NCBI GenBank assembly: GCA_963696385.1
Contig: CAVOKF010000007.1
Span: forward strand, 576,001-640,000
DNA length: 64,000 nt
Direction: 5' to 3'
Source of the DNA: an uncultured delta proteobacterium
GTDB lineage: Bacteria > Myxococcota_A > Polyangia > Polyangiales > Polyangiaceae
Made by a program: the position numbers and the translations under genes. Under the pieces are notes generated by a model. The model had not been told where the DNA came from. It did not search any database and saw only the letters and a program-made list of their open reading frames with translations. Positions 1-64,000 of the stretch are shown here, in pieces. The stretch's first letter is position 1, and every line of letters starts with the position of its first letter.

Positions 1-687
1 GATCCCGTGGACCGGGCGCTCGCCGACGTCGTCGGGCGCCTTCGCCTTCCGCTGCAGCCGTTCGAGGCCCTGCTCGAGGGGCTCGCCTGGGACGCCATCG
101 GACGACGCTACGAGACCCTCGACGATCTCCATGCCTATGCTGCCCGCGTCGCGGGCGCGGTGGGCGCCATCATGACTCTGCTCATGGGAGAGCGCGCGGC
201 TTGCGTCCTCGCGCGCGCGTGCGACCTGGGCGTCGCGATGCAGCTGACCAACATCGCGCGGGACGTCGGGGAGGACGCCGCCCGCGGAAGGATCTACCTG
301 CCTCTGCAGTGGATGCGCGACGCCGGCATCGAGACCGACCGCTGGCTCGAGCAGCCGCGCGCCGACGATGCGACGCGGTCGGTCGTCGCGCGCCTGCTTC
401 GCTCCGCCGACGATCTCTATGCGAGCGCGGACGCCGGCATCGCGGCGCTCCCCGCGGACTGTCGGGTGGGGATCCGGGCGGCCAAGCTCATCTACTCGGA
501 CATCGGACGCCGCGTGGTCCGCGCCGGCTTCGACTCCATCACGCGGCGCGCCGTCGTGCCCCGCGCGCGCAAGGTGTGGCTCGTCCTCAGGTCGCTCCGG
601 GCCCGGTTCGAGCGACGACGCGTCCTCGACGCACCCCCCCTCGGATCGACGCGATTTCTAGTGGCGGCGTGCGCGGAGGGGCCGTAA
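1..687 (+). CDS. crtB: Phytoene synthase (5'-partial)
   Basis: YAARVAGAVG, LGVAMQLTNIARDVGED and GRIYLP motifs of the squalene/phytoene synthase family; frame is open to the window edge. Confidence 0.93.
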   Translation, partial: DPVDRALADVVGRLRLPLQPFEALLEGLAWDAIGRRYETLDDLHAYAARVAGAVGAIMTLLMGERAACVLARACDLGVAMQLTNIARDVGEDAARGRIYLPLQWMRDAGIETDRWLEQPRADDATRSVVARLLRSADDLYASADAGIAALPADCRVGIRAAKLIYSDIGRRVVRAGFDSITRRAVVPRARKVWLVLRSLRARFERRRVLDAPPLGSTRFLVAACAEGP

Positions 688-2105
688 TGGGCGACGAGGC
701 GCGCGCGCGGGTGCGCGAGGCCGGCGGCGCCGAGCTGCTCGAGAGGCTGGACCACCTCGATCGCCATCGCCGGGAGCCGCCGCTCCGAGCAGAGCCTCCG
801 GCCAAGCCGGCAGGCGGCGCGCGCACGGACTTCGACGTGGCGATCGTCGGAGGGGGACTCTGGTCCATGCTCGCTCCCGTGCTCGCAGCGCGCGGCGTCG
901 GGGTGGCCGTGTTCGACCGCGCGCGGGTCGGGGCCGCGCACCGTGAATGGAACGCGAGCGGCCCCGAGCTGCGCGCGCTGGTCGAGGCCGGGGTGGTCTC
1001 CGAGGCCGATCTCGCCGAGCTGATCGTCGCCCGCTACGACTACGCAATCTGCCGGTTCCACGGCGGCGCGAGCTACCCGGTCGTCGGTGTGCTCGATCAC
1101 GCCGTGGGGGCGGGGCCGCTCCTTGCGCACGCCCGCGCGCTCGCCGAAAGACGGGGGGTCTGCATTTTCGACGGCTACGCGCTGGACGCGCACGCATCCG
1201 GGCCGACCGCCGTGCAGCTCCGCTTGCGCACGCGCGATGGGGCGACGCGGCACGTCACGACCAAGCTCATGGTCGACGCGCGTGGAGCAACCAGCCCGCA
1301 TGCCACGGCCGACCTGGTCTGCCCCACGGTGGGCGGCGTCCTCCAGGGGCTCGCCGAGGGGGACGGCCCGGCGGAGGTGTCGCCACGCGTGGGCGAGATC
1401 CTCGCGACCGTCGATTCGATCGAGCGCGGGCGGCAGTATGTCTGGGAGGCGTTTCCCGGGCGGAGCGGCGAGACCACCGTGTACCTCTTCTATTACGCAC
1501 GCGCCGGAGAGAGGACCTCGCTCGCCGAGCTGTATGCGAGGTTCTTCGCGACACGGCCCGGGTACAAGCGAGGAGACGCGAAGCTTTTGCGACCGACCTT
1601 CGGGTTCATCCCCGGCTGGTCGCGCCTCTCTGCCGCGCCGCGACCCCCGGACCGCCGCGTCGTCCTCGTCGGGGACGCGGCGGCCCGGCACTCGCCTCTC
1701 ACCTACTGCGGCTTCGGAGCCACGCTCCGGTCGATCGTGCCCGCCGCGGACGCGATCGCGCGTGCGCTCGACGACCCGCGCGTGGACCTTCGAACCGTGG
1801 TCCACGACGCGCCCGTCCACGCCCTCACCGGCGCGCTCGCGCACATGATGGCGGCGCGGCAGTTCGAAGGCGACGAGGTGAACGCGCTTCTGGACGCTGC
1901 GTTCTGCACTCTGCACGAGATGGGCAACGAGCCGTATGCGCGCCTGCTCCGGGACGAGATGCGACCGGCGGCATTCGTCGACTTCCTGCGGCGGACGGCC
2001 CGCCGTCACCCGGCCGTATGGGGCAAGATCGTACGCGGGCTCGGCCTCAGCGTTGCGGGGCGCTGGAGCTTCGGGCTCGCCCGGTCGATGATCGCGAGCG
2101 CGTGA
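687..2105 (+). CDS. CruA/CruP-family FAD-dependent lycopene cyclase
   Basis: ATG at 687 overlaps the crtB stop (TAATG); Rossmann motif VGGG, plus VCPTVG, QYVWEAFP, TTVYLFYY and GDAAARHSPLTYCGFG, typical of CruA/CruP. Confidence 0.75.
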   Translation: MGDEARARVREAGGAELLERLDHLDRHRREPPLRAEPPAKPAGGARTDFDVAIVGGGLWSMLAPVLAARGVGVAVFDRARVGAAHREWNASGPELRALVEAGVVSEADLAELIVARYDYAICRFHGGASYPVVGVLDHAVGAGPLLAHARALAERRGVCIFDGYALDAHASGPTAVQLRLRTRDGATRHVTTKLMVDARGATSPHATADLVCPTVGGVLQGLAEGDGPAEVSPRVGEILATVDSIERGRQYVWEAFPGRSGETTVYLFYYARAGERTSLAELYARFFATRPGYKRGDAKLLRPTFGFIPGWSRLSAAPRPPDRRVVLVGDAAARHSPLTYCGFGATLRSIVPAADAIARALDDPRVDLRTVVHDAPVHALTGALAHMMAARQFEGDEVNALLDAAFCTLHEMGNEPYARLLRDEMRPAAFVDFLRRTARRHPAVWGKIVRGLGLSVAGRWSFGLARSMIASA

Positions 2106-2580
2106 GGCCTACGGCGCGAGCGAGCTCCCATCGCCCGAAGAAGAAGCCGTACGGAGCGCCGCCCGCGGCCCCGTGGTGCACCCGATGCGCCCGCGCAACG
2201 GCCCGGAAGTAGCGAAAGCGCAGGAGAACAGGCACGGGCAGGCGCTCGTGGACGAGGCCGTCGTGCACTACGAAGTACCCGACGCCGAAGACGCTCATTC
2301 CGACGCCGACACCGAACGCGATCTCGCGCAGAACGCCGGGCGTGCCCTGGCAGCCGACGAAGATGAGCGCGATCGCGATCGGCGCATGGATCCCAGAGAG
2401 CGCGTCATTCGCTTCGAGGCGACGGGCATCCGAGGAGCGCTCGTGATGCGAGCGGTGAACCGACCAGAGCAGGGCGTGCCACAGCCGGCCGTGGAGGAGC
2501 GCCGCCCAGAAGTCCATCGCCACGGCGACGACGAGCGCGACCGGAACCCAGATCAGTGCTCGGAGAACGAACGGGCTCAC
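2047..2580 (-). CDS. crtZ: Beta-carotene hydroxylase (fatty acid hydroxylase superfamily)
   Basis: His boxes HGRLWH, HRSHH, HDGLVH and HRVHH; EAND motif; C-terminal YGFF. Confidence 0.85.
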   Translation of the reverse strand: MSPFVLRALIWVPVALVVAVAMDFWAALLHGRLWHALLWSVHRSHHERSSDARRLEANDALSGIHAPIAIALIFVGCQGTPGVLREIAFGVGVGMSVFGVGYFVVHDGLVHERLPVPVLLRFRYFRAVARAHRVHHGAAGGAPYGFFFGRWELARAVGLTRSRSSTGRARSSSAPQR

Positions 2581-2807
2581 AGGTCGCTCCGACCGGCGGT
2601 GGCGAAGAGCTCGTCGAATACCCAGCGCACCGTCGACCCAGCGTCGACGGCGAGGCCCCCTACGCCGACCGTCCGTATCTTGCCCCCGACCTGGAGCGCA
2701 CGTTCGAGGAGCGCCACCGCGTATCCCGATCCGGCAAGGTCGATGGCGCAGGCGAAGCCCCCTACCCCCGCCCCGATGACCGTGCCATGCGATGCCCTAC
2801 GGACCAT
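2577..2807 (-). pseudogene. Remnant (N-terminal ~76 aa) of a CrtD/CrtI-type carotenoid desaturase
   Basis: VIGAGVGG...LERALQVGGKIR...DAGSTVRWVFDELF resembles the CrtD N-terminus (DAGPTVFTMRWVF) but lacks FTM and about 400 aa; stop overlaps the crtZ GTG. Confidence 0.75.
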
Positions 2808-2837
2808 GCACATACTCTATACAATATGTCGGTGGCG

Positions 2838-2870
2838 TTTGTCTATACTTTGGTTATAGTTTGGACATGG
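2838..2870. promoter_or_regulatory. Three tandem 11-bp direct repeats, CarH/CarA-like operator in the divergent crtD'/crtE promoter
   Basis: TTTGTCTATAC-TTTGGTTATAG-TTTGGACATGG; the reverse strand fits nnnnTnnACAn with 0-1 mismatch; overlaps the -10-like TATAGT. Confidence 0.5.
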
Positions 2871-3766
2871 CGAACGTCCCGAGCCACTCCCCCCGCGAGC
2901 GACGGTCCGACTTCGGAAATCTCGCACCCCGCGTGGAGCGTGCGCTCGATATCGCGTTCCGGACGTGCGCCATCGGTCCCGGCTGCCCCCCGCGCCTGCA
3001 CGACGCTCAACATTATGCCCTGTTTCCTGGCGGGGGGCGGTTACGCCCCCAACTCTGTCTGATCGCATCGATCGCGTGCGGAGACGGGCGACCCGAGGTG
3101 GCCGACGCAGCGGCCGCGGCAATCGAGCTGCTGCACTGCGCCTCGCTCGTTCACGACGACCTGCCGTGCTTCGACGACGCCGAGTTGCGGCGCGGGAAAC
3201 CGTCGGTGCACAAGGTATTCGGAGAGGGGCTCGCGCTCCTCGTAGGGGACGCGTTCATCGTGCACTCCTTCGACGTCATCGTGCGCTCAGGCTCGACGGA
3301 TCCGGCCAGGCTCCGGCCGCTGTTGCAGACGCTCGCCGCCGCGGCCGGTACGACACGGGGGATCCTCGCCGGGCAGGCCTGGGAGAGTGAGCCCGTCGCA
3401 CCGATCGAAGAGTACCAGCGAGCGAAGACGGCCTCGCTCTTCGAGGCCGCCGCGGCGATGGGCGCCATCGCAGCGGGGGCGCCGCCACAGCCGTGGCGCC
3501 GGTTTGGTGAAGCCCTCGGCCGGGCTTACCAGGCCGTGGACGACCTGAACGACGCGATCGGTGACGCGCGGCGCCTCGGCAAGCCCACAGGCCGCGATGC
3601 GGCGCTCGGCAGACCGAGCGTCGTGCGCGCCTTCGGGGTCGAAGCGGCGCGAGCCCGCGTCGAGACCCAGCTCCGAACCGCGCTCGCCGGGATGCCCCGC
3701 TGCGGCGGGGAGGACGTCGCTCTGGCCTGGCTCGAATCGCTGTCGGAACGCCTTGGGAGCCGCTGA
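2867..3766 (+). CDS. crtE: Geranylgeranyl diphosphate synthase
   Basis: GGGRLRP, HCASLVHDDLPCFDDAELRRG, GQAWE, KT and YQAVDD motifs. Confidence 0.92.
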   Translation: MANVPSHSPRERRSDFGNLAPRVERALDIAFRTCAIGPGCPPRLHDAQHYALFPGGGRLRPQLCLIASIACGDGRPEVADAAAAAIELLHCASLVHDDLPCFDDAELRRGKPSVHKVFGEGLALLVGDAFIVHSFDVIVRSGSTDPARLRPLLQTLAAAAGTTRGILAGQAWESEPVAPIEEYQRAKTASLFEAAAAMGAIAAGAPPQPWRRFGEALGRAYQAVDDLNDAIGDARRLGKPTGRDAALGRPSVVRAFGVEAARARVETQLRTALAGMPRCGGEDVALAWLESLSERLGSR

Positions 3767-3900
3767 GGTGGCGCGCTGCCGATGCGCTCTCGCATGCGGC
3801 GCTGCCGTCGCCGGATCGCGCGGCGACCCCGAAGCGTCTAGAAGTCAACACTCGAGGCATCCGAGTCGCGAGACACCGCACCCAGCCGAAAGGAGGACCC

Positions 3901-4527
3901 ATGCGCCCTCGAAACATCAGCCCCCACCGAGCCGCCGGCGCGCGACGCGCGGGTCACTTCGCCATCGTGGGGGGCCTGGCCGCCGCATGCTTGCTCACGC
4001 CTGGAATCCGCGCGGACGCCACCAAGGCCGACCAAGAGTCGGCCGCCATGGGCAGTCCGGCCGCGAAACTGCGCATGCGGTACGCCGGCTCGTACCGATT
4101 CGCGGGAGACGCGGCCGAGCAAAGGGCACGCGCCGACGCCATCGACCGAAGCGTGGCGGCGTTCTTCTTCGTCTTCCGCGGCATCGCACGCGCGAAAGTG
4201 GCGGACCGAACGGCAATCGTAGCCACCTGCAAGTTCGAGTTCAGCGGTGGCACGATTCGCTCTACGGTTCCGGGCTACCCGGTTGCCGTCAGCCCCGAGA
4301 CCGGGGCGCCTGTACCCTACCGCATGGGCGACGAGACCCTCGTCCTGTCGCAGCGTTTCGAGGGGGAGCATCTCGTGCAGGCATTTCGAGCCGACGACGG
4401 TGGATCGCGCACGAACGAGTTCACGTTGAGCCCCGACGGCGCGAAACTCACGATGAAGGCGACGGTGAGCAGCCCCAAGTTGTCGATCCCGGTCGTCTAC
4501 ACGCTGACCTATCAACGGGTCGACTGA
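3901..4527 (+). CDS. Hypothetical exported protein
   Basis: AGGAGG RBS; signal-peptide-like hydrophobic N-terminus; beta-rich C-terminus. Confidence 0.65.
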   Translation: MRPRNISPHRAAGARRAGHFAIVGGLAAACLLTPGIRADATKADQESAAMGSPAAKLRMRYAGSYRFAGDAAEQRARADAIDRSVAAFFFVFRGIARAKVADRTAIVATCKFEFSGGTIRSTVPGYPVAVSPETGAPVPYRMGDETLVLSQRFEGEHLVQAFRADDGGSRTNEFTLSPDGAKLTMKATVSSPKLSIPVVYTLTYQRVD

Positions 4528-4561
4528 CGGCGAACGTCGCCGCGGGCGGCGCGTTCGGGGA

Positions 4562-5005
4562 TCAAGACCCGGACCCATCGCGGCAGGCTCCGGGCCGTCC
4601 TCTTTTTCCGTTGTTCGTCGGATCGCCGCAGACGCGACGCCGCAGATGCGTCGCGACGACGCCGGGAAAGGTCCGTGTATCGATGGGCTTTGTGATGTAG
4701 TCGTCGCACCCGGCTTCACGCGCCCGCTGTGCGTCCCCCTTCATCGCGTACGCCGTCAGCGCCACGATGCAGATCTCGCGCGTCCGGTCATCCGCCTTGA
4801 GACGGCGTGTGAGCTCCAGGCCGTCCATGCCCGGAAGCTGCAGGTCCATCAGGATCAACCAGGGGCGGAAGTTCTCGAGCTGAGTCATGGCCGCTTGGGC
4901 GTCGACGGCGACTCGGACGTCGTAGCCGCCCTCGGTGAGGAGAAATAGAATGAGCGCGGCGTTCGCCGCATTGTCTTCGATCAGAAGGATCGGCTCTGCG
5001 GACAT
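4562..5005 (-). CDS. Single-domain response regulator (DivK/CheY-like)
   Basis: ILLIEDN, LMDLQLPGMDG, ALTA and KP receiver motifs. Confidence 0.92.
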   Translation of the reverse strand: MSAEPILLIEDNAANAALILFLLTEGGYDVRVAVDAQAAMTQLENFRPWLILMDLQLPGMDGLELTRRLKADDRTREICIVALTAYAMKGDAQRAREAGCDDYITKPIDTRTFPGVVATHLRRRVCGDPTNNGKRGRPGACRDGSGS

Positions 5006-5008
5006 GGC

Positions 5009-8000
5009 TCAACCTTTCAAACGTCCGACCGGGCTCGGGCGCAACAGGCGTTCGAGTTCATGGACGACGCCGGCCGTGCTGGCCCGCGCCTTGCTGTGCA
5101 CCGCCTGGGCGTCTTCGCTAAGCCGAGCCTTTTCGGCCGCCGTAAGATCCTTCGCCGTCCAGATGACGACCGGCACGTCCCGGCTTTGCGGCTGACTGCG
5201 AAACCGTTCCAGAAACTCGAAGCCACCCATCCGCGGCATCAGCAGATCCAAGACGATGGCCGCCGGCCTCCTCGCCTCCACCGCGATCAGTGCCGACGCG
5301 GCGTCCTGTTGGCAGTCGGTTGCGTAGCCCAGTGAGGTGAGCGTCGCCGCCATGAGTTCCAGGCTTGCTCGATCGTCATCGACGATGAGCACCGTGCCCG
5401 GTCGATGCCCGACAACCCCCGCCCGCGTCAGCGACGAGATCACCGCGGCTTCGTCCACAGGGCGGGGCTGCACGGGGTGGGTCGCCCCGCTTCCGACGGC
5501 GGCCCCGGCGCTCGCGGCCGTGATCAGGACGACCGGCACGTCCCGGCGATCGCCCGCCCCGCGGATCTCGCGGATGACCTCGAGGCCGCCCATGTCCGGC
5601 AACCGCAGGTTGAGCGCCACCGCGTCGAACTTCGCGTCTCGAAATTTGACGAGACCCTCGGCCCCCGTCGCGGTTGCATCGACGGCGTAGCCCGCGGCAA
5701 GCAGCGTGCGAACGAGCGAGGCCTGATCGCTCGGGTTGCTCTCCATCACGAGGACGACCGGCGGACTCGACGGCAACCCGAACCGAGCCGGCGGCACCGC
5801 CGGCAGAGCCAGCATCTGCGGATGACGCGGGAGAATCGCATGAAATACGCTTCCCTGTCCTACGACGCTGCTAACCCCGATGCGACCCCCTTGCGCTTCG
5901 ACGATCCTCTTGGTCAAACTCAAACCCAATCCGGTCCCGGAGTGTTTCTTGGTGAGCGTCGCGTCCAATTGCTGGAATTCCACGAATAACCGGCCCAAAT
6001 CCTGTTCTCGGATTCCCGGCCCCGTGTCTTCGACCTCGAGCCGAAAGGCCGCCGGCGCGTCGACGCCGACGCGCACATCGACGCGGCCGCCTTCGCTGGT
6101 GAACTTGATGGCATTGGAAAGGTAATTGTAGAGCACCTGCTTCAGCCGAGCGGGGTCGAGCACGACGTCGTTCAGTGCCACATCGACCTCCGCGTTCACG
6201 CGGAGCTTGCGATTGGATGCGTGCGTGCGCAACATCGTCACCACCTCGTTGACGAGTTGCGCGAGGTCGACCTTCTCCGGGTAAAACTCCATCTTGCCGG
6301 CCTCGACCTTGGAGAGATCGAGAATGTCATTCACGAGCTGCAGCAGGTGATGTCCGCTCACGAGGATATGCCCCATGAACTCCTTGAGCCGGGGCGAATT
6401 TCCGTCGACTCTGTCATCGCTGATGAGCTCGGCGAATCCGATGATGGCATTCAACGGCGTGCGCAGTTCATGGGACATGTTGGCGAGGAACTCGCTTTTC
6501 ATGCGGTTGGCCTGCTGTATCCGCTCTTCCATTTGCTTGCGGTCGGTGATGTCGCGGATGGCGGCCGTCACGAGCGTCCCCTCCGAGGTTTGGATTGGAC
6601 TGAGGCTTATCTCCGCCGCGAACTGCGTTCCGTCCTTGCGGAGCCCGAACAAGTCCGCGCCTTTGCCCATGGGCCGCAACCGCGGCTCGGCGAAGTATCC
6701 GCGACGGTGCGCAGGGTGCTGATCGCGGAACGGCTTCGGGACCAGCGTCTCGATCGGCTGACCGAGGAGCTCCTCGCGCCGAAAGCCGAACAAGGTCTCC
6801 GTTTGGGCGTTGACGAGGACAATTCGGCCTTCCCGATTCACGATGACCATGGCGTCGGGGGCCGATTCGAGGAGCCCGCGGAACTTGTCTTCGGCCTTTC
6901 TGCGCTCGGTGATGTCGCGGATGGCGCTCGATACGAGCGTTCCGTCTTCGGTCTCGAGAGGGCTCAAACTGATTCTCGATCGGGAATTCACTGCCGTCCT
7001 TGCGCAGGCCGTAGAGCTCGAGACCCGACCCCATCGAACGCACGTTGGGCTTCAGGAAGAAGCCGGTGCGGTACCCGGGGTGCCTGCCCCGAAATCGCTC
7101 CGGTACGAGCTTCTCGATCGCCGCGCCGAGAAGCTCCGTTCTTTCGTAGCCGAAGAGCGCTTCGGTCTGCGCGTTGACGAGCACGATGTTGCCCTCGCGG
7201 TTCACGATCACGATGGCGTCGGGGGCGGCCTCGAGCAGGCCTCGGAACTTTTCCTCCGCCCGTTTGCGCTCCGTGATGTCGCGAATGGCGGCCGTGACCA
7301 GCCTGCCGGCTTCGGTCTCCATCGGAGACAAGCTGATTTCCGCCGGGAACTCGGAGCCATCCTTGCGCAGCCCGAAGAGCTCGAGACCGGCACCCATCGG
7401 GCGCGTACGCGGATCCGAGAAGTAACCGCGGCGCCGATCGGGATGAACCGCGCGGAACCGCGCCGGCACGAGAACCTCGATCGGCTGGCCCAGTAGCTCG
7501 TCGCGCTGATAGCCAAATACCTTCTCGGTCTGCCCATTGACGAGCGCGATTCGTCCGTCGTCGCCGATGATGACCATCGCGTCCGGAGCGGCCTCCAGCA
7601 AACCCCGAAACCTCGACTCGACGGCACGCCTGTCGCGCAAGCTCTGCAGTTGGCTGCCGTCCTTTATGTTCGCGGCGATGAATCGAATGTGGCCCTGCGG
7701 GGTCCTGACCGCGCGCATCGAGACCTCGACGCTCACCGGCGATCCGTCTTTGCGCTGTCGGACCGTCTCGAAAAGCGCCCTTCCCCTCGTGAGCACGTGC
7801 CCCATCATCTCCCGCGCTTCGTCGAGTCGACCCGCGGGAAGCACCAAATCGTCGAGCGCGCGCCCCATCGCCTCCTCCGGCGTGTAGCCAAAGATGGCCT
7901 GAGCCCCCGGGCTCCAAAAAAGGACCTTGCCTTCCGTGGAGAGCGCCAGCAATGCATCGCGCGATTGCTGCACGAGCTCGTGCACGAAGGACGTCATGTC

Positions 8001-8024
8001 CACGCTGGGATTCTCGTCGGCCAT
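5009..8024 (-). CDS. Multi-PAS hybrid histidine kinase (4xPAS-HisKA-HATPase-2xREC); +1 frameshift at ~6973
   Basis: PAS repeats ([11 protein letters not shown]), H-box [12 protein letters not shown] boxes, two REC domains; ORFs 6468-8300 and 5009-6991 join as FPIE/ISLSP when one base is removed. Confidence 0.9.
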
Positions 8025-8058
8025 GGGATTGTTCCGTTTGCTCTCGATCGCCCGAGAT

Positions 8059-10638
8059 TTACGCCGGCAGGCGCAGAACAAACGAGGTCGGCCACTCGGG
8101 TGTCTCCGTGACGGAAATGGTCCCTCCGAGCGCCTCGATCGCGCGCTTGCAGAAGTACAAGCCGAGGCCCGCGTTGCCCGTTGTCGTGCCCTTCTCGATC
8201 CGGGTGAACTTTTCGAAGATACGCAGCCTGTCGGACGCAGGGATGGCCGGCCCCGAATTGGAAATCGTGATCTCGACCGCGCCGTCCGACTGCGTCGCAA
8301 TGCCCATCCGCCCCTGCTCGGGCGTGTGCCTCAACGAGTTGTCGAGAATGTTCTGGATGACGCGTTGAAGGAGCGCGCGATCGCCCCGGACATGGGCGCT
8401 CGTGCGCGGTGGCTCCAGCAGATGGACCCTTCGCTCCGCTGCCTGTCGAACGTATTCGAAGAGAACCTCGCGCAGCAGGTCGGACAGACCGATGAGTTCG
8501 TTGTGAATGGGAAACTCCGAATCTTCCAGACGCGAGATGACGAGCAAGTCGTCGATCATCGAGCGGAGCCGCTGGCAGGCGCGCGCGGCATCGTCGAGCG
8601 CATCCTGCAGATCGAGGCTGTCGCTGGCCGCCTGTCGCGCGTACTCGAGGTTTGACCAAAGCGCTGCGAGAGGGCTCTTCAGATCGTGCACGACAAAGGC
8701 GGTCAAATCCCGCTGTTCGCGCTGCAGGCGTCCGAGCTCTTCATTGCGTGCCTCCAGCTGTTCGTTCAGCCGGCGAAGCACGTCCCTCGAGTCTTTCAAT
8801 TGCAGAAGGGTCGAGACGCGGATGCGCAGACCGCGCCCGTCAGCCGGCTTTTCGAGAAAATCGTCCGCACCCGCTTCGAGACCGCGGAGCTTATGTTCGC
8901 GTTCGGAATGGGCGGTGAGAACGATGACCGGAACGTGGTCGGCTCCGCTTTCCGCGCGGATGTGCTTCAGCACCTCGAGACCATCCAGACCGGGCATCAC
9001 CAGGTCCAGGAGGACCAGGTCGGGCTTGAACTGAGTGTAGGCGGCGAGCGCGGAGAGTCCGTCGTCCGCCATGACGAGCTCATGGCCAAGAGGGGCGAGC
9101 AGCGCTTCGAGCAGCGCCAGGTTGGGCGACTGGTCGTCCACCAGCAGGATGCGCTTGGGAGCCATCTTCTCCGGCGGCCCGTTGGCGGGCCGGGAAGAGA
9201 AGGAGACGGCAGCGAGCTCAGACGGCGAAGCGCGTACCGGCGGCACGGCTCGCGGGCGCGCCGAAACCGCGGATGGCGGCGGTCCGGGCCTCGAAGCCGC
9301 TGGCGGCGGCACGACGGAAACGTTGCGAGCCCGGCGGGCGCTTCGAGCCAACTTGTCTTCGTACATGCGCCGATCCGCCTGCTCGACGAGGGCCTCGAGC
9401 GACAACGAATCCTCCGTACTGCACCGACTCATTCCGACGCTGATCGAGATCCGGTAGGGCCGCTCGGAGCCTGTGTTGAATTGCATGACCGCTGCGCACA
9501 GGCGCTCACGAAGCACGTCGGCGTGCTCGCCCGCATCCGGCGCAAGGACGACGAATTCATCGCCGCCCAGGCGGCCCACGATGTCGGACGTGCGAAAGCA
9601 CCCCCGCAGCACCCAGGTGACGTCCATGAGCATGCGATCGCCTTCCGCATGGCCGAGGGAATCATTGATGCTCTTCATGCCGTTGAGATCGATGAAAAAG
9701 ACCGCCGGCTGCCGCCCCGACCCCCGAGCCACGTCGAACGCCTTTTGCGCGACCTGCAAGAAACCCCGCCGGTTGTACGCGCCCGTCAGGGGGTCGGTCT
9801 CCGACTGTTCTCGGAGCTCCGAGCGGGCGGCGAGCAGATCGGTGACATCTCGCCCCACCGCCACGGCTCCGCAGACGAGGTCGTTGGCGTCGCGCTGCGG
9901 CGCGGCGTTGACGCTGTACAGGCGCCCTTCGGGATCGTGGACGGACCGAACGAACACCTCCACGTCGCGAACGATCTCGCCCGCGAGCGCGCGCGCGAAG
10001 GGAAGATCCTCGGTCCGGAACGGCGTTTCACCGTCGAGCTCGTACATCCCGTGGCCGTGGGTCGGCGGCGGCGACTGCGCACCGCCGATGGCGTCACCGA
10101 ACGCACGACGGCCCGGTTCGTTGGCGAGCACGATGTTGCCCTGCGCGTCGACCGCCGCGATGGCGTCCGACATCCCGCTCAGTACTCCGGCCATCAGCGA
10201 TCGCTGCTGGCTGACCTCTTGCTCGAGTGCGTGTCTCTGCAAGGCGACCTCGACGGCGGCCCGCAACTCGCGGTCTCCGTAGGGCTTGAGGACGTAACCG
10301 TGCGGTTGCGCTTCTTCTTGGGCCCGCATCAGCGTCGCATCGTCGGCCTGCGCCGCGAGAAAGACAACGGGGGTCGGATGCCGCGCGCGAATGGCCGCAG
10401 CCGCAAAAATGCCGTCGTCTTGCTCCTGCAGATGCACGTCCATCAAGACGAGGTCGGGTTGGTAGATCTCGACCGCGAGGAGCGCGTCCGCAGCGGACTC
10501 GGCGGCCGGAGGTACGCTGTACCCAAAACGCAGCAGCGCGGACCGTACGTCGCCGGCGATGAGCGCGTCGCGCTCGACGACGAGGATCGATCGTGGAGGT
10601 CGCGAATCGCGTGACCTCCCATTCAACTCGTCTTGCAT
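8059..10638 (-). CDS. REC-PAS-GGDEF-REC-HisKA-HATPase fusion (diguanylate cyclase/hybrid kinase)
   Basis: REC (LVLMD), PAS, RTSD I-site plus GGDEF, Pro-rich linker, [12 protein letters not shown]-box, GLGL. Confidence 0.88.
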
Positions 10639-11163
10639 GATTCCCCCGGATCCTTCACTTCGGGTGCCATCCACCTAGCCCTTGCAGCGCGTGCCCGAGG
10701 GCACAGGCGGAGCGAGCACCAAGAGCGCACAAGCCTCCAACGCCCGACCGAAGCATACAAGCCCCTGGATCTGTGATTCGGTCTAGCGAAATGCGTGGAG
10801 CGATGGGCAAGCGACCTCCAGCGCCCGATCCGGCGTCCGCGCGAGGTCCGTCTTTTGGACCGAAAGGACTTGGCTGACCGCGTCTGGCTCTTGACGTAAC
10901 CCGGCCGAAACCCCTTTCGTTTCGCCGACAAGCTCCAAAGCGACGGGAAGGCGGGGCTCATCGCTTTTGACTACCGCCCTGTGGCGGATGTTAACGATGC
11001 GCCGGGCTCGGCCATCCAGCGCTCTTGGGGGTGGAGGTACGACGATGGGCGCGGGAGCACCGGTGGCACGATGGGCCTCTGCTATTCAAGGTCGCTTCGC
11101 GGGTGCCGAACTGGAGTACCTTGCGGACCCATGGAGTTTGGCTCGGTGGCAACGTCCCATTTG

Positions 11164-12594
11164 ATGCGATGCCCCCTGTGCGGCGGGGACGTTCTCTTTG
11201 CCGCGCAGTACGTCACGCAATCGACCGTTCGAGCGCCAGCTTTGAGATGCGCGCGATGCGAAGCCCTTCACTTGGACGAGGCGATCGCTCGTTCCGCCGA
11301 CGAACGCGAGTCGGTCCGCATGGCCAAAGCGGAGCGGGCGGCGATGTCCGCAACGAATTCCGAGATTTCAGCGGCCTCGCCGAATTTCCAGAGCAACCCC
11401 TTTCCCTCGGCTTCTTTCGAGACCCTGGCCGACCGCGTGGGCCAGCCCGGCGGCAGGGTGTTGCTGGTGGACGACGAGCAAGCCGTGCGGGCGGTCCATC
11501 AGCAGGTCCTCGCACGCGCGGGCTGGACGGTCATCGCCGAAGGGGACGCGCTCGTCGCGAGACAGCGGGTGGCGCTCGAGAGCTTCGACGTGATCGTGAC
11601 GGATTTGATCATGCCCGGGATGAGCGGCCTCGACCTTCTTCGCGCTGCGCGCGAGTACGATCTCGACGTGCCCGTGGTCATCCTCACCGGGCGTCCGGAC
11701 GTGCAGTCCGCGATGGAGGCCGTGCAGTACGGTGCGTTTCGATACGTCGACAAACCCGTCCTGCCCGCCACGCTGCTCGATGTCGTCGGGCGCGCCCGGG
11801 ATCTCCACATGATGGCTCGGTTCAAGCGCGAGGCTCTGTCGGTGCTCGAGCTTCCGAATCGAGCTCTTGGAGATCGCGCGGGCCTCGAAACGAGGCTGTC
11901 GAGTGCCCTCGACTCGCTGTGGGTCGCCTATCAGCCCATCGTCGCGTTCGGACGCCGCCGGGTCGTCGCGTACGAAGCGCTCGTACGCAACGAAGAGCCG
12001 ACGCTGCGCAGTCCGCTGGATCTGTTCGACGCGGCGGCGCGCCTCGGACGTTTGCACGACGTCGCCCGAAGGATACGGGCGCGGATCGCCGCCGACGCGA
12101 GGGGGCTACCCGACTCCTCGCTCCTCTTCGTCAACGTTCACCCCGAAGATTTGAATGACTTCGACTTGTCTTCCCCCGCGTCGCCCCTCAGCGCGATCGC
12201 GACCCGGGTGGTTCTCGAGCTCACCGAGCGGGCTTCGTTGGACGGTGTGGCGGGGCTCCAGAGCCGCATTGGCAAGCTTCGGGAGCTTGGCTTTCGGGTC
12301 GCGATCGACGACCTCGGCGCAGGCTACGCCGGCCTTTCGAGTTTCACTCTGTTGCAACCCGATTATGTGAAACTCGACGCCTCGTTGATCCGATCCATCG
12401 ACACGTCGCACCAAAAGCGCAGCATCGTTCGGGCCATGATGCAGCTTGCGGCCGGCGATTTGAATTTGCCGGTCATCTCGGAAGGCGTCGAGACGCCCGA
12501 GGAGCGCGATACCCTCGTGGCACTCGGCGGCGATCTGCTGCAGGGCTACCTGTTCGCCCGTCCGAGCCGCGGATTCGTCGACCCGGCGTGGTAG
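11164..12594 (+). CDS. REC-EAL c-di-GMP phosphodiesterase with N-terminal CxxC..CxxC region (start uncertain)
   Basis: CPLC...CARC; REC (VLLVDDE, VTD); YEALVR, IDDLGAG, KLD, EGVE and QGYLF motifs. Confidence 0.88.
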   Translation: MRCPLCGGDVLFAAQYVTQSTVRAPALRCARCEALHLDEAIARSADERESVRMAKAERAAMSATNSEISAASPNFQSNPFPSASFETLADRVGQPGGRVLLVDDEQAVRAVHQQVLARAGWTVIAEGDALVARQRVALESFDVIVTDLIMPGMSGLDLLRAAREYDLDVPVVILTGRPDVQSAMEAVQYGAFRYVDKPVLPATLLDVVGRARDLHMMARFKREALSVLELPNRALGDRAGLETRLSSALDSLWVAYQPIVAFGRRRVVAYEALVRNEEPTLRSPLDLFDAAARLGRLHDVARRIRARIAADARGLPDSSLLFVNVHPEDLNDFDLSSPASPLSAIATRVVLELTERASLDGVAGLQSRIGKLRELGFRVAIDDLGAGYAGLSSFTLLQPDYVKLDASLIRSIDTSHQKRSIVRAMMQLAAGDLNLPVISEGVETPEERDTLVALGGDLLQGYLFARPSRGFVDPAW

Positions 12595-12651
12595 GCGACG
12601 TGCTGGGCAAGCGTCGCGTCACCGGGACCCGGGAGGCAACGAGCGCGCGGG

Positions 12652-13296
12652 TTACCGCTCGGCCGACGTCAAGCCCTCGCGGATCGCATACTTGGTGAGG
12701 TCCGCGATGGTCCGCAGGTTGAGCTTATCCATGATTTGACGTCGATGGCTGTCGACGGTCGACACGGCGATGTGGAGGACGGCGGCGATCTGCTTGGATG
12801 ACTTGCCGTCGGCGATGAGTCGGACGACCTCGCGCTCCCGAACGCTCAGCGGCTTTTCCGATCCGGAGGAGGCGACCGCCCTGCCGTGCAGCGCATGGTC
12901 AACCACAGCTGCCGCGACCGCCGGGCTGAGGTACGTTTCGCCGCGACTGACGGCGCCCAAGGCGGTGAGGAGCTCGGCTGCGGCTGCGTCCTTGAGCAGA
13001 TACCCAGTAGCCCCCGCTTCCAACATGGCCATCACGTAGGACCGATCCGAGTTCATGCTCAACGCGACGACCTGGGTCGCGGGCATCTTTGCTTTGAGCC
13101 GGCGCGTGGCTTCGATGCCGTTGAGCTTGGGCAACGCAATGTCGATGACCACGACATCCGGCTGCGACCGCTCCGCCTCCGCGACGGCCGCATCGCCGTC
13201 GCCCGCTTCTCCGACCACCTGGACTCCAGCCGCCGTAAGCACGGCGCGAAGCCCGTCTCTCAGGATTCTTTGATCGTCAGCCAGCACGACCTTCAC
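12652..13296 (-). CDS. NarL/LuxR-family response regulator
   Basis: REC plus LSVREREV...KQIA HTH. Confidence 0.95.
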   Translation of the reverse strand: MKVVLADDQRILRDGLRAVLTAAGVQVVGEAGDGDAAVAEAERSQPDVVVIDIALPKLNGIEATRRLKAKMPATQVVALSMNSDRSYVMAMLEAGATGYLLKDAAAAELLTALGAVSRGETYLSPAVAAAVVDHALHGRAVASSGSEKPLSVREREVVRLIADGKSSKQIAAVLHIAVSTVDSHRRQIMDKLNLRTIADLTKYAIREGLTSAER

Positions 13297-13609
13297 GGCG
13301 CCCCCGGCTCGTCGTGTCCATCGTTCGTGTCGCTGCGCTGCACCATGGCCGCTTGACCCCCGCTTGCGCGCAAATGTATGCCGTCAATGCGACCTGCGGC
13401 AATTCGGCGCAGCGGCACGGCCCCTGAGGTGCGCCGACTCGCCCGGTCGAGTCCGCTGGCCGCCCAGCGTGGGCCTCCGTTGGCGACGGCGGAGAGAAGC
13501 TCGAAATCCGCATGCTCAGCGGTTTCGGCCCTCTCCGATGGCGGCGTCGATGCGGCGATTGTCGATGGAGGTGCCGACGACCCGCCATGGTTCGCTCAAC
13601 TGGGAGGAC

Positions 13610-14002
13610 TCAAGGAGAACTGCGATGGACCGTGCGCAGGTGCGCACGCAGGGCCTCCGGATCATGGGAGATGAGCTCGGTGTCCAGGACGCCGCCGCTC
13701 ATCGATGTACGGCGGTGCTGCATGGCGACGGTGGCGCCCGCGACCAGTACCGCGCTACCCCGAAAGTTGGGCTGCTGGTTGCTGTACCGCTTGGATTCTT
13801 CAAGGACGTCCGCAACTTCAGGTCGCAACGGCGACAGGTCCGAAATGTCGACCCAAACTCGGTAGTCTTGCCCTCGATAGCCGTCGACGGCTCGATTGTG
13901 AGCCTCCACGAAGGCCTTCACCTCGTTTAGCGTCAGCGCGCCCGAAAGCTTCAGGTGGAGGATGCCGGGCTCCGCATCCGCATCCACACGCCACATGCCC
14001 AT
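13610..14002 (-). CDS. Hypothetical protein, STAS/SEC14-like
   Basis: ~130 aa with alternating alpha/beta pattern (ILHLKLSG...VWVDISDL...SAVLV); TAGAAT just upstream. Confidence 0.55.
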   Translation of the reverse strand: MGMWRVDADAEPGILHLKLSGALTLNEVKAFVEAHNRAVDGYRGQDYRVWVDISDLSPLRPEVADVLEESKRYSNQQPNFRGSAVLVAGATVAMQHRRTSMSGGVLDTELISHDPEALRAHLRTVHRSSP

Positions 14003-14035
14003 GGTCTCCCATTCTAACACGAAAAGCTGCCGGCT

Positions 14036-14062
14036 GACCCCAACCCCGACCCCGACCCCGAC
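14036..14062. repeat. (GACCCC)n hexamer microsatellite, 4 C4 tracts
   Basis: gacccc aacccc gacccc gacccc gac in a divergent intergenic region. Confidence 0.8.
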
Positions 14063-14172
14063 TTCCGGCCAAGCGGAAGTCGAAGGCGCGCGAACCGGAC
14101 ACTGCGGTAAGCTCGGGTCGTCCGCGTGTTCAGCCGGACGTGTTACCGACAAGCCGACGGAGAGGACCGCCC

Positions 14173-15156
14173 GTGAACATCGCTCAATCGTGGAAGATCG
14201 GCGGCGTGATCGCCACGATCGCGTCGGTTGTCATGGCGAGCGCGGGCTGCGATCGGGGCGGCGCCGGGCCATCCCACGGGGTGAAGCTCGCGTTCGTGAC
14301 CAACAATGCGAGCGAGTTCTGGAAGATCGCCGCAGCGGGCGTGCGCAAGTACGAGGGCGAGCACAAGGTCCAGGTCGACGTGCGAATGCCATCCACCGGC
14401 ACCCCGGAAGAGCAAAATCAGATTCTCGAAAATCTCGCGAGCCAGGGGTATGACGGGATCGCGGTCAGTGCGATTGCGCCCGACGACCAGGTCCCCGTGC
14501 TCAACAGGGTGGCCGCGAAGACCAAGCTCATCACGTTCGACTCGGATGCGCCCAAGTCCGCCCGGTTGCTCTACATCGGCACGAACAACTACGAGGCGGG
14601 CAAGGTGCTGGGCGCCGAGATCGTCAAGCTCGTTCCGAACGGCGGAAAGATGGCGGTTTTCGTGGGGACCTTATCGGCAGACAACGCCACCCAGCGTCTG
14701 AAAGGGATCCGAGACGCCATTGCCGGCCACCGCATCGAGATTGTCGACAAGCGCGAAGACAACACCGACCGGGCCAAGGCGCGATCGAATGTCGAAGATA
14801 TCATCAATGCGCACAGCGACTTGAATCTCGTCGCGGGACTTTGGTCCTACAACGGCCCGGCCATCGCAGCGGCCCTCGAAGCTCTGGGCAAAAAAGGCAC
14901 GATTCTTGCCGCGGTGTTCGACGAGGAGGAGGGAACGCTCAACGCGATTGCCAACGGCACGATTCAGGTGACGGTCGTGCAGAAGCCTTTTCAATTCGGA
15001 TTTCTATCGAGCCAGTGGCTTTTCGACCTGGCCACCGGTGGACAGGCTGCCAAGGCCGCCCTTGCGTCGAGCGGCTTCGTCGACACCGGCGTGGAAGTCA
15101 TCACCCAGGCGAACGTCGCGCGATTCAAGCAGCAGCTCGCCGAATTGAAGAAATGA
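14173..15156 (+). CDS. Sugar ABC transporter substrate-binding lipoprotein (RbsB-like)
   Basis: SAGC lipobox; ITFDSD and YIGTNNY motifs; first gene of the ABC operon. Confidence 0.9.
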   Translation: MNIAQSWKIGGVIATIASVVMASAGCDRGGAGPSHGVKLAFVTNNASEFWKIAAAGVRKYEGEHKVQVDVRMPSTGTPEEQNQILENLASQGYDGIAVSAIAPDDQVPVLNRVAAKTKLITFDSDAPKSARLLYIGTNNYEAGKVLGAEIVKLVPNGGKMAVFVGTLSADNATQRLKGIRDAIAGHRIEIVDKREDNTDRAKARSNVEDIINAHSDLNLVAGLWSYNGPAIAAALEALGKKGTILAAVFDEEEGTLNAIANGTIQVTVVQKPFQFGFLSSQWLFDLATGGQAAKAALASSGFVDTGVEVITQANVARFKQQLAELKK

Positions 15157-15228
15157 TTTCGAAGGCGGCCACGAGGCAAGACGTCGGATGGGCGTGTCGC
15201 GCCGGATGTTGCGAATCTCTCCGGGGTC

Positions 15229-16767
15229 ATGAGTACGAGTAGTCCAGGGCCGCCTCTGCTCGCGATGCGAGGGATCACCAAACGTTTCCCGGGGGTGACC
15301 GCGCTCGACGACGTGTCGATCTCGCTCGCCGCAGGCGAGGTTCTGGCACTGATGGGCGAGAACGGCGCCGGCAAGAGCACGCTGATGCGGATTCTCGGTG
15401 GGGTCTATCCGCCCGACCAGGGGGAGATCTCGATCGACGGCGATCCCGTCATCCTTTCGAGCGTTCGTGAAGCCAAACGACGCGGTATCGCGCTGATCCA
15501 TCAGGAGTCCATGCTCGCGCCGAATCTCGATCTTGCCGCGAACATTTTTCTCGGCAATGAGCGGTCGAGCGGTCCGTGTCTGCTCGCCCCCTTGCGACGC
15601 GCCGAAATGAACGCCCAAGCGGAGGCCCTGCTGCGCCGGGTCGGGCTCAACCTCGCTGCGACCACTCCGGCGTCGTCGCTGACTGCCGGGCGAAGGCAGA
15701 TGATCGAGATCGCGAAGGCGCTGTCGAATCGCGCGCGCATCCTCATCATGGACGAGCCGACCTCGTCGCTCACGGCCGGCGAATCGGAACAGCTGTTCGC
15801 GATCGTCGGTCAACTCCGGACCGAAGGCATCGCCGTGATCTACATCTCGCACCGAATGGCCGAGGTGCTCGACATCGCGGACCGCATCACGGTGCTGCGC
15901 GACGGCCGGTGCGTGGGAGATCTGCAGCGCAACGAGGCGACTTACGACGCGATCGTGACGCGAATGGTCGGCCGGGAGCTCTCTCGGCAGTATTTCCCCG
16001 CAAAGAGCGGGCGCGTGTCCGGCGAGGCGGCGCTCGAGGTGAAGGATCTCCTCGTTCCGGGCGCCCCGCAGGGGGTGAGCTTCACGGCGTTGCGCGGCGA
16101 GATCCTGGGGTTCGCCGGATTGGTCGGGGCCGGTCGCACCGAGCTCGCAGAAGTTCTCTTCGGTGTGACGCGGGCGCTCTCCGGAACGATGACGCTCGAG
16201 GGTCGACCGTTTTCGCCTCTCAGCCCAGGCGACGCGATTGCGCGGGGCGTGTACCTCGCGCCCGAGGATCGGAAGCGCCACGGGCTGGTGCTGCCCATGT
16301 CGGTGGCGCAAAACACCTCGCTGCCCGACGTCGCACGGTACACCCGGTGGGGCCTCATCGACCGGGCGAAAGAGAGGAGAGTCGCCGAAGCGGCCGTCGG
16401 GCGGCTCCAGATCAAGACGCCCAGCATCCATCACAAGGTGATCACCCTGTCGGGCGGCAATCAACAGAAAGTCGTGCTCGGCAAGTGGCTGGCCATGAGC
16501 CCCCGAGTCCTCATCCTGGACGAGCCCACGCGGGGGATCGACGTCGGCGCGAAGGCCGAAATCTACCGCCACATCGCCGCACTCGCCCACGAGGGGATGA
16601 CCATCCTGATGGTGAGTTCCGACATGGAAGAAATTCTTGGGATGAGCGATCGGGTCGTCGTCATGCACGAGCGCCGGATTCGCGGTGTCCTCACGCGGGA
16701 CGGCCTTACGGCCGAGCGGATCGCGGCGATCATGACCGGTGGGACCGACGGGGACCGAGCCGCATGA
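15229..16767 (+). CDS. Sugar ABC transporter ATP-binding protein (RbsA/MglA-like)
   Basis: GENGAGKST, MDEPT, LSGGNQQK and LDEPTRGIDVGAK motifs. Confidence 0.95.
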   Translation: MSTSSPGPPLLAMRGITKRFPGVTALDDVSISLAAGEVLALMGENGAGKSTLMRILGGVYPPDQGEISIDGDPVILSSVREAKRRGIALIHQESMLAPNLDLAANIFLGNERSSGPCLLAPLRRAEMNAQAEALLRRVGLNLAATTPASSLTAGRRQMIEIAKALSNRARILIMDEPTSSLTAGESEQLFAIVGQLRTEGIAVIYISHRMAEVLDIADRITVLRDGRCVGDLQRNEATYDAIVTRMVGRELSRQYFPAKSGRVSGEAALEVKDLLVPGAPQGVSFTALRGEILGFAGLVGAGRTELAEVLFGVTRALSGTMTLEGRPFSPLSPGDAIARGVYLAPEDRKRHGLVLPMSVAQNTSLPDVARYTRWGLIDRAKERRVAEAAVGRLQIKTPSIHHKVITLSGGNQQKVVLGKWLAMSPRVLILDEPTRGIDVGAKAEIYRHIAALAHEGMTILMVSSDMEEILGMSDRVVVMHERRIRGVLTRDGLTAERIAAIMTGGTDGDRAA

Positions 16768-17840
16768 GACGGGAATGGGGCATGTCCGTCGCGCTCTTGG
16801 TGATGTGCGCAGGGCTGTGGATCTCCAATCCGGATTTTGTCGGACCATCGAACGCGATCAATACGGCGCGACAGATCTCGATGCTCGGCATCTACGCCAT
16901 CGGCATCGGTTTCGTCATCGTCGCGGGCGGTATCGACTTGTCGATCGGCTCGGTGATCGGCCTGACGGGCGTGTTGATCGCTAAGATTTCGTCGACCCAG
17001 ACCGGCGGAATGGGTCAGCCCCTCTGGGCCGGCATCGCCGTCGGGCTCTTCGTGGCGGTGCTCATCGGTCTCGGGCAAGGGATTCTCATCACACGGCTGA
17101 AGCTCCAGCCATTCATCGTGACGTTGGGAGGAATGCTCCTCGTTCGTGGCGTATCCCAGACCGTGGTCCAAGGCGGGACGGTCAGCCTGGCCGGTTCGCC
17201 CCTTTTGGGTCTCGCCGACGGCGGGCTCTTCTCGTTCGACGGCAACCCGCTCGTCCCCTACCCCCTCGTCCTCTTTCTCGTAGTGATTGGAATCGCCACG
17301 TACCTCTTGCATTTTTCGGTATTTGGCCGCTACGTGTACGCGATTGGCGGCAATCGCGAAGCGGCCGAATACTCCGGCATCCGCGTGCGAACCGTGGAAA
17401 CGCTGACGTACGTGATCTCGTCCGGATTGGGGGGTGTCGCCGGCGTTTGCTATGCCGCTTACATCGGGCAGATGTCCCAACAAGTCGGCATCTCGTACGA
17501 GCTCTACGCCATCGCGGCCGCCGTCCTGGGCGGTTGTTCGTTGCGTGGCGGCGAAGGAACCGTGCTCGGCATCGTCATCGGCTCCGCGATCATGCGCGTC
17601 ATCGACAATGGCATCAACATGTTCCAGGTACGGTATCGGGACCCGAGCGGAACCCCCCGCATCTGGCGCCTCGATTCGAACTGGACGTTCGTCATTATCG
17701 GCTCGGTCATCTTGGTTGCCGTGATCTTGGATCAGGTCGTCCACATCGTGCAGGCCGCCAGCCGGACGCGACAGGCCGGTTCCGCGGCGACGTCGGGGGT
17801 GCCGCCGGGCGATGGCACCGACGTCGCACCTCCCTGCTAA
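16764..17840 (+). CDS. Sugar ABC transporter permease (RbsC-like)
   Basis: ATGA overlap with the ATPase; GGIDLSIG, GRYVYAIGGNREAA and YELYAIAAAVLGG motifs. Confidence 0.93.
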   Translation: MRREWGMSVALLVMCAGLWISNPDFVGPSNAINTARQISMLGIYAIGIGFVIVAGGIDLSIGSVIGLTGVLIAKISSTQTGGMGQPLWAGIAVGLFVAVLIGLGQGILITRLKLQPFIVTLGGMLLVRGVSQTVVQGGTVSLAGSPLLGLADGGLFSFDGNPLVPYPLVLFLVVIGIATYLLHFSVFGRYVYAIGGNREAAEYSGIRVRTVETLTYVISSGLGGVAGVCYAAYIGQMSQQVGISYELYAIAAAVLGGCSLRGGEGTVLGIVIGSAIMRVIDNGINMFQVRYRDPSGTPRIWRLDSNWTFVIIGSVILVAVILDQVVHIVQAASRTRQAGSAATSGVPPGDGTDVAPPC

Positions 17841-17900
17841 AGGCGGGCGTCGAATTGCGCCGTCACCCGAAGCCGCGCGGGGTCGGGCGGCCCCTTGTGG

Positions 17901-18922
17901 CTATCGAGTCGCGCGAAGACGGCTCGCGGCCATCTCCGGCGTAAGATCCCGCTGAGGTTCGGCGAGCATTTCGTAGCCGACCATGTACTTTTTGACCGTC
18001 GCCGAGCGAAGCAACGGCGGAAACACGTGCGCGTGCAGTTGCCAGTGGTCGCATGACCCGGGCGCAAATGGAGCGCCGTGCCAGCCCATCGAATACGGAA
18101 ACGGAACCCCGAAGAGGCGGTCGTATTTTCCCAGAAGATCCCGCAGCAGCGCCGCCAGGCGCGACCGCTCGATCGGTCGGACTTCCGGCAGGCGGGCGAT
18201 CGGCCGCCTCGGAACGATGAGCGTCTCGTAGGGCCAGACGGCCCAATAGGGGACGACGGCCAGCCAATCGACATTGGCGTACACTGTACGCCGATCGATC
18301 TCGATCTCTCGGGCGGCGTAGTCGACGAGCAGCGGCGCGTGCCGCCGTTCGAAGTAAGCGCGCTGGCGAGCGTCCTCTTTGGCGGCCTCGTTCGGCAGGC
18401 TGGTCGACGCCCAGATTTGACCGTGCGGGTGCGGATTGGAGCAGCCCATCGCCGAGCCCTTGTTCTCGAAGATCTGGACCCAGCGGTAGCGCTCGCCGAG
18501 CGCCTCGGTCTCGTTCGCCCAAGCATCGATGACATGCCCAAGGGCCCGTTCGTCCATGTCGGCCAACGCGAGGTCGTGCCGCGGCGAAAAGCACACCACC
18601 CGGCAGACTCCGCACACGCCGTCGGCGACGAAGATCGGGTCATCGTCGGTAGGCCGATCGGGCGCCCGAGCCAACAGCGCGCTGAAGTCGTTGTCGAACA
18701 CGAAGGTCCGCTCGTAAGCGGGGTTGATGCTCCCGCTGGCGCGGCGATTGCCCGGGCAGAGGGTACAACCGGGGTCGTACGAGACGCGAGCCTCGGGCGG
18801 CCGAGCGTCGACCTGACCGAGCCAGGGCCTTTCGGCACGGTGTGGACAGACCAGCACCCACTCGCCCGTCAGCGCGTTCAGCCGTCGATGAGGGTACTGG
18901 TCGAAATCGGGTCGAGCGAGGA

Positions 18923-18926
<4 letters not shown>
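17901..18926 (-). CDS. galT: Galactose-1-phosphate uridylyltransferase
   Basis: HRRLNALTGEW, FENKGSAMGCSNPHPHGQ and PYSMGWH motifs. Confidence 0.96.
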
Positions 18927-20128
<1,202 letters not shown>

Positions 20129-20263
20129 GGTCGGGCGAGCGTACCCCATCGCGCGCCCGGATGCGGCGTAGCCCGGTTGCGCCGCTCGGCCGCCGGTCGT
20201 CGCGACGCCGCCGGGTCGCTCTGGCGCACCGTAGCGAACGCGGTATGTCACCGACGAAGGCCC

Positions 20264-21940
20264 ATGGACGCCGCGCGCGCATGGGGCGATCAGGGCGACG
20301 GAACCTTCCGGAACCCGATCTTGCCCGCCGACTACAGCGACCCCGACGCGATCCGGGTCGGCAGGGACTACTATCTCATCTCGTCGACCTTTCATCTGGC
20401 CCCGGGCATGGTCGTGCTTCACTCGCTCGACCTCGTGAACTGGTCGACGATTGGCTACGCGGTTCCCGATCTTCGGGCCATCGGCCCCGAGCTCAACTGG
20501 GACCGCATGAACCGTTACAACTACGGCATTTATGCCGGATCGATCCGGCACCATGCCGGCAAGTTCTGGGTGTACTTCACGGCATATTGGGGCGAAGGCT
20601 TCTTCGTCAGCACGGCGCACGACCCCGCTGGCCCGTGGGAGGTTTCGCAGCTTCTCGACGGCAAGGGTCGGCCCTTGCGGGTCATGAAGTGGGACGACCC
20701 GTGCCCCTTCTGGGATGACGACGGCCGGGCCTATCTGGCCGCAAGCAAGGTCGGAGGTGCCTGGTACCCCCACCTCTTTCAAATGAGCCCGGACGGTACT
20801 CGCCTCCTCGACGCCGACGTCGACGCGATGAACCGCGAGGGCCCGCAGTCGACTGGCGAAGGGACGGTCATCTATCGCAACGATACGAGCGAAGCGAGCA
20901 AGATTTACAAGATCGGGGACTACTACTATCTCTTTCACAACGAAGTCGTCGACGGTACCCGCGTCGGCATGATGAAGCGCGCGCGCCACCTCTTCGGAAC
21001 GCACGCCGACGGGTCGCGCGGCGAGCCTGGCAATCCAGGAGCCTACGAAGTCAGGCAGATCCTCCGCGGCCGCGGGGGTCCCGACGACCGAGAGCCGAAC
21101 CAGGGGGCCTTGGTGCAGGCCGAAAGCGGCCTCTGGTACTTTCTGACCCACGAAGGCAAGGGCGGGTATCCCGACGGCCGGCCGCTGTCGCTGCTTCCCG
21201 TCACCTGGATCGACGATTGGCCCATCCCTGGTATCGGACCGGATCGCGACGGGATCGGGGGTCTCGTGCCCGGAGCCGCCATGCCAGCAACCGGACACCC
21301 GAGGAAGATGCCGCAAGGGAGCGACGATTTCGACGGGCCCATTCTTTCCGCCCAGTGGCAATGGAACTACCAGCCCCGCGACGGATTCTGGTCCTTGACC
21401 GAGCGACCCGGTCACCTCCGGCTGCGGGCCTGTCGCCCGCTCGATCCGGGCGACTTCTTCAAAGCCGCCAATACCGTGTCGCAGAGGACGTTCGGCGCCG
21501 AGTGGGTGGTCCTCACGACGCGCATGGACCTCGGAGGGATGAGCCGCGGCCAATGCGCGGGGATCGTGCACTTCAACGGCGGACTCGACCATGCCCGCCT
21601 CAGCGTGGTGTGTCACGGCGACACACGTGCGGTCGTCTACCAAGACGGGCAGACTGTCGAGAGCGGTATCCACCTCGAGCGCTCGCAACAGACGATCTGG
21701 CTGCGCTCTCGGGTCGAGCGCGACGCCAAGACCACGTTCGAGTTCAGCCTCGATGGAGACCGTTTCACCGCCCTCGGCCCGGCTTACCTTCTGAGGTGGG
21801 GCAATTACCGCGGCGACTCGGTCGGCCTTTACACCTACAACGACCTCGAGGATCGCGGATACGTCGATATCGACTGGTTTCGCTACTCGGTCGCGAGCGG
21901 GCGGGCGAAGGACGGTAGTCGGCGTTCTCCTTGTGGGTAG
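20264..21940 (+). CDS. Glycoside hydrolase family 43 (beta-xylosidase/arabinofuranosidase-like) with C-terminal beta-sandwich
   Basis: FRNPILPADYSDPD, HSLDLVNW, DDPCPFWDDDG and SDDFDG...WQWN motifs. Confidence 0.9.
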   Translation: MDAARAWGDQGDGTFRNPILPADYSDPDAIRVGRDYYLISSTFHLAPGMVVLHSLDLVNWSTIGYAVPDLRAIGPELNWDRMNRYNYGIYAGSIRHHAGKFWVYFTAYWGEGFFVSTAHDPAGPWEVSQLLDGKGRPLRVMKWDDPCPFWDDDGRAYLAASKVGGAWYPHLFQMSPDGTRLLDADVDAMNREGPQSTGEGTVIYRNDTSEASKIYKIGDYYYLFHNEVVDGTRVGMMKRARHLFGTHADGSRGEPGNPGAYEVRQILRGRGGPDDREPNQGALVQAESGLWYFLTHEGKGGYPDGRPLSLLPVTWIDDWPIPGIGPDRDGIGGLVPGAAMPATGHPRKMPQGSDDFDGPILSAQWQWNYQPRDGFWSLTERPGHLRLRACRPLDPGDFFKAANTVSQRTFGAEWVVLTTRMDLGGMSRGQCAGIVHFNGGLDHARLSVVCHGDTRAVVYQDGQTVESGIHLERSQQTIWLRSRVERDAKTTFEFSLDGDRFTALGPAYLLRWGNYRGDSVGLYTYNDLEDRGYVDIDWFRYSVASGRAKDGSRRSPCG

Positions 21941-22476
21941 GTGACGGGGTGATGGACACCCGTTGCGATGGCGGACAGCCAGCTCTTCCGACGCAGCCCT
22001 ACGGCGACCCACCCCGTCCGAGGGGGGTCTTGGCGATCGGCGCAGGGAGTGGCTAAGGTTTCCGTATGGGCCACCTTGCACGAAGCGCCGCGTGGTTTCC
22101 GGCGCCTCCTGGTTCCGCATTCTGTCGGTGGTGCGGCCACGTCGTGACCGCCCCCGGAGCCACCCTTCCGCGGCTCGCGCTTACCCCGCTGCCGTGGGCT
22201 CGCCAGCGCTGCGCGGATTCGGAGTGCGAGTCCGATGCCCTGCTCGAACCGGATGGATCGGTCGTCCCCGCGAGTGGAACGTTTCCGACGCGCAAAGCGT
22301 GAACCTGGACCCCCATCGCAGCGAGACCCTCGATGCGATAGGGCGGCAACGGGCGCTCGACGCACGCCCCGCCAACGACGGTTGACTTTCGACCCCGGGC
22401 GCGACCTCGACGCGGGCGAAAGCGCGTTAGGTTGGAACGTGGCGATCGATCCGCGCGGATTCGTTAGGTTGGCATC

Positions 22477-23415
22477 ATGAAAATCAAGCCCGACGGCAGC
22501 GGATTTCTGTGGATCGGGGCGGGAGCCGCGGTGCTGTTGCTCTTCATGCTCGCGATGTTGCATTTTCATGAAGACCGAAATGCCGCCGCGCAAATGGCGG
22601 CCAAAACTCGCCGCGTGGATCTGGTGGCGCGGATGCAATTGGACCTGGCCTCGGCCTCGGAGGCGGAGAAGAGCGCGGTCCTTGCCACTACCGACGCCGA
22701 CTCTCAGACCTTGGCCGACCAAGCCCGCGCCGCCTCAGCCAAGGTGGCGCAGGAACGCCACGAGTTGGAAGAGATCCTGGCGGAGGGAGGGACTCCGGCG
22801 GAGAAGGAGTCTCTGGCTCAATTCACCGCGACGTTCGCGGAGTTCCAGCGCGTGGATCGCGAGCTTCTGGCGTTGGCGGTCAAGAACACCAACATCAAGG
22901 CGTACAGCCTGGCCTTCGGCCCCGCCGCCAGGTCGATCCAGGAAATGAGCGCCGCGCTCGATCGCCTCTTGGCGACGAATGCCGACTTACCCGAGGCGAA
23001 GACGATCCTGCGTCTCGCATACAGCGCACAAATCAGCGCGCTCCGCATCCAGACACTGTTGCCGCCGCACATCGCGGAGGAAAGCGACTCCAAAATGGAC
23101 GCGCTGGAAGCGTCGATGACTACGGAAGACGCGCAGGTTCGCAAAGACTTGAACGGCCTCGCCGCTTTCGGGGCTCTCAGCAAAGACCCCGAACTTGCGA
23201 CGGCCACGGCGCGCTACGCCGAGTTCAGCCGCATCAAGACCCAAATCCTGGGCTTGTCGCGCGAGAACACCAACGTCCGATCGCTGTCCATTTCGCTGCA
23301 TCAGAAGCGCAACGTGATGCTCCTCTGTCAGGCCACGCTCGACGCTCTGCAGCAGGCGATCCTGGCGGAACCAACGACCGGCACCTCCTACGGAACGCCT
23401 GCCAGACCGCGCTGA
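22477..23415 (+). CDS. Membrane-anchored MCP four-helix-bundle-like sensor-domain protein
   Basis: One N-terminal TM helix; two helical repeats ending KNTNIKA and ENTNVRS; no cytoplasmic output domain. Confidence 0.65.
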   Translation: MKIKPDGSGFLWIGAGAAVLLLFMLAMLHFHEDRNAAAQMAAKTRRVDLVARMQLDLASASEAEKSAVLATTDADSQTLADQARAASAKVAQERHELEEILAEGGTPAEKESLAQFTATFAEFQRVDRELLALAVKNTNIKAYSLAFGPAARSIQEMSAALDRLLATNADLPEAKTILRLAYSAQISALRIQTLLPPHIAEESDSKMDALEASMTTEDAQVRKDLNGLAAFGALSKDPELATATARYAEFSRIKTQILGLSRENTNVRSLSISLHQKRNVMLLCQATLDALQQAILAEPTTGTSYGTPARPR

Positions 23416-23502
23416 ACCGTCGAGAGCTGGACGCGACAGGTGTCGGTCGGGCAGAGCCTGCCCCTGGTGCGATCGCCCGTGCAACGCTCGGTCTACACCG
23501 GT

Positions 23503-24495
23503 CTACGCCGGGTCGAAGACGCGGACGCGACGGGGAGAGGCGAAGACGGTGTCGCCGCATTGCAGGCAAAGCTCTTCGAAGCGCCGCTCGTCGAGATCAG
23601 CGACCAGACCGCGCCCGAGAGCGTCCACGTCGAATTCCACGCGCACGACAGCGCCGGCCGTGTGCATCCGACGCACGCGTGCCTCGTACGAAATGGCGGC
23701 CGGGATCGAGCGCGACAGGTCGATTTCATGCGGCCGCACGAAGCCGACCCCTGCGCGGGCCTGCCCGTTGGGCGCCGGCAGCTCGTTGACGTCGCCCAAG
23801 AACCTCATGACCCATGCGCTCGCTGGATCGTGGAACACGTCGGCGGGCGCCCCCACTTGCTCGAGCCGCCCATGGTTCATGATCGCGACCCGATCGGCGA
23901 TCTCGAAAGCATCCTCTCGATCGTGGGTGACGAGGACCGTCGTCACGTGGGTTTCGTCGTGGAGATTTCGCAGCCAGGCTCGAAGCTCCTGACGAACGCG
24001 AGCATCGAGCGCTCCGAATGGCTCATCGAGAAGCAGGACCCGAGGCTCCGCCGCGAGGGCTCGGGCGAGGGCAACGCGCTGCCTCTGCCCCCCCGACAGC
24101 TGAGACGGCAGCCGTTCGGCCAAACCAGACAGGCGCACTCGTTCGAGCAGTTCCTCGACACGAGCCCGAATCTTGGCGGCGGGGGTCCGACGCACGCGCA
24201 GCGAGAACGCCACGTTCTCGAAAACGGTCATGTGCTCGAAGAGCGCGTAGTGCTGGAAGACGAGCCCCACTTGCCGGGCCCTAGGTCCGGTGCGCGTGAC
24301 GTCTGCGCCTTCGAACAGCACCCTGCCCGCGTCGGGCGTCTCGAGACCGGCAAGGATGCGCAAGAGCGTCGTTTTGCCGCATCCCGAGGGGCCAAGCAAT
24401 GCGACCAGGTCGCCGCGCGGCACGCGCAACGACACGCCGCTCAGTGCGGCATGCGCCCCGAAGCTCTTGTCCAACCCGATCAGTTCGAAGGTCAC
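23503..24495 (-). CDS. cysA: Sulfate ABC transporter ATP-binding protein
   Basis: [15 protein letters not shown] and LSGGQRQR motifs; TOBE-like C-terminus; cys operon context. Confidence 0.93.
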
Positions 24496-25370
24496 GAGGG
24501 TACCTCACGCGCTTTCTGGAGAAGCGTCTTGGCCACGAGGGTGAAAACCGCCAAGAAGACCAAGAGCGACGCGACGGCAAACGAAGCCGAGAAGCGGTAA
24601 TCGTCGTAAAGCGTTTCGACGTGCAGCGGCAGAGTCTCGGTCTCGCCACGCACGTGGCCGGAGACGACGGACACCGCACCGAACTCGCCCATCGCACGCG
24701 CGTTGCACAAGACGACGCCGTAGAGCAACGCCCAGCGGATGCTCGGAAGCGTCACCCGAGAAAAGGTTTGCCATCCACTCGCCCCAAGGACGATCGCGGC
24801 CTCCTCCTTGTCGCGCCCGCCGGCCTCCATGGCCGTAATCACTTCGCGTGCAACGTACGAGAAGGTGACGAAGGCGGTGGCGAGGGCGATGCCGGGCCAT
24901 GCGAAGATGACCCGCACGCCGTGATGGAGAAGAAAGCGGCCCAAAGACGACCGAGGCCCGAGGCACAACACGAACACGAGTCCAGAAATGACGGGTGAGA
25001 CGGCCAGCGGAATCTCGATGAGCGCCGTGAGGAACGATTTGCCGGGGAAGTCGAATTTTCCAAGGGCCCAACCCGCGGCCAGACCGAACGCCACGTTCAT
25101 GGGCACCACGATCGCGGCCGTGAAAGCCGTGAGTCGCAGGGCGGCAAGTGCCTCGCGCTCGACCACGGCATGCACGTATGCGAGGACCCCTTGCTGGAAC
25201 GCATCCGCGAAGACCGCGAGCACAGGTACGACGACGACCACGGCGACGAAACCGAGCGCGACTGCGATCAACAGGCGGCGCGTGGCTCTGCCGGCCGGAC
25301 GCACCCCTGCACGGGTGCCCGTCTCGACGCTGCCGCGGGCCCACACGCCCGCGGTGTCAGGCGCTTGCAC
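24492..25370 (-). CDS. cysW: Sulfate ABC transporter permease
   Basis: [23 protein letters not shown] and TLPLHVE motifs. Confidence 0.93.
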
Positions 25371-26187
25371 GGCGCCTTTCGGTGGTCGTTCGCCACGCGT
25401 GGATGACGACCAGCAGGACCAACGACACGGTCAGCATGACGACCCCTATGCTCGCTGCCCCGACGTAGTCGTATTGGTCGAGTTTGGTCATGATGAGAAG
25501 GGAGCTGATCTCGGTCTTATTGGGCATGTTGCCCGCGATGAAAATGACCGAGCCGTACTCCCCGATGGCGCGGGCGAACGCCGCCGCGAAGCCGGCACGC
25601 AAGGCGGGCAGAAGTGCCGGGAAGACGACATCGACGAAAATGCGAGCCGGACTCGCGCCGAGCGTCGCGGCCGCCTCCTCAACCGCCGGATCGAGCTCCT
25701 CGATGATCGGCTGAACGGTCCGCACGAGAAACGGCAGGCCCACGAACGTGAGTGCGATGACGACGCCCGGCCAGGCGAACGCCACGTGGACGCCGAGACG
25801 CGCGAGAGGTGCGCCGATCCAGCCGGCATCCGAGTAGACCGACGTCAGAGCAATGCCGGCGACCGCCGTCGGAAGGGCCAGGGGGAGGTCGACGACCGCA
25901 TCGACGGCACGCTTTCCGGGGAATGTGTAGCGGGCTAGGACCCACGCCAAGACGAAGCCGAGCACGGCATTGATCGCCGCGGCGGCGGCCGACGTCAGAA
26001 GCGTGAAGCGGAGCGACGCCATCGCGCGGGGCGAGGTGATCGCAGCCCAGAAGCCGTGCCATCCGCCGCTCGCAGACTCGGCGACCAAGAACCCTAGCGG
26101 CAACAGAACGAGAGCGCTCAGATAGAAAACTGAAAAACCCAGCGTGAGCCGAAATCCGGGCAGTGACGAGCGACGCCGAGAACCCAT
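25357..26187 (-). CDS. cysT: Sulfate ABC transporter permease
   Basis: LPGFRLTLG, DLPLALPTAVAG and GEYGSVIFIAGN motifs. Confidence 0.93.
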   Translation of the reverse strand: MGSRRRSSLPGFRLTLGFSVFYLSALVLLPLGFLVAESASGGWHGFWAAITSPRAMASLRFTLLTSAAAAAINAVLGFVLAWVLARYTFPGKRAVDAVVDLPLALPTAVAGIALTSVYSDAGWIGAPLARLGVHVAFAWPGVVIALTFVGLPFLVRTVQPIIEELDPAVEEAAATLGASPARIFVDVVFPALLPALRAGFAAAFARAIGEYGSVIFIAGNMPNKTEISSLLIMTKLDQYDYVGAASIGVVMLTVSLVLLVVIHAWRTTTERRRASA

Positions 26188-26188
26188 G

Positions 26189-27251
26189 TCAACGGCCCGG
26201 CGAGTAGATTTCGATCGAACGCCGCACCGTCCGCGAAGTGAGCGGCCTGGGCGGCGTTCCAGCCACCGAATTCGTCCTGGATCGTGAAGAGCCTCAGCTT
26301 CGCGAAGTGGCTCTCGACCCCTGCGGGCGGCGTCGTCGGGCGATAGAATTCGCTGACGGCGATGGCCTGAGCTTCCGGGGTGAACAAGAATCGCGCGTAC
26401 GCCTCGGCAACGTCCCGTGTGCCGTGCTTGTCGACCACTTTGTCGACGACCGCGACCGGCGTCTGTGCCACGATGCTGACCGAGGGGACGACGATTTCGA
26501 ACTTCTCGCCGCCGGGCTGACTCTTGGCCAGAAGGGCTTCGGTCTCCCAGGCGATCAGAACATCTCCGAGCCCACGTTCCACGAACGTGGTCGTCGAGCC
26601 CCGGGCTCCGGAGTCGAGCACCGGCACATTCTTGTATAGCCGGCCGACGAAGTCGCGACCGCCGGCGTCGCCCCCGGTCTTGTTCTTCGCGTAGCCCCAC
26701 GCGGCCAAGTAATTCCAACGTCCTCCACTGGAGGTCTTGGGGTTCGGGGTGATGACGGCCACCCCCGGCTTGGCGAGATCGTCCCAATCCCGAATGCTCT
26801 TCGGGTTGCCCTGTCGAACCAAGAACACGACGGTCGAGGTGAACGGCGTCGATCCGTTGGGCAGACGGTCGTGCCAAGCCGGGTCGACCAGCCCGGCCTT
26901 CGCGATCGCGTCGATGTCGTACGCAAGGCCCAGCGTCACCACGTCGGCTTCGAGGCCGTCCATGACAGCCCGCGCCTGTTTCGCGGATCCGCCGTGCGAT
27001 TGCTTGACCGTCACGGACACGCCCGTCTTTGCCGCATAGCTCCGCGAAAAGGCGCCGTTGATCCGTTCGTAGAGCTCGCGGGTCGGATCGTACGAGACGT
27101 TGAGGATTTCGACCTGGCGAAGAGGCTTCGCGCCCGATCCGCCCCCCGCCGCCGCATCGGTTTGCGCCTTCCCGCAGGCCGCCTGCGAGACGGCAGCCAG
27201 CACCAGCATCGCCATCGCCGCGGCCGGCCAGCCCGTAAAGCCACTGCGCAT
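26189..27251 (-). CDS. sbp: Sulfate-binding periplasmic protein (extra base at ~26210 extends the ORF to 26118)
   Basis: LNVSYDPTRELY, QSHGGS, TPNPKTS and DSGARGST motifs; removing one base restores the typical FDRIY end with stop at 26189. Confidence 0.92.
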
Positions 27252-27511
27252 CCCGGTATGCCTCGGACCAGGTTGTGGCGCGTGCCGGGCTGTTCGTCAA
27301 GATGGAACGAAGTCCTCTATAGCGCAGGAGCGCTCGCGTCCCCACAGAACACGAAGCGACCGAGATTCGTTCGCGTGAGCCCCTGCGGACCGAGGGCGTG
27401 GCGGCATCTCCCTCTGAACCAACCGAGCCGGCGGCCCGACAACGGACTTGCGCCCCCGGATAGGTCTCCTATAATAGACTTTATGTCCGCTATGCAGGAA
27501 CATCCCGGCCC

Positions 27512-28519
27512 ATGCCCCCGACTTCAAGTCCCAGCGTGGCAGCGAGCGCTCGCCGGATCGGCTCCGCCGACGTCGTCGACAGCCGAACGAGCGCCGATCG
27601 GCCCGGCAGAACCCCTCTCGTCGAGCTTCGGCGTCTGACCGGCAAGCTTCCGGGGCGTGTCGTCGTCAAGCTCGAGTCCCGCAACCCGAGCGGCAGCATC
27701 AAAGATCGCGTCGCGACGGCACTGGTGGAGGAAGCGGAATCCGAAGGATTGCTCACGAGCGGGAGCACGATCGTCGCCGCCACGAGCGGCAACACGGGGC
27801 TCGCGCTTGCGCGCATCGCGGCGGCGCGCGGCTACAAGGCTCGCTTGGCGGTCCCCCAGGACTGGTGCCACGAACGGATGGCGCTGCTGCTCTACCTCGG
27901 GGCCGACGTGATCGTCACGCCGGGTGGAAGCATGGAGACGGCGCGCCACCGCGCCCGCCAAATCGCCGCGAGCCCGAACGAGCGTAGCGCCGTGCTGCTC
28001 GATCAATTCACATCGGAAGCCAACTGGCAGGTTCACCGTCGAACGACCGCCGAGGAAATCTGGGCCGACACCGGAGGGGAAGTGGCCGCCTTCGTTGCAG
28101 GCGTCGGCACGGGCGGGACCCTGATGGGCGTCGCCCGAGGTCTTCGCGCGCGCAAACCGGGGGTCCGCATCATCGCGGTCGAACCGGCGGCATCGCCCGT
28201 GCTCTCCGGGGGACAACCGGCGGATCACGGCATCCAGGGGATCGGCGCCGGCTTCATTCCCCCGCTCTTCCGCTTCGACATCGTCGACGAGATCCTGGGC
28301 GTTCGCGACGAAGTCGCCTTCGAATGGACCCAGAAGCTGGCGCGCGAGGAGGGAATCCTCGCGGGCGTCTCGTCCGGTGCGGCGGTCGCAGCGGCCGTAT
28401 CCGTCGCCGGCCAGAAGCGCATGGCCGGCAAAATGATCGTGACCATGGTCTGCGACTCCGCCGAGCGATACGTCATTGCACCCCGAATCGAAGCGCCCGC
28501 GCGACGAGGCCGGACATGA
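27512..28519 (+). CDS. cysK: Cysteine synthase
   Basis: KLESRNPSGSIKDR, TSGNTG, GVGTGGT and IQGIGAGF motifs. Confidence 0.92.
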   Translation: MPPTSSPSVAASARRIGSADVVDSRTSADRPGRTPLVELRRLTGKLPGRVVVKLESRNPSGSIKDRVATALVEEAESEGLLTSGSTIVAATSGNTGLALARIAAARGYKARLAVPQDWCHERMALLLYLGADVIVTPGGSMETARHRARQIAASPNERSAVLLDQFTSEANWQVHRRTTAEEIWADTGGEVAAFVAGVGTGGTLMGVARGLRARKPGVRIIAVEPAASPVLSGGQPADHGIQGIGAGFIPPLFRFDIVDEILGVRDEVAFEWTQKLAREEGILAGVSSGAAVAAAVSVAGQKRMAGKMIVTMVCDSAERYVIAPRIEAPARRGRT

Positions 28520-28836
28520 GCGCGCGCCGACGCGTCAGCTTCATCGGCGGAGCCGAGCGCGTGGAGCGCGGGCTGCTCGCCTTGGCGGACGAAGTGGGAG
28601 TCGATGTGGAAGTGCACGACGGCCATACGCGCGGCAGTGGGGCCGGTCGACTGGCGGCGGCCGTCCAACGGTCCGACCTGCTCGTCATCATCACCGGAAC
28701 GAACAGCCACAATGCCGTTCATGTCGCCAAGCGCGAAGCCGCCCGTTTCGGTGTCCCGGTGCGGATCCTCCGGTCTTGTGGCGTCGGCAGGGCCCGTGCT
28801 CTGCTGGCCGAGGTCGCCCGAGTCCAGGACCCCTGA
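28516..28836 (+). CDS. DUF2325-like protein
   Basis: FIGG...HDG...DLLVIIT..NSH pattern; ATGA overlap with cysK. Confidence 0.7.
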   Translation: MSARRRVSFIGGAERVERGLLALADEVGVDVEVHDGHTRGSGAGRLAAAVQRSDLLVIITGTNSHNAVHVAKREAARFGVPVRILRSCGVGRARALLAEVARVQDP

Positions 28837-28938
28837 CGGAATCGCCTGGACGCCGATTCCGCGCTCGACGGCCGTCGAGAACCAGTCCGGATTCCGTCTA
28901 TCCCGACCCCGCGCCGACGCCATGATAGCGTCGCGTCC

Positions 28939-29139
28939 GTGCGCGCACTCTTCCGGATCGTCGTCGTGGCAAGCGTGGCTCTCGGGTGTACGGAGACGCC
29001 CAGCAATCTGCCGGCGTGCCTCGGTATCCAGGGCAGTCCGGCATGCGCTCCCGACGATGCGGGCACCGACGCCGACGCCGACGCCGACGCCACCGATGCG
29101 TCGGACGCCGCGGCTGGACTCATTGCCCCCACGGACTGA
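28939..29139 (+). CDS. Small lipoprotein with an Asp-Ala repeat tail
   Basis: Signal peptide plus ALGC lipobox; Cys pair; (GACGCC)n encodes DADADAD. Confidence 0.5.
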   Translation: MRALFRIVVVASVALGCTETPSNLPACLGIQGSPACAPDDAGTDADADADATDASDAAAGLIAPTD

Positions 29140-29264
29140 ACGGTTCCGTCGGAGGGACCGTTTGGCCGCGGATGCCTACGCTCGCCGGGGTGGGGGGGTG
29201 GACTGCGTTCGACGCGCGGCCCCCCCTCGCGCGGGCGATTCGGAGAACCTAGATTGCCAGGACC

Positions 29265-29981
29265 ATGACATCGCTGGAAGTGCAGGTGTGGTCGGACATC
29301 GCGTGTCCCTGGTGCTACGTAGGCAAGCGGCGTCTCGAGACGGCGCTGGCCGGGTTTGCGCATCGCGACGCGGTCCACGTGCGCTGGCGGGCGTTCGAGC
29401 TCGACCCAGCGGCCCCTCGCGTGCGAGACGCCACCGGGCCGTATGCCGAGCGGCTTGCGAAAAAGTACGGAATGTCAAAGGCTCAAGCGGAGCAACGCCT
29501 CGGGCATCTCACCGAGATGGCCGCCGCGGAGGGATTGGATCTCCGCTTCGACCGCATTCGCCCGGGCAATACGTTCGATGCGCACCGTCTGATCGCGCTG
29601 GCGAGAGCCCGAGGCCTCGAAGACACCGCGAAGGAACGGCTGATGCGCGCGTATTTCACCGAGGGGCGCGCCATCGGCGACCCAAGCGTGCTCGTTGCAC
29701 TCGGTGAGCAGGTCGGGCTCGACCGCGCGGAGGTCCACGACGCGCTCGCGAGCGACGCCTATTCGGAAGAGGTCCGCGCCGACGAAGAACTCGCGCGCGA
29801 TCTCGGCATCTCCGGTGTGCCCTTCTTTGTCCTGGGGGAGCGACTCGCCGTGTCGGGGGCGCAGCCGTCCACCGCATTGACGGCAGCGCTCGATCAAGCC
29901 TGGGCCGAAGGACCGGCGCCGCCATCGGAAGGCCCGTCGTGCGGCCCCGACGAATGCGAACGGCCGCTTCCCTCCGCGTGA
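29265..29981 (+). CDS. DsbA/FrnE-family oxidoreductase
   Basis: SDIACPWCYVGKRR, NTFDAHRL, GVPFF and SGAQ motifs. Confidence 0.92.
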   Translation: MTSLEVQVWSDIACPWCYVGKRRLETALAGFAHRDAVHVRWRAFELDPAAPRVRDATGPYAERLAKKYGMSKAQAEQRLGHLTEMAAAEGLDLRFDRIRPGNTFDAHRLIALARARGLEDTAKERLMRAYFTEGRAIGDPSVLVALGEQVGLDRAEVHDALASDAYSEEVRADEELARDLGISGVPFFVLGERLAVSGAQPSTALTAALDQAWAEGPAPPSEGPSCGPDECERPLPSA

Positions 29982-30238
29982 GGCGGACGCCAAGACACCA
30001 CCACCGCTAGACTCCGCTCAGAGTGAAATGCAGCTTGCCCCGGAGCCAGTCGAGTCCGCGAGCCCATCGGACGTGACGCGAGGCCGAAGTCGTCGGGGCC
30101 GAACCGCACGCAAGTCGGGTCCCGAAGCGGTCTTCCGCTCCAGAGGGGGGTCCTTGAGCGCCGCGGCGTGCGTCGGCCGTTCGGTCGCTGCGAATTGAAT
30201 CGTTCACGGCCCCGGGAATCGCTCGCTCCGGCCGATTC

Positions 30239-31510
30239 TCACAGAGCAGTCCGAGCACACCGAACCCCGTAGGCGTAGGCGCCCGTGTCGGCAGGGGCGT
30301 TCGGATGTCGAGACGGGGCAAAGTTCCCACTCCCCCTGTCGAAGTTACCGCCCTGGGTCAATCGCTCGGTGCCTGTCGTGAGATTGGCGCAATTCACGCA
30401 CGTGCCACCGACGTAGGGGCTCGCGTACCAGTCCAACGTCCACTCAAAAACGGTGCCCGCGAGGTCGAGCTGCCCCCACCGGCCGATTCCCTGCGTCGCC
30501 GTTCCCACCGGCGCAATGTTCTCGACGCCGGAGCAGGTCCCGGAGCCATTTGGGAAATAGCACATGTAGATGGCGTACTCGTTCATCGTCCCCGGACCGG
30601 TCGTGCCCCATGGGTACTCGCTCTGGACCGAGCCTCCGACCGCTGCGTATTCAAATTCCGCTTCGCTCGGAAGAAAACCGCCGTCGAAGATACAAAAGGC
30701 GTAGGCGTCGTACCAATTGACGCAGTTGATGGGCAGATTCTCCTGACTGCCTGCCGAGGGCGTCCAGGTCCAGTAGTGGGATCCGGGGGTGAGGTCCGCG
30801 ACGAGCGTCCCTTCGCACTCCAGTGCGGCGTCGGTGGGCATGACGTTGCTGTCGTCTGACACCAGCCACCCCGGCTCGTACCCTACGCCCGAGGCGTTGA
30901 TCAGGCCAGCACCCCCATTCAGGTCGCTGTGCTTGCCCGACCCCGCCGGCGGCCTCCACCCGGCGTTCCAGGCCGCCACGAACTGGCGAAAGCGGCCCAC
31001 CGTCACCAAGTACTTGTCCAGGCGAAAGGAATCTACCGTCGCCGGGTCCGCCTCGCCGGTCGGCCCGTTGCCGGAATTCTCAAACGACCGGTAGTAATTT
31101 CCTCCGGCTACCGGCAGGCTGGTGCAGCAGCTTTCGGTCGCGGCTCCGCAGTCGTCCAGACCGGCGCCGGAAGCTTGGCAACTCGGCGGTGCCGGCATGC
31201 CTTCCTCCGGCGCATCCACGGACGCATCCGGGGGCTCGAAGCCGCCCGCATCCGTCTCGGAACTGCTTGCGTCCGTCTCGGAACTGCCTGCCTCGATCTG
31301 GGGACCACCGCCGGTCGTGTTCCAACCGAGAAGGACCCGCGCGTCAGGACATCCCAGGGTTGCCAGCCCGATGGCGAGACCCGCGATGACACCGAGATTC
31401 CACCGCGCGGGATGAGGCACCGGCCACCCTGAGCTGGACGTTAGCCCAAAGGGATCGCGATCTGAAGAACGTTCGTCGCGATGCCCCGGATCGCGGTACA
31501 CCCCTCGCAT
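30239..31510 (-). CDS. FGE-sulfatase (SUMF1/EgtB/PvdO) domain protein, probable lipoprotein (start uncertain, possibly GTG 31420)
   Basis: FRLDKYLVTVGRF, PINCVNW, LPSEAEFEYAA, DLAGTVFEW and GVRCAR motifs; TLGC lipobox. Confidence 0.85.
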   Translation of the reverse strand: MRGVYRDPGHRDERSSDRDPFGLTSSSGWPVPHPARWNLGVIAGLAIGLATLGCPDARVLLGWNTTGGGPQIEAGSSETDASSSETDAGGFEPPDASVDAPEEGMPAPPSCQASGAGLDDCGAATESCCTSLPVAGGNYYRSFENSGNGPTGEADPATVDSFRLDKYLVTVGRFRQFVAAWNAGWRPPAGSGKHSDLNGGAGLINASGVGYEPGWLVSDDSNVMPTDAALECEGTLVADLTPGSHYWTWTPSAGSQENLPINCVNWYDAYAFCIFDGGFLPSEAEFEYAAVGGSVQSEYPWGTTGPGTMNEYAIYMCYFPNGSGTCSGVENIAPVGTATQGIGRWGQLDLAGTVFEWTLDWYASPYVGGTCVNCANLTTGTERLTQGGNFDRGSGNFAPSRHPNAPADTGAYAYGVRCARTAL

Positions 31511-32771
31511 GGCCGGCCGCGCACGGGGTTCTACCCCAAAGGGTGCGATCTCGCCGGCGTCGCGAGCCAGCCACGTGCAGGTGCGACTAGGCTGCTCGCT
31601 TGCGGCCGCGGTGCTCGTTCTGCCTTGGGCTACTGCGCCGGCGAGAGCGTCGGACGCAGGGACTCTGGTCGATCTCGAATGGGTCGCGCCCGACGGGTGT
31701 CCGGATGCCGCGACCATTGCGCGCGAGGTCGATCGGCTCCGTGCAGATCTCGCCCCGACCGCCCATCCGTACCTACGGGCGCATGCCGAGGTCCAGAAGG
31801 AGAAGTCGGGTCCGTGGCGTATGGATCTCCGAACGACCAGCCCGCTGGGCCCTGGGCATCGGACGGTCAGCGCGGAATCGTGCCGCGCGCTGGCGGACGC
31901 AACGGCCCTGATTCTTGCGCTGGCGCTCCCCCTCGACTCGGAGCCTGCGTCGGGAGGTCGCTCGACCGAAAGGGTGGCGAAAGCCACCGCGCCTCCGGTT
32001 TCCGAAAATGCGGGGGCGAGACCTGCGAGCGCGTCCGTCGTCCCATCGCCGATTCCCCCGCGCAGCGCGCCGGCCCCTGCGCCGACGGCCACCGGATCCG
32101 CACCGAATGTTGCGGTTGCGCCGACTAGCCCTGCCCCCGTGCCGACGGTCCCCGCCTTCGCCCCGCCCGCACCCACCTCCGCTCAGAACGAGTCCGCCCC
32201 CCCTCAAGGGGCCCGACCCCAGCGACCCCCGCTCACGCCATCGTCGCGACGGGCTGTCCGCTTTTCGTCCGGCGTCTTCGCTGTGCTCGATACGGGCGCA
32301 CTGCCGACCCTGGCTCCGGGAGTCGCTGGGAGGCTGGCCGCGATGGCGACTGCGTTTCCCCAGTTGCGCCTGGAGCTCGACGCGGCTCTCTTTCACAGCG
32401 AGACGACATCCAGTCCGCCCGCGCGAAGCGGAGCGTTCGCCCTTCGCACGTTCGACGCGAGCGGATGCATCGTGACGCGAGCCGCAGGTTTCGAAATCGG
32501 TCCCTGCGTGAGCATCGAAGTCGCGTGGTTGAGCGGGAAGGGCTTGTACGAAAGCCAGGGGTCTGCCGGCGATGCCGAATGGTTGGTGCTTCGGGCCCGA
32601 GCCACGATGGCCTATCCTTGGTCTTCGGTATGGTCGATTCGCGCCGACGCGGGCGGGGGTCTTGAATTGAGCCGCCCGGAATTCGTGTCGGAAGGCGCCC
32701 CAGGAGGCCTCGTCTACCAACCGGATCGATGGACGGGGCGAGTCGCACTGGGGATCGAGCTGCACTTTTAG
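31509..32771 (+). CDS. Hypothetical exported protein with Pro-rich linker and probable C-terminal beta-barrel (start uncertain)
   Basis: Signal-like segment; WVAPDGCP..SCRALADA; amphipathic strands ending LGIELHF. Confidence 0.6.
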   Translation: MAGRARGSTPKGAISPASRASHVQVRLGCSLAAAVLVLPWATAPARASDAGTLVDLEWVAPDGCPDAATIAREVDRLRADLAPTAHPYLRAHAEVQKEKSGPWRMDLRTTSPLGPGHRTVSAESCRALADATALILALALPLDSEPASGGRSTERVAKATAPPVSENAGARPASASVVPSPIPPRSAPAPAPTATGSAPNVAVAPTSPAPVPTVPAFAPPAPTSAQNESAPPQGARPQRPPLTPSSRRAVRFSSGVFAVLDTGALPTLAPGVAGRLAAMATAFPQLRLELDAALFHSETTSSPPARSGAFALRTFDASGCIVTRAAGFEIGPCVSIEVAWLSGKGLYESQGSAGDAEWLVLRARATMAYPWSSVWSIRADAGGGLELSRPEFVSEGAPGGLVYQPDRWTGRVALGIELHF

Positions 32772-33306
32772 CCACGAAGCCAAGCGCGGCCGGCCACTCA
32801 CGGGCAGTGTGCCCATCACACGACCTGGATCGGTCGCTGCGCCGCAAACCGGCCCATCTGGGGGGAGGCGGTCGTATATGCTACTCGAAATTCCGCGCCG
32901 AGCCCGCACGAGACGCTCGCCGCCGGTGAAGCGTGCGGACGCTTCGTGGCGTGCTCGACGCCATGGCCAAGGTGGGACGCGGCAGCCTTCCGCATGCGGC
33001 TTGCCGCCGACCGAGTTGACAGCGAGTCGACTGTATGCTTGCGGCGGCACCGAGAGCCCTGGGACCGCCGGGGCCCGGGCCTAGCCCGACCGTGGGCGCC
33101 ACGAGCGCCTCACGGCGACGGGCCCCACCGCACCGCGCGAGGGTCGTTGCCGGCCTGGCCAGGACAGGATTGTCAGGGGTCGCCCCGGCCACCCGCTGAG
33201 GATGGCCCCGCGTTAGTGGCCGTCCGGTCGATCTGCCGCCACAATGCTCGCGCGCGGCACGCTCCGTGTAACCACAGGGGCGTTCCCCCTTCGAACCTTT
33301 GCTTCG

Positions 33307-34236
33307 ATGACCCCCCGCTCCTTCTTCTTTGTCGCCTTTTGCATCGTATCGCCGTCGGCCACCCTCGGTGTCGCATGCGCGGTCGTGCCGAGCTCGTCCA
33401 ATGGCGCTGCGGGGGCCGGGACCACGGTTTACCATTCGTCATCCGACGCCGCGGAGGATGCGGGGACGGCTCCCCTGGTCTTGGCGGATGCGAGCATGAT
33501 CCCCTCCAATCCGGTTCAAGGAAACCCTCTCTGCAACGCCTCGCCCGCCGGGGGCATCAGCAGCTGCTTCCCGGACGACCCCTCCTCCGCCGAGGCGTGC
33601 CGAATTGCGCTCGACGGCGGCGTCTACAATCCGACGGCGGACTACGAAGGTGGGGTTCTTGGCTGCCACGTCGTCGCCGAAGCGGGCATGCTCTCCGCAC
33701 CCACCGCAGCCTGCCTGCCTTCCGGACCGGGCACAGACGGCATACCCTGCCACGTGTCCACCGATTGCGCCGCGACGCTCGAGTGTGTGGGGACCGGTTC
33801 GTGTCGCCGCTACTGCTGCTCGGACCCCTGCGATCCGTCCCACTTTTGTGACATTCAGCCGGAGACCCAAGACCCGGCGCTCACGGTACCGGTATGCATG
33901 CCCATCCAGCCGTGCGGCCTCTTCGAGAGCGTCGACGCTGCGGGGTCGTGTGGGGCGAACGCGACGTGCGCCGCGATTGTGGCCACCAACGGCACTCCGC
34001 TCACTACATGCGTCGAGATCGGCCTGGCTCAGGCGGGAGACAGCTGCGACTCGCAGCACTGCGCGGAAAATCTCGTGTGCACCGGCAACTGGGGCGAGAG
34101 GCTGTGCCGCAAGCTCTGCCACACCGAAGCCGACGCGGGCGATTGCGCACCCTCCGAGACGTGCATGGGCGGACTGCCGTTCTTTCTGGGTTCGGCGGTC
34201 GGCCTTTGCGAGAGTACCGTCGGCCCCGACCTTTGA
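33307..34236 (+). CDS. Cysteine-rich exported protein/lipoprotein
   Basis: Hydrophobic N-terminus with VAC; many paired Cys; CRRYC and CRKLC repeats. Confidence 0.7.
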   Translation: MTPRSFFFVAFCIVSPSATLGVACAVVPSSSNGAAGAGTTVYHSSSDAAEDAGTAPLVLADASMIPSNPVQGNPLCNASPAGGISSCFPDDPSSAEACRIALDGGVYNPTADYEGGVLGCHVVAEAGMLSAPTAACLPSGPGTDGIPCHVSTDCAATLECVGTGSCRRYCCSDPCDPSHFCDIQPETQDPALTVPVCMPIQPCGLFESVDAAGSCGANATCAAIVATNGTPLTTCVEIGLAQAGDSCDSQHCAENLVCTGNWGERLCRKLCHTEADAGDCAPSETCMGGLPFFLGSAVGLCESTVGPDL

Positions 34237-34298
34237 GGGCGAACCCGCTCGCCACGAAATCCGGTCCGGCGCCGAGAAACGACAGCGTCCCATCCGCG

Positions 34299-35651
34299 TC
34301 AGCGACTCCTCAGGAACGGAGGCGAAGGGGCGGTGGGCGTACGGGCCGGCAGCGGGGGCTGCGAGGGCGTACTCGGCGCGGATGGGGGCGGATCGGGCTC
34401 CCGGCGGGTCGAGCGTGGCCCCCCCCCGTCGTTGCGGGAAATGACTTGTGCGGCGAGAAGCGTCTGAACCACACGCATCACGTCGTTCGAACCCGCAGCG
34501 GCAGCTCCGGTGCCGTCCGCGCCGGTCGTACCGAAGTTGACGAACTGCCCGTTGGACAAGGCCACCGCGACCTCGCGCGTCAACGCGGGGGCAAGCTCGA
34601 GGCGACGCAAGTCCATGTACGCTTCGCCGGCCTCGATGAGCGCCTGGGCCTTCATCCGAATGGCGTCGGCTTCGGCCTCTGCGATCGCGCGGATGCGAGC
34701 GGCCTGCGCGCGTCCCTCGGCTTCCTGCTGGATCACGTTCTGTTCCGCGTCCGCGCGGGCCTGGGTAATTTGAGAGGCGCCAAGCTCCGCCTCCCGCTGC
34801 TTGCGCACCATCGCCTGCTTGATCGCCTCGGCGTTTGCGACTTCCGCTCCGTTGGACGCGATTTGCATGTTGAGCGCACGCTCTTGGTCATTGATTTTTT
34901 GGGCAGCCTCGAGCTGCGCCACCCTCGCACGTCGCTCTTCCTGAGCTTGCACCACGTCGGCGTCCGCCTTGGCCCGGGCGGCCGACTCGCGGCGCCGCGC
35001 TTCGGCCACTTCGCTCAAGACGGCCTTGATATTGAGGCTGTTGAAAGATAGCCCCAGATCGAGCAGCTCGCGCGAGCACGCGTCTTTGATGATCACGGCG
35101 AGCTCGTCGTCCTCGCTGCGCTTGGCCAACGCCAGGCCCTCGCTGCTCGCCGTCGCGACGGCGATTGCGGTGCTCGCGACCGGCGTCGGTCGCGCGTTGA
35201 ACAGCTGATCGTGGCGGAGCAAGTTGATGGCGCGACGGCCGGCGGAAGACAAGACGTCGGTCAGGGTCGAAAGCTGCTCCGACGGGGGCTTCGAAAAGAA
35301 CTTGTTGGCGGCGGTGTTCACCATCGCCTCGTCTTCGCCGACGCTCACGATCGCCGACGCGCGAACCGTGACCTTGACGGGAGACGGGCGAGCGTTGGCG
35401 TCCACGTCGGCCGTTTGGTCGGTGATTTCGATGTCGACGTTGATCGCTTGCGCCGGAATCCTGCGAACCTGAGTGATGACCGGAATGATCAGGGCCTTGC
35501 ACGGACCGCGATAGATATGCAGGTTGCGGCCCCGGCTCGCGAGAAAGATCTCTCCTGCTTCGACGCTCCGGAGAAATGTCGTCACGATGAACGACGTGAG
35601 CACCAGGACGGCGACGGCGGAAAGGGCAGCGACGATCAGAGAAAGCTCCAC
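34299..35651 (-). CDS. Flotillin/SPFH-domain protein
   Basis: N-terminal TM helix, SPFH-like core, AE-rich coiled coil (AEAEADAIR). Confidence 0.8.
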   Translation of the reverse strand: MELSLIVAALSAVAVLVLTSFIVTTFLRSVEAGEIFLASRGRNLHIYRGPCKALIIPVITQVRRIPAQAINVDIEITDQTADVDANARPSPVKVTVRASAIVSVGEDEAMVNTAANKFFSKPPSEQLSTLTDVLSSAGRRAINLLRHDQLFNARPTPVASTAIAVATASSEGLALAKRSEDDELAVIIKDACSRELLDLGLSFNSLNIKAVLSEVAEARRRESAARAKADADVVQAQEERRARVAQLEAAQKINDQERALNMQIASNGAEVANAEAIKQAMVRKQREAELGASQITQARADAEQNVIQQEAEGRAQAARIRAIAEAEADAIRMKAQALIEAGEAYMDLRRLELAPALTREVAVALSNGQFVNFGTTGADGTGAAAAGSNDVMRVVQTLLAAQVISRNDGGGPRSTRREPDPPPSAPSTPSQPPLPARTPTAPSPPFLRSR

Positions 35652-35732
35652 GGGATGCCTCCTTCAAGGACATGGGACGGAAAAACGGCAGCGCTGGCGA
35701 AAGTTCGGGCGAAGGGGCTTAGCCCCGTGACG

Positions 35733-36407
35733 TCATGAGACGCGACGCTCAGAAAGCGAGACGGTGAGACGCTCGCGATCGGCATCGACGTCCTCGATGC
35801 GCAAGCGGTCCCCGACGCGAACGGGCAAGTCACTCTGCGGATTGACGAGGTGCGCGGAAAACTGAACGAGGCGGCCGTCGCGAACGACAGCGACCACCCC
35901 GCGTCCGTTGCGAAAGGGCGTGACGGCACTGGCTTCTTCAAGCACCAGGGCGGACAAGGGGGAGCTCGGCGCCGACTGAAACCGGAGCGCGAAGTTCCAG
36001 AGCGGCGTGACCGCCAAACGCTCGACCGCCAAGGCAGGGACAAGCGCCAGGAGCGCAGCGGCGAGCGGATGAATGTGCTCAACGTGCGCAAGCACATTGC
36101 CGGACGCCCCGTAAAGAGCGAGCAGGCTAAAGACGACCCTCGGGGAAGGCAGAAGCCGCCACCACCGAGACCGGGGGGCGGCACGATCGGCCCCCCGACC
36201 ACGTTCCAACGCGAAGGGGTCCGTCCCCGCTTTGGAAGGCACTTGCAGTTTGCCGATGGACGCCGCGTGGCTCCGAACCGATCCGCCCATGTGATGCGCG
36301 TGCCCGCCCGCGGAATGACCGTGCTTGCCGCCGCCCAGCGCGGGCAGCGCCATGACCGCAAGGCCTGCCAATCCAATGACCATCAACACGAGAAACATCG
36401 AGATCAT
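35733..36407 (-). CDS. NfeD/YqiJ-like membrane partner of flotillin
   Basis: TM segments, His-rich loop, C-terminal OB-fold-like region (GRGVVAV...VGDRLRI); directly upstream of the SPFH gene. Confidence 0.65.
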   Translation of the reverse strand: MISMFLVLMVIGLAGLAVMALPALGGGKHGHSAGGHAHHMGGSVRSHAASIGKLQVPSKAGTDPFALERGRGADRAAPRSRWWRLLPSPRVVFSLLALYGASGNVLAHVEHIHPLAAALLALVPALAVERLAVTPLWNFALRFQSAPSSPLSALVLEEASAVTPFRNGRGVVAVVRDGRLVQFSAHLVNPQSDLPVRVGDRLRIEDVDADRERLTVSLSERRVS

Positions 36408-36584
36408 TCAGCCTAAGTCCTCGGCAGGCCGAGGGCGACCCCGAAGGCTCCGCGCCGAGCCTTCCGGCCCCCGGCCCGGGGGGGGTTCGCTGGGAAAGTC
36501 GCCCAGGCGCCAAGATGCGCAACGGTAGCGCCCTCTGCCGCATCCGAGCCAGTCGACCCACCGGTCGCCGACAGGAGAATCCCC

Positions 36585-37025
36585 ATGCAGACCGCGGACT
36601 ACGCCCAGAACGTCGCTACCTCGGGCGAGGCCGCGCCGTCGCGCCCCACGCCGTCCCCGAAAAAGTCCGTGCTTTGGACCGGGCGAGTCTTGAGCGCGCT
36701 GCCCGCGCTCATGATGGTCCTGAGTGCCGCGATGAAGATCTCTCACGCTCCGCAATTCGTGACCGTGTGGACCGGCAAGCTCGGCTACGCCGAAAGTCAA
36801 CTTCTGCCCATTGGCCTGCTGGAGTTGACGTGCGTGGCCTTCTTCGTCTTTCCCCGCACGGCAGTGCTCGGAGCCATCCTGCTGACCGGCTATCTCGGTG
36901 GGGCCGTGGCGACGCACGTCCGAGTCGGGGACATGTTCCTGATTCCGGTCGTTCTGGGCGTGCTCGCGTGGACGGGAGTCTACCTCCGCGACGAACGGCT
37001 CCGCGCTCTCATCCCGCTTCGGTGA
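36585..37025 (+). CDS. DoxX-family membrane protein
   Basis: AGGAGA RBS; PRTAVLGAILLTGYLGGAVATH and YLRD motifs. Confidence 0.9.
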   Translation: MQTADYAQNVATSGEAAPSRPTPSPKKSVLWTGRVLSALPALMMVLSAAMKISHAPQFVTVWTGKLGYAESQLLPIGLLELTCVAFFVFPRTAVLGAILLTGYLGGAVATHVRVGDMFLIPVVLGVLAWTGVYLRDERLRALIPLR

Positions 37026-37064
37026 CGTCTGAATCGACGGCGCGGGGTTCGCCCGCGCGCCGAA

Positions 37065-37607
37065 TCAGCGTCCGGAACGGGCAGGAGCGTCTTCGATCCG
37101 AACGTCGACCATCAAGTCCTTTGCGGTCCGTTCGAGCTCCGCGCGCAGGGCTGCGCGATCGGTCGATGCGGGGACGTGTACGTGAGCTCGGGCTTCGAAC
37201 AACATCTCGCCCGACATGGGGGCGCTCCGCCGATCGGTCGAAAGCTCCTCGACGTTGACGGCGGCGGCGGCGAGGAGCTGGGCAATCTCGCGCACGATCC
37301 CAGGCCGATCGACGCCCAACACGTCGAGCACCATGCCCACTTGCCCGGCGGTCACCTGCCGGTCCACTCGGTGTTCGGTCTCCGCAAGGACCTTGAGCCC
37401 GCCCGTTTCGAGGCCCGCGAGCGCGCGGAGCGCGGCGGGGACGTGTTCCGCAGGGAGTTCCGCACGGAGAATCCCGGCGAATTTCCCACCGAGCCGGATC
37501 ATCCGGCTCTCGAGCCAGTTGCCGCTATGCGACGCGACGATGGCGGCCACGGATCCGACGAGGCCCGGGCGATCCGGCCCAATGAGGGTCATCACGAGGT
37601 CGGTCAT
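37065..37607 (-). CDS. GcvR-like double ACT-domain protein
   Basis: GPDRPGLV and GVDRPGIV ACT motifs; SAPMSGEMLF. Confidence 0.88.
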   Translation of the reverse strand: MTDLVMTLIGPDRPGLVGSVAAIVASHSGNWLESRMIRLGGKFAGILRAELPAEHVPAALRALAGLETGGLKVLAETEHRVDRQVTAGQVGMVLDVLGVDRPGIVREIAQLLAAAAVNVEELSTDRRSAPMSGEMLFEARAHVHVPASTDRAALRAELERTAKDLMVDVRIEDAPARSGR

Positions 37608-37644
37608 GCAAAGCCTTGTACCAGGGCGGAGACATGAGGCGAGC

Positions 37645-37680
37645 GGGGATCTCGGGGTCGGGGTCGGGGTCGAGGGGGTC
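37645..37680. repeat. (GGGGTC)n microsatellite / G-tract cluster
   Basis: GGGG..(GGGGTC)3..GGGGGTC in the intergenic region. Confidence 0.8.
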
Positions 37681-38504
37681 AGACTAGCTTTTCGTGGGGA
37701 CTTCCGATTTTGTGCAGGACTTCGTAGCGATCGGACCGGACCCGCAGTGGGAACCTTGCGACGGAAGCCTCCCAGTCGGGATCGTCGATGCTCGCGAAGG
37801 CCTCGTTCAAGCGCCGGCCCCAGGAGTCTCGGATCATCGAAAAATACGGATTGGCTTCATCAATGCAAACGATGTCGTCGCAGCGCAGCGCGTCCGCTTG
37901 ATAGACGACCAGGTCGATGGGCAACCCGACGGAGAGATTGGACTTGAGGGTCGAGTCGATCGACACGAGGGCGCACTTGGCAGCCACGGGCAGCGGAGTG
38001 CTCGGCACGAGCATGCGATCGAGTATCGGTTTTCCGTACTTGGCCTCGCCGATCTGGAAGTAACAAGTCTCGGAAGTCGCTTCGATGAAGTTGCCGGTCG
38101 AGTAAACGAGGAAGAGCCGCATCGGCTCTCCCCTAATCTGCCCCCCGAAGATGAGCGTGCAGCCCGAATCGATGCCGGCCGCACGCAAAGCGGGACCATC
38201 TTCATCATAGACGCGGCGCACGGCGTGCCCGAGGACGCGGGCCGCATCGAACATGCTCGTCGCGCTCCAAATGGTCGTGGGCTCCGGGCCGTCGGTTCGG
38301 ACCCGTTCGACCTGCAGCATTTCGCGTACCGACTGCGTGACCGAAAGGTTCCCCGAGGAGAGCAGAACCATGAACCGATCCCCAGGTCGCTCGTAGACGA
38401 CCATCTTGCGAAACGTGCTGATTCTGATCGAAGCCGGCGTTGGTGCGAGAGTCGGACGCGAACACCATGCCGGCCGTCACCTTGAGCGAGACGCAATACG
38501 TCAT
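37679..38504 (-). CDS. Anbu proteasome-type protease; +1 frameshift at ~38422
   Basis: MTYC N-terminal Thr, DSRTNAGFDQ/ISTFRKM once one base is removed, GNLSVTQ, QIGEAKYGKPILDR and SNLSVGLP motifs. Confidence 0.9.
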
Positions 38505-38707
38505 GACGCTTTCATGACGCTACCGCGCAGCGCCGCGAATCGGCAACAGGTGCGCCTTCCGCACCCCCCCTGCCGCAGGGTGACGCGCGTTGCGACATCC
38601 ATCCGGAACTCGTGGCACTTTGCCTCGGTCCAACGGGCAACGTGACAAATGGGCCGCGCCCAATGAAGTCCGGCGACACAGGCGAGGCTTGTGAAAGCGG
38701 GGGGCGC

Positions 38708-39064
38708 TCAGGGGTCGAGGTCGCTGAATAGGTCGTCGGCGCTCGAGGCTGCCGTAGTCGCGGGGGTATGGGTCGCCGCGGGATCCGAAACCGCGGCGGC
38801 GCCCAGATCGCCGTGGGTCACGCCGATCGCGTGGTCGAGCTCCGCGTCGTGGGCACTTTTCCGCCGGGCTTCGTCGTCGAGCACTTTACCGGCGAGCCCT
38901 CCCGCTACGCTGCCGATCATCATTCCTGCGACCGCGCCGGCCGGACCTGCGGCGCTGCCGATGAGCGCCCCCGCGAGCTCGCCCGCAACAGCGCCGACGT
39001 CCACACCGTGCTCATGAGCGTGGCCTATCGTCGGTCGATTCGTCCTCTGCTTCTTCATGGCCAT
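38708..39064 (-). CDS. Small glycine-zipper protein (paralog of 44971-45357)
   Basis: GxxxG repeats followed by LDDEARRKSAHDAELDHAIGVTHGDLGA. Confidence 0.7.
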   Translation of the reverse strand: MAMKKQRTNRPTIGHAHEHGVDVGAVAGELAGALIGSAAGPAGAVAGMMIGSVAGGLAGKVLDDEARRKSAHDAELDHAIGVTHGDLGAAAVSDPAATHTPATTAASSADDLFSDLDP

Positions 39065-39210
39065 TGCCCTTATGGAGACGACAAAGCCGTCGGATGACGG
39101 GGCTCGATTGTTCGGGTCTCTGCATTCATCGCAAAAGGCTTCGAGTCGAGTCATGGCAGAGGACTCGGGCGCGCGACCGCCGGACACTCCCGCGGTCGCG
39201 GCCGCGCCGC

Positions 39211-39702
39211 TTACGACCTCTTTGCCGCCGTTTGAATCTCGACCTTCTTGGGCTGAAGGGCGGGGCTCTTTCTCACAGTGACGGTCAGCACGCCTTCCTT
39301 GAGATCCGCGACGACGTTGGCCGCGTCGACGCCGTCCGGAAGCGTGAATGTGCGGCTGAAGTCACCGAACGAGCGCTCGTACGTGTAGAACGTGTCGGTC
39401 TGCTCCTGATGCTCTGCCTCGCGCTTGCCGGCGATCGCGAGTCGGTTGCCCGTGACGGTGACTTGCAGATCGGATTCCTTGACGCCGGGCACATCCGCCT
39501 TGAACACGAAACCGTCCTTGGTCTCTTTGACCTCGAACTGGGGCGCAAAGCCTGCCGGCAAGTGCGGAAGAAGCGGAGACATCTCGATGAAGGGGTCCCA
39601 GTTCAACAGATCCCTCAGCACGCGACCGGGCTCCCACCGCACGGGAGCCGAGCTCGACGTGGGACGATTTCCGTCTTCCCTTCGAATGTTGATGTTGGGC
39701 AT
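39211..39702 (-). CDS. Hsp20/alpha-crystallin small heat shock protein
   Basis: ADVPGV, ERSFGDFSRTFTLP and GVLTV motifs; AAGGA RBS. Confidence 0.93.
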   Translation of the reverse strand: MPNINIRREDGNRPTSSSAPVRWEPGRVLRDLLNWDPFIEMSPLLPHLPAGFAPQFEVKETKDGFVFKADVPGVKESDLQVTVTGNRLAIAGKREAEHQEQTDTFYTYERSFGDFSRTFTLPDGVDAANVVADLKEGVLTVTVRKSPALQPKKVEIQTAAKRS

Positions 39703-39765
39703 GGATCGTTTCCTTTCGCCATAGACACCCGCGCTGTGCGCGACGTGTCCGTTGGTAGAAGGAAA

Positions 39766-39782
39766 TGCACGACCCGGGCCAA
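39766..39782 (-). promoter_or_regulatory. Putative sigma54 promoter for hsp20
   Basis: TTGGCCCGGGTCGTGCA (GG-N10-GC). Confidence 0.55.
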
Positions 39783-39810
39783 GCGCGGCCTTGCGCACGA
39801 GGGCGCCGTC

Positions 39811-39981
39811 TCTTCCTTCATCTGCTTCCTGCTTCTCCCTCCAGGGTCCATCCACGGATTCTTCTTTTCCACCTCGCTCCACGCCTCATCCACGGATCCT
39901 CCACGGAGTTTCTTCATATATTTTTCCCTTCTTTCCTTTCTTGTCTTCCCTGCCCTGCCCCCTGCCCGCCGATTTTCCTCC
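39811..39981 (-). other. Purine-rich (minus strand) GGA-dense intergenic element, candidate sRNA
   Basis: About 16 GGA triplets in ~170 nt; TCCACGGA x3 on the plus strand; strong strand skew. Confidence 0.3.
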
Positions 39982-40089
39982 CCGCGGAAATTGCACCGAA
40001 GAAGATGCCGTCCGCGGCAAAGGATGCGCATCGGACGCGCTGCCAGCGGCGCGATGCTCGTCACGGTCGGGGTGCCGCGCTTGTCCCGT

Positions 40090-40105
40090 GGGCACGATCC
40101 CTGCT
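40090..40105 (+). promoter_or_regulatory. Putative sigma54 promoter for ptb
   Basis: GGGCACGATCCCTGCT; ATG 15 nt after the conserved C. Confidence 0.55.
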
Positions 40106-40118
40106 CTCGGCAACGCCG

Positions 40119-41078
40119 ATGTTGCCAGCCCCTGCCCACGCCGGCGCAACGCACCGGGTGTTCGACGACCTGATTGAAGCGTGTCGTCGAGCGGCCGGCC
40201 CCGTACCCATGGCGGTGGTGGCGCCGACGACGGAGTTCGCCATGGGCGGCGTCGTCGTCGCAACCCAAGAGCACCTCATCGAGCCGATTTTCGTCGGAGA
40301 GATCGCCGCCATTCGCAGGGTCGCGCAGACGATGGGGTTTGACCTGACGCCCTACTCGATCGTGGACGCCAGCGACGACTTGGACGCGGCCCGAAAGAGC
40401 GTCGCTCTCTGCCGGTCGGGGCGATCGCATGCCCTGATGAAGGGAAGCTTGCACACCGACACGTTGATGCATGCGGTCCTCGAACACGACAGCGGCCTTC
40501 AAACGTCCAGACGCGTCAGCCACGTCTTCGTTCTCGACGCTCCGGCCTATCCGCGACCGCTCATCATCACCGACGCGGGGATCAACATTTATCCGACGCT
40601 CGAGGACAAGGTGCACATCGTTGCCAATGCGATCGACCTCGCGCACGCCATCGGAATCGAGATGCCCAACGTGGCGATCTTATCGGCCGTCGAAACCGTG
40701 AACCCGAAAATCATATCGACGATCGACGCGGCGGCGCTCTGCAAAATGGCGGACCGAAAGCAAATCACCGGCGCGGTGCTCGATGGGCCGCTTGCGTTCG
40801 ACACGGCCGTGAGCGCGCAGGCCGCGAGCGTCAAGGGGCTCACTTCCCGCGTCGCGGGGGTGGCCGATATCCTGGTCGTGCCCGACCTCGAATCCGGCAA
40901 CATGCTTGCCAAACAACTCGAGTATCTGGGGGGAGCCGAGCTCGCGGGGATCGTCGTCGGTGCGCGCGTGCCCATCGTCCTTACAAGCCGCGCCGATGCG
41001 TCGCGGGCGCGACTGGCGTCGTGCGCGGTCGCCGCAGCCTGGGTTCGCGCCGGTCAAAGCTCCCGGCTCCCGGCATAG
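40119..41078 (+). CDS. Phosphate butyryl/acetyltransferase
   Basis: LMKGSLHT, ITDAGINIYP, LDGPLAFD, PDLESGNML and LTSRAD motifs. Confidence 0.9.
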   Translation: MLPAPAHAGATHRVFDDLIEACRRAAGPVPMAVVAPTTEFAMGGVVVATQEHLIEPIFVGEIAAIRRVAQTMGFDLTPYSIVDASDDLDAARKSVALCRSGRSHALMKGSLHTDTLMHAVLEHDSGLQTSRRVSHVFVLDAPAYPRPLIITDAGINIYPTLEDKVHIVANAIDLAHAIGIEMPNVAILSAVETVNPKIISTIDAAALCKMADRKQITGAVLDGPLAFDTAVSAQAASVKGLTSRVAGVADILVVPDLESGNMLAKQLEYLGGAELAGIVVGARVPIVLTSRADASRARLASCAVAAAWVRAGQSSRLPA

Positions 41079-41082
41079 CCGA

Positions 41083-41152
<70 letters not shown>

Positions 41153-41162
41153 ACCCCCGGGG

Positions 41163-41675
41163 TCAGGATCTCGGCTTTTCTGCGGTGGACAGCTCGCGGC
41201 GGATCTCTTCCAGGGTGTCCTCGAAGAAGCGGTGCACCGCCGCTTGCGCGACACGATGGCCCACCGCCCGGTCCAGGGCAGTTCCGATCGGCCCGAACGG
41301 CGGCCGATAGTACCCCTCCATCTCGAGCTGCGTTTCCCCCGCGCTCACTTGCCACGCGGACAATTGCGCCTCCATCAAAGGAAACATCGGCGCCCCATGC
41401 GACGCTTCCCAAGCGATCTCGAGAGACAGCGACGGCGGCAGTCCCGCGATCGATTCTTCGTCACGGATTCGACGAATGTGCGTTCGAACGTCGACGGCCA
41501 CTTCGACACCGCCCACGCCGACGCGCAGACTTGCGGCGATCGAACCCGCCCGCGCCGCAGCCGAAGCCGTCGCACGCTGAAATAAGTCCAGCGGAGCACG
41601 CTGCAGCAGGGCACGGACCTGCTCGTAAGGATAGCCAACGTAGCCGTAGCAATGAACCCGTCTCCGATCATCCAT
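41163..41675 (-). CDS. Conserved hypothetical protein (SRPBCC/START-like fold suspected)
   Basis: ~170 aa; W..FP...L...TQL...G.YRPP.G..G..LD pattern; sigma54-like motif upstream. Confidence 0.65.
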   Translation of the reverse strand: MDDRRRVHCYGYVGYPYEQVRALLQRAPLDLFQRATASAAARAGSIAASLRVGVGGVEVAVDVRTHIRRIRDEESIAGLPPSLSLEIAWEASHGAPMFPLMEAQLSAWQVSAGETQLEMEGYYRPPFGPIGTALDRAVGHRVAQAAVHRFFEDTLEEIRRELSTAEKPRS

Positions 41676-41687
41676 GACGCCCACCAA

Positions 41688-41703
41688 AGCACGACGGGTG
41701 CCT
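41688..41703 (-). promoter_or_regulatory. Putative sigma54 promoter
   Basis: AGGCACCCGTCGTGCT; ATG 14 nt downstream. Confidence 0.5.
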
Positions 41704-41871
41704 GCGTCACCCCTCGGGCCCTGACCGAGCGCGAGGCCGTCGCCGCGGCCGACGGCCCGCGCAGGGATTGCGCCGCCGCGAATGTTCTTCCGACAGCTCC
41801 CGGGCCATGGTCGAAGGGCCTCGGGGGGTTGGATTGAAAGTTGCTCCGGTGTCGCGCGGAGGCATGCGACG

Positions 41872-42510
41872 ATGACGCGCGACGATGATCCCCCGACGTC
41901 GACGACTGTACGAACCCAAAACGCGGTCCTCCGAACCTTGGCACACGAACTGCGCCGCCAACGATCGGAACCCGAGACGACGGACGATCTGGAGGGGCAG
42001 GTCGTCGAGGAGTCCGCGCGATTGGCATCCGCGATGCGGGAGGCGAACCGCGCGCGGCAAAGTCGATCGCCGGGCGCTCCCGAGCTGGACAGTGCCGTCG
42101 GCGACCCGATTTCAGGTCGCCGGTGCCGGATTCTGATCGTCGATGACGACGAAGGCGCGCGGACCGCGCTCGCGGCTTGGCTCGGACGAGACTACGAGGT
42201 CGTCACGGCGGGCGACGGTATCGAGGGTCTCGAGCGAGCGGCCGAAATGGCGCCCGACATCGTCATCGCGGACGTCTGGATGCCGAGGCTCGACGGCGTT
42301 TCGATGGTGAACCGAATGAAGCGCATCGACTCGCTGCGCGATGTCCCCGTCGTCTTTCTCAGTGGCCAAACAGAGCCCGTGAGCATCGCCGCAGGCTTTT
42401 CGGCCGGGGGTCATTCGTATCTGACCAAGCCCATCGATCTCGGGTTGTTGGAGGACGAGCTGCGCTTGGCGTTGGGGTCGCAAAGCCCACGACCGGAGGG
42501 CTCTCCATGA
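41872..42510 (+). CDS. Response regulator with N-terminal helical extension
   Basis: ILIVDDD, IADVWMP and KP motifs; GGAGG RBS; TTGGATTGAAAGTTGCT upstream. Confidence 0.8.
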   Translation: MTRDDDPPTSTTVRTQNAVLRTLAHELRRQRSEPETTDDLEGQVVEESARLASAMREANRARQSRSPGAPELDSAVGDPISGRRCRILIVDDDEGARTALAAWLGRDYEVVTAGDGIEGLERAAEMAPDIVIADVWMPRLDGVSMVNRMKRIDSLRDVPVVFLSGQTEPVSIAAGFSAGGHSYLTKPIDLGLLEDELRLALGSQSPRPEGSP

Positions 42511-43067
42511 ACGACGGCAGACCCCTGCACGACGCCGGTATCCAAAAGCCCCGTTGGGCGGCGGCGCCGCCGCTGTCGGTCGAGATTTCGGATCCGGACC
42601 GGATTCGGTTCGAGCCCATACCCGACGGTGCCGCGCCGGGGCGGAGCGACGACGCCGAGCTCACGCCGGGCCCTTCGTTTCGGGTCACCCTCGTCGGTTT
42701 CGCAGGGCGACAACCGGAGCGCACCATGCCGCTATGGGTGATTCGCCAGGTTCATGTGACGACCGCCATGACCCGTGAATGGGATCGGGTCGCGGCGCAG
42801 CCGCCTTCGAGCGTCGCACGGCCTCTTGGGACTGCGGACCGCCAAGACGTCGAGGCGCGCGGCGCAAGCGAGCGCTGGCTTCGTCGCCCTTCGGAACACC
42901 CGCTCGGATCGAGCGAGGCGCTCGCTCGACGCGCGTCCGAACACCCGCCGACCGGGCATCGGGATCCCGGCGCGTCGCACGATCCACGACCCGGTCCAGA
43001 CCCCGCAGAGCCTTTCGGCTCGAGCGACCGATGGCACGACGGGCCCGGAGAACGACGCTACGGGTGA
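42507..43067 (+). CDS. Hypothetical Pro/Arg-rich protein
   Basis: GGAGGG RBS and ATGA overlap with the upstream gene; no recognisable domain. Confidence 0.35.
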   Translation: MNDGRPLHDAGIQKPRWAAAPPLSVEISDPDRIRFEPIPDGAAPGRSDDAELTPGPSFRVTLVGFAGRQPERTMPLWVIRQVHVTTAMTREWDRVAAQPPSSVARPLGTADRQDVEARGASERWLRRPSEHPLGSSEALARRASEHPPTGHRDPGASHDPRPGPDPAEPFGSSDRWHDGPGERRYG

Positions 43068-43140
43068 GTCGGTCGAAGCCACGGAACTCGATACTCTCGC
43101 TGCCCGACCGGGTTTTGTGGGCCACCGCCGAGGGCGACGG

Positions 43141-43569
43141 CTACCGGCTCTCGCTCGCGTCCGATTGGTTCTGAATGCCTTCGCAAACGCTCGACAGCTC
43201 CCGACCCAGCAGCACGAACAGGTCGTCGGCGGTCACGATCCCGACGGTCTGACCTTGGTCGTCCACGACCGGAAGCCGGCGGATGCCGTGCAGGCGCATG
43301 CGCTCGGCGGCCGTCTCGAGGCCTTCGTGAACCGAAACCGTGATGGCGCCGTACGTGACGAAGTCGCCGACGCGCGCCGAGGTCGCGTCAATTCCTTCGG
43401 CCAGCACGCGAACGACGAGGTCGCGGTCGGTGACGATGCCGGCAAGGTGCCCCGACTCCTGGACAATCAGGCACCCGACGCCTCGGTCACGCATGGTGCG
43501 CGCGGCCCCTTCGACGGTTTCTTCGGGAGACACGGTGGCCACTGGAGCCCTGAATCGATCGAGCGACAT
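43141..43569 (-). CDS. CBS-domain protein
   Basis: GIVTDRDL, IRRLPVVD and GIVTADD motifs. Confidence 0.9.
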   Translation of the reverse strand: MSLDRFRAPVATVSPEETVEGAARTMRDRGVGCLIVQESGHLAGIVTDRDLVVRVLAEGIDATSARVGDFVTYGAITVSVHEGLETAAERMRLHGIRRLPVVDDQGQTVGIVTADDLFVLLGRELSSVCEGIQNQSDASESR

Positions 43570-43582
43570 GGGGGGCGCACAC

Positions 43583-43598
43583 TGCAGCCGACATGCCC
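43583..43598 (-). promoter_or_regulatory. Putative sigma54 promoter
   Basis: GGGCATGTCGGCTGCA; ATG 15 nt downstream. Confidence 0.5.
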
Positions 43599-43763
43599 GC
43601 GGCCTGGGTCGCGCAACCGGCCGCTGGGTTTGCGCACTGGCGCAGCACGCCACCCCCGGCCCGGGCCGATGCGGGCTCTGCCGGGGCGCGCATGAATTGC
43701 ACCCTGACCGACCGCGTGACTGGTGAAAAGAGCACGGCGCGGGGTTTGCCCGTTGCACGCGGG

Positions 43764-44816
43764 ATGAGAACCGTCGTCTGCTCGGCCTCTGCTCTGCTTC
43801 TGGCAACCGCCTGTGCCTCGGAGAGGCCGGTGGACGCCGCTGCCATCGGGCCGATCGCACCGCAAGCGGAGGCTAGGGCGCCGGGTCATGCGCTCGTGAC
43901 GCAGGCGACATCCTGCTGGATGGGAGGACTCTGGAGCGATGCGCTCGGCGAGACCGACGAGGCCCGCACGGCCGGAATCGACCGCCGCTGCAATGCGCTG
44001 CTGCACGACATCGATCTCGCGGCAGCGGAACGCGGGCGTGCGCTTGCCGACCGGGTGCCGCCGCCGGCGCCCGAGGAAGCGTATTACCCGCTTCGAGCGG
44101 TGGAGCCGCACATCGTCGACGCCCTGGCGCACAAGGTCGAAGAGAGAGCGGCGCGCGACGCCGAGGAGGCCCCCCACGCGCGCGACCTCGTCGTCCTGCT
44201 TCGCGCGATAGCGGCCGCGGCGCGAGAGACCGTGCAGGCACGACGCGCCGCCGATTTCGTCAAAGACGACATCCGGGCGCAGTCCGGCGCGGCCGAGAAG
44301 ACCGCAGACGAAGCGGCGGCCGCCACCAAACTGGGACGCGGTGAGGGCCTCGACTCGCTCTGGCGTGCCGACGCGGGAGTGTACGCCCACGAGGCCCGGA
44401 GCCTTGCCATCCTGACCGCGCTCGATCGAATGCAGATTGCCCGGGGGCTGCCCAAGGCCCTCAAGATCGAAACAGTGCGCACGGGCTTTGCCGACCTGTT
44501 CGGAGTTTCCGCGCCGGCCGCTTCGAACGACGCCGCCAACGCCCCGCCGGAAGGCACGTGGCTCGCCTATTTGACCGAGGTTGCCGGAGCCGCCGGTCAT
44601 CCGATCCCGACCGACGCGCGCCATCCGCAAAACCGCGAGCCGCTCGCGTGGACGGGCGTCTTGGAAGGCATCGCCGATAGGCTTCGCGCCGATTCGGTCG
44701 TATTCCCTACAGGCACCCCCCTCGGCGATGTCGAGCGCGCCATCGCGATCCGCCTCGACGCGGAGTACGCGGACGAGCGAGCCGCCTACGCGGCCCATGC
44801 GGCGGCGGATCGCTGA
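43764..44816 (+). CDS. Hypothetical helical lipoprotein
   Basis: LATAC lipobox; CGGCGCGGGGTTTGCC motif 15 nt upstream. Confidence 0.65.
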   Translation: MRTVVCSASALLLATACASERPVDAAAIGPIAPQAEARAPGHALVTQATSCWMGGLWSDALGETDEARTAGIDRRCNALLHDIDLAAAERGRALADRVPPPAPEEAYYPLRAVEPHIVDALAHKVEERAARDAEEAPHARDLVVLLRAIAAAARETVQARRAADFVKDDIRAQSGAAEKTADEAAAATKLGRGEGLDSLWRADAGVYAHEARSLAILTALDRMQIARGLPKALKIETVRTGFADLFGVSAPAASNDAANAPPEGTWLAYLTEVAGAAGHPIPTDARHPQNREPLAWTGVLEGIADRLRADSVVFPTGTPLGDVERAIAIRLDAEYADERAAYAAHAAADR

Positions 44817-44909
44817 TGCGGGCACCCACGGACGAGCTGAGAAGCTCTTCTTTAGCCACGACGCGCGAGCTCTTCCGTGGAGAACGCCGGAAGCACGCCC
44901 GCATCGACA

Positions 44910-44925
44910 CGGCACGAGGCTCGCT
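44910..44925 (+). promoter_or_regulatory. Putative sigma54 promoter
   Basis: CGGCACGAGGCTCGCT upstream of the glycine-zipper gene. Confidence 0.5.
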
Positions 44926-44970
44926 TGCACAATGGGGAAGGGTTCCTCAAAACCTTTGGAGGTCGCCGTC

Positions 44971-45357
44971 ATGAGTTCAAAGCGCAAGGACAAGAGCACC
45001 GGAAGCCAAACGGACAAGCACCGCATGGCGCACGAGGCGGAAGGCGCGGCATCCGGAGCGGTCGCCGGAGGCGTGGTTGGAGCGGCCGCGGGCCCGCCCG
45101 GAATGGTGGCGGGCGCCATCATCGGCGGGGTGGCAGGTGCGATTGCCGGCGCCGTGCTCGATCGCGAATCGTCGAGGCAGGCCTCTCACACGCGCGAGCT
45201 CGACGCTCAGATCGGGGTGAGCGAAGGCGACCTTGGAGCGCCCAATCTCGAGCACCCGACCGCCGAGCGTGGCGCCTACTCGAACGCCTCGACCGGGGTG
45301 GAGTCGTCGTCCGCCGAACAGCCGGCGGAGGGGCCGATGCAGACGCCGGAGAGCTAG
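44971..45357 (+). CDS. Small glycine-zipper protein (paralog of 38708-39064)
   Basis: GGAGG RBS; GxxxG repeats; LDRESSRQASHTRELDAQIGVSEGDLGA. Confidence 0.75.
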   Translation: MSSKRKDKSTGSQTDKHRMAHEAEGAASGAVAGGVVGAAAGPPGMVAGAIIGGVAGAIAGAVLDRESSRQASHTRELDAQIGVSEGDLGAPNLEHPTAERGAYSNASTGVESSSAEQPAEGPMQTPES

Positions 45358-45677
45358 AGAGGGCTCGAGAGACGGCGAGGGGGGCGCTGGTCGGAAAGGT
45401 GGGCGGCATGCTGGCCGGCAGGCATGTACGAGTCGTAGAGCCCTCGCGCTTCGTACAGGGGCTTGTGCATACCCTAAGCCTAAGCGCCGCCGCGGGCGAC
45501 GAGGAGATCGTTGTACAGCGCACCCGCTTGGGCCGCGGTGGAGCGTGACGCCCGAGTTCGAGGGGCAGGATCCGTAAGACGCAGAATCTGCAGCTCAGCG
45601 TAATGTTGGCCAGCGGACCGATCCGTGCACCAATCATCCTCCCGCGCCTGCTGTCGAGCCTGTAAGCTTCCCGCCGG

Positions 45678-47240
45678 ATGTTGCCCGACGATCTGCTGCA
45701 CCCCGAAGCATGGCCGCAGCCGGCCCCACCGAGTGTCAAGCTGATTGAGACTCATGTGTCGTGGGTGTTTGTGGGTGGCCGCCAGGTCATCAAGATCAAA
45801 AAGCCCGTGGCGCTGGGGTTCGTGGACTTTCGGTCGGTGGAACGCCGACGGGTGGCTTGCGAGGACGAGGTCCGGCTCAACACCCGCCTGGCGCCGGGCG
45901 TCTATCTGGGGGTGCTTCCCATCGTCCGAGACCCGGGCGGGCAGATCTCCATCGCGGGAGACGGCGAGATCGTCGATTGGGCCGTGCACATGCGGCGTCT
46001 CGATGACGATACGCGCGCGGACGTATTGCTTGGACGAGGGGCACTCACCCACGACCACATCAACTCCGTGGCACGCGCCATCGCCGATCTCCACCGGCAG
46101 TCGGCGGTGAGCGAAACCACCGCGGCGCGTTGGGCGTCGGTATCGGCGATCGAAAGGAACGTGCTGGAAAACTTCGGCCAAACCGCCAAGCTGTCGTCCG
46201 CGTACATGGAGGATCGGGCCGCCGATGAGATCGAGCAGGCGCAGGTGAAGTTCGTGGCCGAGCACGAGTCGCTGATCTCGGCGCGCGTTCGGGCCGGCCG
46301 GATTCGCGACGGACACGGCGATCTTCGGCTCGAACACATTTATTTCGACAGCGAAGGTCTGCGGATCATCGACTGCGTCGAGTTCGACGAGCGGTACCGC
46401 GTCGAGGACGTGTGCTCGGATGTGGCCTTTCTATCGATGGACCTCGCGGGTCAGAACCGGGTCGATTTGGCCGAGTGGCTGCTCGCCCGCTACGCGCGCC
46501 TGTCGGGCGATTACGATCTGTACGCCCTCGTGGACTTCTACGAGGGATACCGCGCATGGGTACGCGCAAAGGTCTCGGCCTTGCTCGCGGCGGACGCCGG
46601 AGTCGACGAGGGCACTCGCATGCGCGCCGCGCGCGAGGCTCGCCGTCATTTTCTTCTCGCGCTCGCCTGCACTCGGCCGCCCCTGGTCGCACCGCAGCTC
46701 GTTTGCGTGTGCGGCGTGATCGGTTCGGGCAAGAGCAGCATCGCCGACGCGCTGTCAAGAGAGCTGTCGTGGCCGGTGGTCGACAGCGATCGAACCCGAA
46801 AGCAGCTGCTCGGCGTGGAAGAAACGCGGCCGCTGACCGATCCCTTGTGGAGCGGCGCCTACAGCCCAGACGTCACGGCGCAGGTCTACACAGAGACGTT
46901 CCGCCGGGCCTCCGTCGTGCTGGCGTCGAAACGCCCGGTCATCGTCGACGCGTCGTTTCGGTCGAGCGCGACCCGGCGCAGCGCGCGCGAGCTCGCCCAT
47001 GCCCACGGCGTTCCGTTCGTGCTGCTCGAGTGCCAGGCTCCTGCCGAAGTCTGTCGCGCCCGGCTGAGCCGTCGACCCCCGGGTGCGAGCGACGGGCGCC
47101 CGGCCATGTTCGAACCCTTCGCCGCGTCGTTCGAGCCGATCCGGGAGCTCGCTCCCGCCGAACACGTGGTCGTGGACACGACCGAGACCTTGGAACACAC
47201 GCTCGACATGCTGCGCAGTCGACTGCGCGGCGCTTCGTGA
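45678..47240 (+). CDS. Aminoglycoside-phosphotransferase-like + AAA_33 kinase fusion (Rv2004c-like)
   Basis: ETHVSWV, KIKKPV, GHGDLRLEHI, IDCVEF and GVIGSGKSS motifs. Confidence 0.88.
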   Translation: MLPDDLLHPEAWPQPAPPSVKLIETHVSWVFVGGRQVIKIKKPVALGFVDFRSVERRRVACEDEVRLNTRLAPGVYLGVLPIVRDPGGQISIAGDGEIVDWAVHMRRLDDDTRADVLLGRGALTHDHINSVARAIADLHRQSAVSETTAARWASVSAIERNVLENFGQTAKLSSAYMEDRAADEIEQAQVKFVAEHESLISARVRAGRIRDGHGDLRLEHIYFDSEGLRIIDCVEFDERYRVEDVCSDVAFLSMDLAGQNRVDLAEWLLARYARLSGDYDLYALVDFYEGYRAWVRAKVSALLAADAGVDEGTRMRAAREARRHFLLALACTRPPLVAPQLVCVCGVIGSGKSSIADALSRELSWPVVDSDRTRKQLLGVEETRPLTDPLWSGAYSPDVTAQVYTETFRRASVVLASKRPVIVDASFRSSATRRSARELAHAHGVPFVLLECQAPAEVCRARLSRRPPGASDGRPAMFEPFAASFEPIRELAPAEHVVVDTTETLEHTLDMLRSRLRGAS

Positions 47241-47256
47241 CCGGGCTCGATCGGTC

Positions 47257-48400
47257 CTACGCCGATCGCGGGCCGTCGACCCAGTGGACCACGAAGACGG
47301 CGCCAGGGGCCGCGTCCTCGACCCCAATCGAATCCGCCGTGAGCCTCGACCGCGAGCTTGCAGAACGCGAGCCCCAGCCCGTGACCGGTCCGAGCCGTCC
47401 GCCCATCGTCGGCCTCGAGCCGTACGAACGGGTCGAAGATGCTCTCGCGCATCTTGGCAGGAACGCCGACTCCCGCATCCGTCACTCGAATCTCGGTCGC
47501 GCCGGCTTGCTGCCCGCTCGTTACACGGACGACGGAGCCCCTCGGCGCGTGGCGAATGGCGTTCTCGATGAGGTTGGCGAGCGTGCGGCGGAGCAGATCC
47601 TCATCGGCGCGAACGCGACCGATGCCGAGCTCCAGGTCGATCCTCACGTGCCGCTCGGCGGCCGCGCCCTCGAGCTCCCCGCTCACGCGCTCCAAAAGGG
47701 CCGCGAGATCGATGTCCGATCTCTTTGCGACCAGCTTGCCCTCGTCGGCTTTGCTGATGTCGAGCAGGTTGAGAATCATCCGGTTGAGCTGGCGCGCCGA
47801 GCTGCGGATTTGCGCAGCGGACTGCCGGGCCCCGTCGCGCAGGGTGGGGTCTCGCAGCAGGACCTGGGCATGCAAATCCATCGCGTTAACGTGATTTTTG
47901 AGGTCATGGACGACGAAAGCCATGAGCCGCTCTTTTTGCAGCTGCAGCCGCAGCAGGTCGTCGCGCTGGTGCTTGATGAGATCGAAGTGCTCGCGCAGTT
48001 CGGCCCCCATTCGGCGCAGTTTCAAGACCGTCTGCACACGTGCGATGAGCTCCGCCGGTCGAACGGGCTTGGTCAGGAAATCGTCCCCACCCGCCCGCAA
48101 CGCGCGATCGAAGGTGTCCACGTCGCGCAATGCCGTAAGAAAGAGCACGGGGATCGTCGCGCCCTCGGGACGCGCGCGGATCTGCTCGCACACCGCGAAG
48201 CCGTCGACCTCGGGCATTCGCACGTCCAACACGACACAATCGGGGCGCTCTCGATCGAACGCCGCGATCCCCTCGGCGCCTCCGGTCGCGGTCGCGACCC
48301 GATACCCCTCGTCCTCGAGCGTGTGCCGAGCCAGCAGGCGATTCGCCTCGTTGTCGTCGACGACCAGGATCAGCGCCGGTGGATTCGGGGCAGTCGGCAT
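47257..48400 (-). CDS. REC-HisKA-HATPase hybrid kinase; +1 frameshift at ~47331
   Basis: REC, VHDLKN, NAIRH and GLGLAFC motifs; removing one base gives HGGSIGVEDAAPGAVF, stop 47257, and removes a 355-bp overlap. Confidence 0.88.
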
Positions 48401-48600
48401 GGGACGGGGGACAGGTGCAGGCCATCGGGCGCGCGATCCGGCTGCACCGGCGCCGGAGTGGCAGGCTGCCGGGACCGCTGCTCGACGTCAAGGGCTGCAC
48501 CGGGAAAGGCTCCCTTCGAACGACCCGCCTCGGCGGCAAGGTTTGTCCCTCTCGGCCCCTTTGGACACCCCGACCGCGAAGGGCCCGACTGCCCTTCGAA

Positions 48601-49338
48601 TTAGGTTCGATGATTGGGACAGCACGCGTGCCCGGTCGGCCACCCGGCGTCCGCCCAGGCTTGGCCCACGTGCACGATCTGCAGCAGACCCAAGGCGACC
48701 ATGGCCATACCCGCGGCCACGCGCACCATCCGGAGGCGAGCCATGCGTGCGATGGCCGCGCCGGCGGAGCCCATGGCCATGAGCATGGGCAACGTGCCCA
48801 GTCCAAAGGCCGCCATCGTCGCTGCCCCCCCGAGCGCCGAGCCGCTGGTCACGGCGGCCGCCAACGCCGCGTACACGAGCCCGCACGGCATCCATCCCCA
48901 CACGAGGCCGAGCGCCCACGCCGACAGAGGGTGCCGAATCGGCACGAGGCGCTGGGCAGCCGGGGCGATGCCGCGCCAAATCGGCGCCGCCGCCCGTTCC
49001 ACCCAGCGAAGGGCGCGAGACACCCCGGCGATGTACAAGCCGACGGCCAACATCATCAGAGCGGCGGCGAGACGCAGGGTCAATTCGGCGTGCCAGAGCA
49101 ACCCGAGAGCCGCCAAAGACGAACCGAGGCCCCCGGCCGCCGCGCCCGCCGCGGCATAGGATGAAATGCGGCCCGCGTTGTAGGTCAAGAGGTAAGGTAG
49201 CTGAGCGGCCAGTCGCCGCCGCCGCGCCAAGGGCAGCGCGGAGCAGGTCATCGCGACGACGCCGCCGCACATCACGACGCAATGCGTGCTGCCGAGCAGG
49301 CCCATGACCAGAGCCGAGGCGAGGAGCACCGCGCTCAT
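48601..49338 (-). CDS. DsbD_2/TauE-family membrane protein (cbb3 assembly associated)
   Basis: HCVVMCGG, YNAGRISSY, PCGLVY and FGLGTLP motifs. Confidence 0.88.
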   Translation of the reverse strand: MSAVLLASALVMGLLGSTHCVVMCGGVVAMTCSALPLARRRRLAAQLPYLLTYNAGRISSYAAAGAAAGGLGSSLAALGLLWHAELTLRLAAALMMLAVGLYIAGVSRALRWVERAAAPIWRGIAPAAQRLVPIRHPLSAWALGLVWGWMPCGLVYAALAAAVTSGSALGGAATMAAFGLGTLPMLMAMGSAGAAIARMARLRMVRVAAGMAMVALGLLQIVHVGQAWADAGWPTGHACCPNHRT

Positions 49339-50729
49339 CGCGACGGCCCGAGGAACATCCCGCTCACGACGACGGGACGACCGGACCCGTCGTCTCGCGA
49401 GATGCGAATGCGAAACGGAAGGTCCGATCGAAATCGGTCGCGCGAAACGGACAGGAAAACCGGGATTCGCACGTTGGACAGCGACGAAACAAGAGGCGCG
49501 GGAATCGAGACGAGCGCGCGCATCGCGTCATCGGCTTGGACGTCGATGCGGTAGCGTTGCTCGATCGCGCGCTTGTTGACCAGGTGCAGCTGCACCGCTT
49601 CGCGCACCTCGCCGCCTTCGACGACGAACGGCTCACCGGGCAAGCGCAAGAGCGTGGCTTCGAAGTCGTTGCGGCCGCGAACCGCCACGAGCGCGACGAC
49701 CGCACCCAACACGAGCAGCGCCGCATAAAAGACCAGGCGCGGGCGCACGAACCTTCGGCGACGGCCGGCGAGTCCCTCTTCCGAGTCGTAGCGGATGAGA
49801 CCCCGCGGGCGTCCGAGCCTATCCATGACGTCGTCGCACGCGTCGATGCACGCCGTGCACGCCACGCACTCGAGCTGAGTGCCATTTCGAATGTCGATGC
49901 CGGTCGGGCACACCACGACGCAGCGCTTGCAGTCGACGCAATCGCCGGCGCCCGCGGTCGCCTTCTTGCCGCGCGGCTCGCCCCGCCGTCTGTCGTAGCC
50001 GATGACCCACGAGTGCTTGTCGAGCAGCGCCGACTGCAATCGCCCGTACGGACACAGAACGACGCAAAGCTGCTCTCGAAACCACGCGAAGTTCAAGTAG
50101 AAGACCGTGCTCATGGCCAGCACCCACCCGAAGGCTTCGGGGTGCGCGGAGGGCCTCTGGCGCACCATACGGAGGGTCGCCGGAAGCGACGCAAAGTAGC
50201 TCAGAAAGATGTGAGCCACGATCACCGCGCATAGCGCGTAGAGCGCGTGGGTCGCCGTCTTTCGCGCGACCTTACCCGCGTTCCACGGCCCGCGGTTGCG
50301 GCGAATTCGCTTCTCGCGCGGTCCCTCGACCCAGCGCTCCACACGCCGAAAGATCCCCTCGAGAAACACGGTCTGGGGGCATGCCCATCCACACCAGACT
50401 CGGCCGGCCACGGCCGTGGCCACCACGAGAGCGAACCCAATGCCTGTCAGCAAGAAAAACAGCAGCCACGTGTCCTGCGCATTGAACGTCGTGCCGAATA
50501 GATAGAGAGCGCGCGCATCGACATCGACGAACAGGGCCGGATGCCCGCCGACCCGAAGCCAGGGCAGCACCGCCCACAACGCGATGAGCGCGGCGTACAC
50601 CAGGCTCCGGGCGCGCTGAAATCGTCCGTGCACGTCGGCCGGTTGAATGGCATGACGCCGGCCGTCCGAAGGCAGCGAGTCGGAGGGCCAATCGCGAGCG
50701 TTGGCGAGCGGCAGAGGCGTCCGGCTCAT
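49335..50729 (-). CDS. ccoG: cbb3 oxidase accessory protein / copper reductase
   Basis: GRVWCGWACPQTVF, CPYGRLQ, CVDCKRCVVVCPTGIDIR and CVACTACIDAC motifs. Confidence 0.95.
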   Translation of the reverse strand: MSRTPLPLANARDWPSDSLPSDGRRHAIQPADVHGRFQRARSLVYAALIALWAVLPWLRVGGHPALFVDVDARALYLFGTTFNAQDTWLLFFLLTGIGFALVVATAVAGRVWCGWACPQTVFLEGIFRRVERWVEGPREKRIRRNRGPWNAGKVARKTATHALYALCAVIVAHIFLSYFASLPATLRMVRQRPSAHPEAFGWVLAMSTVFYLNFAWFREQLCVVLCPYGRLQSALLDKHSWVIGYDRRRGEPRGKKATAGAGDCVDCKRCVVVCPTGIDIRNGTQLECVACTACIDACDDVMDRLGRPRGLIRYDSEEGLAGRRRRFVRPRLVFYAALLVLGAVVALVAVRGRNDFEATLLRLPGEPFVVEGGEVREAVQLHLVNKRAIEQRYRIDVQADDAMRALVSIPAPLVSSLSNVRIPVFLSVSRDRFRSDLPFRIRISRDDGSGRPVVVSGMFLGPSR

Positions 50730-51295
50730 GGGACCGCAAGCTCGCCTTGCGGCGCCTTGCCGCCCGGCGCGTTCGTGTCCTTGATGGACAACACGAACGC
50801 GACGACGGATTCCACTCGATCGTCGCCGAGCTGCGGGCCCCAAGCAGGCATGCCCTTGTTCGGAACGCCCCCGGACACCGTCCGGAACAGGTCCATGGGG
50901 CGGCTGCCGTGCAGCCAATAGGCGTCGGTCAAGTTGGGGCCGATGTTGCCGCCCCCATCGGCCCGATGGCAGGGAGCGCACGTGCTCGTGAAAGTCTCCC
51001 TCCCCTTGGCCAGAGTGGCCGGATCTTTGGACAGCGTGACGAGAAGCGCGTCATCAATCGTGCCGCGCGATCGGGCGCGCTCGGCGTCGGCCGCCCGCTC
51101 GGCCGCGATCTCCTTCGCATAGGCCTGCAGAGGCGTTTCGATCGCGTCCAACCGTCGGCCAAACCAGTAGACGAGTGCGAATACCACGGCGCCGTACAGC
51201 GTGAGCTGCCACCAGAGCGGCAGCTTGTTGTCGTGTTCGACGATGTCGTCGTAGACGTGAACCCGCTCGCGAGCGGAGGAGTCAGTGTCGCTCAC
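50726..51295 (-). CDS. ccoP: cbb3 oxidase subunit III (short, mono-heme)
   Basis: YDDIVEHDNKLPLWW; single CAPCH; GPNLTD; MPAW. Confidence 0.88.
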   Translation of the reverse strand: MSDTDSSARERVHVYDDIVEHDNKLPLWWQLTLYGAVVFALVYWFGRRLDAIETPLQAYAKEIAAERAADAERARSRGTIDDALLVTLSKDPATLAKGRETFTSTCAPCHRADGGGNIGPNLTDAYWLHGSRPMDLFRTVSGGVPNKGMPAWGPQLGDDRVESVVAFVLSIKDTNAPGGKAPQGELAVP

Positions 51296-51458
51296 GGCGA
51301 ACCTCGCCTTCGAGGGGCATCCGTGCCGCATCCGCCATTTCATCGGCGGACCTCGTCAGCACGCGCACGGCGGCGACGACCCAGATGCCGAGAAAACCAA
51401 ACATGGCGAACAGCGGCAAGAGGAGCAATGGAGAATGCTGCAGGAGCTCGTTGTGCAT
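51282..51458 (-). CDS. ccoQ: cbb3 oxidase subunit IV-like
   Basis: 58 aa, one TM helix, AARMPLE tail, between ccoNO and ccoP. Confidence 0.7.
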   Translation of the reverse strand: MHNELLQHSPLLLLPLFAMFGFLGIWVVAAVRVLTRSADEMADAARMPLEGEVRRERH

Positions 51459-51480
51459 GAGAGTCCTTTGGGGTCGGTTC

Positions 51481-53844
51481 TTACTTTGCGACGGACACGG
51501 CGGCGCCCGGCCCTCGCAACGGTTGGGGGTGGACGCCGAGCCGCTGCAAGTACGCGATGAGCGCGACGATCTCGGACTTCGGATCGACGTTGGCGGCGCC
51601 GTCGTCCTGCAGGTTCTTTGCAATGTCCCGACCTTGCGCCTCGGCATCGGCACGCGCGTCCGCGAGATCCTGGGCGCCGTAGGGAACGCCGACCGATCGC
51701 ATCGCGCGCATCTTGGTCTCGGTCCGCGCCAGATCGACTTCATCGGTCGCGAGCACGGGGAAGGGCGGCATGTTGGACCCGGGCGAGATCGCGCGCGGGT
51801 CCACCAAGTGCCGATAGTGCCAGAGGCTCGGATACTTGCCGCCCTCGCGTGCCAGATCGGGTCCGGTGCGCTTGGATCCCCACTGGAACGGGTGGTCGTA
51901 GGTGGACTCGGCCAACGTCGAGGGATCGCCGTAGCGGCGGGTCTCGAACGCGAAGGGCCGAATCATCTGCGAGTGGCACGTGTAGCACCCCTCTCGCACG
52001 TACACGTCCCGGCCTTCGAGCTCGAGAGCCCGATAGGGCTTGGTCTCGGCCGCGACGGCCGCGTCGCTCGGAGTGGCGAGCAAGGACGGCACGAGCTCTG
52101 CGATCCCGCCGGCGAGCACGGCGATCACCGCAAAGGACGTGAAGTAGAGCGCCCGCCCTTCCAGGATCCGGTGCCACTGCGGCTTGTTGCGGTCCACGGC
52201 CAGCCGGATCGCGATCACCCCGAGGATGGCCGTCACGACCGCAACCGTTGCCAACAGGATGCTGGCCTCGTTGTTCACGACGGCCATCGACCCCGCGAGA
52301 ACCGCCACGATCGTGATGAGAATCACCGGCTTGCCGAAAAGAACCTCTTCCCAAGGGGCCTCGGGGACCCGGGAGCGGGCCACGGTCACCGTGACCTCGC
52401 CGTCGACGGCGTGGCCCGCGAGAGCGGTGCGGGCCAGATTGTAGGCCATCGCGATCATGCCGATGAGGTACATCGATCCGCCGGTCAGCCGCATCCAGTA
52501 CATCGGGCGAATCGCGTCGATCGTCTCGACGAAGTTGGGGTACGTGAGCGCACCTTGCGCGTCGGTCGCACGCCACATCAGACCCTGGGTGATTCCGCTC
52601 ACCCACATCGACACGACGTACAGCAGAATGCCGAACGTGCCGATCCAAAAGTGCGCGTCCGCGAGCCTTCTCGACCAGAGCTCGCGGCCGTACAGGCGCG
52701 GCACCATCCAGTAGAACATCCCGGCCGCCATGAAGCCGTTCCACCCAAGCGCGCCGCTGTGCACGTGACCGATGATCCAATCGGTGTAATGGGCCAGACC
52801 GTTCACCGCCTTGATCGACAGGAGAGGTCCCTCGAAGGTCGCCATGCCGTAGAAGGTCACCGCCGCCGCCATGAACTTGAGAACGGGGTCTGTGCGGACC
52901 TTGTCCCAGGCTCCCCGGAGCGTCAAAAGGCCGTTGAGCATTCCGCCCCAGCTCGGCGCCCAAAGCATCACGCTGAACACCATTCCGAGCGTCTGGGCCC
53001 AGTCGGGCAGCGCCGTGTTGAGAAGGTGATGGGGCCCGGCCCAGATGTACACGAAGATGAGCGACCAAAAATGAATGACGCTCAACCGATAGGAGTACAC
53101 GGGCCGGTTGGCCGCCTTCGGCAGGAAGTAGTACATGATACCGAGCACGGGCGTCGTGAGGAAAAACGCGACCGCGTTGTGCCCGTACCACCACTGGACC
53201 AGAGCGTCCTGGGCCCCACCGTAAATGGAATAGCTCTTGAAACCGGAAACGGGGACCGACAGCGAATTGACGACGTGCAAGACGGCGACGGTCACGATGG
53301 TGGCGATGTAAAACCAGATCGCCACGTACAAATGCTTCTCGGCGCGGCGCGCCAGGGTCCAGAAGAACTGGATGGCAAACACGATCCACACCACGGCTAT
53401 CGCGATGTCGATCGGCCACTCGAGCTCCGCGTACTCCTTGCCCTGCGTCAGCCCGAGCGGCAGGGTGATCGCCGCGGCGACGATGATGAGCTGCCACCCC
53501 CAGAAGTGAACCTTGGCCAACAGATCGCTCGGGAGCCTGGCTTTGACCAGCCGCTGGGTCGAGTAGTAGATGCCCGCGAAGATCATGTTGCCGACGAAGG
53601 CGAAGATCACCGCGTTCGTATGCAGCGGTCTCAAGCGCCCGTACGTGAGGTAGGGGGGCAGATTGGCCTGCCAGAACGCGAGCTGGAGTGCGATGGTCGC
53701 TCCGACCAGCATTCCGACGAGGCCCCAGATCACCGAGGCGGCGACGAACCAGCGGGCGATCGAGTCGTTGTAGACGATGCGCCGCGTTTCGAACTCGACC
53801 GGATGGCCGGGAGGCGTGGATTCAACCGTCACCGGTACGCTCAT
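51481..53844 (-). CDS. ccoN: Fused cbb3 oxidase subunits I/II (CcoNO)
   Basis: [20 protein letters not shown] and GHVH motifs, then [13 protein letters not shown] and [10 protein letters not shown]. Confidence 0.96.
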
Positions 53845-53984
53845 TTCTTCTCGTCCTCCAGGGGCAACAACGCGAGTCGGTCGGCATGATCGAAGTCGCG
53901 CTGGCGGCAGGTGAACGCGAAGAGCAGCACCGAACCAACGACGAGCATCAGGCTGACGAACACTTGTAGGGTCACGACTTCCAC
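53841..53984 (-). CDS. ccoS: cbb3 oxidase maturation protein
   Basis: 47 aa TM helix plus [17 protein letters not shown]; overlaps both neighbours. Confidence 0.75.
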
Positions 53985-56353
53985 AGCGAACTCCTTGGCG
54001 AGAGCGCAACCAGCGTGGCTGCAATCGTCGTCAGTGAGCTCACGGGCATGAGCACCGCGCATGCCAGCGGCGGCATACGCCCCGCGAGCGCAAGACCGAC
54101 GGTTAGAATGTTGTAAGCGAGGGCGATCGCGAGATCGACGCGCACGACTTGCGCCAGAGCGCGAGAAGTGCGTAAAGCCAGTCGGATCGGCGCGAGTCCT
54201 GGCGTGACGAAGAAAAAGTCGGCTCGCGCCGGTACGAAGGGGCGGTCGACTGAGGGCGTACCCGACACGTACGCCCGATCGATGGCGAGCGCGTCGTTGA
54301 CGCCATCGCCCACGAACAGGGTGTCGTCCCAATCCACGCGCCCGAGAAAGCGGGCCTTGTCCTCGGGGTTCTGATTGCCGATGCACCGGCGCTCGGCCAT
54401 GTGGCTTGCGCGGCCGGCGGCATCGACGCGGGCCTGAGTGTCTCCGCTCAGGAGCCACACCTCGTAGCCATCGCGAACCAGGGCATCCACCTCACCGGCG
54501 GCATCCGGACGCAGGCGCTCGGTGGTGGCAAAGCGAGCCAGAAGATCACCATCGACGCCGAAGGCGACGTCGAAGGCAACGTCGGCGCACGCCCGAGGGG
54601 CCACCCACGAGAGCCGCCCCAGCCGAAAGCGCCGGCTCGAGGAGACGAGCTCCACTCCCAGGCCGGGCGATTCGACCACCCGCGCGCCGGCGTCGAGGGT
54701 CGCGCCGTGGGCGTCGAGGACTTCGCGGATCGCTTGACTCTTCGGATGTGCGCTTCGACTCACGAGATCGACCAGGGCCTGGCGCGACACCGAATCGAGC
54801 GCCAGCGCGGCCTCGGGGTTGGCAAGCTCCAAGGCGCCGGTCGTGAGGGTCCCGGTCTTGTCGAAGACAATGCGTCGGACGGATCGTGCCCGATCGAGAA
54901 ACCCCGCCCGCCGGACAAACAGGCCGCGCCGGCGCAAGCCTGCCTGAACGATTTCGTACGCGAGCGGAGTCGCGATTCCGAACGCGCAGGGGCATGTCAC
55001 GATGAGGATCGACGTCGTGACGCTCAGGGCACGCGCGATGTCTCGCGTGGCGGCGTACCAGGCTCCGAAGCCGACGATCGCGATGCCCAGCACGCCGAGC
55101 ACGTAGAACCGTGCGAGCCGCTGCCACCAGGCCGACGTCCGCCCGCCGTCGCCCCCTCGCCGTTCGGGCTGACGAAGCAAGACGCGGAGCGGCGACGACG
55201 CGAACGCGGTCCGTGCGATCAGCGTGCAGGCTTCGGTCCCGGCGGCAAAGGCCCCGGCCGGCACGGTTTGCCCCGCAACGTAGGTGCGGGGCATGCTCTC
55301 GCCGTTGATCCAGTCGAGTGAGAACCAGGCGCTCGGGGCCTCCAACCGGGCGTCCACGGCCAGCAAGTCACCCGGTGCGAGCAGCAGCGTGTCGTCTGCG
55401 GCGATCTCCGCACATCGCGTGAGGCGAACCCGCCCATCCACGATGCGCCGTGCGAGTAGGCTATCGGTGCCGTCGCTTGCGAGCAGCCAGGCTCGGTTGC
55501 GCTCGACGACCCGTTCCTGAAGCCACCGCCCGACGAGCATGAGGGCGATGAACACGTTCAACGTGTCGAAGTACGCCCCCGCCGATCGCCGTGTCACGTA
55601 CGAATGGATGGATCCGGCGAAGGCGAGCGCGATGCCGAGCGCGATAGGCAAATCGAGGTGAATCAGACGCTGACGCAGCGCCTGGAGAGCGGAGCGGAAG
55701 AATACGGATCCCCCCACCGCGACCGCGACGGCGCTCAGCGCCACGTTGAGGGTGGTAAACAGCGAAAAGAGGGGCCCCTGGTCGAGCCCGGCATAGATCG
55801 CGATGCCGAAAATCATCGAGTTCATCGCGACGGCCGCGCAGATGCCCATGCGCCACACCAGATCCTGCGACGGCGGCGCCCGCTTCGACGGCGGCCCGAA
55901 GAGGTAGCCGAACCGTTCGACGCTCAAGACGAACGCGCGCAGGTCGAAATCCGCACGAACGATGAGATCGACGCGCCCGAGCGAGGGGTTGACCAAAACG
56001 CTCTCGTGACCCTCTTGGCGGGCAAACATTTGCTCGACGAGCCACACGCATCCGACGCAGTGGAGGCCTTGCACGTCGAGCGTGACACGCGCATGGCCCC
56101 GAGCGGTCCGCACGTCGTCCTCAACGGGCTCGAGCCACTTCGTGTCCCGCCGGTCGGCGCGCGTCGGCGGAGGCGCCGCCCCGCGTGCGCCGCCCAAGGC
56201 ATAGTAGCGATCCAGGCGCTCGTGGCGCAGGAGGGCGTGCACGGCCTCGCAGCCGGGGCAGCAAAAGTCACCCCGAGCTTGGGCGTCCAAGGACAATCCG
56301 CAATGAAGGCACGCTCCGGGGCCGCACGGGATGGAGTCGGCGGCGAGGACCAT
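53972..56353 (-). CDS. ccoI: Copper P1B-type ATPase for cbb3 assembly
   Basis: CLHC/FCCPGC, HCVGC, CPC, DKTGT, GDGVND and YN motifs. Confidence 0.9.
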
Positions 56354-56419
56354 GGTGGGGATTCGCTGACGGGGGGCATCGTCCTGCAGGGTCCAGATGC
56401 CCGGTCAGAACACCCTGGC

Positions 56420-56917
56420 TCAGCCCGCGCCCTGGGCAGGCGACGTTGCGCCGGGCAAGGCCTGGTCAGTTTGCGGCCCGTGGACGGTCAGCACCGGGCA
56501 GCCGGCCATTCTCACGACGTGTTCGGCAACGCTTCCGAGCAAGGCCCGGGGCAGACCGTGGCGGCCTTGGGTGCCCATGACGATGAGATCCGCTCCCATG
56601 CTTTCCGCGACCTCCCGGATCTCGTTGTATGGCGTGCCGCGCCGAAGCATTCCGCCGATCTCGACGTCGACCGCCCGGGCCCGCGCCACGACGCCATCGA
56701 GCGCGTTTTGCGCCGCACGTGCGACCGCCGATTCGAATTCAAAAGTTGCCACCATCGAGTCGGGAAAACCGTAGGACGGGCATTCGTAGACGTGCAGGAC
56801 CGTGATGGTTGCGCCCAACCTCCCGGCCAAGGCGATCGCGTAACCGAGGGCACATTCGGCCGGCTCGCCGAAGTCGTGCGGCACCAGGATCCGGCGAATC
56901 TCGGGAGTGAAGGTCAT
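56420..56917 (-). CDS. Universal stress protein
   Basis: RILVPHDF, DLIVMGTQG, LGSVAEHVV and CPVLTV motifs. Confidence 0.93.
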   Translation of the reverse strand: MTFTPEIRRILVPHDFGEPAECALGYAIALAGRLGATITVLHVYECPSYGFPDSMVATFEFESAVARAAQNALDGVVARARAVDVEIGGMLRRGTPYNEIREVAESMGADLIVMGTQGRHGLPRALLGSVAEHVVRMAGCPVLTVHGPQTDQALPGATSPAQGAG

Positions 56918-57357
56918 GCCCGCCGGGCCGATGCAACGGCCCGGCCATCGCCACTCGGCCCGAGCAGAACCACGAGCGCGCGCAACGCATCGACGGATGT
57001 AAAAATGCCCGCGACATGGCCGTGGTCCACCACGGCGACGCACCCGTACTTGTGCTGCGCCATCTCGGCCGCCACCTCCGCCAAGGGCACGTCGGGGGCA
57101 ACGGCGTACACCTCGGTCGACATGGCCTCTTCGACCCTGACCGTCGATGGATCGACGTCGCGCAGCGTTTCGACGAAGAGCACGTCGCGCTGCGAGAGCA
57201 CTCCGACGATTCGTCCGCCATCGAGCACCGGAAGATGCCGGACGTCGTGGGCACGCATCCGGTCGAGCGCGGTCGACAACGACTGGCTGCGGCCGATCGA
57301 GTGCGGCGAGGGGGTCATGAAATCGCGTATGGGGCAATGCAGTTCATGCCTGGTCAT
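56914..57357 (-). CDS. CBS-domain protein
   Basis: VRHLPVLD, GVLSQRD and GIFTSVDAL motifs. Confidence 0.9.
   Translation of the reverse strand: MTRHELHCPIRDFMTPSPHSIGRSQSLSTALDRMRAHDVRHLPVLDGGRIVGVLSQRDVLFVETLRDVDPSTVRVEEAMSTEVYAVAPDVPLAEVAAEMAQHKYGCVAVVDHGHVAGIFTSVDALRALVVLLGPSGDGRAVASARRA
56932..56947 (-). promoter_or_regulatory. Putative internal sigma54 promoter for usp
   Basis: TGGCCGGGCCGTTGCA; ATG 16 nt downstream. Confidence 0.55.
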
Positions 57358-57370
57358 GGCGATCGACACC

Positions 57371-57386
57371 AGCAAGGATGTGGCCA
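57371..57386 (-). promoter_or_regulatory. Putative sigma54 promoter for CBS-usp
   Basis: TGGCCACATCCTTGCT, near consensus; ATG 15 nt downstream. Confidence 0.65.
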
Positions 57387-57550
57387 GCCGAAGCGGCGGC
57401 ACTCTTGAACGGCCATGCTGCGCACGGGATGCGCGGAAGCGCAAATCGTGCATGCGCCTTCGACGTGCGCGAGGAACGTGCGCTAGGAAGAAGGATCCAG
57501 GTGGGCGACTCCGCCCCAGGGTGGGAACAGTCGGTGCAGGAGACCTGACG

Positions 57551-58627
57551 ATGCTGCTCGACCCTCTCACGTTCCGAAACGGCATTCGCGCGAATAACAG
57601 GGCATGGCTCGCACCGATGACCAACCAGCAGAGCCACGCCGATGGAACGCTCTCCGACGCCGAACTCGAATGGCTGGCGATGCGCGCGCAAGGCGGGTTC
57701 GGCGTCGTCGAGACGTGCGCCGCCCACGTGGCCAAGGACGGACAGGGCTGGCCCGGTGAACTCGGCGTCTTCGACGATAGCCTCGGCCCCGGGCTCGCGC
57801 GGCTCGCAGCGGCGCTGGCCCAACACGGGTCGCTCGGAATCGTGCAGATCTTCCACGGGGGCGTGCGATCGCCCTCCGCTCTCACGGGCGAGCAGCCCTG
57901 GAGCGCCATGGCGACGAGTGTCCCAGGGGCCGAGACACCCCGTGCCGCCACGATCGGGGACCTCACACGAGTCATCGCCCAGTTCCGCGACGCCGCGGTC
58001 CGATGCCATGCCGCCGGGTTTGCCGGCGTCGAGCTTCACGGCGCTCACGGCTACCTTCTGTGTCAGTTTCTGAGCTCGATGAACACGCGCACCGACGGAT
58101 GGGGCGGATCGATCGAGGGGCGCGCGCGCCTCGTGCGCGAGGCGACACGCGCGGTGCGCAGCGCAACCCCCGACCGTTTCCTCGTGGGTGTGCGCCTGTC
58201 GGCCGAAGACTTTGGAAACGCGCGAGGCCTCGACCTGGACGAGTCCGCCCGAGTCGCGCGTTGGCTCTGCGAAGACGGCGCGGACTTCGTCCATCTCTCT
58301 CTGTGGGATTGGACTCAGAACTCGCACAAGCGGCCGGACCAGCACCCCGTATCGATCTTCCGGGCGGCGATCCCGCGCGATGTGGTGCTCGTTGCCGCCG
58401 GGGACGTATGGACGCGAGCCGATGCCGAGGCGCTGATCGACAAAGGCGCGAGCGCCGTCGCCGTCGGGCGCGCCGCCATCGCGAACCCGGACTGGGCATC
58501 GCGCGTCGGCCAAGCCGAATGGGTCCCTCGACGTCCGCCGCTCACTCGAGCCGAGCTCGTCGCGCGGGGTTTGACTCCTGCCTTCGCCGAAACGATGCGC
58601 CGATGGAAAGGTTTCGTCGCGGACTAA
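57551..58627 (+). CDS. NADH:flavin oxidoreductase (Old Yellow Enzyme family)
   Basis: LAPMT, QIFHGG, GVELHGAHGYL and NTRTDGWGG motifs. Confidence 0.93.
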   Translation: MLLDPLTFRNGIRANNRAWLAPMTNQQSHADGTLSDAELEWLAMRAQGGFGVVETCAAHVAKDGQGWPGELGVFDDSLGPGLARLAAALAQHGSLGIVQIFHGGVRSPSALTGEQPWSAMATSVPGAETPRAATIGDLTRVIAQFRDAAVRCHAAGFAGVELHGAHGYLLCQFLSSMNTRTDGWGGSIEGRARLVREATRAVRSATPDRFLVGVRLSAEDFGNARGLDLDESARVARWLCEDGADFVHLSLWDWTQNSHKRPDQHPVSIFRAAIPRDVVLVAAGDVWTRADAEALIDKGASAVAVGRAAIANPDWASRVGQAEWVPRRPPLTRAELVARGLTPAFAETMRRWKGFVAD

Positions 58628-58803
58628 TCGGCACGCCGGCCTGGGGCTTCGAAAGCCGGTCTCAGCCGTCGTCGGCGCGGGGTCCGTCGGCGCTCCGCCG
58701 GCAGCACGCTCCACAACGCGGGCTGCGGACGGTGCATCGAAGGACGCGTGAGCCACGCCACTTCGAGACCATCGCGCCGGCGCCCCCCGGGAAGCCCGAG
58801 AAC

Positions 58804-59439
58804 ATGAACCTGCTGATCATCGGCGCGTCGAAGGGGACCGGGGCGCTCGCCGTACGCGCGGCACTCGACAGGGGTCACCGCGTGACGGCGTTCGCGCGCA
58901 ACCCGCAGAAGCTCGAGCTGGACCATCCGCAGCTCCAAAAGGTCATCGGCGATTTCCATCAAGCGGCGTCGGTGGACGCGGCGGTGCCCGGGCACGATGC
59001 GGTCATCGTCACGGCCTCGGCGACCAGCCTCCGCGCCTTCAAGCAAAACCCCCGCTACTTCTCCCAGGGGACCGGCTACACCATCGACGCCATGAAGAGC
59101 GCCGGGGTCAGGCGTCTGGTGGTGCTGAGCGCCCTCGGCGTCGGAGACAGCCGGCCGTTGTTCCATCCGGTGATCCGGGCGATCGTGATCGACTGGCTGC
59201 TCAAGGTGGCCTTCGAGGATCACGAGAGACAAGAGCAGCAGGTGCGAGCGAGCGGCCTGGATTGGGTCATCGCGCGTCCGGGTCGCCTCTCGAACCGCCC
59301 GGCAGGCCGACAGTATGTCAAGAAGACGGCCATCGAATCGGTGCCGGGGTCGATCTCCCGCGCCGACGTGGCCGACTTTCTCGTGCAAGCATGCGAGGTA
59401 TCGACCTGGGTGGGTCACGCCGTGCAGCTCGGCGGCTGA
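58804..59439 (+). CDS. NAD(P)H-binding atypical SDR (flavin/biliverdin reductase B-like)
   Basis: IIGASKGTG, LDWVIARPG and ISRADVA motifs. Confidence 0.88.
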   Translation: MNLLIIGASKGTGALAVRAALDRGHRVTAFARNPQKLELDHPQLQKVIGDFHQAASVDAAVPGHDAVIVTASATSLRAFKQNPRYFSQGTGYTIDAMKSAGVRRLVVLSALGVGDSRPLFHPVIRAIVIDWLLKVAFEDHERQEQQVRASGLDWVIARPGRLSNRPAGRQYVKKTAIESVPGSISRADVADFLVQACEVSTWVGHAVQLGG

Positions 59440-59560
59440 CGACGCGGACGCCTTTCGCCGATCCGCCTTGCCTGCCATCAGGCCCACCTGTCCCATGGTA
59501 TGGGCGCGGTCTTGCCGTAGGATGGGATCGCACCCGCAGGAGAACCCATGCGCGAGATCG

Positions 59561-61519
59561 TCAGTCGTCCAGGTAAAACGGGGTGTTCACGACGACGACC
59601 CGCGGGCCGCCGCGGAGCCGGAGCAGACTGCGGAGCACTGCGCCTCGGTTGTTGTGCAGAAACGCGTGGTAAAAGCGATGGACGACCAGGTCGGGAACGA
59701 TGACCACGATGTCTCGGCCCGGGTGGCCGTCGCGAAGCTGTAGGACGTAGTCCACGAGTGGCGCGAAGAACTGCCGGTACGTCGATTTGCGCAAGATGAG
59801 TTGCGGGGGCGGAAAGCCGGCGGCGCGCGCCGGCCCGGCGACCAGCTCCTCCCAGACGGCGGTCAGATCCGAGATCGTGCTGTCTTGAGTCAGGATGTGC
59901 AGCGCGCGCACGTCGGGCGAGAGCTCCAACGCGAAGCGAAGTCCACGACTCGTCAGCTTGCTCCACGACTGCACCGGAACGAGCACGATGGGCGGCTCTG
60001 CTTTCGACAGAACCAGGGGCTCATCGTCGGCCACTTGCTTCGCGACAGACCGGTAATGCCGGTTGATCCGCGCGAACAGCAGCACGACCAGGGGCACCAC
60101 GATGACGGCCAGCCAAGCTCCTTCCATGAACTTCGAGACCACCACCACGACGAGCGTGAGTCCTGTGGCCACGGCACCGACTGCGTTGATCCAGAGCGAG
60201 TGATGCTTGGCCGGCCCTCCGACTCGCCGCCAGTGCTGCACCATGCCCGCCTGCGAGAGCGTGAAGGCCAAAAACGCCCCGATGGCGAAGAGCGGGATGA
60301 GCCGATCGGTGACGCCACCGAACGCGATGAGAAGCGCCGCCGAGAAGAGCGACAGGACGACAACGCCGTACGAAAAGACCAGGCGCCGGCCGCGCGTCGC
60401 GAACGTGTCGGGCAGGAACCGATCCAGCGCGAGGACCCGGCATAGCCGCGGGAAGTCGGCGAAGCTCGTGTTGGCGGAAAGCGCGAGAACGGCTACGACC
60501 GAGCCCATCGTCACGTAGTAGAAGGCCCCCCGGCCCGCCACCGCGGCGGTCAACTGCGAGAGGATGCTCTGGTACCCGTCGCCTCCCGGCTCGGTCGCGC
60601 CAATGGCGTACGCGCGGCAGAGAAGGGCGATGCCTCCGAGGAGCCCCACGAGGATGGCGATGATGCTGGTCAGCGTCCACTCCGCATTGCGGATCGTCGG
60701 AGCCTTGAAGATGGGCACCCCGTTGCTGACGGCCTCGACGCCCGTCATGGCCGTACAGCCGCTCGAGAACGCGCGCATGAGCAGCCAGAGGCTCACGGTC
60801 GTCGTGGGCGCGGCCAACGCCGGTGGGGCCGTCACGGACACGGGATGACCGCCCGCGAGGGCCGCCTTGACCCCTCCGATGACGATGACGGTCGCGAGGG
60901 TCGCAACGAAGAGGTACGTCGGAAGAAGGAAGGTCAGCCCCGATTCGCGCGTACCCCGGAGATTGACGACCGTCAGCAGCGCCAGAATCGCGAGGCACAG
61001 CGGCAAAGTGAACGGCAGAAGCGAGGGCGCCGCCGAAACGAGCGCGCCGACGCCCGCAGAGATCCCCACGGCCACGTTGAGCACGTAATCGAGCGCGAGC
61101 GCGGCGCCCGCGAGCAGCGCCGCAGGCTGACCGAGGTTCTCCTTCGCAACCGTGTACGACCCTCCTCCGTTCGGGTAGGTCGCGATCGTCTGCCGGTACG
61201 AGAAGTACACGATGAGCAGCACGCCAATGATGATGGCGCTGATCGGGAGCACGTAGGCGAGGCCGAGCACGCCTACGGGCAGCAGCAGCGTGAGCGCCGC
61301 CTCGGGCCCGTACGCTGCGGAAGAGAGCGCGTCGAGGCCCAGCACCGCCACGCCGGCCATTGGCCCGATCTTCTGTTCCTCTTCGTCGGCAGACGCCAGT
61401 CGGCGACCGAAAATGACGTCTCCCAGCGTGCGCGCTTTGCCCGCGTGCGCCGTGCCCTCGACGACGGTAACGATCGGGGCGCGGGCTGATCTCGTGGGGT
61501 CGGGCGGGGCGTCGGTCAT
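59561..61519 (-). CDS. APC-superfamily transporter, KimA/YdaO-like
   Basis: DALSSAAYG, YPNGGGSY, TGVEAVSNG and LHNN motifs; ~12 TM helices plus C-terminal cytoplasmic domain. Confidence 0.85.
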   Translation of the reverse strand: MTDAPPDPTRSARAPIVTVVEGTAHAGKARTLGDVIFGRRLASADEEEQKIGPMAGVAVLGLDALSSAAYGPEAALTLLLPVGVLGLAYVLPISAIIIGVLLIVYFSYRQTIATYPNGGGSYTVAKENLGQPAALLAGAALALDYVLNVAVGISAGVGALVSAAPSLLPFTLPLCLAILALLTVVNLRGTRESGLTFLLPTYLFVATLATVIVIGGVKAALAGGHPVSVTAPPALAAPTTTVSLWLLMRAFSSGCTAMTGVEAVSNGVPIFKAPTIRNAEWTLTSIIAILVGLLGGIALLCRAYAIGATEPGGDGYQSILSQLTAAVAGRGAFYYVTMGSVVAVLALSANTSFADFPRLCRVLALDRFLPDTFATRGRRLVFSYGVVVLSLFSAALLIAFGGVTDRLIPLFAIGAFLAFTLSQAGMVQHWRRVGGPAKHHSLWINAVGAVATGLTLVVVVVSKFMEGAWLAVIVVPLVVLLFARINRHYRSVAKQVADDEPLVLSKAEPPIVLVPVQSWSKLTSRGLRFALELSPDVRALHILTQDSTISDLTAVWEELVAGPARAAGFPPPQLILRKSTYRQFFAPLVDYVLQLRDGHPGRDIVVIVPDLVVHRFYHAFLHNNRGAVLRSLLRLRGGPRVVVVNTPFYLDD

Positions 61520-61573
61520 GGCGTCACGGGGCGATGCTAGGGTACGCGGCCCGAGACCGGCCATAGGAACCCG

Positions 61574-62299
61574 ATGACCGACCTCCCCGACGCGCGCGAT
61601 CACGCGTTTCCGTGTCGCCCGACGATCTCGTGCACGGCTGAGATCGCCACGCCCGGAACGCTCGAAGCCGAAGGCGGACTTCTCGGCTCCGGAGCCAAGG
61701 GTCCTATGCGCGAGTGGTCGTATCCACTCTTGCTCAAGCAAACGGTGACGCGGTGGCTGCAGGTTCAGGTGGCGTCGGGCGGTCTCACGACAATTCACGG
61801 GCCCGCACCGGCGCAGTACTTCGACAACGTGGGCGCTGGCCTCAAGATCCATCTCCACGATCAGGGGCCACTGTGGCCCTCGCTCGCCGTGACGGCGCTG
61901 GCCAGCGTCCCCACGCTCCGCAGCAACGGTTACCGCCGCATCGAGGACGGTCTCGTGACGGCGCACGCCTCGAAGGACGTCGCCTGGCTCCACGTCGATT
62001 GGAACGTCGGGCTGAATCTCTGGCGGCTGGAGGGCAAGCCTCTGTCGCAAGGATTCACGGCGATCGCCTTTTCGAGGAGCTTGCCGCCTCCGTTCTCGAT
62101 CGCGGTCGAAGGGTACGCCTTCTCCGACGCCGCTCCGATCGCGTCGCGCAACGGCGGCATTCTCGCCGCGCTCGGCATGACCCCGCGGCCATGGCTCGTC
62201 TTCGACTTCGGCGGAGACCTAGGGTTCTTCCCGTCGACGCGATCCTACAGCGTGTTCGTCGGGATGACGATCATTCCGGTCGTCTGGTGGCGATCGTAG
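61574..62299 (+). CDS. Hypothetical beta-strand-rich protein, possible outer-membrane barrel (no signal peptide seen)
   Basis: PCRPTISC N-terminus; amphipathic strands. Confidence 0.55.
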   Translation: MTDLPDARDHAFPCRPTISCTAEIATPGTLEAEGGLLGSGAKGPMREWSYPLLLKQTVTRWLQVQVASGGLTTIHGPAPAQYFDNVGAGLKIHLHDQGPLWPSLAVTALASVPTLRSNGYRRIEDGLVTAHASKDVAWLHVDWNVGLNLWRLEGKPLSQGFTAIAFSRSLPPPFSIAVEGYAFSDAAPIASRNGGILAALGMTPRPWLVFDFGGDLGFFPSTRSYSVFVGMTIIPVVWWRS

Positions 62300-62389
62300 C
62301 CGTCCCGCTCGGTCGAGATGGACCGCGTGCGGCTCCGCCGCGTCGTCGACGCCACTCGGCATTTCGGTCGGGCCACGCGCCGACCGGGG

Positions 62390-63700
62390 TCAGTTCTCCT
62401 GATAGTTTTCCCAGAGCCAGATCAGGCCGGCCGGCATGACTTCATTTCTCGCGTTGTGGTCGCAGTGCCCCGCCCCCAGTGCGTAGATGAAGCGGTAGTG
62501 ATTGCCTTTGGTCATGAGGGCAGACGCCATGTTTTGATTGGCAATCACCCAGTTGCTGTCCGATGACGCCGGCGTAGTGGAGCCGTTGTCGTTCTGACCC
62601 ACCTCCAGGAACACCCGTAAGTCCGGTCTCAGGGGTGCGGCCGTGATCAAACTCGGGTACTCCCAAGCGCCCTCGGGGTAGGCCGTGGTCTTCTGGATCG
62701 CAACGTAGGACCCCGAGAACGAGAACACGCGATTGAAGTCTCCGAACCAGGCCAGACCCATGACGGCCGGGCCGCCGGAGCTGCATCCGTAGCCACCGCG
62801 CCCGTTGGGGTCGCTCGTGAGCGCGAAGTTCGGATACTTGGCCTTGAGCGCGGCGTTCGACAGCACGGCGGGAAGGACCTCTGTGGTCACGAACTCCCAG
62901 TAGGCGCTGGAAACCGTGTCGTACTCGTAGCTGCGCTCACTATTCGGATAGACGTTCGGGCCGTTTTGAATGCCAATGACCACGAGCGGGGGCACATGGT
63001 TGGGCGGCGGCGAACCGGCCAGATCCTGGACGACCGTCTGAATCGACGCGTAATACCCGTCCGACGTGACCATGAACGGCGATTCGGTGCCGTCCACGTA
63101 TTGTGCGGGAACCCAGACCTGGATCTGACGCGTGAAAGTGATCGGAGGGGTAAAGTAACTCCCGTTGTAAATTTTACTGTCCGCAGAAGACATGGTGAAC
63201 GTGGTCGTGAAGCCCGCCGGAGCGCCGGGATCCAGCGTCAAATAGGGCGAGGGCGTGTAGGTCGGCCCCACCATGAATTCGCCGTCCCCGACGCTGGTGT
63301 CCGTATCGTCGTCACCGCCGTCAGGACCCAGGACCGCGAGGTTTGCGCCACCGTCGGAAGCGGACGCACTGCTCGACGCGTCGTCGGCGGCTTGGGCCAT
63401 TCCCGCGTCACCGACGCCGCCCGTTGCCGAGCTCGCACCGGTGCCGGTGCCGCCGCCGGTTCCGGTGCCGCCACCGGTCCCCGCGCCGCTCGACGTACTT
63501 GCAGTTCCGGAGGTCGCCCCGGTACTTCCCGCCGCTGACGACGAGGCCGCCGCCGTCGTGTTCCCGCCCGTGGCGACGGCGGTGCCGGAGCCGGTCTGTC
63601 CGCCGGTCCCCTGAGCGGCGTTATTCGATCCGCAAGACGAGCAAGCACTCGTGACGAGAGTACCGATGACCCAGGCCTGAAAAGAAAGAGATCGACCCAT
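62390..63700 (-). CDS. Exported Fes-like alpha/beta-hydrolase (esterase)
   Basis: Signal/lipobox region, Ser/Thr/Gly linker, RSYEYD, GCSSGG nucleophile elbow, GAGHC. Confidence 0.8.
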   Translation of the reverse strand: MGRSLSFQAWVIGTLVTSACSSCGSNNAAQGTGGQTGSGTAVATGGNTTAAASSSAAGSTGATSGTASTSSGAGTGGGTGTGGGTGTGASSATGGVGDAGMAQAADDASSSASASDGGANLAVLGPDGGDDDTDTSVGDGEFMVGPTYTPSPYLTLDPGAPAGFTTTFTMSSADSKIYNGSYFTPPITFTRQIQVWVPAQYVDGTESPFMVTSDGYYASIQTVVQDLAGSPPPNHVPPLVVIGIQNGPNVYPNSERSYEYDTVSSAYWEFVTTEVLPAVLSNAALKAKYPNFALTSDPNGRGGYGCSSGGPAVMGLAWFGDFNRVFSFSGSYVAIQKTTAYPEGAWEYPSLITAAPLRPDLRVFLEVGQNDNGSTTPASSDSNWVIANQNMASALMTKGNHYRFIYALGAGHCDHNARNEVMPAGLIWLWENYQEN

Positions 63701-64000
63701 GGCATTGACCCTTGCGTCGTGAAACCGGCGTTGTCGGCGAACTCCCAAAGTTGAGAGTGCGCTCCTAGACTACCACCGGGCACTCAGGAGGCCCGGGATT
63801 TCGCGCAAGGTTCTCGCGGCCCCGCGCGCCAACAGTATGGACGAAAAACTCCACCCGCCCTCGGCGAGCTTCGCTCCTGGTTGCCCACAAACCTGCATCA
63901 CCGCCAGCGGACGGACCGGAGCCCGAGTTCGCCAACGCGCCGCGCCGGCGCATCGTCGTCCCGATCCGCGGCCGCGCGACCGGTGCGCTACCCTGTCGCC

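Follow-up and report, generated by a model that had tools for sequence, protein, structure and literature searches.

The NmpRSTU oxygen-utilisation regulon of Myxococcus xanthus is governed by an NtrC-like activator, with GCGCA-N5-TGCGC dyads upstream of its sigma54 sites; an NmpR target promoter needed its sigma54 site, and leaderless targets are not discussed in the available text (PMC11841059). In Actinomycetota and Deinococcota, leaderless mRNAs have a sigma70-type promoter element fixed close before the AUG and no Shine-Dalgarno (SD) site, and the only promoter element that the surveys consider, in the extracts available, is a Pribnow box some 10 nt upstream (PMC3160421, PMC6028130), a limit that one of them states (PMC3160421). 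Leaderless mRNAs of Alphaproteobacteria show a strong AUG preference and no SD site (Sinorhizobium, PMC3616915; Bradyrhizobium, PMC4842269; Caulobacter, 10.1101/2020.05.06.081141). In Bradyrhizobium their promoter motif is an extended -10 element, TGnTA (PMC4842269), and in Caulobacter short leaders are uncommon and translate poorly, leaderless initiation falling by about half with every base added to the leader (10.1101/2020.05.06.081141). Within the myxobacteria, a leaderless mRNA, defined as having a leader of 5 nt or fewer, has been proposed for pexR of M. xanthus, a single gene with a sigmaA-type promoter; the accessible part of that work does not call its sigma54 promoters (katB, ahpC) leaderless (PMC12754779). 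As far as their available text goes, surveys and gene finders treat bacterial leaderless genes via the sigma70 -10 box only. Sigma54 promoters, the NmpR regulon and leaderless initiation are each already known; the pairing of this promoter class with this translation mode we did not find in print. Our literature search returned no description of sigma54-dependent leaderless mRNAs as a class, and supplementary tables of start-site papers on Sinorhizobium, Bradyrhizobium and Leptospira may hold single cases.

Ten GG-N10-GC motifs in the window (the whole 64-kb stretch of DNA analysed) probably serve, in our judgement, as sigma54 promoters for a low-oxygen regulon under the control of an NmpR-like activator. 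At six, transcription is predicted to begin on the ATG or no more than about 4 bases away, yielding leaderless mRNAs. The activator would bind GCGCA-N5-TGCGC dyads 35-110 bp upstream, one dyad often sitting between two divergent promoters, and would open sigma54-RNA polymerase; RNA synthesis would begin 12-16 nt past the conserved C of the motif, and the transcript would be read by leaderless (70S, 5'-AUG) initiation without an SD site. The layout resembles that of the actinobacterial, deinococcal and alphaproteobacterial leaderless genes and of pexR, but the element fixed before the AUG is here a -24/-12 sigma54 motif.

We denote by d the distance between the conserved C and the first base of the ATG. 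On re-reading the window sequence, all nine motifs of the first-pass annotation were found at the coordinates and in the orientation claimed, each scoring 5 or 6 of 8 in a simple consensus count and having GG and GC exactly 10 nt apart as in yTGGCACGrnnnTTGCw; its statement that six of them have an ATG at d 14-16 proved exact. On the plus strand, the motif at 40090..40105 (C at 40104, d 15) precedes the phosphate acetyl/butyryl transferase gene ptb (40119..41078; PF01515) and that at 43735..43750 (C at 43749, d 15) a predicted lipoprotein gene (43764..44816), whose product has a lipobox-like LATAC, read from the sequence, and no Pfam match. On the minus strand, the motif at 41688..41703 (C at 41689, d 14) serves a conserved hypothetical gene of 170 aa (41163..41675; the 41675 gene), and that at 43583..43598 (C at 43584, d 15) a tandem-CBS gene (43141..43569; PF00571). 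Further along this strand, the motif at 57371..57386 (C at 57372, d 15) stands before a CBS-usp unit that opens with a second tandem-CBS gene (56914..57357; PF00571); the motif of the universal stress protein gene usp (56420..56917; PF00582 from residue 7) lies at 56932..56947 (C at 56933, d 16), within the coding tail of that CBS gene, a placement that the first-pass annotation had not remarked on. Because their motifs fall 13-16 bases before the ATG with no ribosome-binding site, all six genes are likely to be transcribed leaderless. A usp paralogue on contig C6 has a near-identical motif before it, at d 16.

The other three listed motifs stand farther from their start codons, and each of these genes has an SD-like word: the Hsp20 gene (39211..39702, minus strand; PF00011; motif at 39766..39781, C at 39767, d 65), a receiver-domain (REC) gene with a short leader (41872..42510, plus strand; PF00072; motif at 41830..41845, C at 41844, d 28) and a Gly-zipper gene (44971..45357, plus strand; PF13441/PF13488 just below cut-offs; motif at 44910..44925, C at 44924, d 47). 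A further ATG, out of frame, lies at d 20 from the REC motif. The inventory of nine was sound as far as it went and had overlooked a tenth site at 54051..54066 on the minus strand, within the 3' end of ccoI and before ccoS-ccoN. It is 68 nt ahead of the GTG of a 47-aa ORF without a Pfam match, which from its position and from recall we take to be ccoS, and of the cbb3 oxidase genes. An Rfam scan of the window gave no match.

GG-N10-GC by itself abounds, with 137,422 scored sites genome-wide, and the motifs could be chance matches in GC-rich DNA that were chosen after the fact. We measured spacing on sequence outside the window, taking gene starts from a simple gene caller made for the analysis and expected counts from d 41-80. 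A gene-start ATG at d 13-16 occurs at 31 sites of score at least 6 against 4.0 expected (Poisson P about 1e-17), and at 58 sites of score at least 5 against 11.8 expected, so that about 12 of these 58 cases would be due to chance. The excess over background foreseen by the first-pass annotation is thus strong, although its width differs: the peak spans 13-16 nt rather than 14-16 nt, with 13, 18, 17 and 16 cases at these distances and 6 at d 17. Spacers of 8, 9 and 12 give no peak, and that at a spacer of 11 is weak (14 vs 7.2). With a spacer of 10, GTG starts show no excess at d 13-16 (3 vs 4.1 expected), which with the ATG counts amounts to the AUG preference of leaderless genes. Raw ATG counts, taken without gene calls, retain the signal in diluted form. 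The apparent lack of a clear SD at short-spaced starts was borne out genome-wide: an SD word occurs at 0 of 33 starts at d 13-16 and at 17 of 34 at d 22-40 (Fisher P 1e-6), in a genome whose 16S anti-SD is intact. With these spacer and codon controls, chance is ruled out for the genome-wide signal and is an extremely improbable source of the pattern in the island, although individual sites may be spurious. Outside the island, the rest of the genome holds about 45 excess cases.

The link to sigma54 is drawn from sequence, and with window scores as modest as 5-6 of 8 another factor, such as a sigma70-family sigma or a transcription factor, might read the motif. We regard this as very unlikely: the peak needs the exact 10-nt spacer, dyads of a sigma54 activator accompany the sites, and a matrix of 65 sites fits the published consensus yTGGCACGrnnnTTGCw, a fit that is partly by construction (consensus as printed in PMC12754779). 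The check for rpoN proposed with the first annotation found the gene in the genome, above the profile cut-off, together with about 45 sigma54 activators (of 52 PF00158 matches, 45 reach 98 bits).

Sigma54 could also drive these promoters with translation beginning not at the ATG at 13-16 but at a later codon, behind a normal leader. In-frame GTG codons exist in ptb (d 54) and in the CBS gene at 43569 (d 42), and among the RNA pieces listed the ptb contigs begin at C+46/51. Homology nevertheless supports the adjacent ATG for three genes: Met1 of the 41675 protein is conserved as the start across an alignment of 14 proteins, the start of the CBS gene at 57357 agrees with its homologues, in comparison with which the next ATG would cut conserved residues, and in Usp the domain already starts at residue 7. 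A later start would deprive the lipoprotein of its signal peptide, and an unused ATG would show no enrichment at one spacing. Overall, later starts are very unlikely and the adjacent ATG is the probable start codon, though in ptb it is no more than a candidate.

NmpR-type dyads (given here without strand) flank most promoters of the island and thereby indicate a low-oxygen regulon. Two overlapping imperfect dyads with 2 and 1 mismatches (40015..40040) lie between the hsp20 and ptb promoters, a perfect dyad (41759..41773) and one with 1 mismatch (43688..43702) each lie between two divergent sigma54 motifs, and a perfect with an imperfect dyad is found both upstream of the tenth motif (54140..54173) and 34 nt upstream of the CBS-usp motif (57420..57453), making three perfect dyads in all. 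A core-perfect dyad with at most 1 mismatch is present within about 150 bp upstream of five of the nine listed sites and of the tenth; that of ptb is imperfect, and the hsp20, Gly-zipper and usp motifs have no dyad within this distance. Across the genome, a dyad lies 20-150 bp upstream of 11 of 64 sites with d 13-16, compared with 37 of 5150 gene starts. The best NmpR match by identity, a candidate orthologue, is 56.5% identical, the next best being nearly as close at 55.1%. Its gene neighbourhood supports the assignment: next to it stand a kinase gene resembling the one at the nmp locus of Myxococcus, a CBS gene (d 15) and a usp gene (d 16).

The gene content resembles that of the DosR dormancy regulon of Mycobacterium tuberculosis (Hsp20, Usp, tandem CBS and an AAA_33 kinase-like protein), although regulator and sigma class differ and, unlike the DosR regulon, the island includes a cbb3 oxidase cluster. 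The first-pass annotation had spoken of a stress island; from dyads and gene content it looks instead like a low-oxygen regulon of NmpR type, which we consider likely. The dyads near sigma54 sites and the tandem-CBS target are shared with the NmpRSTU regulon, as is, putatively, the NtrC-like activator, whose best match stands beside a similar kinase. There are differences: the CBS target in a Myxococcus genome has its ATG at d 48 while most targets here are at d 14-16, the dyads here are often common to divergent promoters, and they are single or 4 nt apart, whereas two dyads are mostly 14-15 nt apart in M. xanthus and 5 nt apart at pilR, according to the available text of PMC11841059.

In relatives, the spacing recurs. 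The pattern counts in the family were 457 at d 13-16 and 126 at d 17-20, the shifted distance serving as control (a backwards pattern, which tests motif presence only, was dropped), and d 13-16 exceeded the control in 44 of the 48 genomes sampled from the class. The top counts of G139 and G254 are inflated by repeated cassettes and were rejected as independent evidence. Five Pseudomonadota genomes showed no excess (21/97). Conservation in orthologues held in part: a motif of score at least 5 occurs at 13 of 29 CBS homologue loci, the strong motif being absent or the ATG not located at the other 16, while ptb was matched in only 2 of 40 family genomes, with the motif in neither. The CBS homologue motifs fall at d 13-17 in six cases (five without an SD word) and at d 25-30 in five (all with SD), with none at 18-24.

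This switch between a short distance without SD and a longer one with SD is what one would expect of a motif that fixes the 5' end, and it bears on a further reading, in which real sigma54 sites next to the start codon act as repressive or secondary sites, while most transcription comes from promoters farther upstream and yields ordinary leaders devoid of SD words. Repression by promoter-bound sigma54 is known from other bacteria. SD words are scarce in the genome anyway (present at 188 of the 882 starts sampled), the ATG of usp overlaps the CBS stop codon, and an RNA contig among the pieces listed crosses the CBS-usp junction. Blocking, however, needs no 4-nt window, no choice of ATG over GTG and no total absence of SD, and five of the six genes either belong to a divergent pair or open their unit, activator dyads lying a short way upstream of them. 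We judge this reading unlikely and retain that of leaderless transcription from the motifs; usp is probably both leaderless from its own predicted promoter and reached by read-through.

The exact start can be narrowed with mapped sites. Two published M. xanthus starts after a sigma54 motif lie 15 and 16 nt past the C, as given in the part of the source available. The RNA evidence for the window consists of assembled contigs only (32 of 572 pieces listed), in which parts without cover say nothing. Among these pieces, a contig begins at 41857, C+13 of the REC motif; contigs end at 39744/39745 for hsp20 and at 43563 for the CBS gene at 43569, and one begins at 43771 for the lipoprotein gene. The latter three all stop at C+21 to C+23, in leader or coding sequence alike, a weak signal among the pieces listed. 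The contig ends are consistent with a start 12-16 nt after the C, although a contig end cannot show a start. The earlier estimate of 2-4 nt leaders assumed a fixed 12-nt start rule. We rejected a fixed start at C+12, where no purine excess was found; of the 16 sites with d 16, 13 have a purine at C+13 (P 0.02), which is a hint only, as many such cells were examined. Near-leaderless mRNAs remain the likely product, but leaders of 0-4 nt are likelier than a fixed 2-4 nt because of the M. xanthus starts at C+15 and C+16 and the one contig at C+13. The 4-nt spread of motif-ATG distances implies many leaders of 1-4 nt, and leaders of 2-4 nt would fit poorly with the halving per added base in Caulobacter.

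Short leaders are frequent in M. xanthus. In the available part of a published start-site table, 19 of 55 genes begin 0-5 nt before the start codon, 11 of them with 1-5 nt and 8 with 0, and the word leaderless is absent from the accessible text of that paper. In G282, 12 of 43 genes lack an ORF of the exact published length; four of these, with leaders of 0-3 nt, were placed by near length, and MXAN_2924 was left unplaced. None of the 18 placed 0-5 nt starts has a sigma54 motif of score at least 5, and 11 of the 18 have a sigmaA-type TANNNT. SigmaA-type leaderless signals are also common in the genome studied here. The idea of a sigma54 regulon with near-leaderless transcripts is supported for the island but is not special to it: relatives, the rest of the genome and sigmaA-type promoters share the layout. 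By these comparisons, what the island shows is likely the sigma54 branch of a leaderless habit that is general in myxobacteria.

More tentatively, Polyangia-type myxobacteria might run much of their sigma54 regulons, the low-oxygen one above all, on leaderless mRNAs, with ribosomes that would read 1-5 nt leaders efficiently, unlike those of Caulobacter and E. coli, and a start choice 12-16 nt past the C that would be drawn to the A of the ATG. One activator would thus set both transcription start and translation mode under energy stress. In the wider picture, about a third of the genes in the M. xanthus table, as far as it is available, have 0-5 nt leaders, a type that is poorly translated in the models studied. 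A lineage-wide sigma54 leaderless class, if true, would be a second route to leaderless genes, would correct the start-codon calls of dozens of genes per genome and would offer a precise ruler for sigma54 start-site selection.

All nine GG-N10-GC motifs that the first-pass annotation had described in the island (about 39211–57386 of the window) are present where it placed them, and its gene names are upheld by Pfam. Six start codons lie 15, 14, 15, 15, 16 and 15 nt from the conserved C of the motif (distance d) and lack a Shine-Dalgarno (SD)-like word, as had been reported; hsp20 (d 65), the receiver gene (d 28) and the Gly-zipper gene (d 47) have longer leaders with SD words. Between the island genes, Pfam identifies a cbb3 oxidase cluster (COX1-FixO, FixP, FixG, DsbD_2, P-type ATPase), and an AAA_33 protein is also present. 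A tenth sigma54 motif is embedded in the coding sequence of ccoI; a ccoS-like ORF, followed by ccoN, begins 68 nt further on. This region of ccoI (54051–54173) contains, besides the sigma54 motif, two NmpR-type dyads (GCGCA-N5-TGCGC), positioned to drive the cbb3 oxidase genes. For the hypothetical protein of the 41675 gene (41163–41675), unnamed clusters from Actinomycetota and Acidobacteriota are close relatives, and a weak lead (0.91) points to SRPBCC/polyketide cyclases; a paralogue of its gene at C7:1227294 likewise has a sigma54 motif and a dyad. The ptb and 41675 genes converge on a tandem short repeat of CCCGAC-like units (41072–41159). The gene content of 39211–57357 (Hsp20, Usp, two CBS proteins and the AAA_33 kinase-like protein) presumably resembles that of the mycobacterial DosR regulon, although the island would instead be under a sigma54 activator.

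The spacing recurs throughout the genome (6.9 Mb, 66% GC; the window is C7:576001–640000), in which 5153 genes were called with a self-trained codon model. The source is a myxobacterium, probably of the Polyangiales, as a 48% homologue carries the name Polyangiaceae. Each GG-N10-GC site was scored on eight consensus positions, and in-frame ATG and GTG codons near gene starts were counted per distance. At sites scoring at least 5, the ATG counts at d 13, 14, 15 and 16 are 13, 18, 17 and 16, compared with about 3–4 elsewhere. Outside the window, 31 ATGs lie at d 13–16 for scores of at least 6 (4.0 expected) and 58 for scores of at least 5 (11.8 expected); therefore, about 45 genes beyond the window share the layout. 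The peak is absent from sites scoring 2 or less. With the window removed, neither spacers of 8, 9 and 12 nt nor GTG starts at spacer 10 give a peak at these distances, and spacer 11 gives a weak one (14 against 7.2). An SD word precedes none of 33 starts at d 13–16, whereas 17 of 34 at d 22–40 have one; the anti-SD of the 16S rRNA is intact. The genome contains rpoN and 52 sigma54-activator matches, 45 of them strong.

Counts of the pattern GGCAYG-N5-TGCW followed by ATG at d 13–16 or at d 17–20, made in the same 251 genomes for both ranges, extend the excess to relatives. These counts ignore gene calls, related genomes are not independent, and the top values are swollen by repeats, namely a multi-copy MarR gene in one genome (G139) and a four-codon cassette in another (G254). 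The genome of the window has 21 instances at d 13–16 against 7 at d 17–20. The family has 457 against 126 (higher at d 13–16 in 17 of 18 genomes; median ratio 3.5), the rest of the order 300 against 151 (21 of 23; 1.6), the rest of the class 231 against 67 (6 of 7; 3.4) and the rest of the phylum 930 against 542. In a complete Myxococcus genome the excess is smaller (10 of 26 at d 13–16, including three from one repeat), and it is absent from five Pseudomonadota genomes (21 of 97, 24 expected). The MarR-family gene of G139 (L105–L110) is scattered through that genome in many near-identical copies, all preceded by a G-rich sigma54 motif with the ATG 14 nt further on. Dozens of copies of two cassettes in G254, a Polyangiaceae MAG (L111–L115), have a sigma54 motif, an ATG at 13–14 nt and only a four-codon frame; they may represent a mobile element or a repeated small RNA.

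Homologues of the CBS gene carry a strong motif at 13 of 29 loci. Six of these motifs are at d 13–17 (five without an SD word), five at d 25–30 (all with SD), one at d 53 and one at d 9, with none at d 18–24. The genes thus alternate between lacking a leader and having one just long enough for an SD, as would be expected of a promoter that sets the 5' end. Neither of the two ptb homologues found is preceded by a sigma54 motif.

Several observations bear on whether the adjacent ATGs are true starts. When 14 proteins are aligned, the family start coincides with Met1 of the 41675 protein. The CBS start at 57357 lies 9 codons before a conserved anchor (mostly 4–9 in homologues), and the next ATG is beyond the anchor. 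In the usp product, residue 7 is the first of the Usp domain, and the first residues of the lipoprotein, read from its sequence, are required for the signal peptide. We are less sure of the ptb and CBS (43569) starts, both of which have downstream GTGs. The evidence for usp is mixed: its motif lies within the CBS coding tail, its ATG shares bases with the CBS stop codon and an RNA contig spans the junction, but a usp paralogue on contig C6, which lacks this arrangement, is preceded by a nearly identical motif, likewise at d 16.

RNA from four metatranscriptome runs covers the island as contigs, which cannot prove a start; 32 of 572 pieces were listed, some ending in adapter. RNA reads usually lose about ten 5' bases. 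Among the listed contigs, those of hsp20 end 22 or 23 nt after the conserved C (C+22/23), within the leader, and those of the CBS gene and the lipoprotein at C+21 and C+22, within coding sequence. For the receiver gene, one contig starts at C+13; those of ptb and the Gly-zipper gene start further in (C+46 and C+38). With the usual base loss, these ends fit RNA starts near C+12–14. Contigs cover hsp20 and a Gly-zipper gene at 38708–39004 in all four runs (38500–39827), and the cover breaks near a hairpin at about 39165–39197 in two.

The textbook sigma54 start is 12 nt after the C, from which the first-pass annotation had derived leaders of 2–4 nt. Mapped M. xanthus starts (Cappable-seq; PMC8844925, supplement 2, sheet S2B, parts 1–7 of 11) were placed on the complete Myxococcus genome G282, in which the flanking distances at actA and dmxB equal the published ones. 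The development-induced actA (−56) and dmxB (−213) starts fall at C+15 and C+16 of strong sigma54 motifs (L039, L041); that paper makes no mention of a sigma54 promoter for dmxB. The start can therefore fall 12–16 nt after the C, so that short leaders stand and the fixed 12 nt does not: island leaders are likely 0–4 nt, many exactly 0. By hand count of these parts, 55 M. xanthus genes have a mapped start, and in 19 of them the strongest lies 0–5 nt before the annotated start codon (8 at 0 nt, 11 at 1–5 nt), though the word 'leaderless' is absent from PMC8844925. The sigmaA-type element TANNNT lies 6–8 nt upstream of 11 of the 18 short-leader starts placed on G282; none of the 18 has a sigma54 motif scoring at least 5, and no sigma54-type leaderless start with experimental support was found among the placed starts. 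The genome of the window has a corresponding TANNNT peak 6–12 nt ahead of the ATG in genes that lead operons (n = 2630; 42, 53, 42, 58, 39, 25 and 28 against about 12), pointing to many sigmaA-type leaderless and short-leader genes. Myxobacteria demonstrably make leaders of 0–5 nt and presumably translate them, which removes the main objection to the leaderless proposal. Initiation in Caulobacter is about halved per added leader base (10.1101/2020.05.06.081141), which fits poorly with the many leaders of 1–5 nt.

The NtrC-like protein NmpR activates oxygen-use genes in M. xanthus; it binds the GCGCA-N5-TGCGC dyad, and its CBS target requires the sigma54 site (PMC11841059). The island has a perfect dyad at 41759 between two divergent motifs, another dyad at 43688 between two further motifs, imperfect dyads at 40015/40026, and pairs at 57420 and 57439 and, upstream of the tenth motif, at 54140 and 54159. 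Across the genome, sites with d 13–16 have a dyad upstream in 11 of 64 cases and those with d 22–80 in 11 of 179, compared with 37 of 5150 gene starts. The protein most similar to the Myxococcus nmp-locus activator (56.5%; runner-up 55.1%) is encoded at C6:437717–439105, adjoining a kinase gene resembling one of that locus and flanked by usp and CBS genes at d 15–16. The segment C6:435175–439967 is likely the nmp locus: it holds usp (d 16), the kinase, the NmpR-like activator and the CBS gene (d 15), and a perfect dyad lies at 435904. We read the island as a putative NmpR-like low-oxygen regulon. Dyad pairs of the M. xanthus regulon prefer a spacing of 14–15 nt (PMC11841059), whereas the island pairs are 4 nt apart; we therefore claim no membership of an M. 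xanthus-type NmpR regulon.

Three known systems come closest: the NmpR regulon, leaderless genes of the sigma70 type, and the pexR mRNA of M. xanthus, proposed to be leaderless with a sigmaA promoter (PMC12754779). In the parts consulted, leaderless-gene surveys model the Pribnow box only (PMC3160421, PMC6028130), leaderless genes of Bradyrhizobium have an extended −10 motif (PMC4842269), and leaderless and sigma54 starts are listed separately (PMC3616915, PMC5243855). The first-pass annotation knew of no description of a sigma54 regulon with near-leaderless transcripts, and the literature searched likewise contains none of such a class; supplementary tables may hold single cases.

Taken as a whole, the following mechanism is quite probable. 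Low oxygen would activate the NmpR-like protein, which would bind the dyads and open sigma54 polymerase at ten promoters; six would yield mRNAs starting at or just before the AUG and read by leaderless initiation, and four would yield SD-led mRNAs. The motifs, their spacing, the absence of SD words, the genes and the spread are observed; binding, start sites, control by oxygen and the mode of translation are inferred. The layout of a sigma54 motif next to an ATG is not peculiar to the island; it is real and lineage-wide.
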